From the NCBI RefSeq assembly GCF_004010195.1, contig NC_057718.1, positions 46,435,236 to 46,499,235 of the forward strand: a DNA stretch of 64,000 bases. The letters are read 5' to 3'. Made by a program: the position numbers and the translations under genes. The stretch is from Chiloscyllium plagiosum (lineage: Eukaryota). Below the pieces are notes generated by a model, which saw only the letters and a list, made by a program, of their open reading frames with translations, ran no database searches and was not told where the DNA came from. This document shows positions 1 to 64,000 of this stretch, piece after piece. The number at the start of each line of letters is the position of its first letter. Position 1 is the first letter of the stretch.

Positions 1-989
1 GTGTGTTTTTAGGGAGTTTGAGAAGAGTTTTGGTTTCCTAGCCCCGACCTCCAAATCAGAGTCGAGTTTCTCCAGCAAACTGTTTCAGATTTCCAGCAAG
101 TGCGGTCTTTGGCCTTTATTCCCCAAATAATAAAGGAAGTTTATCACTTGCAAACATTGCTACAAAGTATTTGTTCAGTGTTCCCACCAATGTTTTTATT
201 GTCGACTAACTCACCATCCTCTCAAGCATCACTTCAGTTCATATTTGTTTTTACAAGGTTATTTGTGTGTTCTGAGACTCTTTCCTCCTTATCCTCTGCT
301 TAACCCATTTCTAATGTTCTTTTATTATCCCAAAGGTTCCACATGTCTGTATTCAAACTAAAATGAAATTAAAACATCCTAAAATCTGTGAATTAGATTC
401 CACCTTTCTCATTCACACCTTAATTATAAATTGAAAATAATTGAAGCATTGAGGCCATTTTGCTTTTGGATGAATGTAGAGACGGGGACAATATGGAAAT
501 CAGCCACCCATGGCATCTCAAGTTAGCAGAAAATCAGAAATGACAAATAATAAGTGACTGATTCAACATTTTACACCATAACTCAAAGTCAAAATCACTC
601 TAGTTATTACATTCAAAATACTTAGAACAAGATAGTGACCATCTGACTAGCCATTGAACTTAAAGTGGTGTCAAATCCAAACCAAACACATGAAATCACA
701 ATCACTAATCTCTCAGGTAATCCTCTCCATGATTCCAGCTGAGAAAGATCCTGTCACACTCCCCTCGTGCACCTCTTCACCCAAAGCAAACTGCTTCCCA
801 ATCACCTGATGAGCAATTCTTGACCAAATGTTCCCAATAAATAATCTTATTTCCTATTCTTATCTATACACTGGTTTCTAATCCACTGCCATTTACCTGC
901 AATGCTGTAGTTCATTGAAAATATACTCAATTTCCCATGCAAAGCAATTCCCAAAATCAACCCCATCGCACCCAACAGATAACTTTAGA

Positions 990-1815
990 TTTTTTTTTTA
1001 TTCAGTCCTGAGACATGAGCGCCACTGGCTGGCCACTATTTATTGTATGTCCCCAGTTGCTCTTAAGGTAGTGGTTAGCTGCCTTGAACCACTACAGCCC
1101 ACGTGGTGTAGGTTGATCTAAAATGCCTTATGGAAGGAATTCCAATGACAGGGAGGGAACAGCGATATATTTCCAAGTCAAGATGGTGAGTGGCTTGAAG
1201 GGGAACTTGAAAGGGGTGGTGTTCATGTCATTCAGAATAATGGCATCATTAAGCACTAGAGGCTATTACTGTGGGTGAATTCACATGCGGCTTCAGACAG
1301 GAAATGAAACTAATTAATTATAGGATAAAACGCCCACACACTTAATTGGAAGTAAGCAACAGCAAAAGATATCAACTACTCTTGTCCTTCTAGATGGAAG
1401 TAATCATGGTTTTGGAAGTTGCTGAATAAGAATTTTTGGTGAATTTCTGCAGTACATCTTGCAGATAGTACACTCTGCTGCTACTGAGCATCGGCAGTGG
1501 AGGGAGTGGATGCTTATGGGTGTAGCGCCAATAAAGCAGACTGCTTTGTCCTGGATGGCATCAAGCTTCTTACATGTTGTTGGAGGCAAGTGGGGAGTAT
1601 TTCCTCACACACCTGACTTGTGCCTTGTAGATGATGGACAGACTTTGGGGAGTCAGAATGTGAGCTACTCGCCACAGTATTCCTAGCCTCTGACCTGCTC
1701 TTGCAGCCTCTGTGTTTATGCGGAAAGTCCAGTTGATTTCCTGGTCAACACAGTAACCGCCAGGATGTTGATAGAGTGGGATTCAGTGATGGGAACACCA
1801 GTGAATGTCAAATCT
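990..1815 (-). mobile_element. Decayed CR1/L2-clade LINE 3' part, interrupted at 1228-1374 by captured intron DNA
   Basis: ORF remnant KKLDAIQDKAVCFIG. Same family as the copies at ~48150-49030 and ~59905-60400. Confidence 0.75.
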
Positions 1816-2265
1816 GGCCATCTGCTTTTCTGGTGAAATTTGCATTGTTTGGGCCTAAGTGTACATAACGAATTGATCAAGTTTCTGGTCAGTGACAGAG
1901 ATCTCCATTAGCTCCTGAAAATGATTCATGAAAAATGAGTGTTCTGATCTTTTGTTTCCTTGACTTACCTGTAACTTAATTTTAAGTACAAATACAGTTT
2001 TATTCCTCCAAATGCAAATCCTTTTCAGAGAACCTGAGAGTACTCAAAGTTTTCTTCAAATTCTAAAATCACAACTTAATACAAAATTTACATAAGAAGC
2101 AAATGGTTTGGGGGAAATAATACATTCTAACCATGTCACAGTTTTAATTGCAAAGAAATGTTTTGCATACCAATGAACTGCACACATAAAGAAAGGTATG
2201 TGGGCTGCATAATAGACAGAAGAGAAGGCTTACAGAGTACTTTATATGCAACTAAGTGTTCTAAC

Positions 2266-2355
2266 CTGGGGCGCAGTACATTTTCTCTATGGCACTGCTG
2301 TCACAGGAATCGTCTACCTCACTCCATCTGCTAAAATACGTCAGTTGAATGTGTC
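2266..2355 (-). CDS. RPS6KC1: RPS6KC1 exon: (G)HIQLTYFSRWSEVDDSCDSSAIEKMYCAP(E)
   Basis: Acceptor ttttgtttttAG, donor CCAG|GTTAGA; 90 nt, phase 1 to 1. TYF sits in place of DFG, followed by the YCAPE motif. Confidence 0.95.
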
Positions 2356-2643
2356 CTAAAAACAAAATGACATGAGAAATCAAAACAATTTTTTCCTACA
2401 TTTTCTGTAGAAGTGAACTGTAATTATTCTTTTGTAGCTAAAAAACAGTATCATTAAGAATAATGGCATCATTAAGCACTAGAGGCTATTACTGTGGGTG
2501 AATTCACTGCACTGGAAATGCGGCTTCAGACAGGAAATGAAGATATTAATTATAGGATAAAACGCCCACACACTTAATTGGAAGCAAGTAAGCAACAGCA
2601 AAAGATATCAGGAAAAAAAAATGCATTTGCTAAAGTTCCTGAC

Positions 2644-4377
2644 CTTTGTCATTCAGCAAGATGTTGTTTGGGTTCAAATCATGGCATATGATTCCTTCTT
2701 GATGAAGTGCATCGAGGGCTACAGCTATCTCTGCTGCCCAACGCTGAATGGAGCTCTCTGGAATATGAGCATTGGAAGCTTGCACAAAACTTTCTTCCAG
2801 CTCTTTAAACAAATGTGAGACTAACTTGTCTCCATCTGTTTTTGTGGCAGTGTGGCTTTCTCCCACTGCCTTTTCACTTGTGCCTTCAGAATGTGGAACA
2901 CTGTCTTGGTCTCCGCCTTTGTAGATTTGCTCCTCTTGTGAAATACCTTTTTCTTTTGTATGTTTTTCTTGCATAGTTAGGGAAACCTTCTTGTGACCAG
3001 AATAAATTGAACTCTCTTCACCTAAATCTCTAACGCAAGGGCTGACATAGCCATGTAGTTGAGGAATATGGCTCAGATCCCTATGAACAGTTGCCAAGTC
3101 TGAGGTGTCACCAGATGCAACAGTCCGACATGAAGGCATATTTTCAGCATGGGTAATGGCAAACAAGGAATTAAGTTCTTTTTCCTCAACACACAGGCTG
3201 GCATTGATTTGCATGCACGGGCTTTCTTCCTCTCTATTCTGAGGAGGTTGTAATTGTTGTGATGAGGTACGTTCTACACTTGCATCATAAGAGCCAGCTT
3301 CTTTTGGTAAAATTTGTCCCTGTGTTCCTTGTGAATTCACACAATCATCAATATTAAAATTAATTTGTAAAACGTCCGGCTTTTCATAGAGTCTATTCTC
3401 TGTATTATCAATGTTGGTCACACTGCATTTATCTGAAGAAAGAAATCCAACTTCCTCACCTTCCTCGAAAGAACCTGGTAAGTTCACTAATAGATCAGGC
3501 CTACCCTCCTCACAACTGCTGGTCTCTCCATCTGCTGCATCTTGAAAGGAGATGATTGGTACAGAATCACTGGAGGATCCTCTGCTGCAGGTCTCTGGGG
3601 CTAAAAGACTAGCTGAATCCAGTTTAGATTCAATCATATCAAAACTGCTCTTATCATCAACAACTTCAGGCACCAGATGCAAAATTGGCATTGATTCTGT
3701 TTTTCCATTTTGGAAATTTTCTGCTAGGTCCAGGCTTAGAAGTTCATTTGCACTATCTTTGCTATCGATTCTGAAAAATTCCATTGGGCTATTTTTGGAC
3801 AGATTTAGAGACTCGGAGGTTTTCGTTGGGCTAAAGTCATCAGTGTTGATGTCCTCTGTGAAGAACCGAAGCTCTTGGCTTGTAGTAGGAGAACAAAGAC
3901 TATCATTACTAAGAAGGGAATGTGACCTTGGGGTCACACCCATGTTCGTGGGTACATTTTCACTAATTGTCGAAAAGGTTTCAGAAGTTAGACTGTCAGG
4001 TTCTTCTTTCTCCTGTTCATATTCATGGCACAAAGTAAGATAGCTACTGGTACATTCTTCAACGACTTCAGAGTCTGATGATGGCAATCCCAATAATTCA
4101 GTAGAATTGTCCTTTGTATCTTCATCCGGGGCACTGCTATCATCCTGTGAGCTTGACGTCAGGTTACTCTTCCAAGGGAGGCTCTGCAGCATATTTCCAA
4201 GGTCACTCCCCAATGAGCCCACACTGCTGCTCATGCCTTCAGTGCTTGACTGGTCGCCAGTGAAAATATTATGTACAGTGACTGATTTGGGGCCATGTCT
4301 GTCCACGTCACAAGATTCAAAACTTTCCTCTGATTTTTTCTGGAGGAATTTACTTAGATACGACCACAGCTTCCCTC
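2644..4377 (-). CDS. RPS6KC1: RPS6KC1 large exon (1734 nt): GGKLWSYLSKFL..., long Ser/acidic insert, ...IQRWAAEIAVALDALHQEGIICHDLNPNNILLNDK(G)
   Basis: ORF 2630..4387. Acceptor gaattTAG|GA, donor AAAG|GTCAGG; phase 1 to 1. Contains MEFFRIDSKDSA, SDSVPIISF, RPDLLVNLPG and the degenerate catalytic loop typical of RPS6KC1. Confidence 0.96.
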
Positions 4378-6892
4378 CTAAATTCACACATACAAAAAAA
4401 AATTAGTAAAAATGTTTTAAGAAATACTTCAGACAACTTATTTAATAGGTTTCTTTTTGATTCACTAAGCTTCAATGAGTAAGCTACCAACTTATTCATA
4501 CCATTAAACAAAATATAAATTTAATCCCGCATTAATGATCTTAAACATATCATGTGGAATAATCTAGGCTGTAACAGTCATAATGTTTACCACTGGAGAG
4601 AAGGCCAGTTCACAGGCCTTCTGAATCAAATCATTTACAAGTAGTATGCTGGGAAATCCTGCAGCTGCACACATAATTGTACATTTTAGTGGATTAGGGT
4701 GATAAGTTCTTCTCTTGCTGGACTTTTATCAACTTTCTCAACAAAGGGACAACATCACAAGTAACGTTTAACATATAATTTTGGATAAACCTAATTCTGT
4801 CAAGATACAATCTGAATATTTCAATAATTACCATTGAAATGTTTTTGCAATAATGCACAAGGATCTTAGAATGGACAGGTGCCACTTGGCCCATCGGTGT
4901 CTGTGCTGGCCACCTGAAGAAGCAATTCATGAGGTGACACCATGCCCACCCAACTCTCCTTTCCATAGTAGCCAGCAAATTTAATTCTTTTAGAGGATGT
5001 GTTGTGTCCACTACAATCTATTGAAGGAGATTCTCAGTAACATTTCAAAGAATCCACGATGTATCTTTATGCAAATTTAAATCATTTATATATGAAATAC
5101 AAGTGCAAGCAATCTGCTTACTTTAATTCTGTTAATGTATCTAAAATATTTTGTTCTATAAAGCCTATTATTATCTGCTTCGCGAAGGTACTAAAATCAT
5201 ATGAGCATCTGCACAAGTAGTGGCAGCCCACATGAACGTCTAGGGGCTATTATCATGTTCAATTGATTGTGTTTACTGTGCCAGATTGGAATGCAGGTAC
5301 AAACTGGCAGCCTTTACTTAATACTCCTCTAAGTGCTTGAATTGTAATGATTTAATTACTACTTTAAACCCAAGTGTGCATCACAGTTTCCAGCATATCA
5401 AACAGCGCCTTTATTACAAGGTTTTGCTAAAACTAAAAGATGTCATTCCAAATGTCCAGGTCCTCATGAGCAGAGTGCTTATAATATTTGGTAGTTTTAT
5501 CACAGGAGACACCAGTTTCCATTTTTTTTAAGCTTTCAGTTATTCCTTCGAAGCCTGTCTCTTCATTCCTCTTGAAGAGCAGCTTGTATGAGGCAAGACA
5601 AACATTTTACTGCAGATCATTCAAGATCTCCTCCGCCAGACAATAACTAAAGAAAATGGACTGGATTCTATTGGAAAAGTAATAGCTTATTAATGATGCC
5701 CACCATTATTAACGCACAAATCAACTGATGGACTCAGGGGATTAAGAGGTACAGCAAATCTCCAGAATTTGCTAATTAATTACATCACTCCACTGTTTGC
5801 TTTACACAAACAGTATCTTACAAATTTAAAAAAAGGATATCGAGTGTAAGATTTGCAAATTAAATACTTACAGAATTTGCTACAGAAAGTGAAGTCTAAC
5901 AATTAAGAATAAGCATCTATTTAACAAGTGGTCGTTATTAATGTAACCAATCAACCTCTGGCTCAAAATCTGAACAATTTAAATATTCAAGTATCAGTTC
6001 TTCAGGCAGCAAATTGTTCAGTATTTTAGAATGGCTTTTTTAAAAAAATATTTCCTTACTCCTCTTCTCTCTGTCTCCTTTCTCTTTACCTTAATCAAAT
6101 CTGTTTCCGACCTCTTTATTTCTCTTCCTGTACCCAAGTTGATTCTAATTTGCTGTCCTTCTCCAACGTATCCTTTTCAGTCTTTCAATCAAAATTAGAT
6201 TTTGGATTGGATCCATTGTCAATCCTGCCAATCAATGAGGTCTTGGCTGACTCCCTTACCTTTGTCACTCCATTATCAACTCGCACTTGCAACGAGTTAC
6301 TTTGCACAACATTTTTAAACTGCAAGATTCTGAAAAAAAGGATTTGTAATGAACAGGGTCACCTTGAGTAGGCCTACTCCAGCAAATTGCAGGCTCCAAA
6401 TGCTCCGTTATACAAGCTAATGCTATCGCTAACACTAACATTAATCTCCCTCCAGTACAGAGAGGATGTTACCATGAATTGTGTTGTCTAACACATTTGA
6501 ACGCAACAGACTAGAAAAGTAACATTCAGCTCTGGAGTATTTTAGTAATTGAACGTTGAATGAGAGTAGAATTCGAATCTGCATTTTGTGAATGGTGTTT
6601 TGTTACTCTACCAACAGAGTTGCAAATTGTTGAACTCACAGTTTTATTGAGTAATATGGCCAGAGAATGAGAAATAGCACTGCAGAAACATCTTGTAGAC
6701 ACTTCTGTCAAGTGGATATTGATCAATATACTTCGGTATTTGAGGACATCTACATAACCTAAAAATCAGATCATTAATTGCAAAGCAATAAAGTTTACTT
6801 TCCACTTCTGTTTCACATACTGGATGTAATAGAATTTCAGGAAAAGTGCTTTTGGAGGTCACTAAGTTTGCAAAAGTTGTTAAAATTATTGC

Positions 6893-7099
6893 TGAAAATA
6901 TGTTGCTGGAAAAGCGCAGCAGGTCAGGCAGCATCCAAGGAACAGGAGAATCGACGTTTCGGGCATAAGCCCTTCTTCAGGAAGCGCTTATGCCCGAAAC
7001 GTCGATTCTCCTGTTCCTTGGATGCTGCCTGACCTGCTGCGCTTTTCCAGCAACACATTTTCAGCTCTGATCTCCAGCATCTGCAGCCCTCACTTTCTC
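6893..7099. mobile_element. Penelope-derived fold-back element (family A), 80-bp inverted arms, 16-bp TSD
   Basis: Arms 6891-6970 and 6986-7065 with 1 mismatch. TSD TTGTTAAAATTATTGC at 6877-6892 and 7100-7115. Arm sequence matches the termini of the GIY-YIG-bearing copies at 9125 and 58260. Confidence 0.85.
6950..6982 (-). ncRNA. Minimal type-I hammerhead ribozyme motif (PLE family A)
   Basis: Minus strand reads CUGAAGA-A-GGGC-uuau-GCCC-GAAA-CG-UC. Core and stem II are intact, helix III is the palindrome ACGU, stem I is weak. Confidence 0.65.
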
Positions 7100-7383
7100 T
7101 TGTTAAAATTATTGCATATATTTAAGAAAAGATTCGAAACAGACCTTTCTAGGCCATCTGCAAACCTGCTGCAAGGGACAGAATTTAGACCAGCTAGATT
7201 CTACTTAGCATTTTAATCGTACACAGATATTTATAAATGACAAAAGATTTAATGAGCCTTCGGTGTTAAAAGTTCATTGGAACAACTAATAAATGTGTGT
7301 CTATGCATTTGGAGATGGTATGCTTATGTTAATAAGGTAGTATTTAAGCAGATTATGTGAACTCCCCAAGGTGGCTCATTCAT

Positions 7384-7531
7384 CCTCAGGACCTAGTCAA
7401 CTCCCTCAGCTGTTCCCTCAGGGCCTATTCAACTCCCTCACAGTCTACTCAACTCCTTCAGCCGTTCCCTCAGGGCCTACTCAACTCCCTCAGCCGTTTC
7501 CTCAGGACCTACTCAACTGCCTCACCTGTTC
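7384..7531. repeat. Degenerate ~32-bp minisatellite, about 5 units (CCTCAGGGCCTACTCAACTCCCTCAGCCGTTC)
   Basis: Repeated units are directly visible. Confidence 0.85.
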
Positions 7532-8294
7532 CCTCTTCTTACATCTTCGGCCTTTTAGAATCGGAGCATGATCTCACTTGATCACAATTCACTGGTCACT
7601 CAGTCTTCTCTTATACCTTGCAAAATTGGGTTTTCTACTTAATAATAAAGGCAAGATGGCAATAGATAGATTAGATCGTGTCCTTGCAGATGTGCAGCAC
7701 AACACTTCCAATTTTAAAGATAAAATCCTTTTTCATGAGTTTGTGTTCCTCTTTGCCAAACAAGCAAAACCGCAAGAATTAGGCAACTTAAAACTCCGTC
7801 ATGCACTTAAAGTGGCAGTTCTTGCTACCCAAACCTCTGCTAGAATTTCATGTGTGGACACAAGTAAAGGCAGGGGAACACTTTGTCCCTGCCTCCAACA
7901 CCCTCCACCCACCCTGTTACCTCTCTCTCTCACTTATATTTGGCCTCAGGGCCCTTATTGATTCTGGGGCCCTGCTGGGTGATTTGACAGCATCTGCCGC
8001 TGCTCCTGACGATATTGCCTGCACTGCAGACCTAGCAGCTTCTAACTGGCCAGCACTTCACAGTTTGGCCCCAGGGTCCTTAAACTCAGGGAAGACCCAT
8101 ACGTGGGCATTTAACTGGTTGGACCCACCTCACAAGAGACAGTGCGTGACTCCTGCCAGCTCTCCAGCCAGCAGGGTAAGATCCCTTTGCAAGCATTCAA
8201 TTCTATCCAATGCCTTTGGGAGGAAACAGAATACAAAAGACTGACAAAAATAAACAGAATTTACTCTTCTGAAAACAGCCTCGATGTATTTCCA

Positions 8295-8665
8295 GTAGAG
8301 TCCCTACAGTGTGGAAACAGGCCCTTCAGCCCAACAAATCCACACTGAACCACAGAAAAGTATCCCACCCAAACCCATTCCCCATTACTCTACATTTGCC
8401 CCTGATTAAAGCACCTAATCTTCACATCCCTGGACACTATCAGCAATTTAGCATGGCCAATTTACCTAACCTGCATATCTTTGGATTGTGGGAAGAAACC
8501 AGAGCACCTGGAGGAAACCCATGCAGACACAGGACAAACTCCCAGTTAGATGGATTAGTCAGAGGGAAACGGTCTGGGTGGGTTACTCTTCGGAGGATTG
8601 GTGAGGAGTTGGTGGGCCAAAGGGCCTGTTTCCACACTGTAGGGGATCTAATCTAATCTAATCTA
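8295..8665. mobile_element. HE1-like SINE 3' half (minus) fused to an inverted SINE tail (plus) ending in (CTAAT)n
   Basis: CCCTACAGTGTGGAAACAGGCCCT at the left end and its reverse complement near 8620-8644. Homologous to the SINEs at 44705 and 45170. Confidence 0.75.
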
Positions 8666-9124
8666 CTATATTATACAGTTCCAATTATAATGTGCACTAC
8701 CTGAGCAACGTACGTGCATTTTGACTTCCTTTCCAATATGCAAAAACAGGATGGGGAAGGAGGTTAAGTTATAGAAAAGGTCCGATCTTATCAGGAATAC
8801 CCCATTGACCATGTGTAAGGTGACAAATGTCTTGTACTTTGGTTGTGAAGGCTAAAATAAATGTTACCATGATGGACTACTCCCTATTAATTTATCCTGG
8901 TTGTGAGCGATATCAGTCTGCAGGATTCCCATAACTGGCTTACTGATTTTTCCCACAAGGGCAATCAAGTGAAGACCTCCTTACAGGGAGTATCCTTCTA
9001 TCAACATCCTCCAGGTCACCACTAACCAGAAGCTGAACTGGATGTGCCATATAAATGCTGTGGTTGTGATGATAGGTCAGAGGCTCAGACTACTGCAGCA
9101 AGCAGCTCACCTGCTGACTCCCCA

Positions 9125-9943
9125 CAGGAGAAAGTGAGGACTGCAGATGCTGGAGATAAGAGTCAAGAGTGTGGTGCTGGAAAAGCAAGCAGGTCATGCA
9201 GCATCCGAGGAGCAGGAGAATCAACGTTTTGGGCAGGAGCCCTTCATCAGCAATGAGGATGGGAAGATGGACAGTTCATAGAGAGTGTACTGAGCTGGAA
9301 TGTTGAAATTGGGGTAAGGTGTGGAGAGGGGAAATGAGGAAACTGTGAAGTCCACATTGATGCCAGAGTCCAGAGGTAGAAGATGAGGCATTCTTCCTCC
9401 AGGCGTTGAGTGGTGAGGGAGTGGTGATGGAGGAGGCCCAGGACCTGCATGTCCTCAGCAGAGTTGGAGGGGAAGTTGAAATGTTCGGCCATGGGGTGGT
9501 GGGTTGATTGGTCCTGGGCCGCCTCCATCGCCACTCCCTCACCACCCAACGGTTGGAGGAAGAACACCTCATCTTCCGCCTCAGGACCCTTCAACCCCAA
9601 GGCATCAACGTGGAATTCCCCAGTTGCCTCATTTCCACACCTCCACCTTACCCCAGTTCCAACCTTGCAGCTCAGCAATGTCCCTATGACCTGTCCATCT
9701 TCCTTTATATCTATCCGTTCCACCCCCCTCTCCGACCTATCACCTTAATTCCCACCTCCATTCACCTACTGCACCCTCAGCTACCTTCTCCCCAGACCCA
9801 CCCTCCTCCCATTTATCTCTCCACCTCCCCCCCCCAAGGCTCCCAGCCTCATTCCTGATGAACGGCTCCTGCCCGGAACGTCGATTTTCCTGCTCCTCGG
9901 TTGCTGCATAACCTGCTGTGTTTTTCCAGCACCACACTCTCGA
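9125..9943. mobile_element. Penelope-like element (family A) 3' end: GIY-YIG C-terminus in inverted arrangement, 14-bp TSD
   Basis: Translations HPMAEHFNFPSNSAEDMQVLGLLH..RLEEECLIF (minus) and RLEEEHLIFRLRTLQPQGINVEF (plus). TSD CTGCTGACTCCCCA at 9111-9124 and 9944-9957. Both hammerhead cores are mutated at GAAA. Confidence 0.85.
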
Positions 9944-10009
9944 CTGCTGACTCCCCAGCGCCCTTCCACCATCTATAAAGCACTCGTGTAAAAAGGAAAC
10001 TGCAGCAGA

Positions 10010-10245
10010 TAACATGCAAACACCACTTCCTGCAAGCCGATCACCTTTCTGACTCGGAAATATATCGCCATTCCTTCACGGTCACTGGGTCAAAACCCTA
10101 TAGCGCCCTCCTGAACGACATTGTGGTGTCATGCTTCAAGATGGCAGCTCACCTTCAGATTCCCAACAGCATCTAGGGATGAGCAATTAATGCTGGTCCA
10201 GTCCAGTCAGCAATACCCACATGCCATGAATAACGAAATAAAAAC
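10010..10245 (+). mobile_element. CR1/L2-clade LINE 3' end fragment
   Basis: Reverse complement of the 3' tail seen at ~990-1200 and ~48150-48400. Confidence 0.6.
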
Positions 10246-11432
10246 TGTGACACAACAATCTGGCAAACTCTCAAGGAGCATGGAGACTTCAGTTCAGTTT
10301 TCCAACTTTATCAAATCTGGGGAAAATTTTGTTCTTTTGTCAGCATGTTTGAATAAAGAATGTGTTTACTTGTGTGAAGTAAATGGCATTTTGACTGGGC
10401 TGCATTTTTGTTTGAGAGTTTGGATTTTGGCATCATTGAGAGTTTAAATGAAGGGGAAATTATATTTTCATCAACTTATTTCGTTATTAAAACAGTTGCC
10501 TCAATAGTGCCCGAAGTGAAGATGCAGCAAAATGTTTGGTAATGCTAGAAGACAAAGACAAATGCAATATCATTACAAATTCTTTTATGCTTTTTTTTTA
10601 AAAAAAAACATTCTTGGAGCAACTGAGTACATCAACACAGGTGAAAGAGAATTCAAATAGCCTTAAAGCAAAATATTCCAATTTGAGGTTAATCTGATGA
10701 AATTCTACTGCGTTCTAACTAGTCGATGGCTAGTGGCTGCATCAACAAATAGAGAAGCATGCTTTGCTCACAGGTGAACACGATCTTCAAAAAAAAACTC
10801 TTTGATCAAAATATATTTTTAAAGATCAACAATTTTAAATGGTCACTGGAATTCTGTGAGCAATGCGATCATTTTGTCCTATTGGCAGGAAACCTTTTAC
10901 CTACCTTTGAATCAAGAGTTATTGAATAACTGAGTATAGGATAGGACAGGAAGGCCCCTCCGCCCCACCCACCCGTGTGTGTTTTCCTTCATTTTGTCAG
11001 CTGATCCTGAAACCAACTCCATTTAATTGCTTGTGCTACACATCCCTCAATGCCCTTAACTAATAAAAATTGATCAGTCTTCAAAATTCTCATTGATTTT
11101 GTACATGCAACATCTGTGGAGCAGATTGATCAAACTGCATATATTTTAAAATCTATTTACTTGCCAGTGTGTGCAACTACACAGCACCAACAGAACAGAA
11201 GGAGGTCTAAGGCACAATACTGGTGCTGCCTCAGACTGTGTTCTTCAGGCAAACCCAGGTACTGCCAAAAGCAATATGTTGGTGATACATGTTGTAACAA
11301 TTAGATAGTAATGTGGTTTCTTCCACATAAAACACTTGGGTTTTTTTTTTATTCTGGAAGGAATTTACTAAACTGGATGACAAATTAAAGTGAGTTTATA
11401 AATCAACTTAAATTGACAAGACCAACACATAC

Positions 11433-11565
11433 CTTCTGCATACTGAAGCAAAAGAAAGATGGAGTCTTCAGAGATGATCTGTTTCTTCAAATGCACCATG
11501 TTGGGCACACAGTGGGGAATGATGGTCTTTCTGTTTCTGCTGCACTCGCTGCTTTTCCTCAGACT
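11433..11565 (-). CDS. RPS6KC1: RPS6KC1 exon: SLRKSSECSRNRKTIIPHCVPNMVHLKKQIISEDSIFLLLQYAE(G)
   Basis: Acceptor ttctctgtCAG, donor GAAG|GTATGT; 133 nt, phase 0 to 1. Lies inside ORF 11368..11628. Confidence 0.95.
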
Positions 11566-12639
11566 CTGACAGAGAATAGAAAGGTCAGTTGTACTCTCTG
11601 CTGCTTTAGAACATGCTGCGCGCTGCACTTATCAAATACACTAATCTGTTTGTGTTATTCTGTGCTTCAGAAAGCCAGTTAGTCCTCTTCATCTCCTCCT
11701 CGGTGCCCCGAGCTCCCCAAGGCCTAACTGATGGCACTTGGCTGCTATCCAGCACACAGAGGATGGCACTGAGCTGCCATTAAAATCAATTACATGGGTC
11801 AACGTTTTTATTAGGCTCTCTCTCACTCTTAACTAAGTCATCAGAACAATACTTTGGTTATTTTCCTCACAGAACCAAATACAACAGAATTTTAGATTTT
11901 TAAAACAAAAACTACACAAGCTAATCAAAGGTTAGTGTCAATTTTCAGGCTGTAGATTGTGGGAGCATGTTGAGTTTTGTGAAATTTATGCTGCATTAAT
12001 ACACTGAAGTACTGATGATTATCTTTGTACTTAAAAGGTTATTCAATTAGAAGAGAGTATAGCAGCAAGATCACAGCCTAATTATCAGGGTGTCTGAGGC
12101 AGCCTGATAACTGAGTTTGAGTTGGCTAAGTGAGAACAAAGAATGGACAGCAGTGGACAACGCTGCAGGATGGGGAAACCTGGGCTCACATTTTCAAGCT
12201 TATTTCAGAACAGGGGCAGGGATTAAAAAATAAAGGTAGACAGGGATTCTTGATACCTGCAATCTTTGCTGGCAAAGGATTATGGTACTGCTAGCAATCT
12301 CCACTCTACAGCACCCATCAATCTGGCTCCATTGCAGGACAAGCACCTCCCAGTCCCTCACAATTTTGTGGAGTTGAGGCAGCTTCACCGTGACATATTT
12401 ATGGATCTCAGAATACTCATGAACCATAGTCTGGATTCAAGAATCTTTTGAAGGCAAGTTCAAAATGTCTTACCCATTCCTTCTTCGTGCCACCATGTGC
12501 CCCACCCATCTTCAATGGACTCCATACCCTTCATGGCAACTCCACTTCTTTCCACATTATGGACAGAACCAGTGAAGCGATCAGTAACCATAGCATTTAC
12601 AAAGTTGCTTAGAAAAAAGACAAGCATGCATAATGGAGG

Positions 12640-13985
12640 AACAAAATCAGGGATTGCTGGAAAAACCCAGCTGGTCTGAGCGCATTGGTGGAGATGACTA
12701 AGTGATCACTGCAGATGCTGGAGATCAAAGTCGAGTGTGCAGTGCTGGAAAAGCACAGCAGCATCCAAGGACCAGGGGGAAAAAAAAAAAAATCGACATT
12801 TCCTGATGAAGGGCTTCTGCTTCTCAGATGCTGCCTGACCTGCTGTGCTTTCCCAGCAGCACTCTCTTGACCCAGCATCTGTGGAGGAAGCAGAGTTAAC
12901 GTTTCATTCTAGTAACCCTTCCTCAGAACTGATGGTAGCTAGGAAAGGTTGGTATGTACAGTATATGGAGGCAGTGGGGGCATAGTAAACAACGGATGGA
13001 GATAGAGTCCAGATGGAAAGAAACAATTGTCAGCCTGAGGAAATCATTAGCAACTAATGGGTAACATTAGTGGCTGACTTTGGGTTGTTTGTAGTAGCAA
13101 CCCATGTGATAGTAAGTTGTATGGGGTTAGAGTAGGAGATGCTGGTGGACATAGGGGAAGTGAGGACCAGGGGGACCCTATCGGTCTTGTTGAAGGGAAG
13201 AGGGGGTGGTGAGGACCGAGGTGTGGAGGCTGGGTCAGGCATGGCTGGAGGGCCTGTCAATCATGGTGAATGGGAATTATCAGTTGATGAAGGTGGTGGA
13301 AATTTCACAGGCCCCCTTGTCAAAAGTAGCATCATTGGAACAGTGGCAATGGAGAGCGAGAAACTGGGAGAACGGAATAGGGTCTTTAGAAGAAGCAGGG
13401 TGTGGAGAGGCATAGTCGAGGTAACTGTGGGAGTCGGTGCGTTTGTAGTGGTTATTGGTGGCCAGCCTATCCCCAGAAATGGAAACAGATGTCGAGGAAG
13501 AGAGTGGAGGAGTCAGCGGTGGACCGTGTGAAGATGAGAGCGGGGTAGAAATTGCAAGTGAAATTGATAAACTTTCCCAATTCAGGATGAGAGGGGGAGG
13601 CTACAGTAGGACCAGAAGAAGGAATGTTTAACATTCCTCAAAAGGGACAGACATAACTGAGGCCCACGTATATAATACCCATACACCCATGACCATACCT
13701 TTGGTGTGAAGAAAGTGAGAAGAGTAAGAGGAGAAATTGTTCAGGGAGAGGACGAGCTCAGGCAGGTGGAGAAGGATGGTGGTGGATGGGGATAGTTCAG
13801 GCCTTTTTTCCAGGAGGAAACTGTGAGGCCTGAGACCATCCTGATTGGGGTTGGACATGTAAAGGGATTGCACATGCATGGTGAAGAGAAGGTAGCTAGT
13901 GCCCGTGAATCGGAAACTCTGAAACTGATGTGAAGTATCAAAAGAATCACATTTGAGAGTGGAAAGGGACCAGACGAGAGGAGAA
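12640..13985 (-). mobile_element. Penelope-like element (family B) with RT remnants; a family-A mini element is nested at ~12694-12874
   Basis: Remnants LVLSLNNFSSYSSHFLHTKGMVMG and DRVPLVLT resemble PLE RT. Terminal hammerhead-like motif AGUU-CUGAGGA...GAAACGUU-AACU at ~12895-12931 on the minus strand, with stem II decayed. Confidence 0.75.
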
Positions 13986-15521
13986 TTCACTGGCCGAGTT
14001 CAGACTCATAACAGGATCAAGAGAGCTGTGGTTATTTACACAGCTGGACAGAATTGTTGACTTTGCTTCACTGACATCTTTATGTGGTTCTACCACTTTT
14101 CCTTCTGCTATGCTCTCTGTTGTAAATATTTCAATATTTATCTGCATACAACTAAGTAGGGTAAAGTATTCAAAGTTTCTATTATTTATATTTTAATGGT
14201 CTATTTGATAGAAAAGAAAGATTATCGAAGTGTCAAAGAGTTACTTTATTTTTTTTCTAAGCAGATTGATACACACCATTTTTACTATCAGGCTCATTGA
14301 TTCTGTACATAGGGTGAATGGACATGAAGTCCCTGTGCTGACTCATGCCCTGTTAAGGGACTAATGGGGCGATGAGACATGAGTTGGCATAGGTGGGATG
14401 GGGAGTAGCCTGGCAGACTATGACAAGTGAAGTACGAGGGCTAGAGGGCCTGAAATGTAACCAAATGATTGAGCCAGAGTCTGAGAGAACCATGGCATGC
14501 ACTCCAACCAGCCCATTTTGGCAACCCTAGTGGCCATCTGTTTCTCGGATGGTGGGTCCCACTCTAACCTGCACCTGTACTCCAGAACAAAATAGGTCCT
14601 TACAGGGCTGCCCTAGACGAGGGGATTGAGTCAAGGGGAGTAGAGACCTAGAGTCACAAAGATGAGAAATTAAGAGTTTGGGGCTAGGAACGTGTGTTAC
14701 CTGGTCGAGAAATAGCCAGGGTTCAGCATGGAAACTGGGGGATGGGTGCTGAAGCAGTATATGGGTTGATGGTCAAATCAGGAGTCAAGATAGGGAATAT
14801 CGAAGGTCACTAGCTGTGTTCAAGGATAGTGAACATTTGGAGTCAGACACAGGCCTGGAGAGTGATTAGTCAGGATCAGGCTTAGCTGGATTAGAACACA
14901 ATGATTGTATGGCTGTGAGGCAATGGTACCAACTAGAATGAGCCCATAGAAAGTACCAAACGTTCTGTATTGATTTGTTTTAAAAAAAAATTATTTCAGC
15001 TCTAAGACTCTAAAATCCACATTATCCACCCCTTGACTGGGCTATTGGAAAAACAGTGACAAATAAGCTTCCTGTCCTTTGCCATCTCAGCTACTGGGGA
15101 ACCGTATTTACCAATCTATCCAGTGATTGGGAGAGCCCCAGTATTCCTTTGTTTTAGATGTTCACAGAGCCGATCTTAACAGGGCTAATTCAACAGGATC
15201 ACTACAAATGGCATCAGTAGCTGCAAACTATGCAGAGGAAAGAGGACAGTCAGTGAAGTTTCCAATGTTGGTCAATAAAATGAGCAACTTTAAGTTTGTT
15301 GAACTAAGGAATGCCCACTTGAGCCAAATATCAAAGAGCATCTTATGCCTCTTCAACAATAATGTAATACAAGGCCATGGCCCTAACCTCCCAGTTCCAC
15401 CTTCACTCTGCTGCACCTCAGTTGGAAAGTGAGGGAAATTTCTTTTGAAGCTCCTCTGCTGGTTTCCAACTCTCTATACTATTTCCAACATTTTGCATTT
15501 AAATTATGGACTGGGGACGGT

Positions 15522-15541
15522 GGGGGGGGGGGGGGGGGGGG
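15522..15541 (+). repeat. G20 homopolymer
   Basis: Directly visible. Confidence 0.9.
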
Positions 15542-16479
15542 AACTGGCATTAGAAGACTTTCTTTGGGCTACCACAAAGACTGCAGACATGTTCAACTCC
15601 CACTCTCACCAGAGGTAATTCCCTTGTAAAAATCCAAGAAATATGCCAATAATGTATAGGGACCTGACTCCGGAAAATCTACAGCAGTTGGAACTCCAAA
15701 TCAAGGGTACTCTGAGCAGAATAGCAATGTGGAAAATCTGTGTTGGCATCTTTGGGAAAAGAGAATCAAGAGGTATTAGGGTGGTGAACATAATAACAAA
15801 GTAAAATTTTGATTCTAAGGACACACATAAACCATTGTGTACGCTCAGAGTGCTTTAATTTAGAAAGCACAGAAAGATAAATATGACTTTAGGAAAGCAG
15901 TTTGGAAACAGATTAGAAATCTACCACCATCTAAATCATTAATCAGCTGAATTTCAAAACAAACACGACCGTCTTGACCAAACAGATATTCAAATAACAT
16001 GAACAGTAAGTGGATTGACTCATCATTTCATCGTCTTACTGAAAAAATAGGAACTCACTGAAATGCAATCTAGAACCAAGTGCCAAACGGTGAATAGGCA
16101 CAGGGTGAAGATGTATTTTCCTCATGCTGGAAACCAAATACTACACAAGCTGAACCCAGTTACAATAACACAACCTATAGCTAAATTTAAAAGGATACCC
16201 CTACCTGACTAGTCTGAGATTTCCGTTGCTGAAACCAGTCATACCTCAGAGATCTTTGAATGAGATTGCCCAATTAACGTCAATTGGTGAGGAATTATGG
16301 ACAGTTTTGTGCTGCTGAGAATAGGTTGAGTACCCAAACTGTTTTCACTTGTGATAACAGCTGCTAAATAAAAGATAGAAGCAAAGATTCTATCCCATCT
16401 GTCTAAACTGTACTTACATTGTGTTCGACAGTTGAACAGCCTCATTCCCTCCGTCACCCCCAAATCACGCACAAAATCC

Positions 16480-16720
16480 AATATACAGCCAGCTCAGTTC
16501 CCTTCTTGTAAGCATACACTGGGAGATTTGGTAGCTGGGAACATTTGGTAGCTGTTTCCCTGCTCTTCTGCAAAGTGGTACCACGGGATCTTTGTACCCA
16601 TCTGAAGAAACAGACAAGGCCTCATCTGAATGACAGCATAGCAGCACTTCCTCACTGCTGCTCCAGTAAATTGAATGCTCCAGTCTTGGGAGTTGGATTT
16701 AAAACAACTAACACATCAAA
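16480..16720 (-). mobile_element. Old SINE fragment, possibly Deu-domain (SacSINE1/AmnSINE-related)
   Basis: Minus strand GCTGTCATTCAGATGAGG resembles the Deu-domain core as recalled. Strongly decayed. Confidence 0.35.
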
Positions 16721-17179
16721 CCAACTATGGAGTTGTTCCATATGTTCTCATCCAGGCTGTTTAGAGAGCAAATGAGTAGAGTACAGAAAAGTTGTAATCA
16801 CTCTGGTCTTACCATCATCAGTCTGAGCAAACAAGGTCACACTAGCAATCAGCTAAAGCAAAAACTGGCACTATTACCCTCCTTTCCCTCCAATATTCCA
16901 GCTGTACAACTGAGACAGAGGAGAATGTTCAAGGGCCACCTCGATGGGTGGGGCCCTTGACATCTTCTTAATTAAGGGCACTCCTCTGAGGAGGTCACGT
17001 GTAAAACAGTGGTAGATCCCTAGGAGCAGGTCAAGGAGTCAACTGAGTCAGATGCACCACTCAGTGGGGAATGTCAAGCCAATAAGACAGACATTTTTTA
17101 GGCCCTTCTTATATCCCTTATTCATGGCCAGCATACAGGAAAATCAGGAATGAAAGTGGTCTTATGTCTCCATATAGTT

Positions 17180-17358
17180 AGTTAAAAATCACACACCTGC
17201 CTATAGTCCAACAGGTTTATTTGGAAGTACTAATTTTCAGAGCACTGCTCTTTCATCAGGTAGCACACCAAATGCTAGTGCTTCCAAATAAACCTGGACT
17301 ACAACCGAGTGTTGTGATTTTTAAAAGTTGTCCATCCCAATCCAACAGCAGCTCCCCT
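17180..17358. mobile_element. Penelope-derived fold-back element (family C)
   Basis: Inverted arms TTAAAAATCACA..TAGTCCA..AGGTTTATTTGGAAG and CTTCCAAATAAACCT..GGACTA..TGTGATTTTTAA, plus an unpaired tail. A hammerhead motif lies inside. Confidence 0.7.
17228..17262 (-). ncRNA. Minimal type-I hammerhead ribozyme motif (PLE family C)
   Basis: UAC-CUGAUGA-A-AGAGC-agu-GCUCU-GAAA-AU-UA-GUA. Stem I is 3 bp, stem II is 5 bp, helix III is the palindrome AAUU. Confidence 0.7.
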
Positions 17359-17659
17359 ACTCCATACACTTGAGCAGCGATCGCCTCTGACAGTAAGCCA
17401 TCTATTTTTCAGTCCGAAATGGTCTTCTGCTCACCCTCAAAAGACAGTTTGTCAACCTTAATTCACAGAGAGCTCTACTTCCTCCTCCAGAACATTCTCT
17501 GGATATCGCAACCAACATTTCCGCATTCCCAATCTTCCAATTCATTCCAAGATTTTAAGAGATGGTTCTCTGGATACACTCATATGACTTAAAAATGACT
17601 AAATGACAAAGTTGCATTTTTAGGATTGAACCATAAAATTGAACTGTAAATTTAAGAAA

Positions 17660-17896
17660 AAAACACAAAGAACGGCAGATGTTAAAGATCTGAAACAAAA
17701 ACAGAAGTTGCTGGAAAAACTGAGCAGGTCTGGCAGCATCTGTGGAAAGTGAGTTAACATTTTGAGTTCGAATATGACATTTCTTCAGAGCCTGCTGAAG
17801 AAAGGTCATTAGATCTGAAACATCAAATCTGCTCTCTCTCTCTCCACAGATGTTGCCAGTCCTGCTGAGCTTTTCCAGCATTTTCTGTTTTTGTTT
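17660..17896. mobile_element. Penelope-derived fold-back element (family B)
   Basis: Inverted arms AAAAACAGAAGTTGCTGGAAAA.. and ..TTTTCCAGCATTTTCTGTTTTT. Plus-strand core CUGAAGA-A-AGGUC-auua-GAUCU-GAAA-CAUC at 17795-17824. Confidence 0.75.
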
Positions 17897-17922
17897 ATTT
17901 TAAACTTTGAAAAGGTGCTTAC

Positions 17923-17970
17923 TTTTAAAATGAATGTCTCCTGTGTCCTGGAATCCAACACGAGTAAAAC
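17923..17970 (-). CDS. RPS6KC1: RPS6KC1 exon: VLLVLDSRTQETFILK
   Basis: Acceptor tttctttccaAAG, donor AAA|GTAAGC; 48 nt, phase 0 to 0. Joins VIDK to SLRKSS in frame. Confidence 0.93.
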
Positions 17971-18744
17971 CTTTGGAAAGAAATACAACCACAAGTTAAA
18001 ATCAGTACTTCTTCAACACAGGTTACGTAACTCGTCTGTGTACACATTCAGCCCAAAGGTGCATCTTAAAATTGAATCAGTGATAGCAGGATGTAATGGC
18101 TACAGAAATCATATGCAGCCCAAAACTGACCTCTAGAGAAACACCTGAAAAAGGAAAGACAAAACAAAAACTGAACAAAACTGCCTCGTCTTCTTTCTCC
18201 TCATAAAGCCGGAGAATATTTACAGTGTGCTGACACGAAGAAAGCACATCTGTGAATTTTTTTTTAAATTGGCCGTCGGCAAATAGTTTTCCCAAACAGG
18301 TGTTTTATAAATGACTGCAAATCAGCCCCTGGAAACACCTCCTCTAAGCCAGGCGAAACCAATGATAATATAATTAGAGCCAGATACATCAGGCGGCTAG
18401 ATAGTCTCCATCTGTTCAATGTCATATTTAATCACTTTTACTTCTTTAAATCTGTGGCAATTGAGCTTTCATAAACTTACTTACTAAAACATGAATATTT
18501 CTACTGCCAAGTCCTGTGGAATATGCATGGAATACAGCTGGGTTGTCTCTGACCCAACTGGTGCTCTATGATGTAAACAGAAATGCAGTCTTTTGCATTT
18601 TAATTATTTATCTTCCTCAGTAAATTCTTCCTAGAGAGTGGAAAATCTCTTTACAAAACCTGTTAACTTTTTAATGCAAGTGACTTCCCTAGTGTCCCTC
18701 TTCCTGTCACAAAGCAAAACTAATTGTCGTTTTATGCACTCCTA

Positions 18745-18890
18745 GGATGCAGCTCGGCCAGTATGTGTTGCCCGTCCCTACTTGCCCTTGAGAAGGTGGT
18801 GGTGAGCTGGCTTCTTTAACCACTGCAGTCTGCGTGTAGGTTGACTCACAATGCCCTCAGGGAAGGAATTCCAGGATTTTAACCCAGATT
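18745..18890 (-). mobile_element. CR1/L2-clade LINE 3' fragment
   Basis: Homologous to 1030-1150 and 48200-48330. Confidence 0.6.
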
Positions 18891-19192
18891 CCTCTCCTTT
18901 GTCCAATGTACCTATTTGTTACAATAGGCCATATTTTATATGCAGTGCAAAAGACCATTTATGTTTGGGTGCAATGTTTTCATAGCTGGTTTCACAGCTT
19001 TAGTTGCTACAGTGTCCTAAGAATAAGTCACAACATCAAATTACAAAGACAGAATTTCAAAAGGTTTTAGGAAGGAAATAGCACCGAAGAAAATATTGAC
19101 TTCAAAAATTACACAGAACAAGCTAGCAGAGTCAGTTATTTTAAGTGTATTTGGGAGTTGGTGGAAGACAATATTTGAAATTGGGATAAGAA

Positions 19193-19520
19193 ACATAAGA
19201 AATAGGAGCAGTATGCGACCATCTGACCCCTCCAGTCTGCTCCGCCATTCGATAAGATCATGGTTGATCGTTTCATGGACTCAGCTCCAGTTACCCACCA
19301 TAACCTTGAATTCCTTTACTGTTCAAAAATCTATCTTTGCCTTAAAAAATATTCAATGAGGTAGCTTCGACTACTTCACTGGGCAGAGAATTCCACAGAT
19401 TCATGACCCTTTGGGAGAGGTTTCTCCTCCACTTAGTCCTAAATCTGTTCCCCTTATTTTGAGGCTATATCCCCTAGTCCTAGTTTCACCCACTAGTGGA
19501 AACAACCTCCTGCTTCTTCC
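19193..19520 (-). mobile_element. CR1 LINE 3' end fragment
   Basis: Typical CR1 3' region (..AATCTGTGGAATTCTCTGCCCAG.. on minus), homologous to 22480-22740 and 57000-57290. Confidence 0.7.
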
Positions 19521-20444
19521 TTACTTATTCCCTTCATACGAGTTGGAGTCAGTAGCCATACTAATTCACCAAGGATTCTTCAACAGGTTTGGCATTTTAG
19601 GTCTACACTAGGAACCAGTTTCAATCATTTGTACCATTCCCTTGATATCAGCAGCACTTCCTGCAGCAGTGACTGTTAGTTCCCATTCCAATTCATGAGT
19701 GACCTCTAGCACTAGAAAGATTAAGAACCCACAGTTAACCTGGATGTGGCTGTGACTTAAGTCGATTGCACTGAGTGAATTTTGAAAATGACGAGTTTTA
19801 ATTAATCATTGTGCAGAGATTTTCTTGCAGTGGAAAAAATGCTAAATGAATAAAAGTACAGCTGCTGCAAACTGAAAAGGTTTACAGTTATGACTAGTGA
19901 GAATTTTCCTGCCAAACAAGGCACAGGTTAGATCTTATGAACCAAAAGATTACAAATTTTGACAATTCTGTCAATTCCCATATCTGTTGATGTTTACCAT
20001 TAAAATAATAATTGGCATTATGATTATATTCAAATAAAGTTTTTTCTACATCTGTTGATCACTCAATTTTCTTCTGCAAACATGAAATTTGGATGGTATT
20101 ACCAGTGAAATTTAGATATCAATCCAGGTTTTAAAAATTACAATCAAATGAGGGTATTTTAACTCATTCTAGCAAAAACTAAATTTTGTTAGCCTCTAAA
20201 TTTCATTAATTGTCTTGAATTTTAAAGATTTCAAATTTTGTCCCAAACTGCAGCTACCAGGATATAAAATAGACTCCATGAAAAATTGGTGTTATCTTGG
20301 ACCCAGGCTGTCTTCAGTGAAAAATACTTCCCATGTCTGAATGGAGTCACCCTGCATATTGGTTTAGATTGAAATATTTAGAAACTGGGTGTAGAAACTT
20401 GATGTCTATCCCCGAAGTGGATATTTTGAAAATTTAAATATCGA

Positions 20445-20660
20445 AAAAACTGCGAATGCTGTAAATCAGAAACAAAAACAGAAGTTGCTGGAAAAGCTCA
20501 GCAGGTCAGGCAGCATCTGTAAAGGGAAATTAAGAGTATACATTTCAGGTCCAGTGACCCTTCTGAGGGAGAGTCACCTGACCCAAAACATTAACTCTGA
20601 TTTCTCTTCACAGATGCTGTCAGGCCTGCTGAGCTTTTCCAGCAACTTCTGTTTTGATCT
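20445..20660. mobile_element. Penelope-derived fold-back element (family B)
   Basis: Inverted arms CAAAAACAGAAGTTGCTGGAAAAGCTCAGCAGG and CCTGCTGAGCTTTTCCAGCAACTTCTGTTTTG. Hammerhead cores are truncated. Confidence 0.75.
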
Positions 20661-21409
20661 TGAAAATATGTTGGTAAAGCCACTATTTCAGAGATAAGTG
20701 GTCTCCAGTGACCAACATATCAAACTTGTGCCCTGCTTGACTCATGCTGGTCTTAACCGTAAACTTTTCCAGTTTACTTCAATTGCCTTCCTATTCTTTC
20801 AGCATTTCCACTGAAAGGAAAATTCTCCATAACGATTAATTAAAACCTTTCATTTTCAAAACTCATTCCATGCAATTTACTTAACTCACAGCCGCATCAA
20901 GAACCAATTAGAATGGCTGGAACCAAGCAATGGGAACACTATATTGGCCTCTATGACTGATCAGTGCCCTTTGTGGAATAGGGGGAACAAATATGCCGAG
21001 TGGGCCCTCATGGCAGAACGGCAATGTCCCTACATCTGAGCCAGAAGACCCAGGCTTGGAGTCCCACTTGACCCGGAGATTTTTCATTTCAGTAATACGA
21101 ACAAGGGCAAGACTTATACAGTTACTGGTAGAGCCCTATTGAATGCTGTTGAACAGACAGACCTAGGTACATAGTTCTTTAAAAGTTACATCATAGGTAT
21201 AGAAGCTGGTAAAGGCAGCCTTTCGACGTTTGCCTTCATTGCTCAGACCATTGAGTATAGGAGTTGGGACATCATTTTGCGGTTAGAGAGGACATTGGTG
21301 AGGCCACCTTTGGAGTACCGTATACTGTACTGGCTCAAAGTTTGTGCGAAGATTTGTAGCTCGGGTGCTCATTGTTGTGGTTCTGTCCGCCGAGCTGGAA
21401 GTTTTTGTT

Positions 21410-21449
21410 GCAAACGTTTCGTCCCCTGGCTAGGCGACATCATCAGTGC
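21410..21449 (-). ncRNA. Minimal type-I hammerhead ribozyme motif (PLE family D), sense to the pre-mRNA
   Basis: GCA-CUGAUGA-U-GUC-g-CCU-agcc-AGG-g-GAC-GAAA-CG-UU-UGC. Confidence 0.78.
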
Positions 21450-21756
21450 TTGGGAGCCTCCTGCGAAGCGCTTCTTTTATGATAGTAGTGTTATCATACT
21501 ATCATATGACATACTATGATAGTAGTGTTATCATACTATGACACTACTATCATAGGACAAGTCAGACAGAGAACAGCCAGGGAATTCCTAGAGGCATGGC
21601 ATTCATCCACAAACTCCATCAACAAACACATCGACCTGGACCCAATATACCAACCACTACAGCGGACAGCTGAAACTGACAACCGGAAGCGGCAGGGACA
21701 GACCACTATAAACACCGGAGGAAACATCAAAGAAGCGCTTCGCAGGAGGCTCCCAA

Positions 21757-21796
21757 GCACTGATGATGTCGCCTAGCCAGGGGACGAAACGTTTGC
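21757..21796 (+). ncRNA. Minimal type-I hammerhead ribozyme motif (PLE family D)
   Basis: Identical to 21410-21449 on the opposite strand. CTGATGA at 21760-21766, GAAA at 21786-21789. Confidence 0.78.
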
Positions 21797-23489
21797 AACA
21801 AAAACTTCCAGCTCGGCGAACAGAACCACAACACTGTACTGGCTGCCCTGCTACAAGAAGGATATTATTATGTTGGAGAGGGTGCAGAAAACATTTACAA
21901 AGATGTTGTTATCAGGAATGGAGGGTTGAAGTTTATAAGGAAGGCTGGATAGGCTGGGACATTTTTCACTGGAGCATAGGAGGTTGAGAATTGACCTTTT
22001 TAGGGATTTATAAAACCATAAAAGGACATAGATAAGGTGAATAGCAAAGATCGTTTCTGTTGGCACAGGGGAGTTCAAAAGTATGGGGCATTTTTTAAGG
22101 TGAGAGGAGAAAGATTAAAAGGGGATCTGAAGGGTAATTTATTTTTAAAAAAAGAGGCTGGTTCAGATGTGGAATGAAATGTTAGAGGAACTGATAGATC
22201 CTGGTACAGTTACAACATTTAAAAGACATTTGGACAGGTAGGTGAATGGTTTAGAAGGAAGTGGGCCAAACACGGCAGATAGGACCAGTTTAGTTTGGGA
22301 AATTTGGTCACCATGGACGAAGGATCTGTTTCCATGTTGTACGGCACTAGGAGGTATGTCATAAACATGTCTATGCCAATTGATAGGGAAAACTCAGTAA
22401 ATTCGCCAATGTACATTCTCCCCCTCTCCATTGTTGGTCTGCAATGTCCTTCAAATGTAAATTACTCCATAACACCATAAAAGATAGGAGTGGAAATTAG
22501 GCCATTTGGCCCATCAAGTCTGCTCCCCCATTCAATCATGGCTGATGGGGTTGACAAACCTATATTCCTACTTTCTCCCTGTAACCTTTAATCTCCTTGG
22601 CAATCAAGAACTTGTATCTGTTTTAAATATCCTCAATGACCTGACCTCCACAGCCTTTTGTAGCAATGAATTCCACAGATTCAATACTCTCTGGCTAAAA
22701 AAAAAAATCTGCTTATCGCCATTCTAATGGGTCTTCCCTTTACTATTCCCAATGTCCACACTGTCCAGTATTCGAAGTTTCAATCAGATCCCCCCTACAT
22801 CCGTCTAAACAACGTGCATCGTCCTAGAGTCTTCAAATGTTCCTTCTACGTGAACCCATTCATTCCTGGGATCATTCTCGTGAACCGCCTCTGGACCTGC
22901 TCCAGGGCCAGTAGATCCTTCTTGGAGGTATGGGGCCCAAAACTGCTCAGAATACTCTAAATGTGGTCTGACCAGAGCCTTATAAAGCCTCAGAAATTCA
23001 TCCCTGCTTTTATATTATAGTCCTCTTGAGATAAATGATAATATTGTATTTGCCTTTCGAACCACAGACTCAATGTGCAGTTTACCTCAAGAGAAACCTC
23101 ACTCTGACTTCCAAGTCCCTTTGCACTCCAGATTTCTACATTTTCTCACCATTAGAAAACAATCCATGCCTCGATTCTTCCTACCAAAGTGCATGACCTC
23201 ACACTTCCTCACATTGCATTTTATCTGTCACTTCTTACCCCATTCTCCTAACCTTTCTAAATCCTTCTGCAGCCTCCTTGCCTTCTCAATACTACTAGCC
23301 CTTCTCCCTAGCTTGGCATTATCTGCAGACTTAGCCAGAATGCCCTCAATTCCTTCATCTAGATCATTAATGTATAAAGTGAAAAGTTGTGGCCCCCAAC
23401 ACTGACCCTTGTGGAACATCACCAGCTTCCATCCTGAGAAGGACCCTTTTATCCCCACTCTCTGCCTTCTGCCAGACAGCCAAACTTCT

Positions 23490-23797
23490 GTTGTGGTTTT
23501 GTTCGCCGAGCTGGGAATTTGTGTTGCAGACATTTCGTCCCATGTCTAGGTGACATCCTCAGTGCTTGGGCGCCTCCTGTGAAGCGCTTCTTTGATGTTT
23601 CCTCTGGCATTTGTACAGGTTTGAATCTGCCGCTCCGGTTTCCGGAGGAAACATCACAGAAGCGCTTCACAGGAGGCTCCCAAGCAGTGAGGATGTCACC
23701 TAGACAGGGGACGAAATGTCTGCAACACAAATTCTCAGCTCGGCGAACAGAACCACAACAACGAGCACTCGAGCTACAAATCTTCTCACAAACTTTG
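23490..23797. mobile_element. Penelope-derived fold-back element (family D), 12-bp TSD
   Basis: Inverted arms ~23489-23606 and ~23642-23760, plus a 37-nt tail. TSD AGCCAAACTTCT at 23478-23489 and 23798-23809. Confidence 0.9.
23525..23566 (-). ncRNA. Minimal type-I hammerhead ribozyme motif (PLE family D), sense to the pre-mRNA
   Basis: GCA-CUGAGGA-U-GUC...GAC-GAAA-UG-UC-UGC with a GUC cleavage triplet. The plus-strand partner (~23684-23723) has C3 mutated to G. Confidence 0.7.
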
Positions 23798-26194
23798 AGC
23801 CAAACTTCTATCCATGCTAGTATCTTGCTTCTAACATCTTGGGCCCTTATCTTTCTCAGCAGCCTACTGTGCAGCACCTTATCAAAGGCCTTGTGCAAGT
23901 CCAGATAGATAACATCCATTGGTTCTCCTTGGTGTAACCTGCTCATTACCTCCTCAAAGAATTCTAGCAGATTGGTCAGGCATGACCTCCCCTTGATGAA
24001 ACCATGCTGACTTTGCCCTATTTTACCATGCACCTCTAAGTATTCAGAAATCTCATCCTTCACAATGGACTCCACAATCTTACTAATGACTGAGGTCAGG
24101 CTAATCAGCCTGCAATTTCTTGTCTTTTGCCTGACTCCTTTCTTAAACGGGAGTTACATTAATGATTTTCCAGTTTTCTGGGACCCTCCCTGATTCCAGT
24201 GATTCCTGAAAGACCACTAACATCTCCATTATCTCTTCAGCTATCTCCTTCAGAACTCAAGGGTGTAGCCCATCTGGTTCAGGTGATCTATCCACTTTCA
24301 GACTTTTCAGTTTTTCTAGCACCTTCTCCTTGGTGATGGTCACCATATTCATCTCTGCGCCTCCAACTCTCTTGAAGTTTTAGGATATTACTCATGTCTT
24401 CCACCGTGAAGACTGATACAAAGTACTTATTCAGTTCCTCAGCCATTTCCCTGTTCTCCATTGCGACTTCTCCAGTATCATTTTCCAGCGGCTCAATGTC
24501 CTTTGTATATTTAAAGAAACTCTTGTAACCTTTCCTAATATTACTGTCATATTTAATCTTCTCCCTCCTTATTTCCTCCTTTGTTGTCCTCTGTTGCTCT
24601 TTCTAGTCTTCCCAATCCTCTGGTTTCCCACTGCCCTTCGCCATATTATATGCTTATTTTTGGCTTTAATGCTGTCCCTGACTTCCCTGGTTAGCCATGG
24701 TTGACTCATCCTCCCTTTCGATTGCTTCCTTCTCCTCGGGATGAATTTTTGCAATGTCGCCCGAATTACTCTCAAAAACTCCTGCCATTGCTGTTCCACC
24801 GTCTTTCCTTCTAGGCTCCTCTCCCAGTCAATTCTGGTCAGCTCCTCCCTCATGCCTCTGTAATTGCCTTTATTCAACTGTAATACTGTTATATCAGATT
24901 CCAGCTTCTCCCTCTCAAATTGCAGAGTAAATTCTTTCACATTATGGTCACTGCTTCCTAAGGGTTCCTTCACCTTAAGCTCTCATTAAGTCTGCTTCAT
25001 TGCACAACACTAAATCTAGAATTGCCCATTTCCTAGTGGGCTCTGCTACAAGCTGCACCAATATCGTGTAGACTTTTCTTGCAATCCACTATCAACCTGA
25101 TTTTCCCAGTACACCCACATGTTGAAATACTCAACTGGAAAACATGGGAGACTTACTGGTGGTGGTTAATATATTTTAAAAATACTACGGCTGATTTGAT
25201 AGGGAAAACGTTCAGTTGGGTGAACTTTTGGATATAATAGTAAAAAAAAGATTTTAAAATAATCTCCATTGTTAACAATCACCAGGCAGATACATGAAAA
25301 CAAGCTTTTTTTTTAAACAAACAAATATCAGTGCATAGATGATGCCCATACTGTTTGTGGAGATGAGGAAGAAATGTTGATAAAATTGGATTTTAAATGT
25401 AACAGAGAATGCCAAAGTGGAGTGCAGTGAAACCTGGACCTTAACAATCTGCATTTGTGCAGCAGCATTAACTTAAGGCCCAAGATGCTTCAATCCATAT
25501 AATTTAGATTGCAAACAGAAGGATTATAGTTACATCACTAGGCTATTGCATAATTAACCTTGTAACTATTTAAGAGAGAGGAGGGTCAACTGTGGAACAG
25601 CTCATGTTAATCTTCTTATATGGACAACTACCATTCAATGCTTATCAAAATAAACTAAATCCTTTTTTAAGTTATAATCACAAGTCATTTTCAAAATGCA
25701 GCAAAACCTCACAGTTGAATAAACTTACTTGTACATATATTAGATCCAATGTCCGAACCAAATACCAGTAACATGTAACTGCCCCAGGGGTCAACCATCT
25801 GCTGCCACCCAGTATTCTGTCAGACAGCTTTACTGCACTGGTGTTCAGAGTGAAAAGGCACAGTCAGAATAAAGATGTGCAATGACTAAAGGGAAAAGCT
25901 CCACTAGAGAAGAATTGATTATGTTAATTCAGGGACAAGTTTAAGGAAGATTGCCAACTAGGACATAACACCATTACATATCAAGGCAGATAAAGAACAA
26001 TGGGAACAATAAAGACAGATAAAATGACAACAAAGCTTATAAATAGTTGCATTTAGCCTAGTAGCGCCTTTGTGAAAATATTTGACTGTGATATTAACAC
26101 TAAACCTGCCAATGCGCTTAGCGCGATTGGGAGCTAAGTATTCATGTTGTAAAATGTTTAGAAAGGACAAGGACATTAAACTTTAATAAAATGA

Positions 26195-28320
26195 GAGAAT
26201 ATGAAGCATTTCACCTTGCACACATCAGAACTAGGATGCAAGAAATGGACTTAAACAAAAACACATCATTTTGTACAGCACAAAAAATGGGTGCTGATTG
26301 CCAAGAGATGCATTAAGGACAGTTAACTGTCATTCTTAATTCACAGGCCAAGCAGATAGATTCTGATTGGCCTGGTCATTACCATGGGGATACAGCAGCA
26401 ATTGGCCACCTCCATGACCTTCATTTTGAAAAAGGTGTACAAGTATGTACAAATTCATTTCGCTGACAATGAAAACAGGGTCCTGTTATAGCACACACAC
26501 ATGCAGCACACAGCAAGTCTGACTGATCATTTTAAATTGGTTTTCAATGCAACTCTTACCACATTCCTGATTATTTAATAAATGGTTTCCAATTGTAAAA
26601 TCACATCGAATTATGGATACGCTTTTCTGCGGCTTGACATCACAGGCAGCATTGTGCTTGGTACGAATTGTCAAGGGGATGTGTTGCTTAAAAGGTTCTA
26701 CCAGTCACTGGGACAAACGGGCTACATACCTAACACCACATTTCTCTACCCAGCTTAATCAACTTTATTCTGTGCTCAAACTAACCATTAATCTATTAGT
26801 TGAGAAGTCCGACAATGAGTTCTCAACTATGGCCTACTTAAAGCCTACATTCATGGCCAATATGTACACAGGAATTTCTACAGTTCACACGCTACGACAG
26901 TAATCTTATTCGCAACCTCATGAATTGGGCCTTACCTTTCTGCTCACTGAGATAGGGCCTAATAAAACCAACTTGTGAGATAACTGACACCCTGATCGAG
27001 TCATCAATCACTGCAGACTGAAAAAACCCAAGCCACCACTTTGGGGTCCCGAGTTGTACCCAGTCTACCTCAGATTACACTAGAAGGGGAAGTGGTCTCA
27101 AAATTCTGAACATGAATAGAAGGTGATGATTGGTTGGAAATGCAGCAAAAACAGTGAACAGTCTCTTGTTCTATGTAGCAAATACAAGTCGTTTCTCCAC
27201 AAACAGGATGCTGCCAGCAAGCCAAAAAGCCATTGTGCCTTGCATGCAAATTGGATGTTTAAGTTTTAGAACAAAGAGAACAAAGAAAATTTACAACCCA
27301 GGCCTGAGCCGATCCAAATGTGCTGTCTAAACCTGTTGGTCAATTCCTAAGCATCTGTATCCTCTGCTCCCCACCTACTGGGTGGGTTACCCTTCAGAGG
27401 GTCGGTATGGACTTGTTGGGCCGAAGGGCCTGTTTCCACACTCTTGGGAATTTAATCTAATCTAGTCTTCCATACCAGGCAACATCCTCATACACCTTCT
27501 CTGCACCATCTCCAAGGTGTACACATCCTTTTGGTAATGCGGCGACCAGAAGTGTACACAGTATTCTAAATGTGGCCGAACCAATGTCTTGTACAATTTT
27601 AACATGACTTTGCCAGCTCTTAGAGTCAATACCCCGTCCAATGAAGGCAAGCATACTATATGCCTTCTTGACCACTCTATCCACCTGTGCAGCAACCTTC
27701 AGGGTACAATGGACCTGCACTCCCAGATCTCTCTGCCCATCAACTTTTCCCAAGGCTCTTCTGTTCATTGTATAATTTGCTCTAGAATTAGTCTTGCCTA
27801 AACGTAGTGCCAGTGTGATGTCAGGTAGGTTGGTCCAATGGTTGTATGAAACAACACGCCCCTTCTACCATTTTCAGTAAGCATCATCCTGCCCTTGCTG
27901 AACCAGCTTATGCTTGCAAGCCCCAGAAAGGTACAGACATTAGATGTGACTCTATGAGAAATCACTTATTAAATAAAACTGGTCCATTAAGGGAAACCAC
28001 TTAATTAAAATTAGACTGTGCAAACTGGTGCTCTAGATATATACAAACAGGACCCTGTTTAAATAGTCTAGAGGAATTTGCACAGACATTGCATCTTTTT
28101 CCAAAATAGGGGTGATGGAGGCAGCCAATTGCAGCTGTATGGCAACATCCTGACCAATCAGAATCTATCTGCCTGCCCTGAAAAATACAAATGACAGTTC
28201 ACTGCATCTCCATCCAATCATCAACCTCCTTTCACATTGTACAATATGGTGCCTCTTTTCTCAAGTCGTTTTCTCGTATCCTAATTACGATGAGTGCAAG
28301 ATAAAAAGCTTAGAAGGTTA
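26195..28320. mobile_element. Old Penelope-like element (family E): plus-strand RT thumb/GIY-YIG remnants with an inverted 3' copy at ~26195-26720
   Basis: Minus remnant IGNHLLNNQECGKSCIENQFKMIS (GIY-YIG C-terminal-like). Plus remnant LVEKSDNEFSTMAYLKPT (RT thumb YRKPT-like). 26320-26490 is inverted-homologous to 28045-28205. Confidence 0.7.
27270..27800 (-). mobile_element. CR1 LINE 3' part, with an HE1/HER1-type tail fragment on plus at ~27378-27462, nested in the family-E Penelope
   Basis: LYKTLVRPHLEYCVHFWSPHYQKD and QRDLGVQVH. Confidence 0.85.
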
Positions 28321-28459
28321 AAAACCTTAATGCAGTTAAGAGCAATAGAAAAAGGAATTTCTTTCAGGTTGATCAGGCAGTTGGAACCCTGAAGGTAAAG
28401 TTGAAGGACTGCAAAGGGAAGCAAGATTCTTGTAATCTCGTGGAGGATTAGATAAATAA

Positions 28460-28635
28460 CCAGTGCTCAGTTAGCTGGATGACTGGTTTGCAATGCAGAG
28501 TTACACCAACAACACAGTTTCAAATCCCCCACTGGCTGAGGTTGCCATGAAGGTCCCACCTCCTCCACCTCAACCTCACCCCTCCTCAAAGATGTGGTGA
28601 ACCCCAGGTTAAACCATCACCAGTTGCCTCTATCG
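28460..28635 (+). mobile_element. tRNA-derived SINE (decayed)
   Basis: A-box-like GCTCAGTTAG and B-box-like GTTTCAAATCC. A related fragment lies at ~37960-38020. Confidence 0.45.
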
Positions 28636-28814
28636 AGGGAGCAATATTTTTCAGGGACGGAATATTTTTTGGAATCAAGGGGAGAACAGATCTTTATTTA
28701 GAAACTGGATGGCGTGATGAGTAACAAACCAAACAGTTTACAATCCAACAGGAAAGGTACATTAAAATGATGGCCAAAGCACAATACAATTGATAGCTGG
28801 ATCATGAGGGATAT

Positions 28815-29290
28815 GACACCAAGATGAGTGGGCTATTGGGAAGATTGGAGAACCAGTGAAGGAACACAGATGACTTGAGTGAGTGAGTGAAAGTTTAGCA
28901 GATGTAGAGTGTAGGAAAATATGGGCTTGTCCACTTTGATAAGAAGGTTGGAAGAGCACAAAAGTTGGTTTGACGGTGTAGCAGGTGATTGAGAATACCA
29001 ATGGAGTACTGACGTCTATTGCACGGGGAATGGAATATAAAATCAGGAAAATATGTGGAGCTGTGTACAGGCTTGCTGACACTACAACTGGTGCACTACA
29101 TACAATGTGATCTCTTTATTTGAAGAATGATATATATAACATCTTATAACCAGTTTAGAGAAAGTTGAATTAGATCCTTCCTAGAAATTAAAGACTCGTC
29201 TTATGAAGAAATGTTGAGCAGGTGGAGATTTGACCCATCAGGAGTTGAGAAAATGAGCGGTGGACTTACTGAAATATGGCAGATCCTGGG
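28815..29290 (+). mobile_element. Decayed CR1 LINE fragment
   Basis: Homology to the RT C-terminal region of other CR1 copies in the window. Confidence 0.6.
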
Positions 29291-29317
29291 TATGTCCTCT
29301 GTGACCCTGACTGTGAC

Positions 29318-30850
29318 TATAAGAAATGGGAGTGAGAGTTGGCCATTTGGCCCCTTAAGCCTATCCCACCACCCCATTTCAAAAGATCATGGCTGATCTG
29401 CTCCGGGTCTCAACTCCTCTTCTGTCCCAGCTCAACACAACACTCATATTTCCCGGATATTTCAAAAATCTAACTCTTTAAATACTTTCAGCAATCTAGC
29501 CTCCACAACTTTCTGAAGTACAGAATTGCACATATTCACTATCCTCTGGGAGAAGCAAGCCCTTCGCAACTTGGTTTTAAGTAAGTTTCCCCTTATTCCA
29601 CAGCCATGACACCTTGGTTCAAGATACTCACCACTTCTCAAAACTTCTTCTCAACATCTACCCTGTGGAGAACCTTCAGAATCTTGAATGTTTCAGTAAG
29701 ATCACCCCTCATTCTTCAAACCTCTAATGAATAACAGATTAATCTGTTTAGGCGTTTTCCCATAAGTCAGCCCTTTCATACCAGGAATCAGTCGAGTGAA
29801 GCTGTCCAGCTCCACAACTGGAAACAGTATTCCTGGTGCAGGCTCACCAACAAGCTGTAGCTTTACCAAGACTTCCCCTGTTTTTCAACTTCAAGCACCT
29901 CAGCAATTAAGGCCAAAATTACTTGCTGAATTTACATGCTAACCTTTTGGGTTTTAAGCACATGAATACCCATATGCTCTATTTTTTTGGAGTCCCTTTC
30001 CATTCAAATAGTGTAATCTGCCTTTTGATTCTTCCTACCAAAGTACATGACCTCCCACTTTCCTATATCAAACACCATCTGCCAAATTTTTGCCCACACT
30101 GTCAACCTATCTAGATCCCTTTGCAGATTCCTCATGCCCTCATCTCTATATGCCCTAAAATCTATTCTCAGATCATCAGCAATTTTGGGATACATTACAC
30201 ACGATCCCCTTCTCTTGATATAGGTAAGAAATCATTAAGACCCCAGGACTGATCCTTGTGCGACTCTCCCAGTGATGGCTTTTCAACCTGAAAAAGACCC
30301 ATTAATTCCAACTGTCTTCTGTGTGTTCACCAATCCAAGCCATGTTAATACATTACTCCCAATACCATGAGCTCCAAACGCATGCAAAAAGCTTTTATCT
30401 GGCACATTATCAAATATCTTCTGGAATCCAAATACACTACATCAACCTTTGTCAATTATATTTGTTCTATCCTCAAAGAATTTCAGCAAATTAGATAAAC
30501 ACAATTTCCCTTTTTCAAAGCCATGTTAACTCTGATTACATTAAACTTTTCTAAATGTTCTGCTACTTATTCCTTGATAATGGTCTCTAGTATACTCGGC
30601 AATGTCAGATGTTAGACTAACGGCTATAGTTTCTGGCTTTCCGTCTCCCTCCCTTCTTGTACAAGGGTGTCACATTAGTAGTTTTCCTAACCATTGAAGC
30701 CACTCAGAATTCAGGGAGTTCTGGAATATTACCACCAATATTCCCACTACCTCTTTCACACTTCTTTTAAAAGCCTTGAGTGCAGGTCATCAGGTCCAAG
30801 CAACCTGACTATTTTTCATCCCATTCATTTGTCAAATACCTTTGTCCCAC
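29318..30850 (-). mobile_element. Decayed CR1 LINE
   Basis: KIADD..LQRDLDRLTVWAKIWQMVF. Confidence 0.8.
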
Positions 30851-31243
30851 ATGCTGGAGACTGTAACAAGATATTTCCTGTTGTTAGTGCCTTATCTATT
30901 ATCTTTGGAATGTTTAGTGTCCTTCACCATGAATACAAATGCAAAATATTGGTTTATGTTATCGTCCTGTCCACTCTCCCCATCAATTCCTCTGTTAGAT
31001 CTTCCAAGATTTCCCACAACTACTTCAGCTACTCTTTACATTTATATACCCTAAGAAGCTCTTGCTATTTGTTTTTATATTGTTTGCCAATTAACTTCCA
31101 TAAGTCAATTTTTCCTGCTTTATTATCTTTTTAGTAATCTGCTGGCTCTTTAAATAATCCCAATCCTTAGGCCTACCAGTGGTTTTTTTAACCACTTTGC
31201 ACGCCGTAGGTTTTGATTACATACTCTGAGGGAGGGGAAGGAA

Positions 31244-31333
31244 GGAGTGGGGTGGGGAAAAGGAGTGGGGTGGGGAAAAGGAGTGGGGTGGGGAAAAGGA
31301 GTGGGGTGGGGAAAAGGAGTGGGGTGGGGAAAA
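31244..31333 (+). repeat. Perfect 18-bp tandem repeat x5 (GGAGTGGGGTGGGGAAAA)
   Basis: Five identical units, directly visible. Confidence 0.95.
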
Positions 31334-33600
31334 GGAAAAAAAAGAAGAGATTTTTTTAAAAAAAGGAGGGAGAGGAAGAAAAAGAGGGAGGCACACCAGA
31401 CCAGAGGATAGAATTCAAGTTCAATGCAAAAGTGAGACATAAAAATGTTCTTGAAAATGTTTTATAAGCAGCTTTAAAGGTATTTATTGATTCATTTTGC
31501 AACCACTCCACAAATATCTTTTTTCAGCCAATTCTGTTACTTATCCCATTTTATTAACCACACTGCTGTTGGAAATTGAGATATACCCGATCGAACAAGA
31601 TGCAACTTATTAAGGGGGTTCTGACATCGATATGGGGACAGTGGAGTTGACATTCTCACTGATTTCAATTTCTGTTAGCTTGACAAGGCCGCAGTGCAGC
31701 CTGTGCTCGAATCCCAAGTGACAGTGACTTCACTGTCTGTACATGTCTCATATCCTGAGGTTACATCAGTTTCCCAAGGTTGTAAAGGGGCAAATTCGGA
31801 TAGTTTGCCACTGACCACCCCACCCCCCCCCCACCCCCAATCCTGCTTCTCTAACACCAAAACAATTGCAATGTCCAGCCCATACAGTCCCTGTAATATT
31901 TTTGAAATCAACATGGAGATATATAAATTGATTTTTTTTGTCAAGTAAATATAATACTTTATGATCCTAATTTCCATTTTGTCAAAGCAAACAGGTCCAA
32001 AATTAAAATAAAGAAATTGGAATAGGGAAGAGCTAAACCTACGTTAATCTGCTAATTTAATCAAGCTTTTGCCTTGTAATTTACTCTCAGCACTCCTGGT
32101 GTTGCATTAGAAAAGGGAGCTGCTGAAAATGATTCACTGTTATAGTTACGACAACCCCTCAGGAATCTCCTTAGTCTCTGCAGAATAACATAATTTGTGA
32201 AAGTGCTTAAGAAAATTAATATAGTTTGGCACATCTGTTTAACACAAGGTCACTAAATAAAGTGTCCTTTGAAGATATGATTGGAATGTCAAGAGGTTTA
32301 CATTAATTCTCTCTGTATAAATCTTTATTTTTTTCTGGATATCAGTTCTTTACAAATATGAATCCAAGGATTAAGAAAAATAAATCCATCCACATGCTTT
32401 CTGAGAGAGGAAGAAAAAGAATCAAAGAGAGCACCATAATAATTCACTCTTAAGAAAATAAACCTTTTCATATTATGGTGTAATAAGAGGTGATACTGCA
32501 CTGTACTTTCAACACTTATATCTTCACAAACCTTGATCTACACCACAATTATTCCGTTTCCACCATGATCAATGGGAAAGCAGTAAATTAGCAGTTACAC
32601 AAACTGGAAAAAAATCGTAAGAGTCGACAGTGATACTTGAATTTTAGTTTAATTTCAGTTTTCAGTTGACATTCCCCCCCCACCCCCAAACAAACTTCAT
32701 GAGTTTTGCTCTCAAGAGTTAGATGTCACAATAACACTTGACTGAATTACTGGAATTCATCTATCATTCTGCATCACTTACCTCATTGTGTAAACTTGGA
32801 GTAGTGTTAAACATGTGTGGGATAAGACTGAACCCAACTACACCTGTCACTGTAAAACAGCCTCAGGGTCTTGTTGGATTTAACGAGGCAATCATGTAAT
32901 TATAAATGCAGCATTACCACAGACCTCAGAACATTGGACTCAAAGTCTTGCACCTGCAAAGGTCATCATATTCCGCTAATTTTGTCAAAAAATTTTTCTT
33001 CTCCCTAATAAAAATTGTTTACATTTTGATTTTACTGCAATGGTTTTATAGTGGTAGCCCTATAATATGCAAGATTTTACGTAACGCTACAGTACTTCTG
33101 ATCATATTGGTCTTCTCAATTTCTGTGAATTTTTCAGCATTCAATCTCTGGTTTTAAACCAAAAAAACCTTCCTTTTTCATGCTTCTGTAAGCTCATCTT
33201 AATTACAACTTGTCTAACAGGAGTCTAGTAAGTATATATGAAGGGGCTCAAGCTTATGTATTCTTTGCTGTAGCGATACACATTAGTACTTGGAACAATA
33301 TATATTGAAACAGCAAATTTAATGTGATAAAACATTGTACTCTCCAGAAATTATTGTTTCTATATTACAAATGGTCTTGTTGAATTCTTGCCACCATTTT
33401 ACAACATGCAATACAACCACACAAGCTTGCAATTTTGATTAAATAAACTCACATCCTCCTTGCCTTGATTTCTGCAAAACACAGGTAAACCAAGTCATTT
33501 TTCTTTTTTCTAGCTGTCAAGACCAATAGCTTCAAAAGCTGCACCCTCAGCTGGTGGCTGATTGATAGTTAAACCCATGAAAATGATGCTGAAGAATTAC

Positions 33601-33693
33601 CTTGTCAATCACCCCAAGGACTCTGAAGGCCTTCAGCTCCTCTGCAGGATTCCTCAGGTTCCAAGCAGGCCTTGAACTTAGTGGTCCCGGAGG
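33601..33693 (-). CDS. RPS6KC1: RPS6KC1 exon: PPGPLSSRPAWNLRNPAEELKAFRVLGVIDK (start of N-terminal kinase-like lobe)
   Basis: Acceptor cttctattAG, donor AAG|GTAATT; 93 nt, phase 0 to 0. PAEELKAFRVLGVIDK is characteristic of RPS6KC1. Confidence 0.95.
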
Positions 33694-34733
33694 CTAATAG
33701 AAGATATCAAAGGTATCACATCAATCACAGGAACACTTTAAGGAAGATGGCCTACTGGCGCAAATGCCAAGTTATAGAAAACTAAATTTGTCACAGAACA
33801 GTTGTGGACAAGATCAAAAGGCAATTTCTTTCCGCTCCAAGCCTGTGTATAGTACTGAGGAGAATCCCCATAGAAGTATTTATTTGGTCAGGATACAGAG
33901 TCATTATTAAGTTTAGAGTGTGGCAGCTGTTCACAAATATCAGCAATGCAATATTAACAAATGCGGTTTCTGGTGTGTGAATAAAAGAGTGGCATCAGCC
34001 AACAGAATCTTCAGGACCTACAAATTTAATCTACATCAGATATAAAATTACTGATGATTGACTATATCACAGGATTAGAGCTTTGATCCTGAAAATTTAC
34101 AGTTTAGTCAAACGGCCACCAGAACTTCATCGGGATGGTTGTGGAACTGCTTGAAACTCGGCTGAGAACTGAACATGCAGGGTCCCAGTATTATAGCCAA
34201 GTGTCCTATACCAGGCCAACGGACTCATTGTATCAGGCATTCCTACACTCTGGGCCTACAGCAAGACTATGCAAATAGCCAGTTACACCAGGCCTACTTA
34301 CGCAGTCATCAATAGGAGTGCCTCTCATAGAAGGGAAGGTGATTTGTTTTTTAAAACATTAATAAGACCATACATTTTCTGGGCTTACTATGTTGTCTCT
34401 GAAGGACGAGAATGAAGAGTAAGGAGGATCGGGGAAAGCTATCCTCTTGCCAACAAAAGTCACCCAGTGGCACTGCCATCCCCAGGTTAACGAAAGAGTG
34501 TTTCCACCACCTATTGGGGTCAGTAGGTTGTCTATATAGAAAAACCACAAGGTCAACCAGAAATGTACTGCAACTTTGTGATTCTGGGCCCAGATCTTCA
34601 GCTTAGTGTTGGTCCTACGCACTTTACAGTTATCTGCAAACATCTCAGTGCTCTCAACGATAATGCAGCAGCAATGGGTCAGCAAAGTTTTTCAAAGGCA
34701 GGAGCAGCAGGCAGAGGGCTGCGCGGTGGCAGT

Positions 34734-34857
34734 GGGCGGCGCGGTGGCACAGTGGTTAGCACTGCTGCCTCACAGCGCCTGAGACCCGGGTTCACTTCCC
34801 GCCTCAGGCGACTGGGCCTGTTTCCACACTGTAAGTAATCTAATGTAAGTAATCTAA
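34734..34857 (+). mobile_element. Internally deleted HE1-like SINE (tRNA head joined directly to the tail)
   Basis: GGTGGCACAGTGGTTAGC..CCGGGTTCACTTCCC..GGCGACTG|GGCCTGTTTCCACACTGTAAGTAATCTAA. Confidence 0.8.
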
Positions 34858-35429
34858 AGAGGAGAAATGGACACAGAAACAACAAACACTTTTTTTAAAA
34901 ACATCTCAGACAAGTTTGTTTTAAAAAGTGCTCTCAAGTCTTCGGCAGAAAGATGAGGGACTAGGTGTGGGATGAGGAGTGAAAGAGCACGAGCAGATAT
35001 GAAAGAGTATTGGCATTAGGGAAAAGGGACCAAGACAGGAGGGGGGTGGTGGGATGTTGAGGGTGCAAGTGTGGGGGAAAAGAGCAAGTGAGAGATGGGA
35101 TGGAAGTCATCACATCTAGCTGGTTTGGGGAAGGTGGTTGATTCTAGTACACAGTCCATTTATTCTGGCTAATAAGCAAGTAGCCAGGGAAATCCCACAT
35201 ATCCGGGTTTGTGACTCTAAACTCAGTGTCAGGGACTTCAAGCAATGGAAATCAACCCACTGGAATTTTTGCCGAGAGCAGCAACCCAATAACTAATATT
35301 TATCCTCAAATTTAATCACAAAAACAGATTATCTGATCATTACCATATCGCCATTACAGGAGATTGCTGGTACAAATTGATTACTGCCCTTTCCTACATG
35401 CCAAACTTGTCCTTAATTATTGTTTATAA

Positions 35430-35580
35430 AATTCATTCACAGGATAAGGGGATCACTGGCTCGACCAGCATTTATTACTCATCCCTCATTGCCCTAAGTC
35501 AACCACATTGTTATGGGTCTGGAGTCACACGTAGCCAGATCCAGTAAGCATAGCAGTTTCCTTCTCTAAACGACGTAGGG
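35430..35580 (-). mobile_element. SINE 3' fragment of the family seen at 41355-41695
   Basis: Shared AGTCAACCACATTG..GGAGTCACA block, also at ~63180-63290. Confidence 0.6.
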
Positions 35581-36076
35581 GAGTTGAGTGTATATCATTA
35601 TTAGAGATCATGAAAGATTTGTAAAGTCACGTCTTCCTTCCAATTTCACTATGGACATAGTGGACAACTAGCACATTTTCCACTTTGTAGATTACAAGCA
35701 ACATTATTCATCAGAATGCTCCAAGGACCATTGGTAAATTGTCCAAGGCCCCAAAACACTAACTATGAATGCATTTGAATCTGAAATTGTGGTTGGTAGA
35801 ATTAAAGAATCCTAATTTCTCTGTCAATCATTCCTCATAAAAGATGATAAAACTGATGCACAAAGGGGTTCACTGAGGTTTGCTACACTTTAACAGGGGT
35901 TAGGGGTGGAAGTGCAGTTGTTTGCAATCATTGCAGGCTCCAACATCAGAAGCCTGGAAACAATAGAATCTTTACTATTAAATAGAAATCAGTTTCATGA
36001 AAACAATGCACAGGGTTGTCAGACTACATTTATTCCCAGATAGTGATATTAAATTTCAAGACAGTAATTTTTGGAA

Positions 36077-36295
36077 CAAAAATAGAAATTGCTGAAAAAG
36101 CTCACCAGGTCTGGCAGTATCCGTGGAGAGAAACCAGAATTAACGTTTTGGGTCTAGTGACCCTTACTGACAACTGGACCCGAAACATTAACCGTGCTTT
36201 CTCTCCACAAATGCTGCCAGACCTGCTTGACTTTCTCAACAATTTCTGTTTTTGTTTCTAATTTCCAGCATCTGCAGTTTTTTCAGTTTCTTTTT
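36077..36295. mobile_element. Penelope-derived fold-back element (family B), 14-bp TSD
   Basis: Inverted arms. TSD AGT(A/T)ATTTTTGGAA at 36063-36076 and 36296-36309. Confidence 0.75.
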
Positions 36296-37034
36296 AGTTA
36301 TTTTTGGAAGTATGGTTTCACTTGCAATGTGAATATTGAGGGAACAACAGCTGCATTCTTTCAAGAAGATCCCTAAAATGTATTACTGGTCTCCCATTAA
36401 GAATACCTTTGCTGTTCAGTTTGATAACAAGACAGATTACTGCTCTTTGGAAATGGATTTGAATCTATTCCCTTCAGTTTTGTCTCTGCTTTCCTGAGCT
36501 CAGCCCCATCCTCCACATGTTCAATCATAATGCTTTTCAATGTCACACTTGTATATTTTGTTGTATTTTCAGGAAAAAGTTGGCAGAACTAGTTAACAGA
36601 AAACATTTTGGTCAAGCAGGACACAGTCCAGACACTAAATTATTCTGATTAGCTGCAATAGATTGCCAGCTCTGTACAAAACAGAGACCACAACAGCAGA
36701 TGTGTGCATAAAATCACACCAGAAAATCTCCAAAAACAGAGAAATACTAGACAATAAAACTAATAAAAAACAATTAATTTCCAGTATTTACATTGCCTTT
36801 GAGTAGGGCAAGATGGAACCCCAACCAATGTCGACAGCAATGGAAAGACGCTGATGGTGATAATGGAAAGTAGCATTTTTACACTAAGCAAAGATCATGT
36901 GACTTCCTGTTAGCAAAGAACAACATCATTACAATTTCCCTAGCTACAGCATATTATAGAACAAATGCATTTGTGAATTAATTAGGTATTATTTCAGGTA
37001 AAAAGTATGCAATCTGCTATGATAGGGACCCAGT

Positions 37035-37230
37035 CAGACCAAAAACTTCAAGGAGTATGTGGAACGAGCTGCCAATTACAACATTTATAAGGCAGCTGGA
37101 TGGTTGTATGAATAGGAAGGATTTAAAGGGATACGGGCCAAACGCTGGCAAATGGGACTAGGTTAATTGGAATGTCTGGTTGCCACAGATGAGTTGGACT
37201 GAAGGGCCTGTTTCTGTGCTGTATGACTGA
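37035..37230 (+). mobile_element. CR1 (HER1-like) 3' end
   Basis: Tail ..GAGTTGGACTGAAGGGCCTGTTTCTGTGCTGTATGACT. Confidence 0.65.
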
Positions 37231-38409
37231 GTCTAAGTAGCAGTGATTTTAACAATTTTGAATAAAGTTAATAATTGAAGGATTTCGCAGAAGACTCTCA
37301 TTTAAAAGGCAAAAAGCTAAGAAACCAAGGTAAATGCAGATATCTGCTCCCTATTGTGAATTTTGAGGGATTTTTCCTGAGGAATCTCAAGTTGAGCCAA
37401 GTGAACAGTAAGCAAAATTTTCAAATCAACTGAAAATATACATAGATGTTGGATATATGGAATACTCTATATTTGCATTGTTTAATTGTTCACATTCAGC
37501 ACAATACTGACAGACCAAAATTAAGTGCTGCTGTAACTTAAAACAAACAATATGATACATAGTGAACAAACTCCATTTGAAGATAGGCACCAACTTTCTG
37601 TTTCCTTTTTACCCTTAACTGTGCAAGGATAATCTTCAAAAACCAGATTTAAAGGAAATAAATGCTGGATTTCACCATAGTTCATTTTCAAACAAATTAT
37701 AGGCTTATATTTCTCATTAACTGAAAAGCATACAAGTCTTATCTGCTTGAATCTTTGGAAATTAAACAATAGCTCGCACCGGACTATAAACATATACCAC
37801 AATGATGTGAAATATTTTATAATTAAGAACAGATATTTTATCTAACATACTTTCACAAACAACATGCTTTATATATATGGATGATTATAGCAGTACAGGA
37901 TTGGTTCGCTCTATTGTCTACATTGTTTAAGAATGTACTGCCAAATCAAGCCAACCACCTTGGGGGTTCAATCCCAGTCTAGGCTGTGGTAGTTCATGGA
38001 GGTCCTGCCTCCTTATCTTGCTCTATGTCCCTCAGAGCCTACATATTTTCTAATCAATCTGTTCAGAGATGCAATGTAAGAATCGGTAGCACTTCAACCC
38101 AGGTCTCCTGACTTAGAGGTAGGGATAATATCACTGCACCACAACAATCTTCCCCTCAAAGTCAATGGGTAAATCCTGTATCACTGAGGTTTAATTCATC
38201 CAGACCAAGGCATCTATTAGGACTTCAACACACCTATCGACACTACAGCTATCAAATAATAGGAAAACAAAATCATGTGCTGAAGCTATGCACAGTTCAG
38301 CTGTTCATTTGATCAAGTTCCAAAGCAATTAGCAGAGCCACATACTCTTAAGACAGAAGTATTCTCAAGAGGTGCTTCTAGAAAGAAACAACTTCCATTT
38401 TCACAGCAT

Positions 38410-38540
38410 AAATCAAAAGTACTGCAGATATAGCAGAAGTAAAATAAAAGCAGAAAGTGGAGAAACCCAGCAAGTCTGGCAGCATCTATGGAGAGAGAAA
38501 CAGAGTTAAAGTTTTGAGTTGAACAGAACTCTTCTTCAGC
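38410..38540 (-). mobile_element. Single Penelope family-B terminal arm
   Basis: Homologous to 17660-17790. Confidence 0.6.
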
Positions 38541-38589
38541 ACTTCCACTTAGAAAGAACCTTCATCATAAAAAAGCTTATGTTTGATCT

Positions 38590-39400
38590 TTGCCAAAAAT
38601 TATTTTGAAAAAAATGAGTTTGCATTTATGCAACATTTTTGCCATAATGAAACATCCAAGTTTTACAGAGGTGTTTTAAAATAAATTGGATACAGCCACA
38701 CAAGAGGATATTAGGGTGATTAACTAAAAGGTTTGGTCAAAGAGGTAGGCATTACAGAGTACCTTATAAAAGGAGGAAAACGAAATAAAGAGTGTAAGAG
38801 GAACTTAGGGAGAAAAGTCCTACATTTCAATGCTGGCTAACAGATAGCTGAACTGCAGACAGTAGAGATATTAAATTGGGGATAGTCACTAGGCCAGAAC
38901 GAGAGAAATCGATATCGCTGATGATTGTTGGATTTGAAGAGGTTGCAAAAATAGGAAGGGGCTGTGCTATGAAAGGAATCTGAAAACAATGATGAGAATT
39001 TTACAATCGAAGTGTTGTTTAATGATAGACAGCTACCACAGGGGCACATATTTAGTGCAAGTTAAGACATGGGGAGCAGAGCTTTGAATGACCAAGTTTA
39101 TGGGGTGTAGACTGCAGATTAGAATAGTCAAAGTTGGACGTAACATAGACACGGATGAGGGTTTCAGCAGCAAGATGGATGTAGCAGTAGCAGAGATATA
39201 AGCAGCATTAGTGACGATATGGATAATGTGGTTGATAACTCATTTTGGGGTCAAAGATGGCACCAAAGGATGTGAACAAACTGGTTCAACCTTTGTCAGT
39301 GACCAAGCAGATAAAAGGAATCAGTGGTTACAGAAATTAAATTGTGAGCCAAAGACAATGGCTTCTGTCTTCCCAAGGTTGAATTTGAGAAAATAGGGAG
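38590..39400 (-). mobile_element. Decayed L2 LINE 3' part
   Basis: FLKFNLGKTEAIVFGS resembles the L2 RT C-terminal motif LN.xKTE. Confidence 0.6.
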
Positions 39401-40728
39401 TTCTGTGAAGAAGAGGCACATTTGAGAAGTGACATGTTAAAGTACTATTGAGTATTTGACTTTGAAACAAGCAATAATTTAAATGTAATAACAATTCAAT
39501 GCTTGGAAACAATATGGAAAAGAAAAACTTGCACTTCTATCGTTCCTTTTTCATCCTCAATACATCTCAAAGCCCATGAAGAATTTGGAAACCTTTATCA
39601 TAATTTAGCAATGCACAAGTTAATTAACACACAACTAGCTCCCAAAAATAAACATATGATCATCAGATTATAACCATAGTCACTAAAACTGAAAGCAAAT
39701 TCTTATAGATGATATTCTAAAAATTGAACAGAAATATATCCCTATCAATGAGTTGTCAAAACATTGCATAATGTTTTCAAAATCAAAGGTAGATTTCAAA
39801 ATCCCTCAACTGTGAGCAGAAGGTCGGAGAGAAAAGTGTTTTGTTTATGAAATGATCCTTGACGCCATCTCCTGATAAGATTGAGAATGAAACTGATTAA
39901 TCTTTTATCCTTCAGAGCATCCTTCATTCTGGGAAACCATTTCTTACCATCCATCAAAAGTAACAAAATTAAATTTGAGAATCTTCTCTCACAAGGTGCT
40001 TCTAAAGAACAAATTGTGGATTTAAACACTGATCCACTAGAAATAAAGATGGAATTAAAGAAAGGAGAACACTAAATATATGTGAATATATAATGACACC
40101 TTGACCCTAACTCAAAAGACCTTTCCTGATTTATTAAACATTCACATTTACTTTTTATTTTACAATTCAGTTTGTTTGATCGTGAATTTCTCGACATTCC
40201 AGTATAGGGTTTTATTTTTAATGGTTTTAAAATGCTAAATAATAATGGGAATTTGGCAGCACAATATCACTAATTATAAAATGGCAAATTCTGCAAATGG
40301 CAGTTTGGCGCTCGCTCTCAGTGGGCAAATTAGTCAGGCACCTTCCCAACAGAAAGCTACAAAACAGTGTTGGCAGAGACTTCGGAACAGGTCGCCTGCC
40401 TTCCACACAGCCAATAAATAGGAGACAGAGCAGACTGAGAACCTGAGAAAGATTCCGAGAACATTAATCTAAGCATGGAGAAAACAAAGTTTTTATAAAA
40501 ATGACATTCGCTTTAATGGTTAACAATTTATAACCAAGCATTGTATCTACATAAACTGTACACCAAGATGTATACCGAAGAGAGAATAATCACTGGGACA
40601 CTTGTATATAAAGAAAATTACCTTGGCAAGTTATAGGATAGATTTTCACAGACATTAAAAATTTAATCGATTATTTAAATCGACATATTTTGACACTGCT
40701 CCCTAATACAAAGGGAGTGCAGACATAC

Positions 40729-40853
40729 CATTGAACCAACTGAACCATTTTCCATGGAGATCCTGAGATACTGTGTGGAAATCTGTTCTGCACGTATTAA
40801 ATACTCTGCAGTCTTCCTTTTCACAGCTTCTCGGCGACTAGGGCTCGGTTCAC
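40729..40853 (-). CDS. RPS6KC1: RPS6KC1 exon, C-terminal half of the MIT domain: (G)EPSPSRREAVKRKTAEYLIRAEQISTQYLRISMENGSVGSM
   Basis: Read by hand (not in ORF track). Acceptor cttttAG|GT, donor ATG|GTATGT; 125 nt, phase 1 to 0. Peptide matches the recalled vertebrate RPS6KC1 MIT motif RREAVKR.TAEYL.RAE. Confidence 0.93.
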
Positions 40854-41354
40854 CTAAAAGTAAAGGTGGATGGATTAAGAAACAGTTTAATAGGCTGTAA
40901 GAGTTAAAACATATACCCCAAGTCTAGGAGAGGTTGAAAATTAACACAGCAGTTATAAAGTAGTAGAGTGGCTTATATACGGGATTATATGGTAGTCAGT
41001 TTTCAGATTGAAGCTAATGTCACAAATGGCACAAGTAATTACCATCTGTGGAAACAATATACTTTTTGGCCACATCACCACACGTTGGCTACAGTACTCA
41101 GATTTATTAATGCAAAACTCAAAGGTTTCATCTGTCAATCATTGCAGTAGAACTTTCTTTATGCTACACTGCCTCTTTTCAATTATAGTCTCAACTGGTA
41201 GAAATATCAATTGCTTATCCTGTGTCTAAGTGTTTCTAACCATTGTCTAATGGGACTTATCAAAAGGCTACAGACATAATCTGTTCTTTTCTGTCTTGTC
41301 TAACAGTTTTATGTTTTATGATGGGCAATATCATTAATTATCCAAAATTTTTAC

Positions 41355-41695
41355 TTTATTCATGGGATATAGGAATCACTAGCTAGGCCAGCGTTTACTG
41401 CCCATTTCTAATTGCTCAGAGGGCAGTTAAGAGTCAACCACACTGCTGTAGGGCTGGAGTCACACAAAGGCCAGCCCAGGTGAGGATGGCGGATTTCCTT
41501 CCCTAAAGGGCATTAGTGAACCAGATGGGTTTTTCCAACAATCGCCAATAAATTTGTGGTTAATAGACTCTTAATTACAGATTTTTTTAAAAAAATCAAA
41601 TTCCACCATCTGTCATGGCAGGTTTCAAACCTGGGTCCCCATGACATTACCTGGGTTTCTGGATTAATTGTCGAACAATAATGCCACTAGGTCAT
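41355..41695 (-). mobile_element. tRNA-derived SINE whose 3' tail is shared with the CR1/L2-clade LINE
   Basis: Head with CCTAGTGG and GGTTTGAAACC boxes. Tail GGGCAGTAAACGCTGGCCTAGC..ATCCCATGAATAAA matches the LINE ends at ~1000-1050 and ~10180-10240. Confidence 0.7.
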
Positions 41696-42382
41696 TGTTT
41701 ACCCTTGCACACAAATCAATTCACTTTTTTTTTTAAAACCACAAAAGAAATGCCCCAGTGACTGTGAATTCTTTGCTAACAGTAAATCTGTACTGATTGC
41801 AAGCATATAGTAGTTGAGAGTTTTTCATAACTGGGCTCTTTGCAGGCAGGAGTGCATTTGTAGTGAGCCAAGTTTGTACAGGTAGTCCCCATTATAGATG
41901 TGAAAGACAAACTATTCACAAACAAGAAAAACCTGCATTTACATAGCAACGTTTGCAACTACTGCATGCTTCAAAGTCTTTTACAATCAATAAAGCCTTT
42001 CTTAAATTAAAAAAAGAAAGTCACTGTCGTAATTTAGAAAATATAGCAGCCAATATACGTAAAGCAAGATCTGACAACAGCATGTGGTGATCAAATGATC
42101 AGGTTGTTCAGTACAGCTACAGCACTAGTATTTGCTCAGCAGTGTGGAACGATGGCTGTTGTCTTGTGCCAACTTAAACACTGTGGTGTCAAGGAAATAT
42201 AAGCTTATTGTGGCTTTAGGTTTAATGGAAGGTTGATCATTATTGAAGATATTAATGAATTATTCCAATTCTGTTTCTGGGCATGCCAATATCCCATATG
42301 TCAATACAAATATGGGAGATAATGTTGCTAAGTGCCTGCATCTCACCTAATGAGCAAATTGGTGAGACAGATAAAGACCTAA

Positions 42383-42625
42383 GTCTAGACTAGAGTGCTG
42401 GTGGAAAAGCACAGCTGGTCAGGCAGCATCCAAGGAGCAGGAAAATCAATGTTTCAGGACTGAAGGGCTTTTGCCCGAAACGTCGATTTTCCTGCTCCTT
42501 GGATGCTGCCTGACCGACTGTGCTTTTCCAGCACCACTCTGATCTGAACTCTGGTTTCCAGCATCTGCAGTCACCACTCTAATCTAGACTCTGATTTCCA
42601 GCATCTGCAGTCCTCACTTTTGCCT
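42383..42625. mobile_element. Penelope-derived fold-back element (family A), 14-bp TSD, internal ~38-bp tandem duplication
   Basis: TSD AGATAAAG(A/G)CCTAA at 42369-42382 and 42626-42639. Inverted arms are visible. Confidence 0.8.
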
Positions 42626-43945
42626 AGATAAAGGCCTAATCTGAATCCTTCCAACCACGTCTCCACCCTACCATAATACCAGCACAGTTCTGTACAGTCA
42701 TAAATGACCTTTTATCTGACAAATGCAAACTGTTCCTCCTCTGCCTTTTTAACCCACCTGCTGTCCTGGACACAGTTGATCACAGCATCTCCCTGCATTG
42801 TTGTGCAGCTAGACAGACCGCTGTTCTATGCCAATCTTGTTCATCAGAGCCAAGAATTACCTACAGTGGCTCTGGTCACAAGTGTGTAGTTATAATATTG
42901 TTAAACTGTTACATATGTTGCAAAACATAAAGCTAATTTGGGTTTAAAATGGATAAGCAGTCATACAAAATGGCACCCAAAAGCCACATGACTTATCTTG
43001 CCTGCTGTGGCTGCAATCAATGTTATCATGAGAAACAAATCAGAAAAAGGTAATTAAATAATTGAAGGATTCCACCACTGTTCAATGAACCCTCAAAAGA
43101 TGTGAAAATTCAAAGCTCCTGTAAGGTTCAACAAGAGGCAAGAGAGACATCACAAGGAATTCTAATATAATTGATTTTGCATTATACAACAATGATTCAT
43201 AAGTTTTACATTTACATGCATTTCATTTGATTTTGATAAAAACAGACCAAAAACAACTTAAAGTGAATTATCTTAAAACATTAGAAAAACATGTTGAAAT
43301 TGGAACTGCTTCTTAACAGGGACACAGAAGTAGGCATCCACACAAACCAGTTAAAGGACACTGTACTGAACTAGGCTACCGAACATGTGATGCTGCAAAA
43401 TTGAATCAAAAGAGCCTTGACTCATTCCCAAGACCTGTTCTGCTTTGTCTGCATGTGTTAGCAGCCTCCAACTATTCAACTGCAAATGTCATTGCAGCTT
43501 TGGAATCGGACTTCAACCAATTCACTTCAGAAAAGGAATCTTCAAACAAGCCTGGTCCACCATGACATTCGGGACTGATCTCATTTTCATGCACAACTTT
43601 TACCCTTATTTAAAGTCTTTGTATCTGCATCTTTTAGCTAATAACATTACCATCTTTATTCAAGAATCTTTCATTAACAGTTGTACAATAAGCAAACATT
43701 TTGTTTGATTTAAATCATAAAGCTAGATCACTAGTTTATTTTTGAATAGAACAATTGACAATTAAGAGGTAGCTACATACAAGTTCATTCAAGTTAGTCG
43801 TTCACACTCTGCGTAATTATTTCTGTTGCCCCCAAAGACCTATCCTCGGCTCCCCTATTTCTCATCTATTGCTGTCTGCCTGAGGCCCAGTCAGATCTTT
43901 CACAACCCTGCTGTCATATTTGACCTAAGAGAAGCTTCCAAACAT

Positions 43946-44142
43946 AGGCAAAGGTGAGGACTGCAGATGCTGGAAACCAGAGTTTAGATCAGTGTGGTGC
44001 TGGAAAAGCACAGCAGGCCAGGCAGCATCCGAGGAGCAGGAAAGTCCACATTTCGGAAGAGCTTTTGCCCGAAATGTCGATTTTCCTACTCCTCGGATGC
44101 TGCCTGGCCTGCTGTGCTTTTCCAGCAACACTCTGATCTAAA
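43946..44142. mobile_element. Penelope-derived fold-back element (family A), 11-bp TSD
   Basis: Inverted arms. TSD CTT(C/T)CAAACAT at 43935-43945 and 44143-44153. Confidence 0.8.
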
Positions 44143-44214
44143 CTTTCAAACATGCCCACCCCAACAGCAAAATCACCTACTAATGTAGCATGGAACATTA
44201 ATAACAATAAATAT

Positions 44215-44470
44215 GAAGAGAGTCATTTAGACCCTCAGGCCTGCCTATCATTCAACAAGATTGCGGCTGAGATGTTAGATTTCAACTCCTCTTTCATCAT
44301 TCCTTATAGCCCTCAACTCCTTTATAGCTCAAAAATCCACCTCACCTTTAAATACTTTATAATCTAGCCTTCACAACTCCCTGGGCTAGAGAATTCCAGA
44401 CATTCATTACTATCTAAAGGGAAGAAACTCCTTCACACCTCAGTTTTAAATGACCATCCCCTTATTCTGT
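44215..44470 (-). mobile_element. CR1 LINE 3' end fragment
   Basis: Homologous to 19193-19520 and 29320-29600. Confidence 0.6.
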
Positions 44471-44704
44471 AATCATTGCCAACAGCATCCCAGAAGGGCA
44501 TTGCTCGTCACTGGCCACTCGGGTGTTTCCTGATGGTGGGAACTGAATAAAGATTTGCACTCCTGTTGTCTTTCACTCTGTCTCACACCTGCACACACAT
44601 GGGGGCTGGGGGGGGGAATATAAACACTACCGCTGTTAGCCACCGTGCCACCTCTCTTTACCCCCACACTACAGCTGTTAGGTGGTAGTGTGGGGTAAAG
44701 AGAG

Positions 44705-45012
44705 GTGTCACGGTGGCTCAGGTGGTTAGCACTGCTGCCTCACAGCACCCGGGTCCCAGGTTCGATTCTAGCCTTGGGCGGCTGTCTGTGTGGAGTTTGC
44801 ACATTCTCCCCGTGTCTGCCTGGGTTTCCTCCGGGTGCTCTGGTTTCCTCCCACAATCCAAAGATATGCAGGTCAGGTGAATTGGCCAGGCTAAAGTGCC
44901 CGCAGCATTCAGTGCATCAGTCAGAGGGAAATGGGTCTGAGTGGGTTACTCTTCAGAGGATTGGTGTGGCCTTGTTGGGCCAAAGGGCCTGTTTCCACAC
45001 TGTAGGGAATTT
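44705..45012 (+). mobile_element. HE1-like tRNA-derived SINE, near full length
   Basis: A box GGTGGCTCAGGTGG, B box GGTTCGATTC, core TGTGTGGAGTTTGCACATTCTCCCCGTGTCTGC, CR1-type tail GGGCCTGTTTCCACACTGTAGGGA. Confidence 0.85.
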
Positions 45013-45169
45013 AAAACAAAAACCAGGAGATTTAGAATCCCCTCAAAAAAATTATAGGCAGCATCCTATAAACACCCTTGGTAAAGGCAATTCAGCAACA
45101 CAGACATGATTCACACATGTTGTCTCTCTCCAATCCAGTAGGAAGAAAACCAAAAGAAATAATTTTAGA

Positions 45170-45480
45170 ATAGTTTCCCTACAGTGTGAAAACAGGCCCA
45201 TCGGCCCAACAAGTCCACACCGACCCTCTGAAGAGTAGCCCACCAAGACCCATCTTCCTCTGACTAACGAACCCAACACTACGGGCAGTTTAGCACAGCC
45301 AATTCACCTGACCTGCGCGTCTTTGGACTGTGGGAGGAAACTGAAGCAGCTGGAGGAAACCCACGCAGACACGGGGAGAATGTGCAAACTCCACACAGAC
45401 AGTCACCCAAGGCTGGAACTGAACCTGGGTCCCTGGAGCTGTGAGGCAGCAGTGCTAACCACCTCGCCACGAGGCTGCCC
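45170..45480 (-). mobile_element. HE1-like SINE, near full length
   Basis: Reverse complement of the 44705 family. Confidence 0.85.
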
Positions 45481-45844
45481 TCTACACATTTGATTTTTTT
45501 TTTTAAGCGAAGCCTCTTCAAGACTTCACTGTAGCAGCAAAGAACTCAGGATTTCAGCTCCAGCCAGAAAAAAACAATTCAACTAATTGAAAGCAAAACC
45601 AAAATTCTTTGTGGGTCAGTGTGAACCTATCCCATCCACTCATGACTCCTTTTGTCCACAGAAAAAACAAAAACACCCAGGGAGTACTCAAAGCTGTTTA
45701 CCACCTGCCTGTCTGAAAGAGACGTTTTGGTAGCACTGTGACGACACCCCCTGCAAAAGAAACACATCTCTTAAAGGCACAGTATTATCACACTTCATTG
45801 CCTTACCCTCAAACCCCACAATCCCGAGACATGTACATTATCTA

Positions 45845-46010
45845 AGTTAGGTGTATTAGCCATACCAATTGCCCATAGTGTCCAGGGATATGCAAGCTAG
45901 GTGAGCTAACGATGGTAAATGTGGGGTTATAGGGATGGTGTGGGATGTTCTTCGGAGAGTCAGTACACAGTCAATGGGCCAAAAGGCCTCTATCTGCACT
46001 GTAAGGATTT
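45845..46010 (+). mobile_element. HE1-like SINE 3' fragment
   Basis: Homologous to 59620-59770. Confidence 0.6.
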
Positions 46011-46069
46011 GAAGTCTGGCCTGATTCCAGATTTTACTTGCTTCACCACTGAAGACTGGGTCTTAACAC

Positions 46070-47280
46070 AATAAGAAATAGGCCATGCAGCCTCCTGAGC
46101 CTGCTCCCCCATTCAGTTGGATCACGGCTGATCCAACATTCCTTATGCTCGCTTTCTGTATTTTCCCATAACCCTCAATTTCCCTAGGATCATGAATCTA
46201 TCTATTTGGCCTCAAATATACACAAGGACACTCAAACCTCAGAAGAACTTTTTCCTCATCTCAGTCTTAAATTGGCTCATTATTATGCCCTCCGGTCCTA
46301 TACTCTCCTATGAGGAGGAACATCCTCTCAGCACTTACAACTCTTGAGGAGCTCGACTGGGTATGTTTTAATGAGGTCACATTTCATTCTTCTGCATTCC
46401 ATTTCATCCCAACTTGTTTAGGTTTTGATCATAAGACAATCCATCCATATCCACCTGAGTGAAACATCTCTGAACTGTCTCCAATGAAATTACATCTTTC
46501 CTTAAATAAGGGGACCAAAACTGTTCACAGTACTCCACACATGGTCTCACAAGCACCTTGTACAGTTGCAGTAAGGCTTCCCTTCACTTGTACTCCAACC
46601 GTCTTGAAATAAGGGCCGGCATTCTATTAGCCTTCCTGATTACCAGCTGCACCTGTGTACTAACTTGAAGTTTCATGTACAAGTGTCCCCAGGTCCCTTT
46701 GCATTGCAGCTTTCTGCGGTTTTTCTCCATTTCTGTGCATTTGTTCTCCCTTTCAAAATAAACAACTTCATATTTTCCCACACTACATTTCAATTGCCAA
46801 CGTTTCGCTTGACCTATCAATGTCTCTCTGTAAACAGTTTGTAGCCCTCTTACACCTGCATTTCCACCTGTTTTTGTGTCATCTGTAAATTTGCCTGCAG
46901 GTACATTCACATTCTTCCATCAATACATTATATATTGTAAACAAATTGTGGTTCCTTTGGATCCCTGTGGGCCCATTAGTCACAGGTCACCAACCTGAAA
47001 AAGAATCCCTTAGCCCCTCTCACTAGTCAATTCTCTACCCATGCCAATAACCCATCGCCAACACAATGGGCTCTTATTTTATGACTTAACATTTACTAAC
47101 ATACTTTGTCCAACCCATTCTACACACAAATACAACACACTTACTGGTTGCCCTCTACCCACTCTGGTTGAGATTTCCTTGAAAAACTCTAATAAATTAG
47201 TCAGACATTATTTCCCTTTCATGAAGCCTTGCTGACTAGTCACATTCATTTCCCAATCCTCTGGTACTTCTCCAGAATCC
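46070..47280 (-). mobile_element. Decayed CR1 LINE
   Basis: KFTDDTKTGG..KRWQLKCSVGKYEVVYF. Confidence 0.8.
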
Positions 47281-48149
47281 AACGAATTTTTTTCCTTTCG
47301 ACTCCAAGCTCTAGAATTCCCTCCCTAAACCATACCAACTCTCTAACTCTGTCTCTTTTTCAGGCACCCCTTAAAATTTGCCCCAGTGGCAAGTTTTCAC
47401 TCTTCTGCTCCAATAACTCCCAATGACACTCTGTTTGATGATGGAGCAGTTGTGTGGCAATGGGATGGTATGTTCCATTTAAAAAGATGCCAAGTTGCTA
47501 CTGTTGTGTTACCAGAAACTACATTGGGCTTACACTGATTCCATTAGAACGGTTGCTCAGGTGGATGCGAAACACTAAGCATTCTGGTTTGGCCAAATAG
47601 GTTGTTTCAACTTGTCTGTACTATATTAAAGAAAACCACATTTGTGAAAACTTGTCACATTATAAATTGCTCTGTTCATATTTACAAAGAAAACTTGATG
47701 TGGTGTAACCGCTGATTAGGGGCAAGTAATAAACTTATGCTTATCCAGCAACACCCACATCATGGGAACAAATAAATAAAACAAAAAAAAACTCAGTGGG
47801 AACAGGGGATATAGACATATTCACAGGTTTCTCACAGAGGCAGATTTATTACTGAACCGATTTAATTATTGAAAATACGCAATATCTATGGCAAGTATCA
47901 ATAGATATGATATCATATAAATAACATTTAACACCATATAAACACATTCCAATAATAGCAAAGTATACGGCACTGACATAAAAATGGATACAATTTTGAT
48001 TAAGCTTCAGTTGTCATATTGCACAAACAGAAACCAGGTGGTGAGCTGAAAAGTGAAAATTGTTGCCTAACCCACCAGAACAGAACATAAAAATTAGGAG
48101 CAGCAGTAGGGTCATTTGGACCCTCAAGCCTGCCCTGCCCAGACATTTT

Positions 48150-49030
48150 CTTCTTTACTCATGAGTGTCACTGGCTGGTCAGTGTTTATTGCTTTTATCC
48201 AGTGTTTATTGCTTGTGCCTGGTTGTCCTTGAGGTGGTGGTGGTCAGCTGCCTTCTTGAATCACTGCAGTCCATATGCTGTGGGTTGACCCACAATGCCA
48301 TTACGGCGGAAATTCTAGGATTTTGACCCAGCGACAGTGAAAGAACACCAATAAATTTCCAAATCAGGATTGAGTGTGGCTTGGACGGTGGTGGTGGTGG
48401 TGGTGGTGTTCCCATGGATCTGCAGTCAGTGTCCTCCTAAATGAAAATGACTGAGAATTTGGAAGGTGCTGTCTAAGAATCTTTGGTGAATTTCTGCAGT
48501 GCATCTTGTAGATAGTACATATTGCGACTACTGAGTGTCAGTGGCATTGGAAGCAGATGCTGCGCCTATCAAGAGGGTTGCCTTGCCCTGGATGCGGTCA
48601 AGCTTCTTGAGAGTTGTTGGCGAGTTACCTCCGTTCAGGCAAGTGGGGAGTATTCCATCATATGCCTGACTTGTGCCTTGTAGATGACGGACAGGCTTTG
48701 GGGATTCAGAAGGAGAGTTGCTCACCACAGTTCACTTAGCCTCTAACCTGTATATATGGCAAGCCCAGTTGAGGTTCTAGTCAACAGTAACCCCAGATTG
48801 TTGATAGGGGGCTTCAGTGATGGTAATACCATTGAACGTCAAGGGGTAGTGGATTCTTAGTGGCGATGATCATTATACAGCATGTGTGTGAAGGGAATGC
48901 TACTAGCCACTTGTTAATCCAAGCCTGAATATTGTCCAGAACTTGTTGCGTTTGAATATGGGTTGCTTCAGTATCTGATGAGTCACAAATGGTGCTGGAC
49001 TTAGTGCAATCATCAGCAAACATCCCCACT
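48150..49030 (-). mobile_element. CR1/L2-clade LINE (RT C-terminal part)
   Basis: MFADDCT..QQVLDNIQAWINKW and TLKKLDRIQGKA. Confidence 0.8.
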
Positions 49031-49037
49031 TATAGAG

Positions 49038-49639
49038 CGTGACAATGCTGCTCCTTTAACAAGGATATGCTGTCCTTGGTTTTTTTATCCAGAGGGTTCA
49101 TAAAGCACAGAGACTCCAGGAGGTATAAGTTTGAAGGGTTTTAGAGTCAGTCTGATTATAGCTAACAGATACTTCCTCAGACAAACAGCTTGTAAGTTTA
49201 AAAAAAAACACTTGTACAATTAGAGGGGAGTGGCCAGTTTCCCCTAGCTCAGATTTTCTCTGGTTTGGTTTTAGCAGGTAGTCTGTTGTGAAGCGGCTGA
49301 ACCCAAAGAAGCAGGTCTATGCTGATCCTCCCTCTCTCTGACATCTCTCCTGTAAGAACTTGTTTTGAATGTTTATGGTACTTGTTACAAGTATTTGGAA
49401 CAGCATCATTAAGTTTGGATAATCTGTTGGATTTTCAATAGTTTAAGTCAGTCTACATTCTATTCTCCTTTTGTTTCATTCTGTAATCTTGCAAATAAAT
49501 TCTGTTTTGTTTAAAACTAAGTGGCTGGGACAGCTGCATCCCTCCTGGAATAACCACTTACACCTGCTTAAAACAACTGGCAAAGTTAGGGTCCGGGCTA
49601 CTTTATTGAAATGTTTTGAGGAGGTTGGTCTGGTCCATA
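49038..49639 (+). mobile_element. Probable solo LTR
   Basis: A ~600-bp block wedged between two LINEs, with TATA-like and AATAAA (~49494) motifs. Termini (c)GTGACA..GGTCCATA resemble degraded TG..CA ends. Family assignment is from recall only. Confidence 0.4.
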
Positions 49640-50710
49640 GAGTCATAGAGCACAGAAACAGACAGTTTGGTCCATCTCATCCAAGCCAATCAAATATCAC
49701 AATCGGAGAGTCCCATTTGCCAAAACATGACCCATTTCCCTCTAAGCCCTTCCTATTCATACAACCATCCAGAGTGCCTTTTCAATGCTCTAATTGTATG
49801 AGCCTCCACCACTTCCTGTAGTGGCTCATTCCATACACGCATCACCCTGTGCATGAAAAAGTTGCCCCTTAAGTTCCTTTTAAACCTTTCCCCATGCCCT
49901 CTAATGTTTGACTCCCCCAGCCCAGGGAATGACCTTGTGAATAATCTATCCACACCCTTCATGATCTAATAAACTTCTGTAAAGGTCACCTCTCTGCCTT
50001 TGACATTCCAGGGAAAAGTCCATGCCCATCTGGACTCTCCCTATAACTTAAATCCTCCAAACTCAGCAATGTCCTTGTCAATCTTATCTGAACCCTTTCA
50101 AGTCTAACAACATCCATCCCATAGAAGAGTGACCAGAATTGTAAGCAGTATTCTAAAAGTGGCCTGAGCAGTGTCCTGTACAGCCACATGACCTCCCAAC
50201 CCTTACACTCAATGCACTGACCAATGAAGGCAAGTGTTCCAAACTTCACCTACCTATCTCATTCTCAGCCACCTTCCACCCCAGCTCCACCCCCTTCCCA
50301 TTTATCTCTCAGCCCCTTTAGGCCACCCCCTCATTTCTGATGAAGGGCTTATGCCTGCTCCTCGGATGCACCCTACCATTAAGTGTGTAAGTCCTGCCTT
50401 GATTTGCCTTATCAAAATGCAAAATCTCCACATTTATTGAAATTAAACTCCACCTGCCACTCCTCAATCCATTGACCCATCTGATCATCATCCCATTGTA
50501 CTCAGAGATAATCTTCTTCACTGTCCATTACACCACCTATTTTGGTGTCATCTGTAAACTTACTAACTATTCCTCCCACATTCACATCCAAGTCATTTAT
50601 ATAAATAATGTAAAGCAATGGAACCAGTACCAATCCTTATGGCGCACCGTTGGTCATAGGCCTTCAGTTCGAAGAGCAACTCTCCACCACCCTCTGGCTC
50701 CTATTTTCAA
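49640..50710 (-). mobile_element. CR1 (HER1-like) LINE 3' part, with a Penelope family-A fragment at ~50245-50372
   Basis: LYRTLLRPLLEYCLQFWS..LERVQ and FKRNLRGNFF. The insert carries a truncated TTCTGATGAAGGGCTTATGCC. Confidence 0.8.
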
Positions 50711-50834
50711 GTCAAATTTGTATTCATTCAGTCTGACTAACTAAGTAAGTAAGTAATCTAATCTAATCTAATCTAATCTAATCCCTTGCAGATTCCTTAT
50801 GCCCTCAGGATAACATGTTCTCAAACTTACAAAT

Positions 50835-50915
50835 GGGTGGCATGGTGGCTCAGTGGTTAGCACTGTTGCCTCACAACACCAGGGACCGGAGTTCGATTCC
50901 CAGCTCAGGCAACTG
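50835..50915 (+). mobile_element. HE1-like SINE head only
   Basis: GGTGGCTCAGTGGTTAGC..GAGTTCGATTCC. Confidence 0.75.
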
Positions 50916-52581
50916 GCCTCAATAATTTGTTTTCAATCCTATCTACAATCCTTCACTTTGGAACCAGATAGGCAACACAGCCTTCAGGATTCTTGGCTGC
51001 TGAGAACAGAAACCTATTCCCCCTAACTTTGCTGTCGTCTGGATTCAGGACAGTCTCCTTGGGTATCTCAGAGCAGATCTGTCTTTGGGTGAAGAACTAA
51101 AGAGAAAGAACTTCCAATGATTTTCAAAACTCCCAATGGTTGAAGTGCATTTAAATTTCCATTTTAACCAATGAAACTTATATAAAGCAGGAAAGAGAGA
51201 AAGGAGGCAACCCTTCCTTCTTTAAATGCTCCTCCAGGGAAATGCCAAAAATCTTTATCCAACATAAGGGCATCATGAATCTCCAATTTCCTTTCTCCTG
51301 CACAGTGGCCAGTAGCCAAAAGAAAGTCAACTCCCAACAGGAGATTTAGTTATTCATTAAGACCAATTTCATAACTGCTGTTTTTTAAGTGGAGGGATGA
51401 GTTAAAACAGAATATTCTATTTTAAGATTAAGAATTAAACTCTATATGTTGTCATATAGATGATTTAACTAAACTATTACATATTAGATATTTTTTTCTA
51501 CAATATCTCCAAATTAGAACACTTCGTAGAATGACAGTATTTCTTGGAATAAGGCTATTTCCATGCATTTCTGCACCACCATTCTGTATTCCTACGCACA
51601 AAGTATTCAGCTCAAGGAATAACAAAAAGAATGCAAGTTGATACCTACACTAACAGTGATATGAATCATTCAACATTTATCAAATTATGATTATCAGAGG
51701 GTCAGTGTGGACTTGTTGGGCCAAATGGCCGGTTTCCACACTGTTGGGATTCTATGAAGAATAAAGGAGATAAAATATCAACAGGCCATTACACCAACTT
51801 TAGAAACCTCAACTCGTGCTCACCTTTTAATGATGTTACTGATGGGTGATGTCAGCAGCTTAGGTATAGTCTAGCAGCTAGTGATAAATTCAAAGCAGGT
51901 ATATTGCATAAAATTCATTCTACATGTTTTTAACCCCTCTGCTACATGCTTGCAGGAATTGCTCCTGCTCTAGGACATACTTAATCTGAAATTCACCTGC
52001 TCGTATTTCTAACAATGTCACAATGATGGTGACATCACACTGGGTGGAGCTATTCAGATGATGGTATAAATGAAGCATTATTCATCTAATGAAGGGTTTC
52101 TATGTATAAACTAGAGCTTGAATTTTCAATTCCAAAATCAGGAAAGCGTTCTGCTTCTCAAACCCAATTGAGGATACAGTGCCTCATTTTCATTATGGAA
52201 TAGGTATTAAATTGAGTCAGGACCGCCACTCTCAGAAAGAATGCAGAGACAATAATTAGAGCTGCCAACAGGCTATGAGTAGCACTCGTCTCTGATCTGA
52301 GGCTTCACTACTCTTGGAGTAACAATATAAGAAGAAAAAACGCCTTCATATCTATACCACTGCCCTATTTCTGACCAAATACTCCTCATGTCACCTAATC
52401 CTACCCCCATAGTCCCTCATGCCCTCTTTGCTAATATATACTCCTCCATCAACTCTGATAGTCCCTACTGTCAACTCATCACCGAGTTCCCACAAATGAT
52501 TGATCTTACATCCTTTATAACAACTCACCTCAGAATCAATCTCAGGATCCACGTCATGTGAATTAAAGTTCTTAAATATCT

Positions 52582-52841
52582 GGATGTAACTCTGCTCAGA
52601 GGCGGATGGTTTGTTTTCACATTTTGTCACCATACTAGGTAACATCATCAATGAGCATCTGGTGAAGCACTGGTGTTATGACCTGCTTTCTAATTGTGTT
52701 TAAATTTCCTTGGGTTTGTGATGTCATTTCCTGTGGTGATGTCATTTCCTGTTCTTTTTCTCAACGGGTGGTAAATGGGGTCCAGCTCAGCGAACAAACT
52801 TACATCCAGAACCTCAACCTGAGTTACAAATCTTCTCAAAA
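52582..52841. mobile_element. Penelope-derived element (family D-related), 13-bp TSD
   Basis: TSD TTCTTAA(A/G)TATCT at 52569-52581 and 52842-52854. Tail GAGTTACAAATCTTCTCAAAA resembles family D. Decayed hammerhead (UUGAUGAUGUUACCUAG..GUGACAAAAUGU) on minus. Confidence 0.7.
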
Positions 52842-55415
52842 TTCTTAAGTATCTATTAAGAATTCACTATTTTAAAGTTCATTGCATAAAATAAAGCATT
52901 TATTACACAGTTAACATACTTCAGCTACTTAATTCTTTATGAAAAGAAGCACGTGTTCATAGCTCCACCTCAAAAACTCCATAACACTTAGCCATCAATC
53001 AAACTTTGAACTGATATGCATCACACTGTGATAATGGTAGATTGTGAAATTAGCAATACAGCACAAATTAAAAAATGATATCCATAGGCTAACATCAACA
53101 GATAGAGTGAAATAGCAAACAAATTTTTTAAACACTGCAAGCAACTTTTTCAAAAAATTAATGCTTGGAAATTTGAGTGCTTTAACTGTTTACTTAACAG
53201 CTTGACCATTTCAATGCCATTATCCACATTTTAATGCACATGCATGCCTACTTCTAACAATTCCAAATGGTACCCTACCTCTTCAAATAATTGCAGCATT
53301 TTTAGATAGTGACCTGTAAGGTCTGTAAATTCTGATTTGTAAATTTCATTGTTGAAATTTGGATCTGTTTAAAGGCAGCTGCAATTTAATTTGTATCCAC
53401 CTTCATAAAATGCAGATGCACAAACTACAGCCCATCTCCACTTTCCCCTGGTGAAAACAATGGGCTCAGAGGTCAAGGATGTTACTTCAACAATCAGGAC
53501 TCAAATGCATTTTGACTAAGCCAGAAATATACTGTTGTTAAGAATATTCAGGACTTTTGCATCAGACGATAGGCTAAATTTGGTTTGCACACAAATAATT
53601 TTTAAGCTGGTCTACAAAATTTATAATTCCATTCTAAAACACAAAATAAATAATCAATTAATGAACTTAATTAAAAAGTATTCATTATAAACCATTTGGA
53701 ACTATTATATAGATAGGAAGGAATACCCTTTACTAAGCTGATTGAAAAGTTCTGATAAACTGTAATAAAGGGTACACTGGTTTATCATTTGGATTTTTGG
53801 TAGACATCAGATGAATATATTAAGGATATAAATAAGTCATCCAAGATGCAAGCCATTATGAAACAGTGCATACATTATGTTGTAAGGGCACTTATGCTAA
53901 ATCGGTGAAACAAAAAATGCCACTAATATGGTGATAAGAAGGCACATTCATGCATATTAAGAAGCTCAGAGATTGATTGCTTTATTTGTAAAATAAAATC
54001 TAAAAGTGCAGATATTATATCATTCTTAAAGCAGAAAACACACACCTGGAGAGCAAAACCTGCCCCTGCAGATCTGGCCAGCTATTAGAAGAATAACAAT
54101 CTGAATCACAGTTCCACAGGAAAGCAATAGCTGATTGCAAGATGGGGATCAGCACACGGTGACCAATATTAGCTAGAGACTGCAGAATCAAACATGTGCA
54201 AGCTGATGATTATATAAATTACAAAACAATGAAAAGAGATCTGAATATTTTGGTGCATTCAAGTCTGGAGACAATCATCAATTGGTATCTTGCCGGAGAT
54301 CAAAACAACAGTAAGTCGTATGATAACATCTTATAATGACATAGCTGGATACAGTTTATCCCACAATGACCCCTTTATTTCCCATATGATGCCAGTTATT
54401 TGTCAGTTTTCCTTTTAGAAAATCAAACTGACATTTGTGACCCATAAAAATCAGAACACGAACACGGATACAAGGGGAAGAATGCTTCATGTGGGTTAGC
54501 AAATTCAGGAATGGCAAAGATGCAGAACGTGAGACTTTACTGTAATGCATTGCAATAATAATATTCTGTATTGTTACCTAGAATCCTGTGGATTTGAGAA
54601 TCTGAAGGTAGAATAAAGGGCATTCTGAATTTTCCACTTTTGACCATTCCCAGACTCACTGCCTGGGGACAGCTCTCCTCTCCAATCAGTGAATCAGGAA
54701 GTTATTGAAATTTGTTTCCTCTTATAAATTTCCGGGGTGATTGAAAGTGAAATTTTTGCAACCCCAAATAACCACTGTAGCAAACAATAACAAACAAATG
54801 AATAAACGACAAAACAAACACCAACTACTCCAAATAGATAAAGGTTATTGTACAGAGCTACAGAGAGGCAGAATCTCGGAGAGAACGGGATTCAGCACAA
54901 ACAGCCAGAAGTACAAAAATCAGAGGTTAATTTTGATTTCAACATTGCATCTAATTTAAAATATTCAATCTGAATTTAAGAATAACTAATTTTGACTGCA
55001 GAAAACACTTAATATACAAGTTTGCTGCCACTTGCCATAATTAAAGATTCAAAACCAGAATTTCAATGCACTTTAAAGTGCTGGAAGAAAAAAAAACTTA
55101 ACAGCAAGGTATTTTTAAGAAAACGGATTATTATACATCCAAACAAATCCACCTGGAAAGAAATCATATATTGCAGCCTATTCCCACAGCAAAATGTCAG
55201 AAGTTGCTTCTTTATATGCTGTGGTGATAACTTCATCATCCAATACATTTGATGCAACAATGGGTGAGTGCTGCAGCTTAAATTACAAAGATTATGACGC
55301 ACTTCAATCCCTTTGTAACTAATTATTTTCATCGATAATAGGTGGTCGTGAAGTTTCAGTTTTTGGAAAAAATCAAACAGTTGCAGAACGTGATGTCACA
55401 ACACTAGTAAAAACT

Positions 55416-55668
55416 AAGAAATTCAGTGGTTATTCAAAAAATGTTTAAATTATTCAGCTACCTTGGTCAATGGATTTTATTCAGGTTTCCTCTCCCACAG
55501 TTGAGATTTTTTTTGGGAGTTGACTGATGGTCTAAGATTTCAAGAAATTCAGGGTTATTCAAAAAATGTTTAAATTATTCAGCTACCTTGGTCAATGGAT
55601 TTTATTCAGGTTTCCTCTCCCACAGTTGAGATTTTTTTTGGGAGTTGACTGATGGTCTAAGATTTCAA
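55416..55668. repeat. Tandem duplication, 126-bp period, 2 copies
   Basis: 55416-55541 and 55542-55666 differ by a single 1-nt indel. Confidence 0.95.
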
Positions 55669-56104
55669 TTAGCTTTGCAGATTTTGTAGGTTGACGTGAC
55701 GCTCATTATAGAGGCAGGCTATTAGTAGCAGGTTGTGCAGAACAGACAACAGATTTTTCCAAGCACATCAACCACAAAACATGACCAGTAACAAGATAGT
55801 TATCTTTGCTTCAGCAGTCACTTTTACTTGTTTGAATTCTGCAAACAAAGCTCAGGCTGTTCTGTGGTTCAGAAACACAAAACATACTTGACTTGCTGAT
55901 TATGGACTCTTTACTGCCATCTACAGGAATATGTGACTCAATGCATGCATCTCCAAACAACTGGGATAGAGAGCAAAAAGCAATATTGTTTGGAAGAATA
56001 TCATGGTTTTCAATTAATTTCTGGTGGTTAAGATTTAATGTTCAGTATATTATTCTGTTGCTTTAGCATTATCAATTTTCAGTATTTGCCATTACAACAG
56101 GAAA

Positions 56105-57295
56105 ACAGGGAGGGTCCCAGAGAGCTGGAAAACTGCTGTTGCTGCCCTCTTGTTTAAAAAGGGAGTAACAGAAAAGACAGAAAATTCCAAACGGATTAGC
56201 CTGACCTCAGTCAATGGCAAGATTTTGGAGTCCATTGTGAGGGATAAGATTTCTGAATATTTGGAAGTGTATGGTAAAATAGGGCAAAGTCACCATGGTT
56301 TCATCAAGGGGAGGTCATGCCTGACAAATCTGTGACCATTCTTTGAGGAGTCATCGAGCAGGTTAGATCAAGGAGAGCCAATGGGTGTTAGGAGAGCAGG
56401 CAAAAAAGTAACAACAAAATACAGTGGAAACTCCAAAGAAAATCACAACTGTGGGAGAGGAAGCCTGAATAAAATCCAGTGACCAATTTAAACTTTTTTT
56501 TAAAAAAAAACCACGGAAATTCTTAGTTTTTAATGGTGTTGTGACATCACGTTCCGCAACGCAGTTCAATTTCTTCAAAAAAAAACAAACTTCACTTTGG
56601 TAAGAAGGCGAGAGGCACAGACTGTTTTCTAAACGGGGAGAAAATTCAGAAATCTGGAGTACAAAGGAATCTAGTCCAGGATTCTCTGAAGGTAAACTTG
56701 CAGATTGAGTCAGTAATTAGGAAGGCAAATACTATGTTACTATTCATCTTGAAAGGACTAGAATATAAAAGCAGGGATGCATTTCTGAGGCTTTATAAGG
56801 CTCAGGCCATATTTAGAACATTGACCCTGGAGCAGGTCAAGAGGAGGTTCAAGAAAATGATCCCAGGAATGAAAGGCTTAACAATAGGGAGGAACATTTG
56901 AGGAGTCTGGGACTATACGCAGAGTTTAGAAGGAGGTGGGGGGATCTGATTGAAACTCACCGAATACCGAATGGTAGAGTGGATGTTGGGAAGATGTTTC
57001 CACTGGCAGGAGAGACGAGGACCCAATGGCACAGCCTTAGAGTAAAGGGAACGCCCATTAGAATGGAGATAAGGAGAAACTTCTTTAGCTGGAGTGGTGA
57101 ATCTGTGGAATTCATTACCACCGCAGGCTGTGGAGGCCAGGTTATTGCGTATATTTAAATCAGAGATGGATAAGTTCTTGGTTGCCATGGGGAATCCAAG
57201 ATTACAGGGAGAAAGTGGGAAAATGGGGTTGAAACATGTTCGAATGGCGGAGCAGACTCGATGAGCCAGTGGCCTAATTTCTGCTTTTATGGAAA
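56105..57295 (+). mobile_element. CR1 LINE, internally deleted or interrupted
   Basis: ISLTSVNGKILESIVRD..HGFIKGRSCLTNL and IRKANTML..LEYKSRD..LRLYKA. Confidence 0.85.
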
Positions 57296-58259
57296 ACATA
57301 ATGAATTGAATCTAGAAACATGGACAAAAGGGACACAACTAAAACAACCTCAAATCCTCACCTTATTTCATTAACACATGTACTGCATCATTTATTCCAG
57401 AAGACTTCACAAAGGGAATAAGACCCTGAACTGTTGGCAGTTTAGTCTCTGCAAAGAAACCAGTAAGAGAGGCAATTAAAACAGAAGAAATGGGACTAGT
57501 TTAGTTTGGGAATATGGCCAAAGGATCTGTTTCCATGCTGTATATGACTGTCACTGTTCAGTGACTGCTGCTGGAAACAAAAGATATCAGAGAGAAAAAC
57601 AAAAAGGAAAAAAAAAAAAGATTTCACCACTGCAATCTACTTTGCCACATAATCAAAGAATCTTTTTCCAATATGCTCTCTTTCCTAGCTTTTAGGATTC
57701 ACCATTTATCTCCAGAAAGATGCCAGGTACTTATCTTTCTGAATTTTAATCTGATCTAGTGGCTGACATCAAGGAAATCCACTAAAACCCAACAAGTTCT
57801 TATTTACATACGTAGGGTCTTAATGAAATAATCAAGATTCAACTGCAATCTTCAGTAATGGCCTGGATGAAGCATCTTTCATAATTTTCCTCACCAGTTC
57901 AGAGAACACCCAAGCAGGTAGATTTATTAACTGTCCCCACAGACCAATAAATGGTAGAGTTGCTTCTGCAGGAACCCAGATGGAAACCACAAGTTTCCTC
58001 TGCTCAAAGTCCAGTTCATCCTTTATAATACGGCCCTCAAATTCAACCTCAGCGATTGCTATCAAGGCTATCACAAGGTTATTTACTAGAAGTTCTTGTT
58101 AATTCTGCTGACAGGAAATGTATTGTTAATAACACTAACAAGCTACTGGAACACCATTTAAAAGGGGAATATTACCACCCCTAGGGTTGTAATAATCAGA
58201 TGAAAATGTAAGCCTTTCCAAGGATGAATAACTCTTCTTGCTGGATTATAATCCAGCAG

Positions 58260-59135
58260 AGGAGAAAGTGAAGACTGCAGATGCTGGAGATCAGAGTCGA
58301 AGAGTGTGGTGCTGGAAAAGCACAGCCAGTCAGGCATGATCAGAGGAGCAGGAGAGTCGACATTTCGAGCATAAGCTCTTCATCAGGAATGAGGGGGAGG
58401 CCCAAGGGGCTGAGAGATAAATGGGAAGGGTGTGAGTCGGGGGGCGGGGGGGAGAGGGGTGGTAGCTGGGAATGCGATAGGTAGATGAAGGTGGGGGTGA
58501 AGGGGATAGATCGGAGAGGAGGGTGGAGCGGATAAGTGAGAAGGAAGATGGACAGGTAGGACAATTCAAGTGGGCAGTGCTGAGTTGGAGTGTTGGATCT
58601 GGGATGAGGTAGGGGGAGGAGAGATGAGGAAACTGGTGCAATCGTTATTGGTGCTGTATGGTTGGAGGATCCCAAGGCAGAAGATGAGGTGTTCTTCCTC
58701 CAGGCGTCGGGTGGCTTGAATTTGGTGGTCTGGGAGGGGAGATGACGAAACTGGTGAAATTGGCTGGGGGAAGAACGTCTCATCTTCTGCCTTGGGGCCC
58801 TCCAACCACACTGTATCTATTTCAATTTCACCATCTTCCTCAAATCCCCCCCCCATCTTATCACAGATCCAACCCTCCAACTCAATACCGCCCTCTTGAA
58901 CTGTCCTACCTGTCCATCTTCCTTCCCATCAATCCGCTCCACCCTATCACCGTCACCCACCACCTTCATCCACCTATTGCTTTCCAAGTTACCTTCCCTC
59001 TTCCCAGCCCCTTCTATTTATCTGTCAGTCCCAATTAATCCCCCATTCCTAATGAAGAGCTTATGCCTGAAATATTGACCCACCTCAGAGATGCTGCCTG
59101 ACTTGCTTTGCTTTTCCAGCACCACACTTTTTGAC
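58260..59135. mobile_element. Penelope-like element (family A) 3' end in inverted arrangement
   Basis: ATRRLEEEHLIFCLGILQP (minus) and EERLIFCLGALQP (plus). Terminal arms as in the 9125 copy. Confidence 0.85.
58352..58390 (-). ncRNA. Minimal type-I hammerhead ribozyme motif (PLE family A), sense to the pre-mRNA
   Basis: AUUC-CUGAUGA-A-GAGC-uuau-GCUC-GAAA-UG-UC-GAC. Confidence 0.65.
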
Positions 59136-59477
59136 ATGTTTAACCATTGCCTAGACTCCTGTACTTCATTTGTCCTGGTCCTTGTGTTTCACATTATTTC
59201 TATCCTGTGTGCAGATGTTGAACCTGCTTCTGTATATTGCTAATCTTGATACTACTACTCTCCTTTGCTGGACTCCTGGATCATTAGATATTGGCTCATG
59301 GTTGACTGTACTCTTGATTAAATACTTTGTTTTCCAGAAGTGCTCCTACTGATACCCTGCTTTTCACACAGTTCCTTCATTCAATTCCATTTCTTGCAAT
59401 GTCTCCAAACAAGTGCTTAGAGTTAAATAATTAAATCTAGGCAAGACGTAAAATTGAGTTAACCTGAGTTAATGAGA

Positions 59478-59770
59478 GCAGCATGACGGCTCAGTGATTA
59501 GCACTGCTGCCTCACAGTACCAGGGATCTGGGTTCGATTCCAGCCTCAGGCAACTGTGTGGAGTTTGCACACTCTTCCCGTGTCTGCACGGATTTCCTCC
59601 CACAGTCCAAAGATGTGCAGGTTAGGTGAATTGGCCATGTTAAATTGCCCATGGTGTTCAGGGATGTGTAGGCTAGATGCATTAGTCAGGGGAAATGCAG
59701 TGCAGTAGGGTAGGTGAATGGGTCAGTGTGGACTTATTGGGCCAAATGACCTGTTTCCACAATGTAGGGG
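59478..59770 (+). mobile_element. HE1-like SINE
   Basis: A and B boxes (GGCTCAGTGA, GGTTCGATTCC), core and tail. Confidence 0.85.
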
Positions 59771-59904
59771 TTATACAATGATTCCATTATGTTTTAGAAC
59801 ATTTCGAAAACCACTAAAGACACCAAATAGAACATTTCCAGGGTCAATTTGTGATTCCATTGTAACTGACTTGATCCAATGATGGTTGCACTTTAGATTT
59901 TTTG

Positions 59905-60400
59905 AAAAGTTCACTTGTGGGCTGTGAGCATTACTGGTTGGTCTGCATTTATTGACTGTCCCTAATTGCCCTTGAAGGTGGTGGTGAGCTGCCTTCCTGA
60001 ACCACTGCAGACCATATTATGTGGATTGAACCTTAGGGATTTTGACCCTACTTCAGTGAAGGAACAGCAATATATTTCCAAGTCAAGATGATGAGTGGCT
60101 TGGAGGAGCTCCCAAATATTAGTTGTTCTTGTCCTTCTAGATGGAAATGGTTGTGGGTTTGGAAGGTGCTGTGTAAAGAATTTCAGTGTATTTCTGCAGT
60201 GCATCTGCTGCTACTGAGCATCCATGGTGGAGGGAGTGGATGTAGTGCCAATTAAATAAGCTGCTTTGTCTAGGACAGTGTCAAGCTGCTTGAGTGTTGT
60301 TGGAGCTGCACTCATCCAGGCAAGTGAGGTTATTCCATCACACTTGTGCCTTGTAGATGGTGGACAGGCTTTGGGGAGCCAGGAGATGAGTTACTTGCCA
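59905..60400 (-). mobile_element. CR1/L2-clade LINE 3' part
   Basis: Homologous to 990-1815. Confidence 0.75.
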
Positions 60401-63304
60401 GAGTAACTTCGCATATAGAGTTCCTGTAACACACTGATCCCACATTTTGCACACGTTGTTCTATAAAAGAAATTGAAGTACATAAACAATTTTTATTTTT
60501 CTGGAAAGGTTTCTCTTTCCACAGGAATTTAAAAGAAACTGTTCAAAATAATAGCTGAAAAATATTGGTTAATGCAGTTGATCTGTTGATAGCTATTGTT
60601 TCTTGTTTGTTTTTTTGTTTCAGGCCATTTGAGGATAATCCTGAGGAAGCGAAACCTGGTACTGAATGACTAAATACACTTCCCACATTAGTCAGAGCTT
60701 GTTGGCTGATGGATCTGCTGCTTCCTGCACTGAATTTCACAGTTGTGGCCTTCCTGTACACTCCAAAGATGAATATTGCATTAGCTCATACTATGTTGGA
60801 AAATTACTCCTCACTTATTTGGGCGGTTAATGTAACTCCCAAGGATACAGCCTAGCTTTTGGGAGGTAGAAGATTCATTATTCCTGGACGTAAGATAAAT
60901 TATAAATGATCAACAACTGCAGTTCCACATTTGACTGCAAGAAAGTTTGAAGTGATGTTTTTCTAATCTTATGTATGTTCTAAGGATATTTCAGATGACT
61001 TTCATTCTCATGGGCTGATCTGAAACAGAATTGTGCAGCTGCTAAAATAAAAAGTTGTATGGCTTTGTTTTTGCAGTTTAAATTGTGAGGCACAAGAAGC
61101 AGTTAGTGTATTTTCAGATGATCTAATTGGGTCTTAAAAATTGCACAGTTAAACTCTTTAATCTCCCCTGTCCCCATTTGGAAATCAGAAAATTCCCATA
61201 TTGGGCTAGGTGCATTTGAGATGCAACTGTAACCTTAATTTGTGGAGTTACTACCCCATTTGAGCATGGAATTTACAAAAGCTTTTTTGGTTTTATTTTA
61301 GGTTGTTATAGTTTTCTCATCTTGGTATTCTCTCCTGAGTCCCAAGTGTCCTGTCATTGTGAGGTTTTTGTAGATGCCATAGGTTCAAACTCCTGGATGC
61401 TGTTCTTGACTTGGTGGCAGAAAATCAACTAGATCTACACCTGAACATGCATTATCTTTTTCAATTTTATCTGAGGTCACTTACTATATATTTGAAATCA
61501 CTGTATTTATGATCAATTCAATATGGATGTAAATCTTATTTTTATTATTGCATAATATTGCCATACATTCAGGCTTGTCGCTCAGTTAAAACTACTATTA
61601 TATATGCTAATTGAATGTTGTTAAAATTGTATAACATAGAGAGTCTTTGCTTTCTTATTTCTGTGTTTGGCAGAAAAGCAAATTCATGCAAATGTCTATA
61701 ATAAATTGGACTATGTCCAGACTTTTCAAAGCAGGATTGTGAATTTAACAGTCTGGTGCCAGCTTTTGTGTTCAAAGCGAAGACTTCAGGCAGTGACAGC
61801 ACCGTTAAGTAAACTCTCAAAACATTAGTCAATAGAGACTGAGATTAGAAATTCTGGAAGTTGTCCACCTCCAGAAGTATGTTAGGATAGGGTTCCTAAA
61901 ATGTAACCCAAATTCCAGGAGGGCTCATGTGAACAGTAGGAACTACTTGGGTCCAGACTGTATAGAGTGTGGAGGATTTCAGCATGTTTTCCTTGCTGCT
62001 CAATGGGGGTAAAGTATAGGGAGAGGCTGGGATCTCGCCATAACTGCCAATCAATACAAAAAATAATCTGGGTTTTTCTTCATTCTGCTACTTTCTAAAT
62101 AACAACAATCAGTCAGTTAAATCTACAACCACTTGGATGTGACACATAACATCTCCATTGAGCATTTGTTTAACAAGCATGCATTGTTCATAATCTGTAC
62201 AACAATCCTGTACACTGGACAGCACCTCCAAGCTTCCTAGGCAAGCCCAGAATTCCACCAATGTTATTTCCAAGATTGGCATTGCAGTAATGGAGGGGCA
62301 GGTGTTTGCATATGGTAGAATAACCATTTGACACCCTACCCTCTTAGAAATTCTAAGAGGCCAAACAGGAGAGACTACTGTTGGAAAGCAGATTTGCCTG
62401 AAATTCTTCGCTTCACAAAAGGTCACTGGCATTGATTTCATGTAAAACCAGTGTGAAATATCTGGGTGCATACCCTTGAGTAAATTACAAGACCTGTTTT
62501 TACAAGAACAGCTTTATTTTTTAAAGCTGTTCAAATATATTAAACTGAAACCCAATTCTATTGTAACAATACGAAAAATTGTTAGTTCTAGATCTGCCTT
62601 GAAACAGTTACTAATTTTAAGTTATATTAAACTTTTGGGAAAGATGTACATTGAAATTTTGATCCTTCTGTAAAAGTCTATAAAAGATTTCTTCCATAAA
62701 TATTGTGAAGTACCAACAAACACATTAGAGTCCATTTTTAAAACAAAAAGTACTGTGATTATACATAGGTAAATGCTTAATCTTTTTACCACAATGCCAC
62801 ATTTTAGTAGAGACCGATCACAAAATGTTTGTAGAGAAAAGTCTTTTTCAGAGGATTGAAGACTGCCTTATTTCAAAGAGGTGACCTAAGGTTGAGATGA
62901 AAAATCAAATGGCAAAGATTGGTGACTTTTTAATTTTTTTTTGTTTTTAAATACTAACAGATGAATGTTTGTGCAATGTTCAGTATATCAGTGTGCTTAT
63001 TTGTTTCTTCCTCATCTTTAATCTTCAGGGATTATACTTGGAAAATTATTCATGGCCTTAAACCTTAGAAAATATAATCATTTGGTAGTCCAGAACTTGT
63101 GTACATTCCCAGCAATACTTGTTGCCAAAGCTTTGCAATGGAGAATACACAGTTAATGATAACTGAGTTTTAGCTTCTTTATTAATTTGTCGAATGTGGG
63201 GTTTGCTGACCAACCAGCATTTATTGTTGATCCCTAAACGCCCAGAAGGCAGTTAAAAAAGTCAACCACATTGCTGGTCTGCAGTCACATGTTCGAAATT
63301 TGCT

Positions 63305-63915
63305 TCACAGGTAGATTAAGAAGGCATTTAGCACACGTGCCTTATTGCTCAGACCTTTGAGTATAGGAGTTGGGGCATCTTGTTGAGATTTTCCAGGACA
63401 TTGGTGAGGCCTCTTCTAGTGTACAGTGTGCAGTTCTGGTCACCCTGGTGTAGGAAGGATATTATTAAATTAAAGGGGGTTCAGAATAGACTTACTAGCA
63501 TGTTGCTGGTATTGGAGTGTTTGAGATATAAAAATTGACTGAAAAGGCTGGGACCTTTTTCACTGGAGCATAGGAGGTTGAAGGGTGACCTTATTGTGGT
63601 TTATAAAATCATGAGGGGCACAGATAGGTGGATGACAAGTGTTTTTTCCCTTAGGGTGGGGGAGTTTCAAAAAAAAAAAGGACTCGAGGGGTGACTTTTT
63701 TTGTAAAAAGCAGAGTGGTTCATGTGTGGAATGACGTACCAGACAAAGTAGTGGATGCAGGTACAGTTACAATGTTCAAAAGACACTTGGATATATACAT
63801 GAATAGGTAAGGACATAGAGGAATATGAGCAAAATGCAGGCAGATGGGAGCTAGTTTAGTTTAGAAACATGGTTGGCATGAACTAGTTGGACCGAACGAC
63901 TGTTTCCACACTCTA
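63305..63915 (+). mobile_element. CR1 (HER1-like) LINE 3' part
   Basis: Homologous to 21230-22345, without the Penelope insertion. Confidence 0.8.
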
Positions 63916-64000
63916 TGGCTCTCTCTCAATGACGCATTCCTGCTTTCACCCCAAACCCATTTATATCTTCAAAACTTTAAAAATGTATCTCTCCCCTTCT

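Follow-up and report, generated by a model that had tools for sequence, protein, structure and literature searches.

What are the short palindromes with hammerhead-ribozyme motifs that are scattered through this stretch of the Chiloscyllium plagiosum genome (the window, 64,000 nucleotides), and do they copy themselves? The original prediction held that they derive from several families of Penelope-like elements (PLEs) and may form a self-propagating class resembling retrozymes or MITEs. Exact matches to CUGANGA, one further nucleotide, stem II, GAAA, NN and UH occur at 6980(-), 58386(-), 17795(+), 21446(-), 21760(+) and 23562(-). When we applied a strict descriptor that allowed, as had been suggested, an extra nucleotide after A9, 464 kb centred on the window yielded 20 motifs against 0.1 expected (the mean of twenty second-order Markov simulations, 18 with none and two with one). 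The motif is therefore real and far above chance. The extra nucleotide was present in 20 out of 20, and helix III was a palindromic ANNU tetramer in 12 and CpG-decayed TG/CA in the other eight, consistent with the proposed minimal type-I hammerhead with a vestigial, self-complementary helix III.

A relaxed descriptor run over 0.99 Mb gave 238 matches, 184 of them with at least three closing pairs in stem II. Among these 184, the stem II closing pair was G-C in 137 and G-U in 38, helix III was CG in 103, TG in 28, CA in 24 and GC in 21, and the extra nucleotide was A in 126 and U in 54. Stem II varies between families in a compensatory manner (GGGC/GCCC, GAGC/GCUC, GGAG/CUCC, GGGU/ACCC and GUUA/UGAC). 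The expectation that the core would be better conserved than its flanks held only between families, alongside these stem II changes; within copies, conservation was 0.91 for the ribozyme core, 0.91 for the tail and 0.93-0.99 for a block at module positions 62-97. An Rfam search returned no hammerhead family match at the gathering score, nor at E<=10. The closing pair, helix III, extra nucleotide and compensation are all listed for PLE minimal hammerheads in excerpts of PMC4209133, and the motif is the published minimal hammerhead of PLEs.

The window contains 12 fold-backs and one long solo copy, more than had been listed. The core survives intact in only six of the 12 fold-backs, and on both arms in just one. 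The short family A1 fold-back (6893..7099) has 85-nt arms that are 98% complementary, the left inverted and tail-less, the right direct and with a 35-nt tail, between 16-bp target duplications at 6877-6892 and 7100-7115. Its intact minimal hammerhead lies at 6945..6984(-) (CUGAAGA-A-GGGC-UUAU-GCCC-GAAA-CG-UC); the opposite arm ends within stem II. Two long A2 fold-backs have arms that extend into the endonuclease C-terminus. One (9128..9959, about 815 bp, 14-bp target duplication) has two decayed cores, and the other (58262..59135, about 870 bp) has an intact hammerhead at 58352-58390(-) and a right-arm copy decayed to CUAAUGA. Three further short fold-backs are of A type: 12698..12882, decayed and with a central A-run; 42377..42640, with a duplicated tail and no complete core; and 43945..44144, whose arms each break off within stem II and thus leave no hammerhead.

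Family B is represented by the long solo copy (12880..14300, minus strand), which is 5'-truncated and contains the hammerhead at 12895-12931, and by three short fold-backs. Peptide comparison placed a reverse-transcriptase thumb remnant at 13283-13570 of the solo copy; it is 51% identical to a family A peptide (E 2e-15) and matches P0012 residues 201-259 (E 4e-4). The fold-back at 17693..17896 carries a hammerhead at 17795-17824(+) with an A-U closing pair in stem II instead of G-C and a decayed CA helix III; both cores are decayed in 20475..20655, and 36070..36261 is decayed. The short family C fold-back (17203..17320) contains an intact hammerhead at 17228-17262(-) (CUGAUGA-A-AGAGC-AGU-GCUCU-GAAA-AU-UA; helix III AAUU). 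In family D, the fold-back with two intact hammerheads (21370..21836; motifs at 21410-21449(-) and 21757-21796(+)) has a 112-nt left arm and a right arm of about 296 nt that includes an endonuclease remnant at 21528-21770, and a short fold-back (23489..23800) with a tail on the right arm only pairs a CUGAGGA hammerhead at 23525-23566(-), its helix III decayed to UG, with a dead GUGAGGA core at 23683-23720.

These features alter the initial description in several respects. The motifs named for A, C, D and for B at 17795 were exact, whereas stem II of the B copy at 12895-12931(-) is decayed around a retained core. The arms had been called unrelated between families, which fails for A and B: they share a block of about 35 nt (GCUGCCUGACCUGCUG..CCAGCA), and a profile search with the A module also recovers B copies. 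The motif had been placed near the element end; in fold-backs it is central, at the inner 5' end of each arm and 62-97 nt from the outer end. Nor are all units non-coding, since the arms of the ~800-bp A copies and of the D copies hold endonuclease ORF remnants. Locally, A/B-type modules occur about once per 5 kb, in agreement with the idea that the genome hosts many such elements.

Families A, B and D are, as their peptide matches indicate, the tails of coding PLEs, in line with the predicted origin from several Penelope families. Relatives of the D-arm ORF carry RVT_1, and one of them, P0010, scores 22.4 bits for GIY-YIG against a cut-off of 22.6 bits. Across this GIY-YIG stretch, P0010 shares 54% identity with the D ORF, and the family A endonuclease peptide matches the same stretch (E 2e-7). 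A Pfam search of the arm ORFs themselves gave no match, and no coding parent of family C was found in the data examined. Family D forms repeat-ORF-repeat units at two loci, L230 and L232, with the reading frame running through the ribozyme. At L232 the module occurs twice in direct orientation, 2.5 kb apart, and a 567-aa open frame with RVT_1 at 44.3 bits starts within it; L230 consists of an inverted copy, a direct full copy and a 3' module. The A9-U-G10.1 triplet of family D is the first AUG past the unit's 5' end. Among 21 D arms sampled without bias, ten have a start no more than 17 nt from that of the L230 direct copy; the inner ends of family D short copies (stubs) cluster at the beginning of the full-length copy. 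In A, B and C, the arms share a fixed boundary about 5 nt upstream of CUGA. No full-length unit of these three families was found: none of 146 tailed copies extends beyond the tail, and in none of five ORF-bearing A/B-type loci does the module run into the ORF, so the meaning of this boundary rests on analogy with family D: we infer that it would also be the 5' end of the full RNA.

The architecture of the fold-backs speaks to how they arose. In each short one, an inverted terminal repeat without a tail abuts a direct repeat that ends in a tail of about 35 nt. Target duplications are variable (12-18 bp) and reach at least 12 bp in 25 of 30 A-short copies. The 3' ends pile up at module positions 140-143 (131/290 arms) and 106/97 (35/290). 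The two outer ends correspond to the two known PLE reverse-transcription start sites, so just one of the two arms has a tail in 62 of 73 fold-backs, more than the 50% maximum expected for independent arms. Paired arms agree at polymorphic sites in 61/70 and 59/67 cases. Inverted arms, short length and target duplications would also suit transposase-driven elements, either MITEs or fold-back DNA transposons. We ruled this reading out, leaving it practically no chance, given the long, variable duplications and the one-sided tail; moreover, what forms the arms is the 3' end of retrotransposons equipped with a reverse transcriptase and a GIY-YIG endonuclease, and the centres vary between copies.

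The centres were the point on which a self-propagating palindrome had been staked beforehand, and their breakpoints differ in almost every short copy. There are 27 different junctions among 30 copies that are 92-98% identical, and therefore each fold-back was probably made at its own insertion; DNA contigs contain more than 260 different centre joints. Copying of palindromes as whole units, by end-to-end reverse transcription of a hairpin RNA with small slips at its tip, could explain why some centres recur (three of 30 A-short centres are identical, and 10 of 26 readable C centres begin 'ggtagc') and why the two arms of a pair disagree at module position 26 in 20 of 46 cases (nine right-arm-selected copies read by eye had G on the tail-less and C on the tailed arm). 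This scenario is nevertheless very unlikely: the distinct centres include mirror images (for example, L062 versus L077/L086), left arms measure anywhere between 18 and about 100 nt, their outer end invariably falls at the internal reverse-transcription start site and never extends into flanking sequence, and the computed hairpin of a fold-back transcript, at about -170 kcal/mol, would be a poor template.

With a probability of roughly 75%, we interpret the elements as single and head-to-head pseudo-LTR (pLTR) copies of at least four PLE families with the published minimal hammerhead, each probably made at its own insertion by a PLE reverse transcriptase copying a short stretch of RNA from the 5' end to an internal start site. 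Stubs would result if reverse transcription used the start-site copy nearest the 5' end, or had short pLTR RNAs as its template. Integration may add the inverted arm, through priming on both target strands or through self-priming. In stubs the hammerhead would be a passenger; a fold-back transcript would lock the ribozyme in a hairpin. Fold-backs are probably by-products of ordinary insertion rather than a new class that copies itself. In an unbiased sample, 144 arms were assigned to 30 short fold-backs, 3-5 long ones and about 74-78 solos; the ORF-free fold-back form accounts for 30 of about 109 A/B-type insertions. Stubs are very abundant in this shark.

This abundance, at about one module per 5 kb, could instead reflect a self-sustaining non-autonomous family, in which a solo or fold-back pLTR with its own promoter, 5' end, reverse-transcriptase recognition block and start sites makes a short RNA that PLE protein remobilizes in trans, with a new fold-back at each insertion. 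Short solos and arms begin at sharply defined 5' ends, and about 20 of the short solos start at (C)AUUC|CUGA; A-short copies are homogeneous and young (all 40 scored copies cover the entire unit, at 92-100% identity); and pLTRs are described in parts of PMC3846280 as having promoter motifs and as sufficient in cis for trans-mobilization. Relative to DNA word depth, a measure known to be poor, RNA depth looked higher on the module by several-fold when compared with the 3'UTR upstream of it, so stubs could be transcribed on their own. We consider such a family unlikely. Stub and long copies carry the same polymorphisms, with no private stub variants seen and all five common ones also present in 12 long copies. 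RNA reads fall on both strands, and 1,828 of them, from a polyA single-cell library poorly suited to 5' ends, showed no pile-up of read starts at the boundary. The family D boundary coincides with the start of the full-length copy, and ordinary PLE mRNA therefore accounts for it.

The hammerhead itself raises the idea of a retrozyme-like cycle, in which tandem ribozymes excise a monomer that is circularized and then reverse-transcribed. A 2026 preprint (Li, Clavereau and Pollet), in the sections considered here, derives animal retrozymes from PLE pLTRs, and one head-to-tail dimer lies just outside the window (L151). The unbiased set, though, contained six head-to-tail neighbours against 30 head-to-head pairs and no tandem arrays, and the elements are therefore not retrozymes; we regard this route as extremely unlikely. 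Of 290 arms, only two have their 5' end where cleavage is predicted; the RNA reads, whose ends do not accumulate there, show no trace of cleavage; and the minimal motif lacks the loop-loop contacts that, in excerpts of PMC7229834, define retrozyme hammerheads. The proposed self-propagating palindromic class, retrozyme- or MITE-like, is thus not borne out.

The hammerheads in stubs are members of an already published motif class, and the inverted pLTR layout is also published. As in the metazoan PLE minimal hammerheads of Cervera and De la Pena (2014, PMC4209133, in part), there is a CUGANGA...GAAA core with a G10.1-C11.1 closing pair, a palindromic 15.2-16.2, no helix III loop, a short helix I, and many consensus families per genome with compensatory changes; opposite-strand pairs 100-700 bp apart are noted there too. 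The genomes named in those portions of the paper exclude cartilaginous fishes. Animal non-LTR retrozymes (Cervera and de la Pena 2020, PMC7229834; Li, Clavereau and Pollet 2026 preprint) are, in the passages drawn on, likewise short, non-coding, hammerhead-bearing and likely from PLE pLTRs; they form head-to-tail tandem arrays with canonical type-I hammerheads and circular RNAs, whereas the shark elements are dispersed inverted pairs with minimal hammerheads.

The Poseidon element PAc of Anolis carolinensis (Frangieh et al. 2024, PMC11167929) cuts and extends both target strands, which would yield two outward-facing arms. Its ORF begins at stem II; in family D too the ORF starts inside the hammerhead, at the A9-U-G10.1 triplet. 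In both systems the tail is defined by a pair of internal reverse-transcription start sites separated by about 35 nt, and the start region of family D is AC-rich as in PAc. In families A, B and C, by contrast, that region is not AC-rich and the extra nucleotide is A rather than U, so AUG is not formed. The insertion unit of PLEs that bear an endonuclease (PMC3846280, PMC8557442, both in part) consists of an inverted pLTR, a pLTR, an ORF and a pLTR with a one-sided 30-40-bp tail. The inverted pLTR is 37 bp shorter with an optional 31-bp tail in Arkhipova et al. (2013, PMC3846280), and Craig et al. (2021, PMC8557442) describe an inverted 5'-truncated copy with a 30-40-bp tail at one end. The shark elements share the head-to-head inverted copy, one arm shorter by about 35 nt, the tail at one end, variable target duplications, heavy 5' truncation and a hammerhead within the pLTR, and family D shows the full layout at L230 and L232. 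These sources, in the same parts, describe solo pLTRs and pLTR-flanked captured DNA, and not stubs as a major genome component; here, the ORF-free form of inverted pLTR plus pLTR is common and extremely abundant.

The window was scanned for CUGANGA followed, with or without an extra nucleotide, by a stem II of 3 bp or more and by GAAA. Six exact hammerhead motifs were returned, at 6980(-), 58386(-), 17795(+), 21446(-), 21760(+) and 23562(-), and in all six a single extra nucleotide lies between A9 and stem II. Inspection by eye added a good motif in family C at 17228-17262(-) (CUGAUGA-A-AGAGC-AGU-GCUCU-GAAA-AU-UA). All the coordinates named in the original prediction were inspected. The family B motif at 12895-12931 retains its core while stem II has decayed, and in the D copy the partner arm, near 23700, reads GUGAGGA. 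Chance occurrence was estimated over 464 kb (the window plus 200 kb on each side) with 20 second-order Markov simulations and a strict descriptor, which demands a G-C closing pair and, after GAAA, a self-complementary or TG/CA dinucleotide followed by U and H. We found 20 such motifs against a simulated mean of 0.1. All 20 contain the extra nucleotide, and helix III is a palindromic ANNU in 12 and CpG-decayed in 8. Across 0.99 Mb, 238 sites fit a pairing-free descriptor, 184 of them with at least 3 closing pairs in stem II, and stem II is compensated between families (GGGC/GCCC, GAGC/GCUC, GGAG/CUCC, GGGU/ACCC and GUUA/UGAC). Among the copies of one family, the core (0.91) was no better conserved than its surroundings, with the flank at 0.88, the tail at 0.91 and the best-kept block at positions 62-97 of the module, the terminal repeat unit. 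Ribozyme constraint is therefore visible between lineages, not within decaying copies.

The motifs have the core boxes, the unpaired nucleotide between 9 and 10.1, the G10.1-C11.1 pair and the palindromic 15.2-16.2 of the minimal hammerheads of Penelope-like elements (PLEs). Published PLE minimal hammerheads combine this unpaired nucleotide and G10.1-C11.1 pair with a short helix I and a palindromic 15.2-16.2 without a helix III loop; they form many consensus families per genome and occur as pairs on opposite strands, 100-700 bp apart (PMC4209133). The features first listed for this window are exactly those published. Rfam gave zero hammerhead family matches, both at the gathering score and at E<=10, as expected for a motif without helix III; its 19 weak matches are to other families, for the most part to microRNA precursor models that fall on the hairpins. 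Lünse, Weinberg and Breaker are said to have reported in 2017 that PLE hammerheads cleave as dimers. The minimum free energy fold of two ribozyme copies lacked the expected helix III dimer and is uninformative.

We compared arms and longer copies with PLE proteins. The D arm had 1,324 candidate matches in the genome, and the 40 that were scored are 95-100% identical. It encodes the C terminus of an ORF (...YKIPCKDC..YIGQTGR...) whose relatives in orectolobiform sharks carry RVT_1. This C-terminal ORF is 54% identical to residues 347-449 of P0010, one of these relatives, and the same stretch holds the GIY-YIG match of P0010, which at 22.4 bits falls below the 22.6-bit cut-off. A protein search of the genome returned 117,287 candidates. 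One locus, L232, has two direct D modules 2.5 kb apart (303-407 and 2806-2913); the first of them contains the start of a 567-aa open frame that crosses the hammerhead and matches RVT_1 with 44.3 bits (cut-off 29.6). A second locus, L230, with D modules at 460-567 and 2803-2910, is a textbook unit comprising an inverted truncated copy, a direct copy with the ORF and a 3' module. As in EN+ PLEs, direct pseudo-LTRs (pLTRs) lie on both sides of the ORF at these two loci, and family D has the single ORF of that group, in which a reverse transcriptase is followed by a predicted GIY-YIG endonuclease. The first AUG downstream of the D unit start is A9-U-G10.1, so what counts as the 'extra nucleotide' in D supplies the U of the predicted start codon. 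When four PLE relatives were compared with the window by tblastn, the family D remnant alone matched. At the centre of the D fold-back, window 21475-21559 holds a small local palindromic duplication (tgatagtagtgttatcatactat...) in place of element sequence. Separately, three predicted host-gene isoforms of related sharks (P0004, P0005 and P0011) contain a stretch 67-90% identical to the D endonuclease ORF; they belong to MAP3K7 isoform X3, 5'-nucleotidase domain-containing protein 1 isoform X3 and CUE domain-containing protein 2 isoform X1, and the stretches may be either exonised PLE pieces or gene-model artefacts.

In families A and B, coding sequence persists as remnants only. The long A copies (6,790 candidates, ~82-85% identical) end sharply on the 3' side, are truncated at various points on the 5' side, and encode a GIY-YIG-like stretch aligning with the same part of P0010 (E 2e-7); the long B copy at 12880-14300(-) holds a reverse-transcriptase thumb remnant. 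Longer copies of family C were found, none with coding sequence, and tblastn with the four PLE relatives detected nothing upstream of four family C copies. Pfam assigned five arm-encoded ORF pieces to 0 families. For A, B and C, we did not find direct pLTRs flanking an ORF in the five ORF-bearing loci L233-L237, in which the module also showed no continuity with the ORF. Nor did a full-length A/B-type unit emerge from 146 tailed copies, which share no common downstream sequence and none of which extends beyond the tail. The A and B arms share a terminal block, so the arms are not all unrelated as had been supposed. L032, on another, small contig of the genome, matches the left arm of the window's A2 fold-back, a long form of family A (58262-58643), at 97% identity and 150 nt of its left flank at 100%, and is probably a haplotig or assembly duplicate of the window locus.

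We next consider the short fold-backs, or stubs, in which a tail-less inverted pLTR is joined to a direct repeat with a ~35-nt tail. The 216-bp unit of A1, the short form of family A, had 802 candidates; the 40 that were scored all cover its full length and are 92-100% identical, and the B and C units are similar (2,801 and 2,630 candidates). We aligned 30 A1 copies and found unrelated flanks, target duplications of 12-18 bp in 25 of the 30, and the ~35-nt tail on one arm only. The duplications end in TTATTG(C) in 14 of the 25 (L062-L090), and in the window copy too (6877-6892). From the sequence of these ends, a preferred cleavage site at the A1 target is suggested, comparable to the ATT preference reported for a lizard element. 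The centre string is distinct in 27 of the 30 copies, mirror-image centres included, and DNA contigs from three samples placed on the window copy showed upwards of 260 distinct centre joints; such short-read contigs break at the repeat, and no empty-site allele was visible in them. These varying junctions do not fit the self-propagating palindrome that had been proposed. Runs X2-X14, labelled as two other organisms, contained about one fifth of the 31-letter words sampled from window 6600-7400; this share is close to that of the repeat part, so the young A1 stub sequence seems to be common, nearly unchanged, to other species.

An unbiased sample from the 464 kb and the flanks of fetched loci contained 144 arms, which comprised 30 short fold-backs, 3-5 long fold-backs and ~74-78 single copies, ~20 of the latter beginning at (C)AUUC|CUGA. 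Exactly one arm is tailed in 62 of 73 short fold-backs, more than the 50% maximum for independent arms. This arrangement, an adjacent inverted 5'-truncated copy with a 30-40-bp tail at one end only, is that of EN+ PLEs. The two arms of a fold-back also agree at polymorphic sites (61/70 and 59/67), and the common variants are found in stubs as well as in 12 long copies. Over 290 arms, 3' ends pile up at module positions 140-143 (131 arms) and 106/97 (35 arms), 171 of the 5' ends fall at positions 9-16, and only 2 arms begin at the predicted cleavage site.

Where the arms stop is clearest in family D, where the starts of 10 of the 21 unbiased arms fall no more than 17 nt from a single point (8 of the rest are longer and 3 lie between). 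This point is ~45-50 nt upstream of CUGA and is the start of the direct full copy in L230, which makes the inner end of the D stub the 5' end of the unit and the stub a pLTR without an ORF. In A, B and C only, the apparent start of the unit lies a few nucleotides before the ribozyme; by analogy with D, the inner end of these stubs would also be the 5' end of the unit. Two other accounts of the inner boundary were considered and set aside. Random 5' truncation alone is out, since the ends cluster (171/290 at module 9-16 and 10/21 D arms within 17 nt). A fold-back pivot at the stem II hairpin or at the AAGCGCUU palindrome is likewise out: the D pivot is ~45-50 nt upstream of the ribozyme, and the ribozyme is therefore not the pivot.

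The original prediction had suggested that these units may form a retrozyme- or MITE-like class, and we compared them with both. Non-LTR retrozymes are arranged in head-to-tail tandem, carry a canonical type-I hammerhead in every repeat and are expressed as circular RNA; the unbiased set contained 30 head-to-head, 6 head-to-tail and 2 tail-to-tail neighbours and no arrays, and the motif is of the minimal form. A MITE or fold-back DNA transposon has equal terminal inverted repeats and a short target duplication of fixed length, and moves by transposase; here the target duplications vary from 12 to 18 bp, the ends are unequal with a one-sided tail, and the arms are retroelement tails. Neither assignment can be kept. 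The tightest tandem arrangement in the 464 kb is L151, ~41 kb right of the window (G000:C9 near 46540442-46540717), where two A-type modules stand head to tail, 14 nt apart, and adjoin an inverted arm.

A further reading is that the stubs are a self-sustaining PLE parasite, each carrying a 5' end, a promoter, the block recognised by the reverse transcriptase and both start sites. We consider this unlikely, and similarly doubtful its corollary that transcribed stubs are re-inserted in trans, with the hairpin rebuilt each time and the hammerhead riding along. Some centre strings are shared (3 A copies have the same one, and 10 of the 26 readable C centres begin with 'ggtagc'), module position 26 differs between arms in 20 of 46 pairs, and the ratio of RNA depth to DNA word depth looked higher for the module than for the sequence upstream of it. 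Independent transcription and re-mobilisation of stubs would be compatible with these observations. In one polyA single-cell RNA run with the same species label, reads mapped to a long copy (1,828) and the window copy (401) on both strands, following DNA copy number. That run, which is weak evidence, revealed no site at which molecules begin or end, the predicted cleavage site included, in agreement with Anolis, for which no reads starting at the cleavage site were reported. As such parasites, stubs would have become one of the most numerous repeats of this shark genome; locally there is about one module per 5 kb.

The window also holds other inverted repeats. Two inverted pairs of another repeat lie at 44720-45464 and 8296-8650, with 290-nt arms 86% and 94-nt arms 79% complementary. 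The arm begins with a tRNA-like head (...ggtggctcaggtggttagcactgctgcctcacagc...gggttcgattc), and from its sequence each pair resembles two oppositely oriented SINE copies; it is not a Penelope piece. Nested inverted repeats of 54-55 nt, 89-93% complementary, occupy window 55380-56560, where a direct duplicate lies at 55463 and 55588.

Published work already covers the motif, the inverted pLTR and the tail, and also connects pLTRs with non-autonomous hammerhead repeats; no new class of ribozyme-bearing mobile element is opened here. What is added is a quantified picture of how common ORF-free stubs are. A full-text literature search turned up no article about PLE hammerheads in sharks; a 2026 preprint covers a single chondrichthyan, and that only with respect to tandem retrozymes. 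The main import is for annotation: because Rfam models miss the motifs and the hairpins draw sub-threshold microRNA-precursor matches, shark annotation could mislabel hundreds of thousands of PLE stubs. The stub population is also a large natural data set on Penelope integration, with its one-sided tail, fixed inner boundary and insertion-specific junction.

How such stubs could arise is indicated by the lizard element PAc, in which reverse transcription begins at two internal sites, tail-length apart, the target is cut and extended on both strands, and the start region lies just inside the ORF (PMC11167929). In earlier structural work (PMC3846280; PMC8557442), the inverted pLTR is described as falling 37 bp short of its direct counterpart, a 31-bp tail is optional, self-priming is suggested by palindromes at inverted junctions, and pLTRs are reported as sufficient in cis. 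In a PLE RNA, the start region occurs close to the 5' end and again at the 3' end. If synthesis began at the first of these, or if a short pLTR RNA were the template, the cDNA would reach only the RNA 5' end; the inverted second arm would then be added at integration, with a junction that varies per event. The fold-back transcript is predicted to form a hairpin of -169 to -178 kcal/mol in which the hammerhead is buried, so the motif may be a passenger in stubs; it is lost on both arms in 6 of 12 window fold-backs. The predicted D start codon within the hammerhead is like that reported for PAc (PMC11167929). The PAc mechanism and the earlier structural work together predict the stub features seen here, which agree with the mechanism of two start sites and two target strands that in vitro measurements gave for the lizard element.

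Follow-up and report, generated by a model that had tools for sequence, protein, structure and literature searches.

Within the 64,000 nucleotides of Chiloscyllium plagiosum DNA analyzed here (the window), the stretch 21336-21832 carries the same hammerhead motif on both strands, in inverted arms around the end of a GIY-YIG reading frame. The question raised by this locus is how such an arrangement was formed, and whether it is the youngest insertion and the best candidate for a functional ribozyme, as an earlier note on this DNA had proposed. We consider the locus to be a 5'-truncated, non-autonomous, dead-on-arrival insertion of a Penelope/Poseidon-type EN+ Penelope-like element (PLE), which would have originated from two nicks and whose ribozyme would be silent at this position, and we assign this reading a probability of about 0.85. 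Opposite-strand hammerhead pairs and the dimer-type ribozyme have been published before, as have the architecture and the tail, and the locus itself is of minor weight. The value of the copy is that of a nearly unmutated specimen: its one-sided tail, the fixed position of both termini, the stagger of 12 bp and the fold-back filler are relevant to the late steps of PLE integration, which have yet to be validated.

Anatomy and target site of the insertion

The insertion, its host repeat and two further elements of the window consist of the following features.

21175-21929, plus strand: decayed, high-copy host repeat, with a continuous frame across the empty site, both flanks showing paralog depth and loose ends
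21324-21335, plus strand: left target site duplication (TSD), 12 bp, ACTGTACTGGCT, with an exact copy at 21833-21844
21336-21373, minus strand: PLE tail, 38 bp, single-copy, outside the left arm, encoding about residues 23-35 of the element ORF
21374-21477, minus strand: inverted 5'-truncated pLTR arm, 104 bp, holding the private change 21387 C
21410-21449, minus strand: minimal type I hammerhead, C3 at 21446, predicted cut 21413/21412, mirror of the plus-strand motif
21478-21540, no strand assigned: junction filler, 63 bp, with two direct copies of an 18-mer and shorter spacer pieces of the same sequence
21541-21776, plus strand: 3' end of the RT+GIY-YIG ORF, comprising the endonuclease end (conserved Glu, Asn) and a C-terminal extension
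21729-21832, plus strand: direct pLTR arm, 104 bp, whose end is the inner start site of reverse transcription
21757-21796, plus strand: minimal type I hammerhead, C3 at 21760, extra U at 21767, predicted cut 21793/21794
21833-21844, plus strand: right TSD, 12 bp, exact repeat of 21324-21335
23490-23797, no strand assigned: sister copy, oppositely oriented, sharing both termini and flanked by a 12-bp TSD at 23478-23489 and 23798-23809
6893-7099: inverted element from another hammerhead family, arms of 78 bp with one mismatch, 36-bp tail

The insertion comprises 497 bp and is flanked by an exact 12-bp TSD. In a chance control, a 12-mer was common to 4 of 20,000 random pairs of 41-nt windows. When the insert and one TSD copy are excised, both flank frames fuse into a single open frame, and therefore the 12-bp repeat is a true target duplication. 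The interrupted repeat is presumably the RT end of a CR1-type LINE, and comparison of this flank repeat with the Atlas returned unnamed clusters only. When the target sites of the insertion and of the sister copy are oriented by their tails, 10 of 17 letters agree around the TSD (AT/A......TGGCT/G.C, a span picked afterwards) and 13 of 32 agree overall. With n = 2, these shared letters may reflect a preference of the endonuclease for certain targets. Primer-template homology at the tail was also considered: both copies have TGGCT beside the tail, yet the family ORF goes on with Asn-Thr, which is unfit for a 5-nt RNA match, and therefore such homology was rejected beyond one base.

The two arms differ by a single mismatch in 104 bp (21387 C versus 21819). 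Since the family letter at 21387 is T in more than 99% of the read depth in all four sequencing runs, the C of the left arm is private. The inverted arms with one mismatch and the perfect 12-bp TSD were thus described correctly in the earlier note, and the arm length is 104 bp rather than the 105 bp given there. The terminal layout likewise stands as far as the inversion is concerned, but the arms are not flush: the 38-bp tail lies outside the left arm and has no counterpart in the right arm. In this copy the tail carries a TGA (21371) at a position where the sister copy and the family protein P0010 have Arg. Read from 5' to 3', each strand passes from the TSD directly into cDNA-sense sequence, whose start is one or the other of two fixed sites separated by 38 nt. 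Only 292 bp of the body remain, and upstream of 21541 the family sequence is ordinary ORF in the loose ends of contigs in four of four runs. The 18-mer of the filler corresponds to the 5' end of the body in reverse complement. The tail, the filler and the sister copy had gone unmentioned in the earlier note. MicroRNA-like Rfam matches on the filler were weak, far under the gathering scores, and were rejected.

Family identity and formation of the inverted arms

No stop interrupts the 78 codons of the frame 21540-21773, and the ORF piece of the insertion aligns at 83% identity to residues 386-462, the C-terminus, of P0002, a shark protein with an RT domain. With residues 1-60 of the body frame as the query, 8 of 22 candidate proteins matched at E ≤ 0.001. 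Seven of these eight were shark proteins (Chiloscyllium punctatum or Hemiscyllium ocellatum) with 78-87% identity, and these matches to RT+EN proteins support the Penelope-like identity. P0002 contains an RT domain (Pfam RVT_1, E = 3.3e-6) followed by an endonuclease region which grouped with the Atlas GIY-YIG clusters at 0.95; a relative, P0018, scored above the Pfam GIY-YIG cut-off, and P0003 and P0007 scored below it. The endonuclease piece of the insertion keeps the invariant Glu and the near-invariant Asn, and starts past the two name-giving GIY-YIG motifs. The GIY-YIG C-terminal frame is uninterrupted, as had been described, but the copy retains no more than the end of the domain, and none of three window frames, among them this 78-codon end and the flank repeat, had a Pfam match. 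In the sister copy, the arm-plus-tail frame matches the N-terminus of the RT protein P0010 (one of one candidate, 89%), which has RVT_1 at E = 3.9e-11 and an ORF start at the same place as in the shark copies. Two proteins of Chiloscyllium punctatum, P0005 (5'-nucleotidase domain protein 1 X3) and P0008 (MAP3K7 X3), end in the endonuclease C-terminus of the family; exonisation or a gene-model artefact is possible for these endings.

The RT-EN linker is 73-75 aa long and contains CxxC in none of the seven parsable proteins (12 considered). A Zn-finger-like CxxC in this linker is present in Neptune and Nematis, according to passages of PMC8557442. By domain order and the CxxC-free linker, the family points to Penelope/Poseidon rather than to Neptune/Nematis. 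The RT with C-terminal GIY-YIG in a single ORF that defines an EN+ PLE is present in the family and not in the truncated copy itself. The copy has the EN+ PLE traits of a pLTR with an adjacent inverted 5'-truncated copy, a 38-bp tail with early codons and a short TSD. A tblastn search within the window found two truncated copies and no full-length element.

In passages of Craig et al. 2021 (PMC8557442) and Arkhipova et al. 2013 (PMC3846280), EN+ PLEs typically show an inverted 5'-truncated copy, a tail of 30-40 bp at one end and short TSDs, and the agreement of our insertion with this published layout supports the proposed reading. The EN+ PLE insertion units described there are alike in the inverted copy beside the 5' end, the one-end tail and the short TSD, and also in a pLTR and tail that encode the first ORF codons and in insertion into another retroelement. 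However, the TSD is 12 bp in the shark copies versus 8-10 bp in the rotifer examples, and the 63-bp iterated fold-back filler and the 292-bp body set the insertion apart from the published units. For PAc, the Poseidon element of Anolis carolinensis, passages of Frangieh et al. 2024 (PMC11167929) describe a protein that cleaves and extends both strands, and two start sites that bound the tail. On the one hand, PAc and the shark family share an ORF that begins at the start of hammerhead stem II, two fixed termini bounding the tail, and an RT followed by a C-terminal GIY-YIG; the distance from the ORF start to the cut is 26 nt in PAc and 28 nt, from the A of the ATG, in the shark copy. On the other hand, the shark copy has its start sites at about nt 67 and 105 of the ORF, versus 111-118 nt in PAc, and the nicks of the shark copy are not in an ATT motif, unlike those of PAc. 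The comparison with PAc is one of published description.

In the formation that we propose, the RT-GIY-YIG protein of the element would have nicked both strands 12 nt apart, and each nicked 3' end would have primed reverse transcription at one of two internal start sites, yielding cDNAs of 142 nt and about 296 nt. The truncated cDNAs would have been joined head to head after several rounds of fold-back synthesis, and the 63-bp filler would be the record of this abortive synthesis during joining. In this case, the identity of the two hammerheads would go back to a common pLTR template of both arms, and not to selection on the pair. The anatomy is seen and the priming is what we infer from it, and we consider it reasonably probable that the arms are two separate reverse-transcription products of twin priming. 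A literature search for twin priming in Penelope-like elements returned no mechanism paper, as judged by title.

An alternative to priming at both nicks is fold-back, in which one cDNA or an antisense template primes itself; palindromes at inverted junctions led to this proposal for rotifer Penelope, in passages of PMC3846280, and such self-priming could have produced the inverted arm here as well. Fold-back synthesis did happen, as the filler is made up of the 5' end of the body copied by fold-back, and the arms of the sister copy meet, with no filler, at a short palindrome near 23641-23646. However, the sequence mirrored by the left arm is the body's far end, with about 190 nt skipped, and this arm is accompanied by 38 nt that are missing from the right arm. 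As the tail is missing from the right arm and is not obtainable by folding back the right-hand cDNA, the left arm is not its fold-back copy. Also, both termini are fixed sites common to the sister copy, whose tail ends at the same base as 21336-21373 and whose other arm end likewise matches. We therefore hold self-priming to be an unlikely source of the inverted arm.

An even smaller chance is left to a MITE-like or retrozyme-like non-autonomous unit, moving whole with the arms as its terminal inverted repeats, and we regard this as very improbable. The insertion is indeed short, TSD-flanked and inverted at its ends, and the family sequence stands at about 1e4-1e5 times the single-copy depth in four of four runs, a figure that is not a copy number. 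However, the ends are asymmetric by 38 bp, since the left arm begins 38 bp inside and is not flush with the TSD; the two window copies differ in internal break points and junctions, and the family contigs upstream of 21541 enter the ORF and not the filler. The non-LTR retrozymes (bioRxiv 10.64898/2026.07.22.740005), reported for one chondrichthyan, are likewise PLE-derived, hammerhead-bearing and non-autonomous. They are tandem same-strand repeats, whereas the shark copy occurs as one inverted unit, flanked by a TSD and retaining remnants of the ORF, and it has one motif per strand.

Hammerhead motifs and their predicted folding

The motifs on the two strands are letter-identical (C3 at 21760 on the plus strand and 21446 on the minus strand), and stem I (GCA/UGC), stem II (GUC/GAC and CCU/AGG) and the GUU triplet are all as they had been noted. 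A GUU triplet is cleaved more slowly than GUC. The claim of a complete hammerhead with an ACGU helix III has to be given up: helix III (A15.1-C-G-U16.1) consists of only two base pairs and has no loop, and the intramolecular helix III of a canonical hammerhead was not found. Therefore, the motif is minimal and offers no closure within one molecule. The minimal PLE hammerhead was defined by Cervera and De la Pena 2014 (PMC4209133), and we found the core CUGANGA...GAAA...UH, the extra nucleotide 9/10.1, G10.1-C11.1 and the palindromic 15.2-16.2 that characterize it, as in the metazoan PLE motifs in passages of that paper. A long helix II and a short helix I are also shared with those motifs; stem II has 6 bp with a G-G mismatch and stem I has 3 bp, versus 4-5 bp in the published helix I core. 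The same passages report opposite-strand hammerhead pairs 100-700 bp apart, which probably derive from truncated PLEs. In the 64 kb, Rfam gave no match at the gathering score, and none of the seven matches at E ≤ 10 was a hammerhead. A literature search for shark Penelope hammerhead ribozymes returned none, 'shark' occurring merely as a motif name, and the supplements of the cited papers may list some.

The motif overlaps the reading frames of the element. The stop codon TAG (21774-21776) falls at stem II/loop II, and the hammerhead also holds the ORF stop in four of five aligned homologs. The ATG of the next ORF is made of A9, the extra U and G10.1 (21766-21768), and the core 21766-21776 is thereby read twice, as the last codons and stop of one ORF and with the start codon of the next. 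The cut of a minimal PLE ribozyme would detach the start codon of the ORF.

Folding was computed as equilibrium secondary-structure thermodynamics, a scope without Mg2+, tertiary contacts, protein or kinetics. In terms of a ribozyme that cleaves in vivo, every core residue is intact in both arms, stems I and II are predicted at P 0.80-0.99 in the isolated motif, and GUU is a cleavable NUH triplet (in passages of PMC3138052). However, helix III cannot close intramolecularly, and in the isolated motif the core residues G5-G8 are predicted to pair with C15.2-U17 at P 0.75-0.89, so that the open-core fold lies 2.8 kcal/mol above the predicted fold and accounts for about 1% of the population. The cost of the open core is 5.9 kcal/mol with the whole body attached and 78.7 kcal/mol in the whole element on either strand. 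The antisense arm is transcribed before the ribozyme both ways, with C3 at nt 425 of 497 on the plus strand and nt 387 of 497 on the minus strand, and on the plus strand the arm duplex kept a mean pair probability of 0.97-0.99 across the four prefix lengths examined. Two monomers (-51.2) are favored over an enforced double hammerhead (-47.1), and the element holds one motif per strand, so a dimer has no same-strand partner inside the element.

It was stated earlier that transcription in either direction yields one ribozyme and its own antisense, and this is correct. The conclusion that this is the best candidate for a functional ribozyme is not supported by the predicted core lock, the order of the arms and the open-core penalty. 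Because the antisense arm comes first and the open core is costly, the locus is predicted to be a poor rather than the best candidate for activity in situ. Read-through RNA at the locus would, according to these predictions, form a 104-bp hairpin and stay uncleaved. A transcript initiating between the arms could cleave in trans or with protein, because the isolated motif is just a small step from the open core. The folding figures argue against cleavage from read-through RNA, and source copies of the family might still cleave.

In passages of PMC4209133, lone minimal hammerheads show no in vitro cleavage and dimers cleave at a low level, and in passages of PMC11167929 the PAc hammerhead requires protein for its cut, and insertion does not depend on this hammerhead. 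The core-locking alternative fold predicted for the shark motif is unlike the account in the passages of PMC4209133, which name no sharks. The predicted self-lock suggests why PLE hammerheads require protein or a partner. We consider that the ribozyme is probably off by default, the switch being a tandem partner or the element's protein. More tentatively, it is possible that symmetric twin priming with iterated fold-back joining goes together with a hammerhead that stays locked until a protein or tandem partner is present, and that the inverted stumps are dsRNA sources silencing the family. If this were true, the antisense arm always coming first would make the inverted stumps dsRNA sources rather than ribozymes. 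For a cleavage assay, no construct would be less suitable than an inverted copy with two perfect hammerheads.

Age of the insertion and other elements in the window

The arm divergence is 1/104 (0.9%), and 1/116 when the TSD is included. The flank contigs of organism A, apparently the same species, differ from the window at 11/1412 and 17/1545 positions in two runs, and those of two other sharks at 30/935 (organism C, 3.2%) and 58/1155 (organism B, 5.0%). These values were taken from the longest contigs, with the records over 23900-24212 and record 27 of organism B excluded as possible paralogs. One mismatch or fewer in 116 has P = 0.11 at the divergence of organism C and P = 0.018 at that of organism B, which speaks for a late insertion. 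Accordingly, the insertion is comparatively young, as its arm divergence is lower than the flank divergence to the two sharks. However, the claim that it is the youngest is not borne out, since 1/104 is not separable from the 7/118 of the sister copy (Fisher p = 0.07) or from the 1/78 of the equally clean element 6893-7099 (p = 1). Taken as a whole, the proposal of a youngest insertion with a ribozyme functional in vivo at 21336-21832 is in our judgement highly doubtful.

At the epaulette-shark mutation rate of 7e-10 per base per generation (in passages of PMC10587355), 1/104 corresponds to 6.9 million generations with a Poisson range of 0.17-38 million. In a shark, arms that are almost identical are no sign of an insertion that is recent in terms of years. 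The lone arm mismatch could be an RT error, in which case the insertion would be younger, and the arms could have been homogenised, in which case it would be older. The reads came from 4 of 24 sequencing runs, with X9 read to about 86% and X14 to about 85%. Among the joints listed for these four runs, which are dominated by paralogs, none bridges either junction or the empty site. Record 27 of organism B is a 204-nt contig at single-copy depth with 6 differences over 21831-21966, and its other 69 letters leave the element; this hints at an empty site, the alternative being a paralog. A recently active family, as had been suggested, is plausible.

The sister copy has 7 mismatches in its 118-bp arms. 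Its plus-strand motif carries C3G where the family has C in at least 97% of the read depth, and its minus-strand motif keeps the core with a GUC triplet. Its host is an RT-encoding repeat (Pfam RVT_1, E = 1.8e-4, below the cut-off). The element 6893-7099 has an exact 16-bp TSD (6877-6892 and 7100-7115) and a full core in the minus-strand arm only. A loose hammerhead-core pattern had 12 matches in the window, for example at 12926, 17259, 17795 and 58386. The window also contains 43 inverted pairs of at least 30 bp within 3 kb, several of which look like fold-back elements of other families, such as 20475-20655, which has very high read depth in four of four runs.
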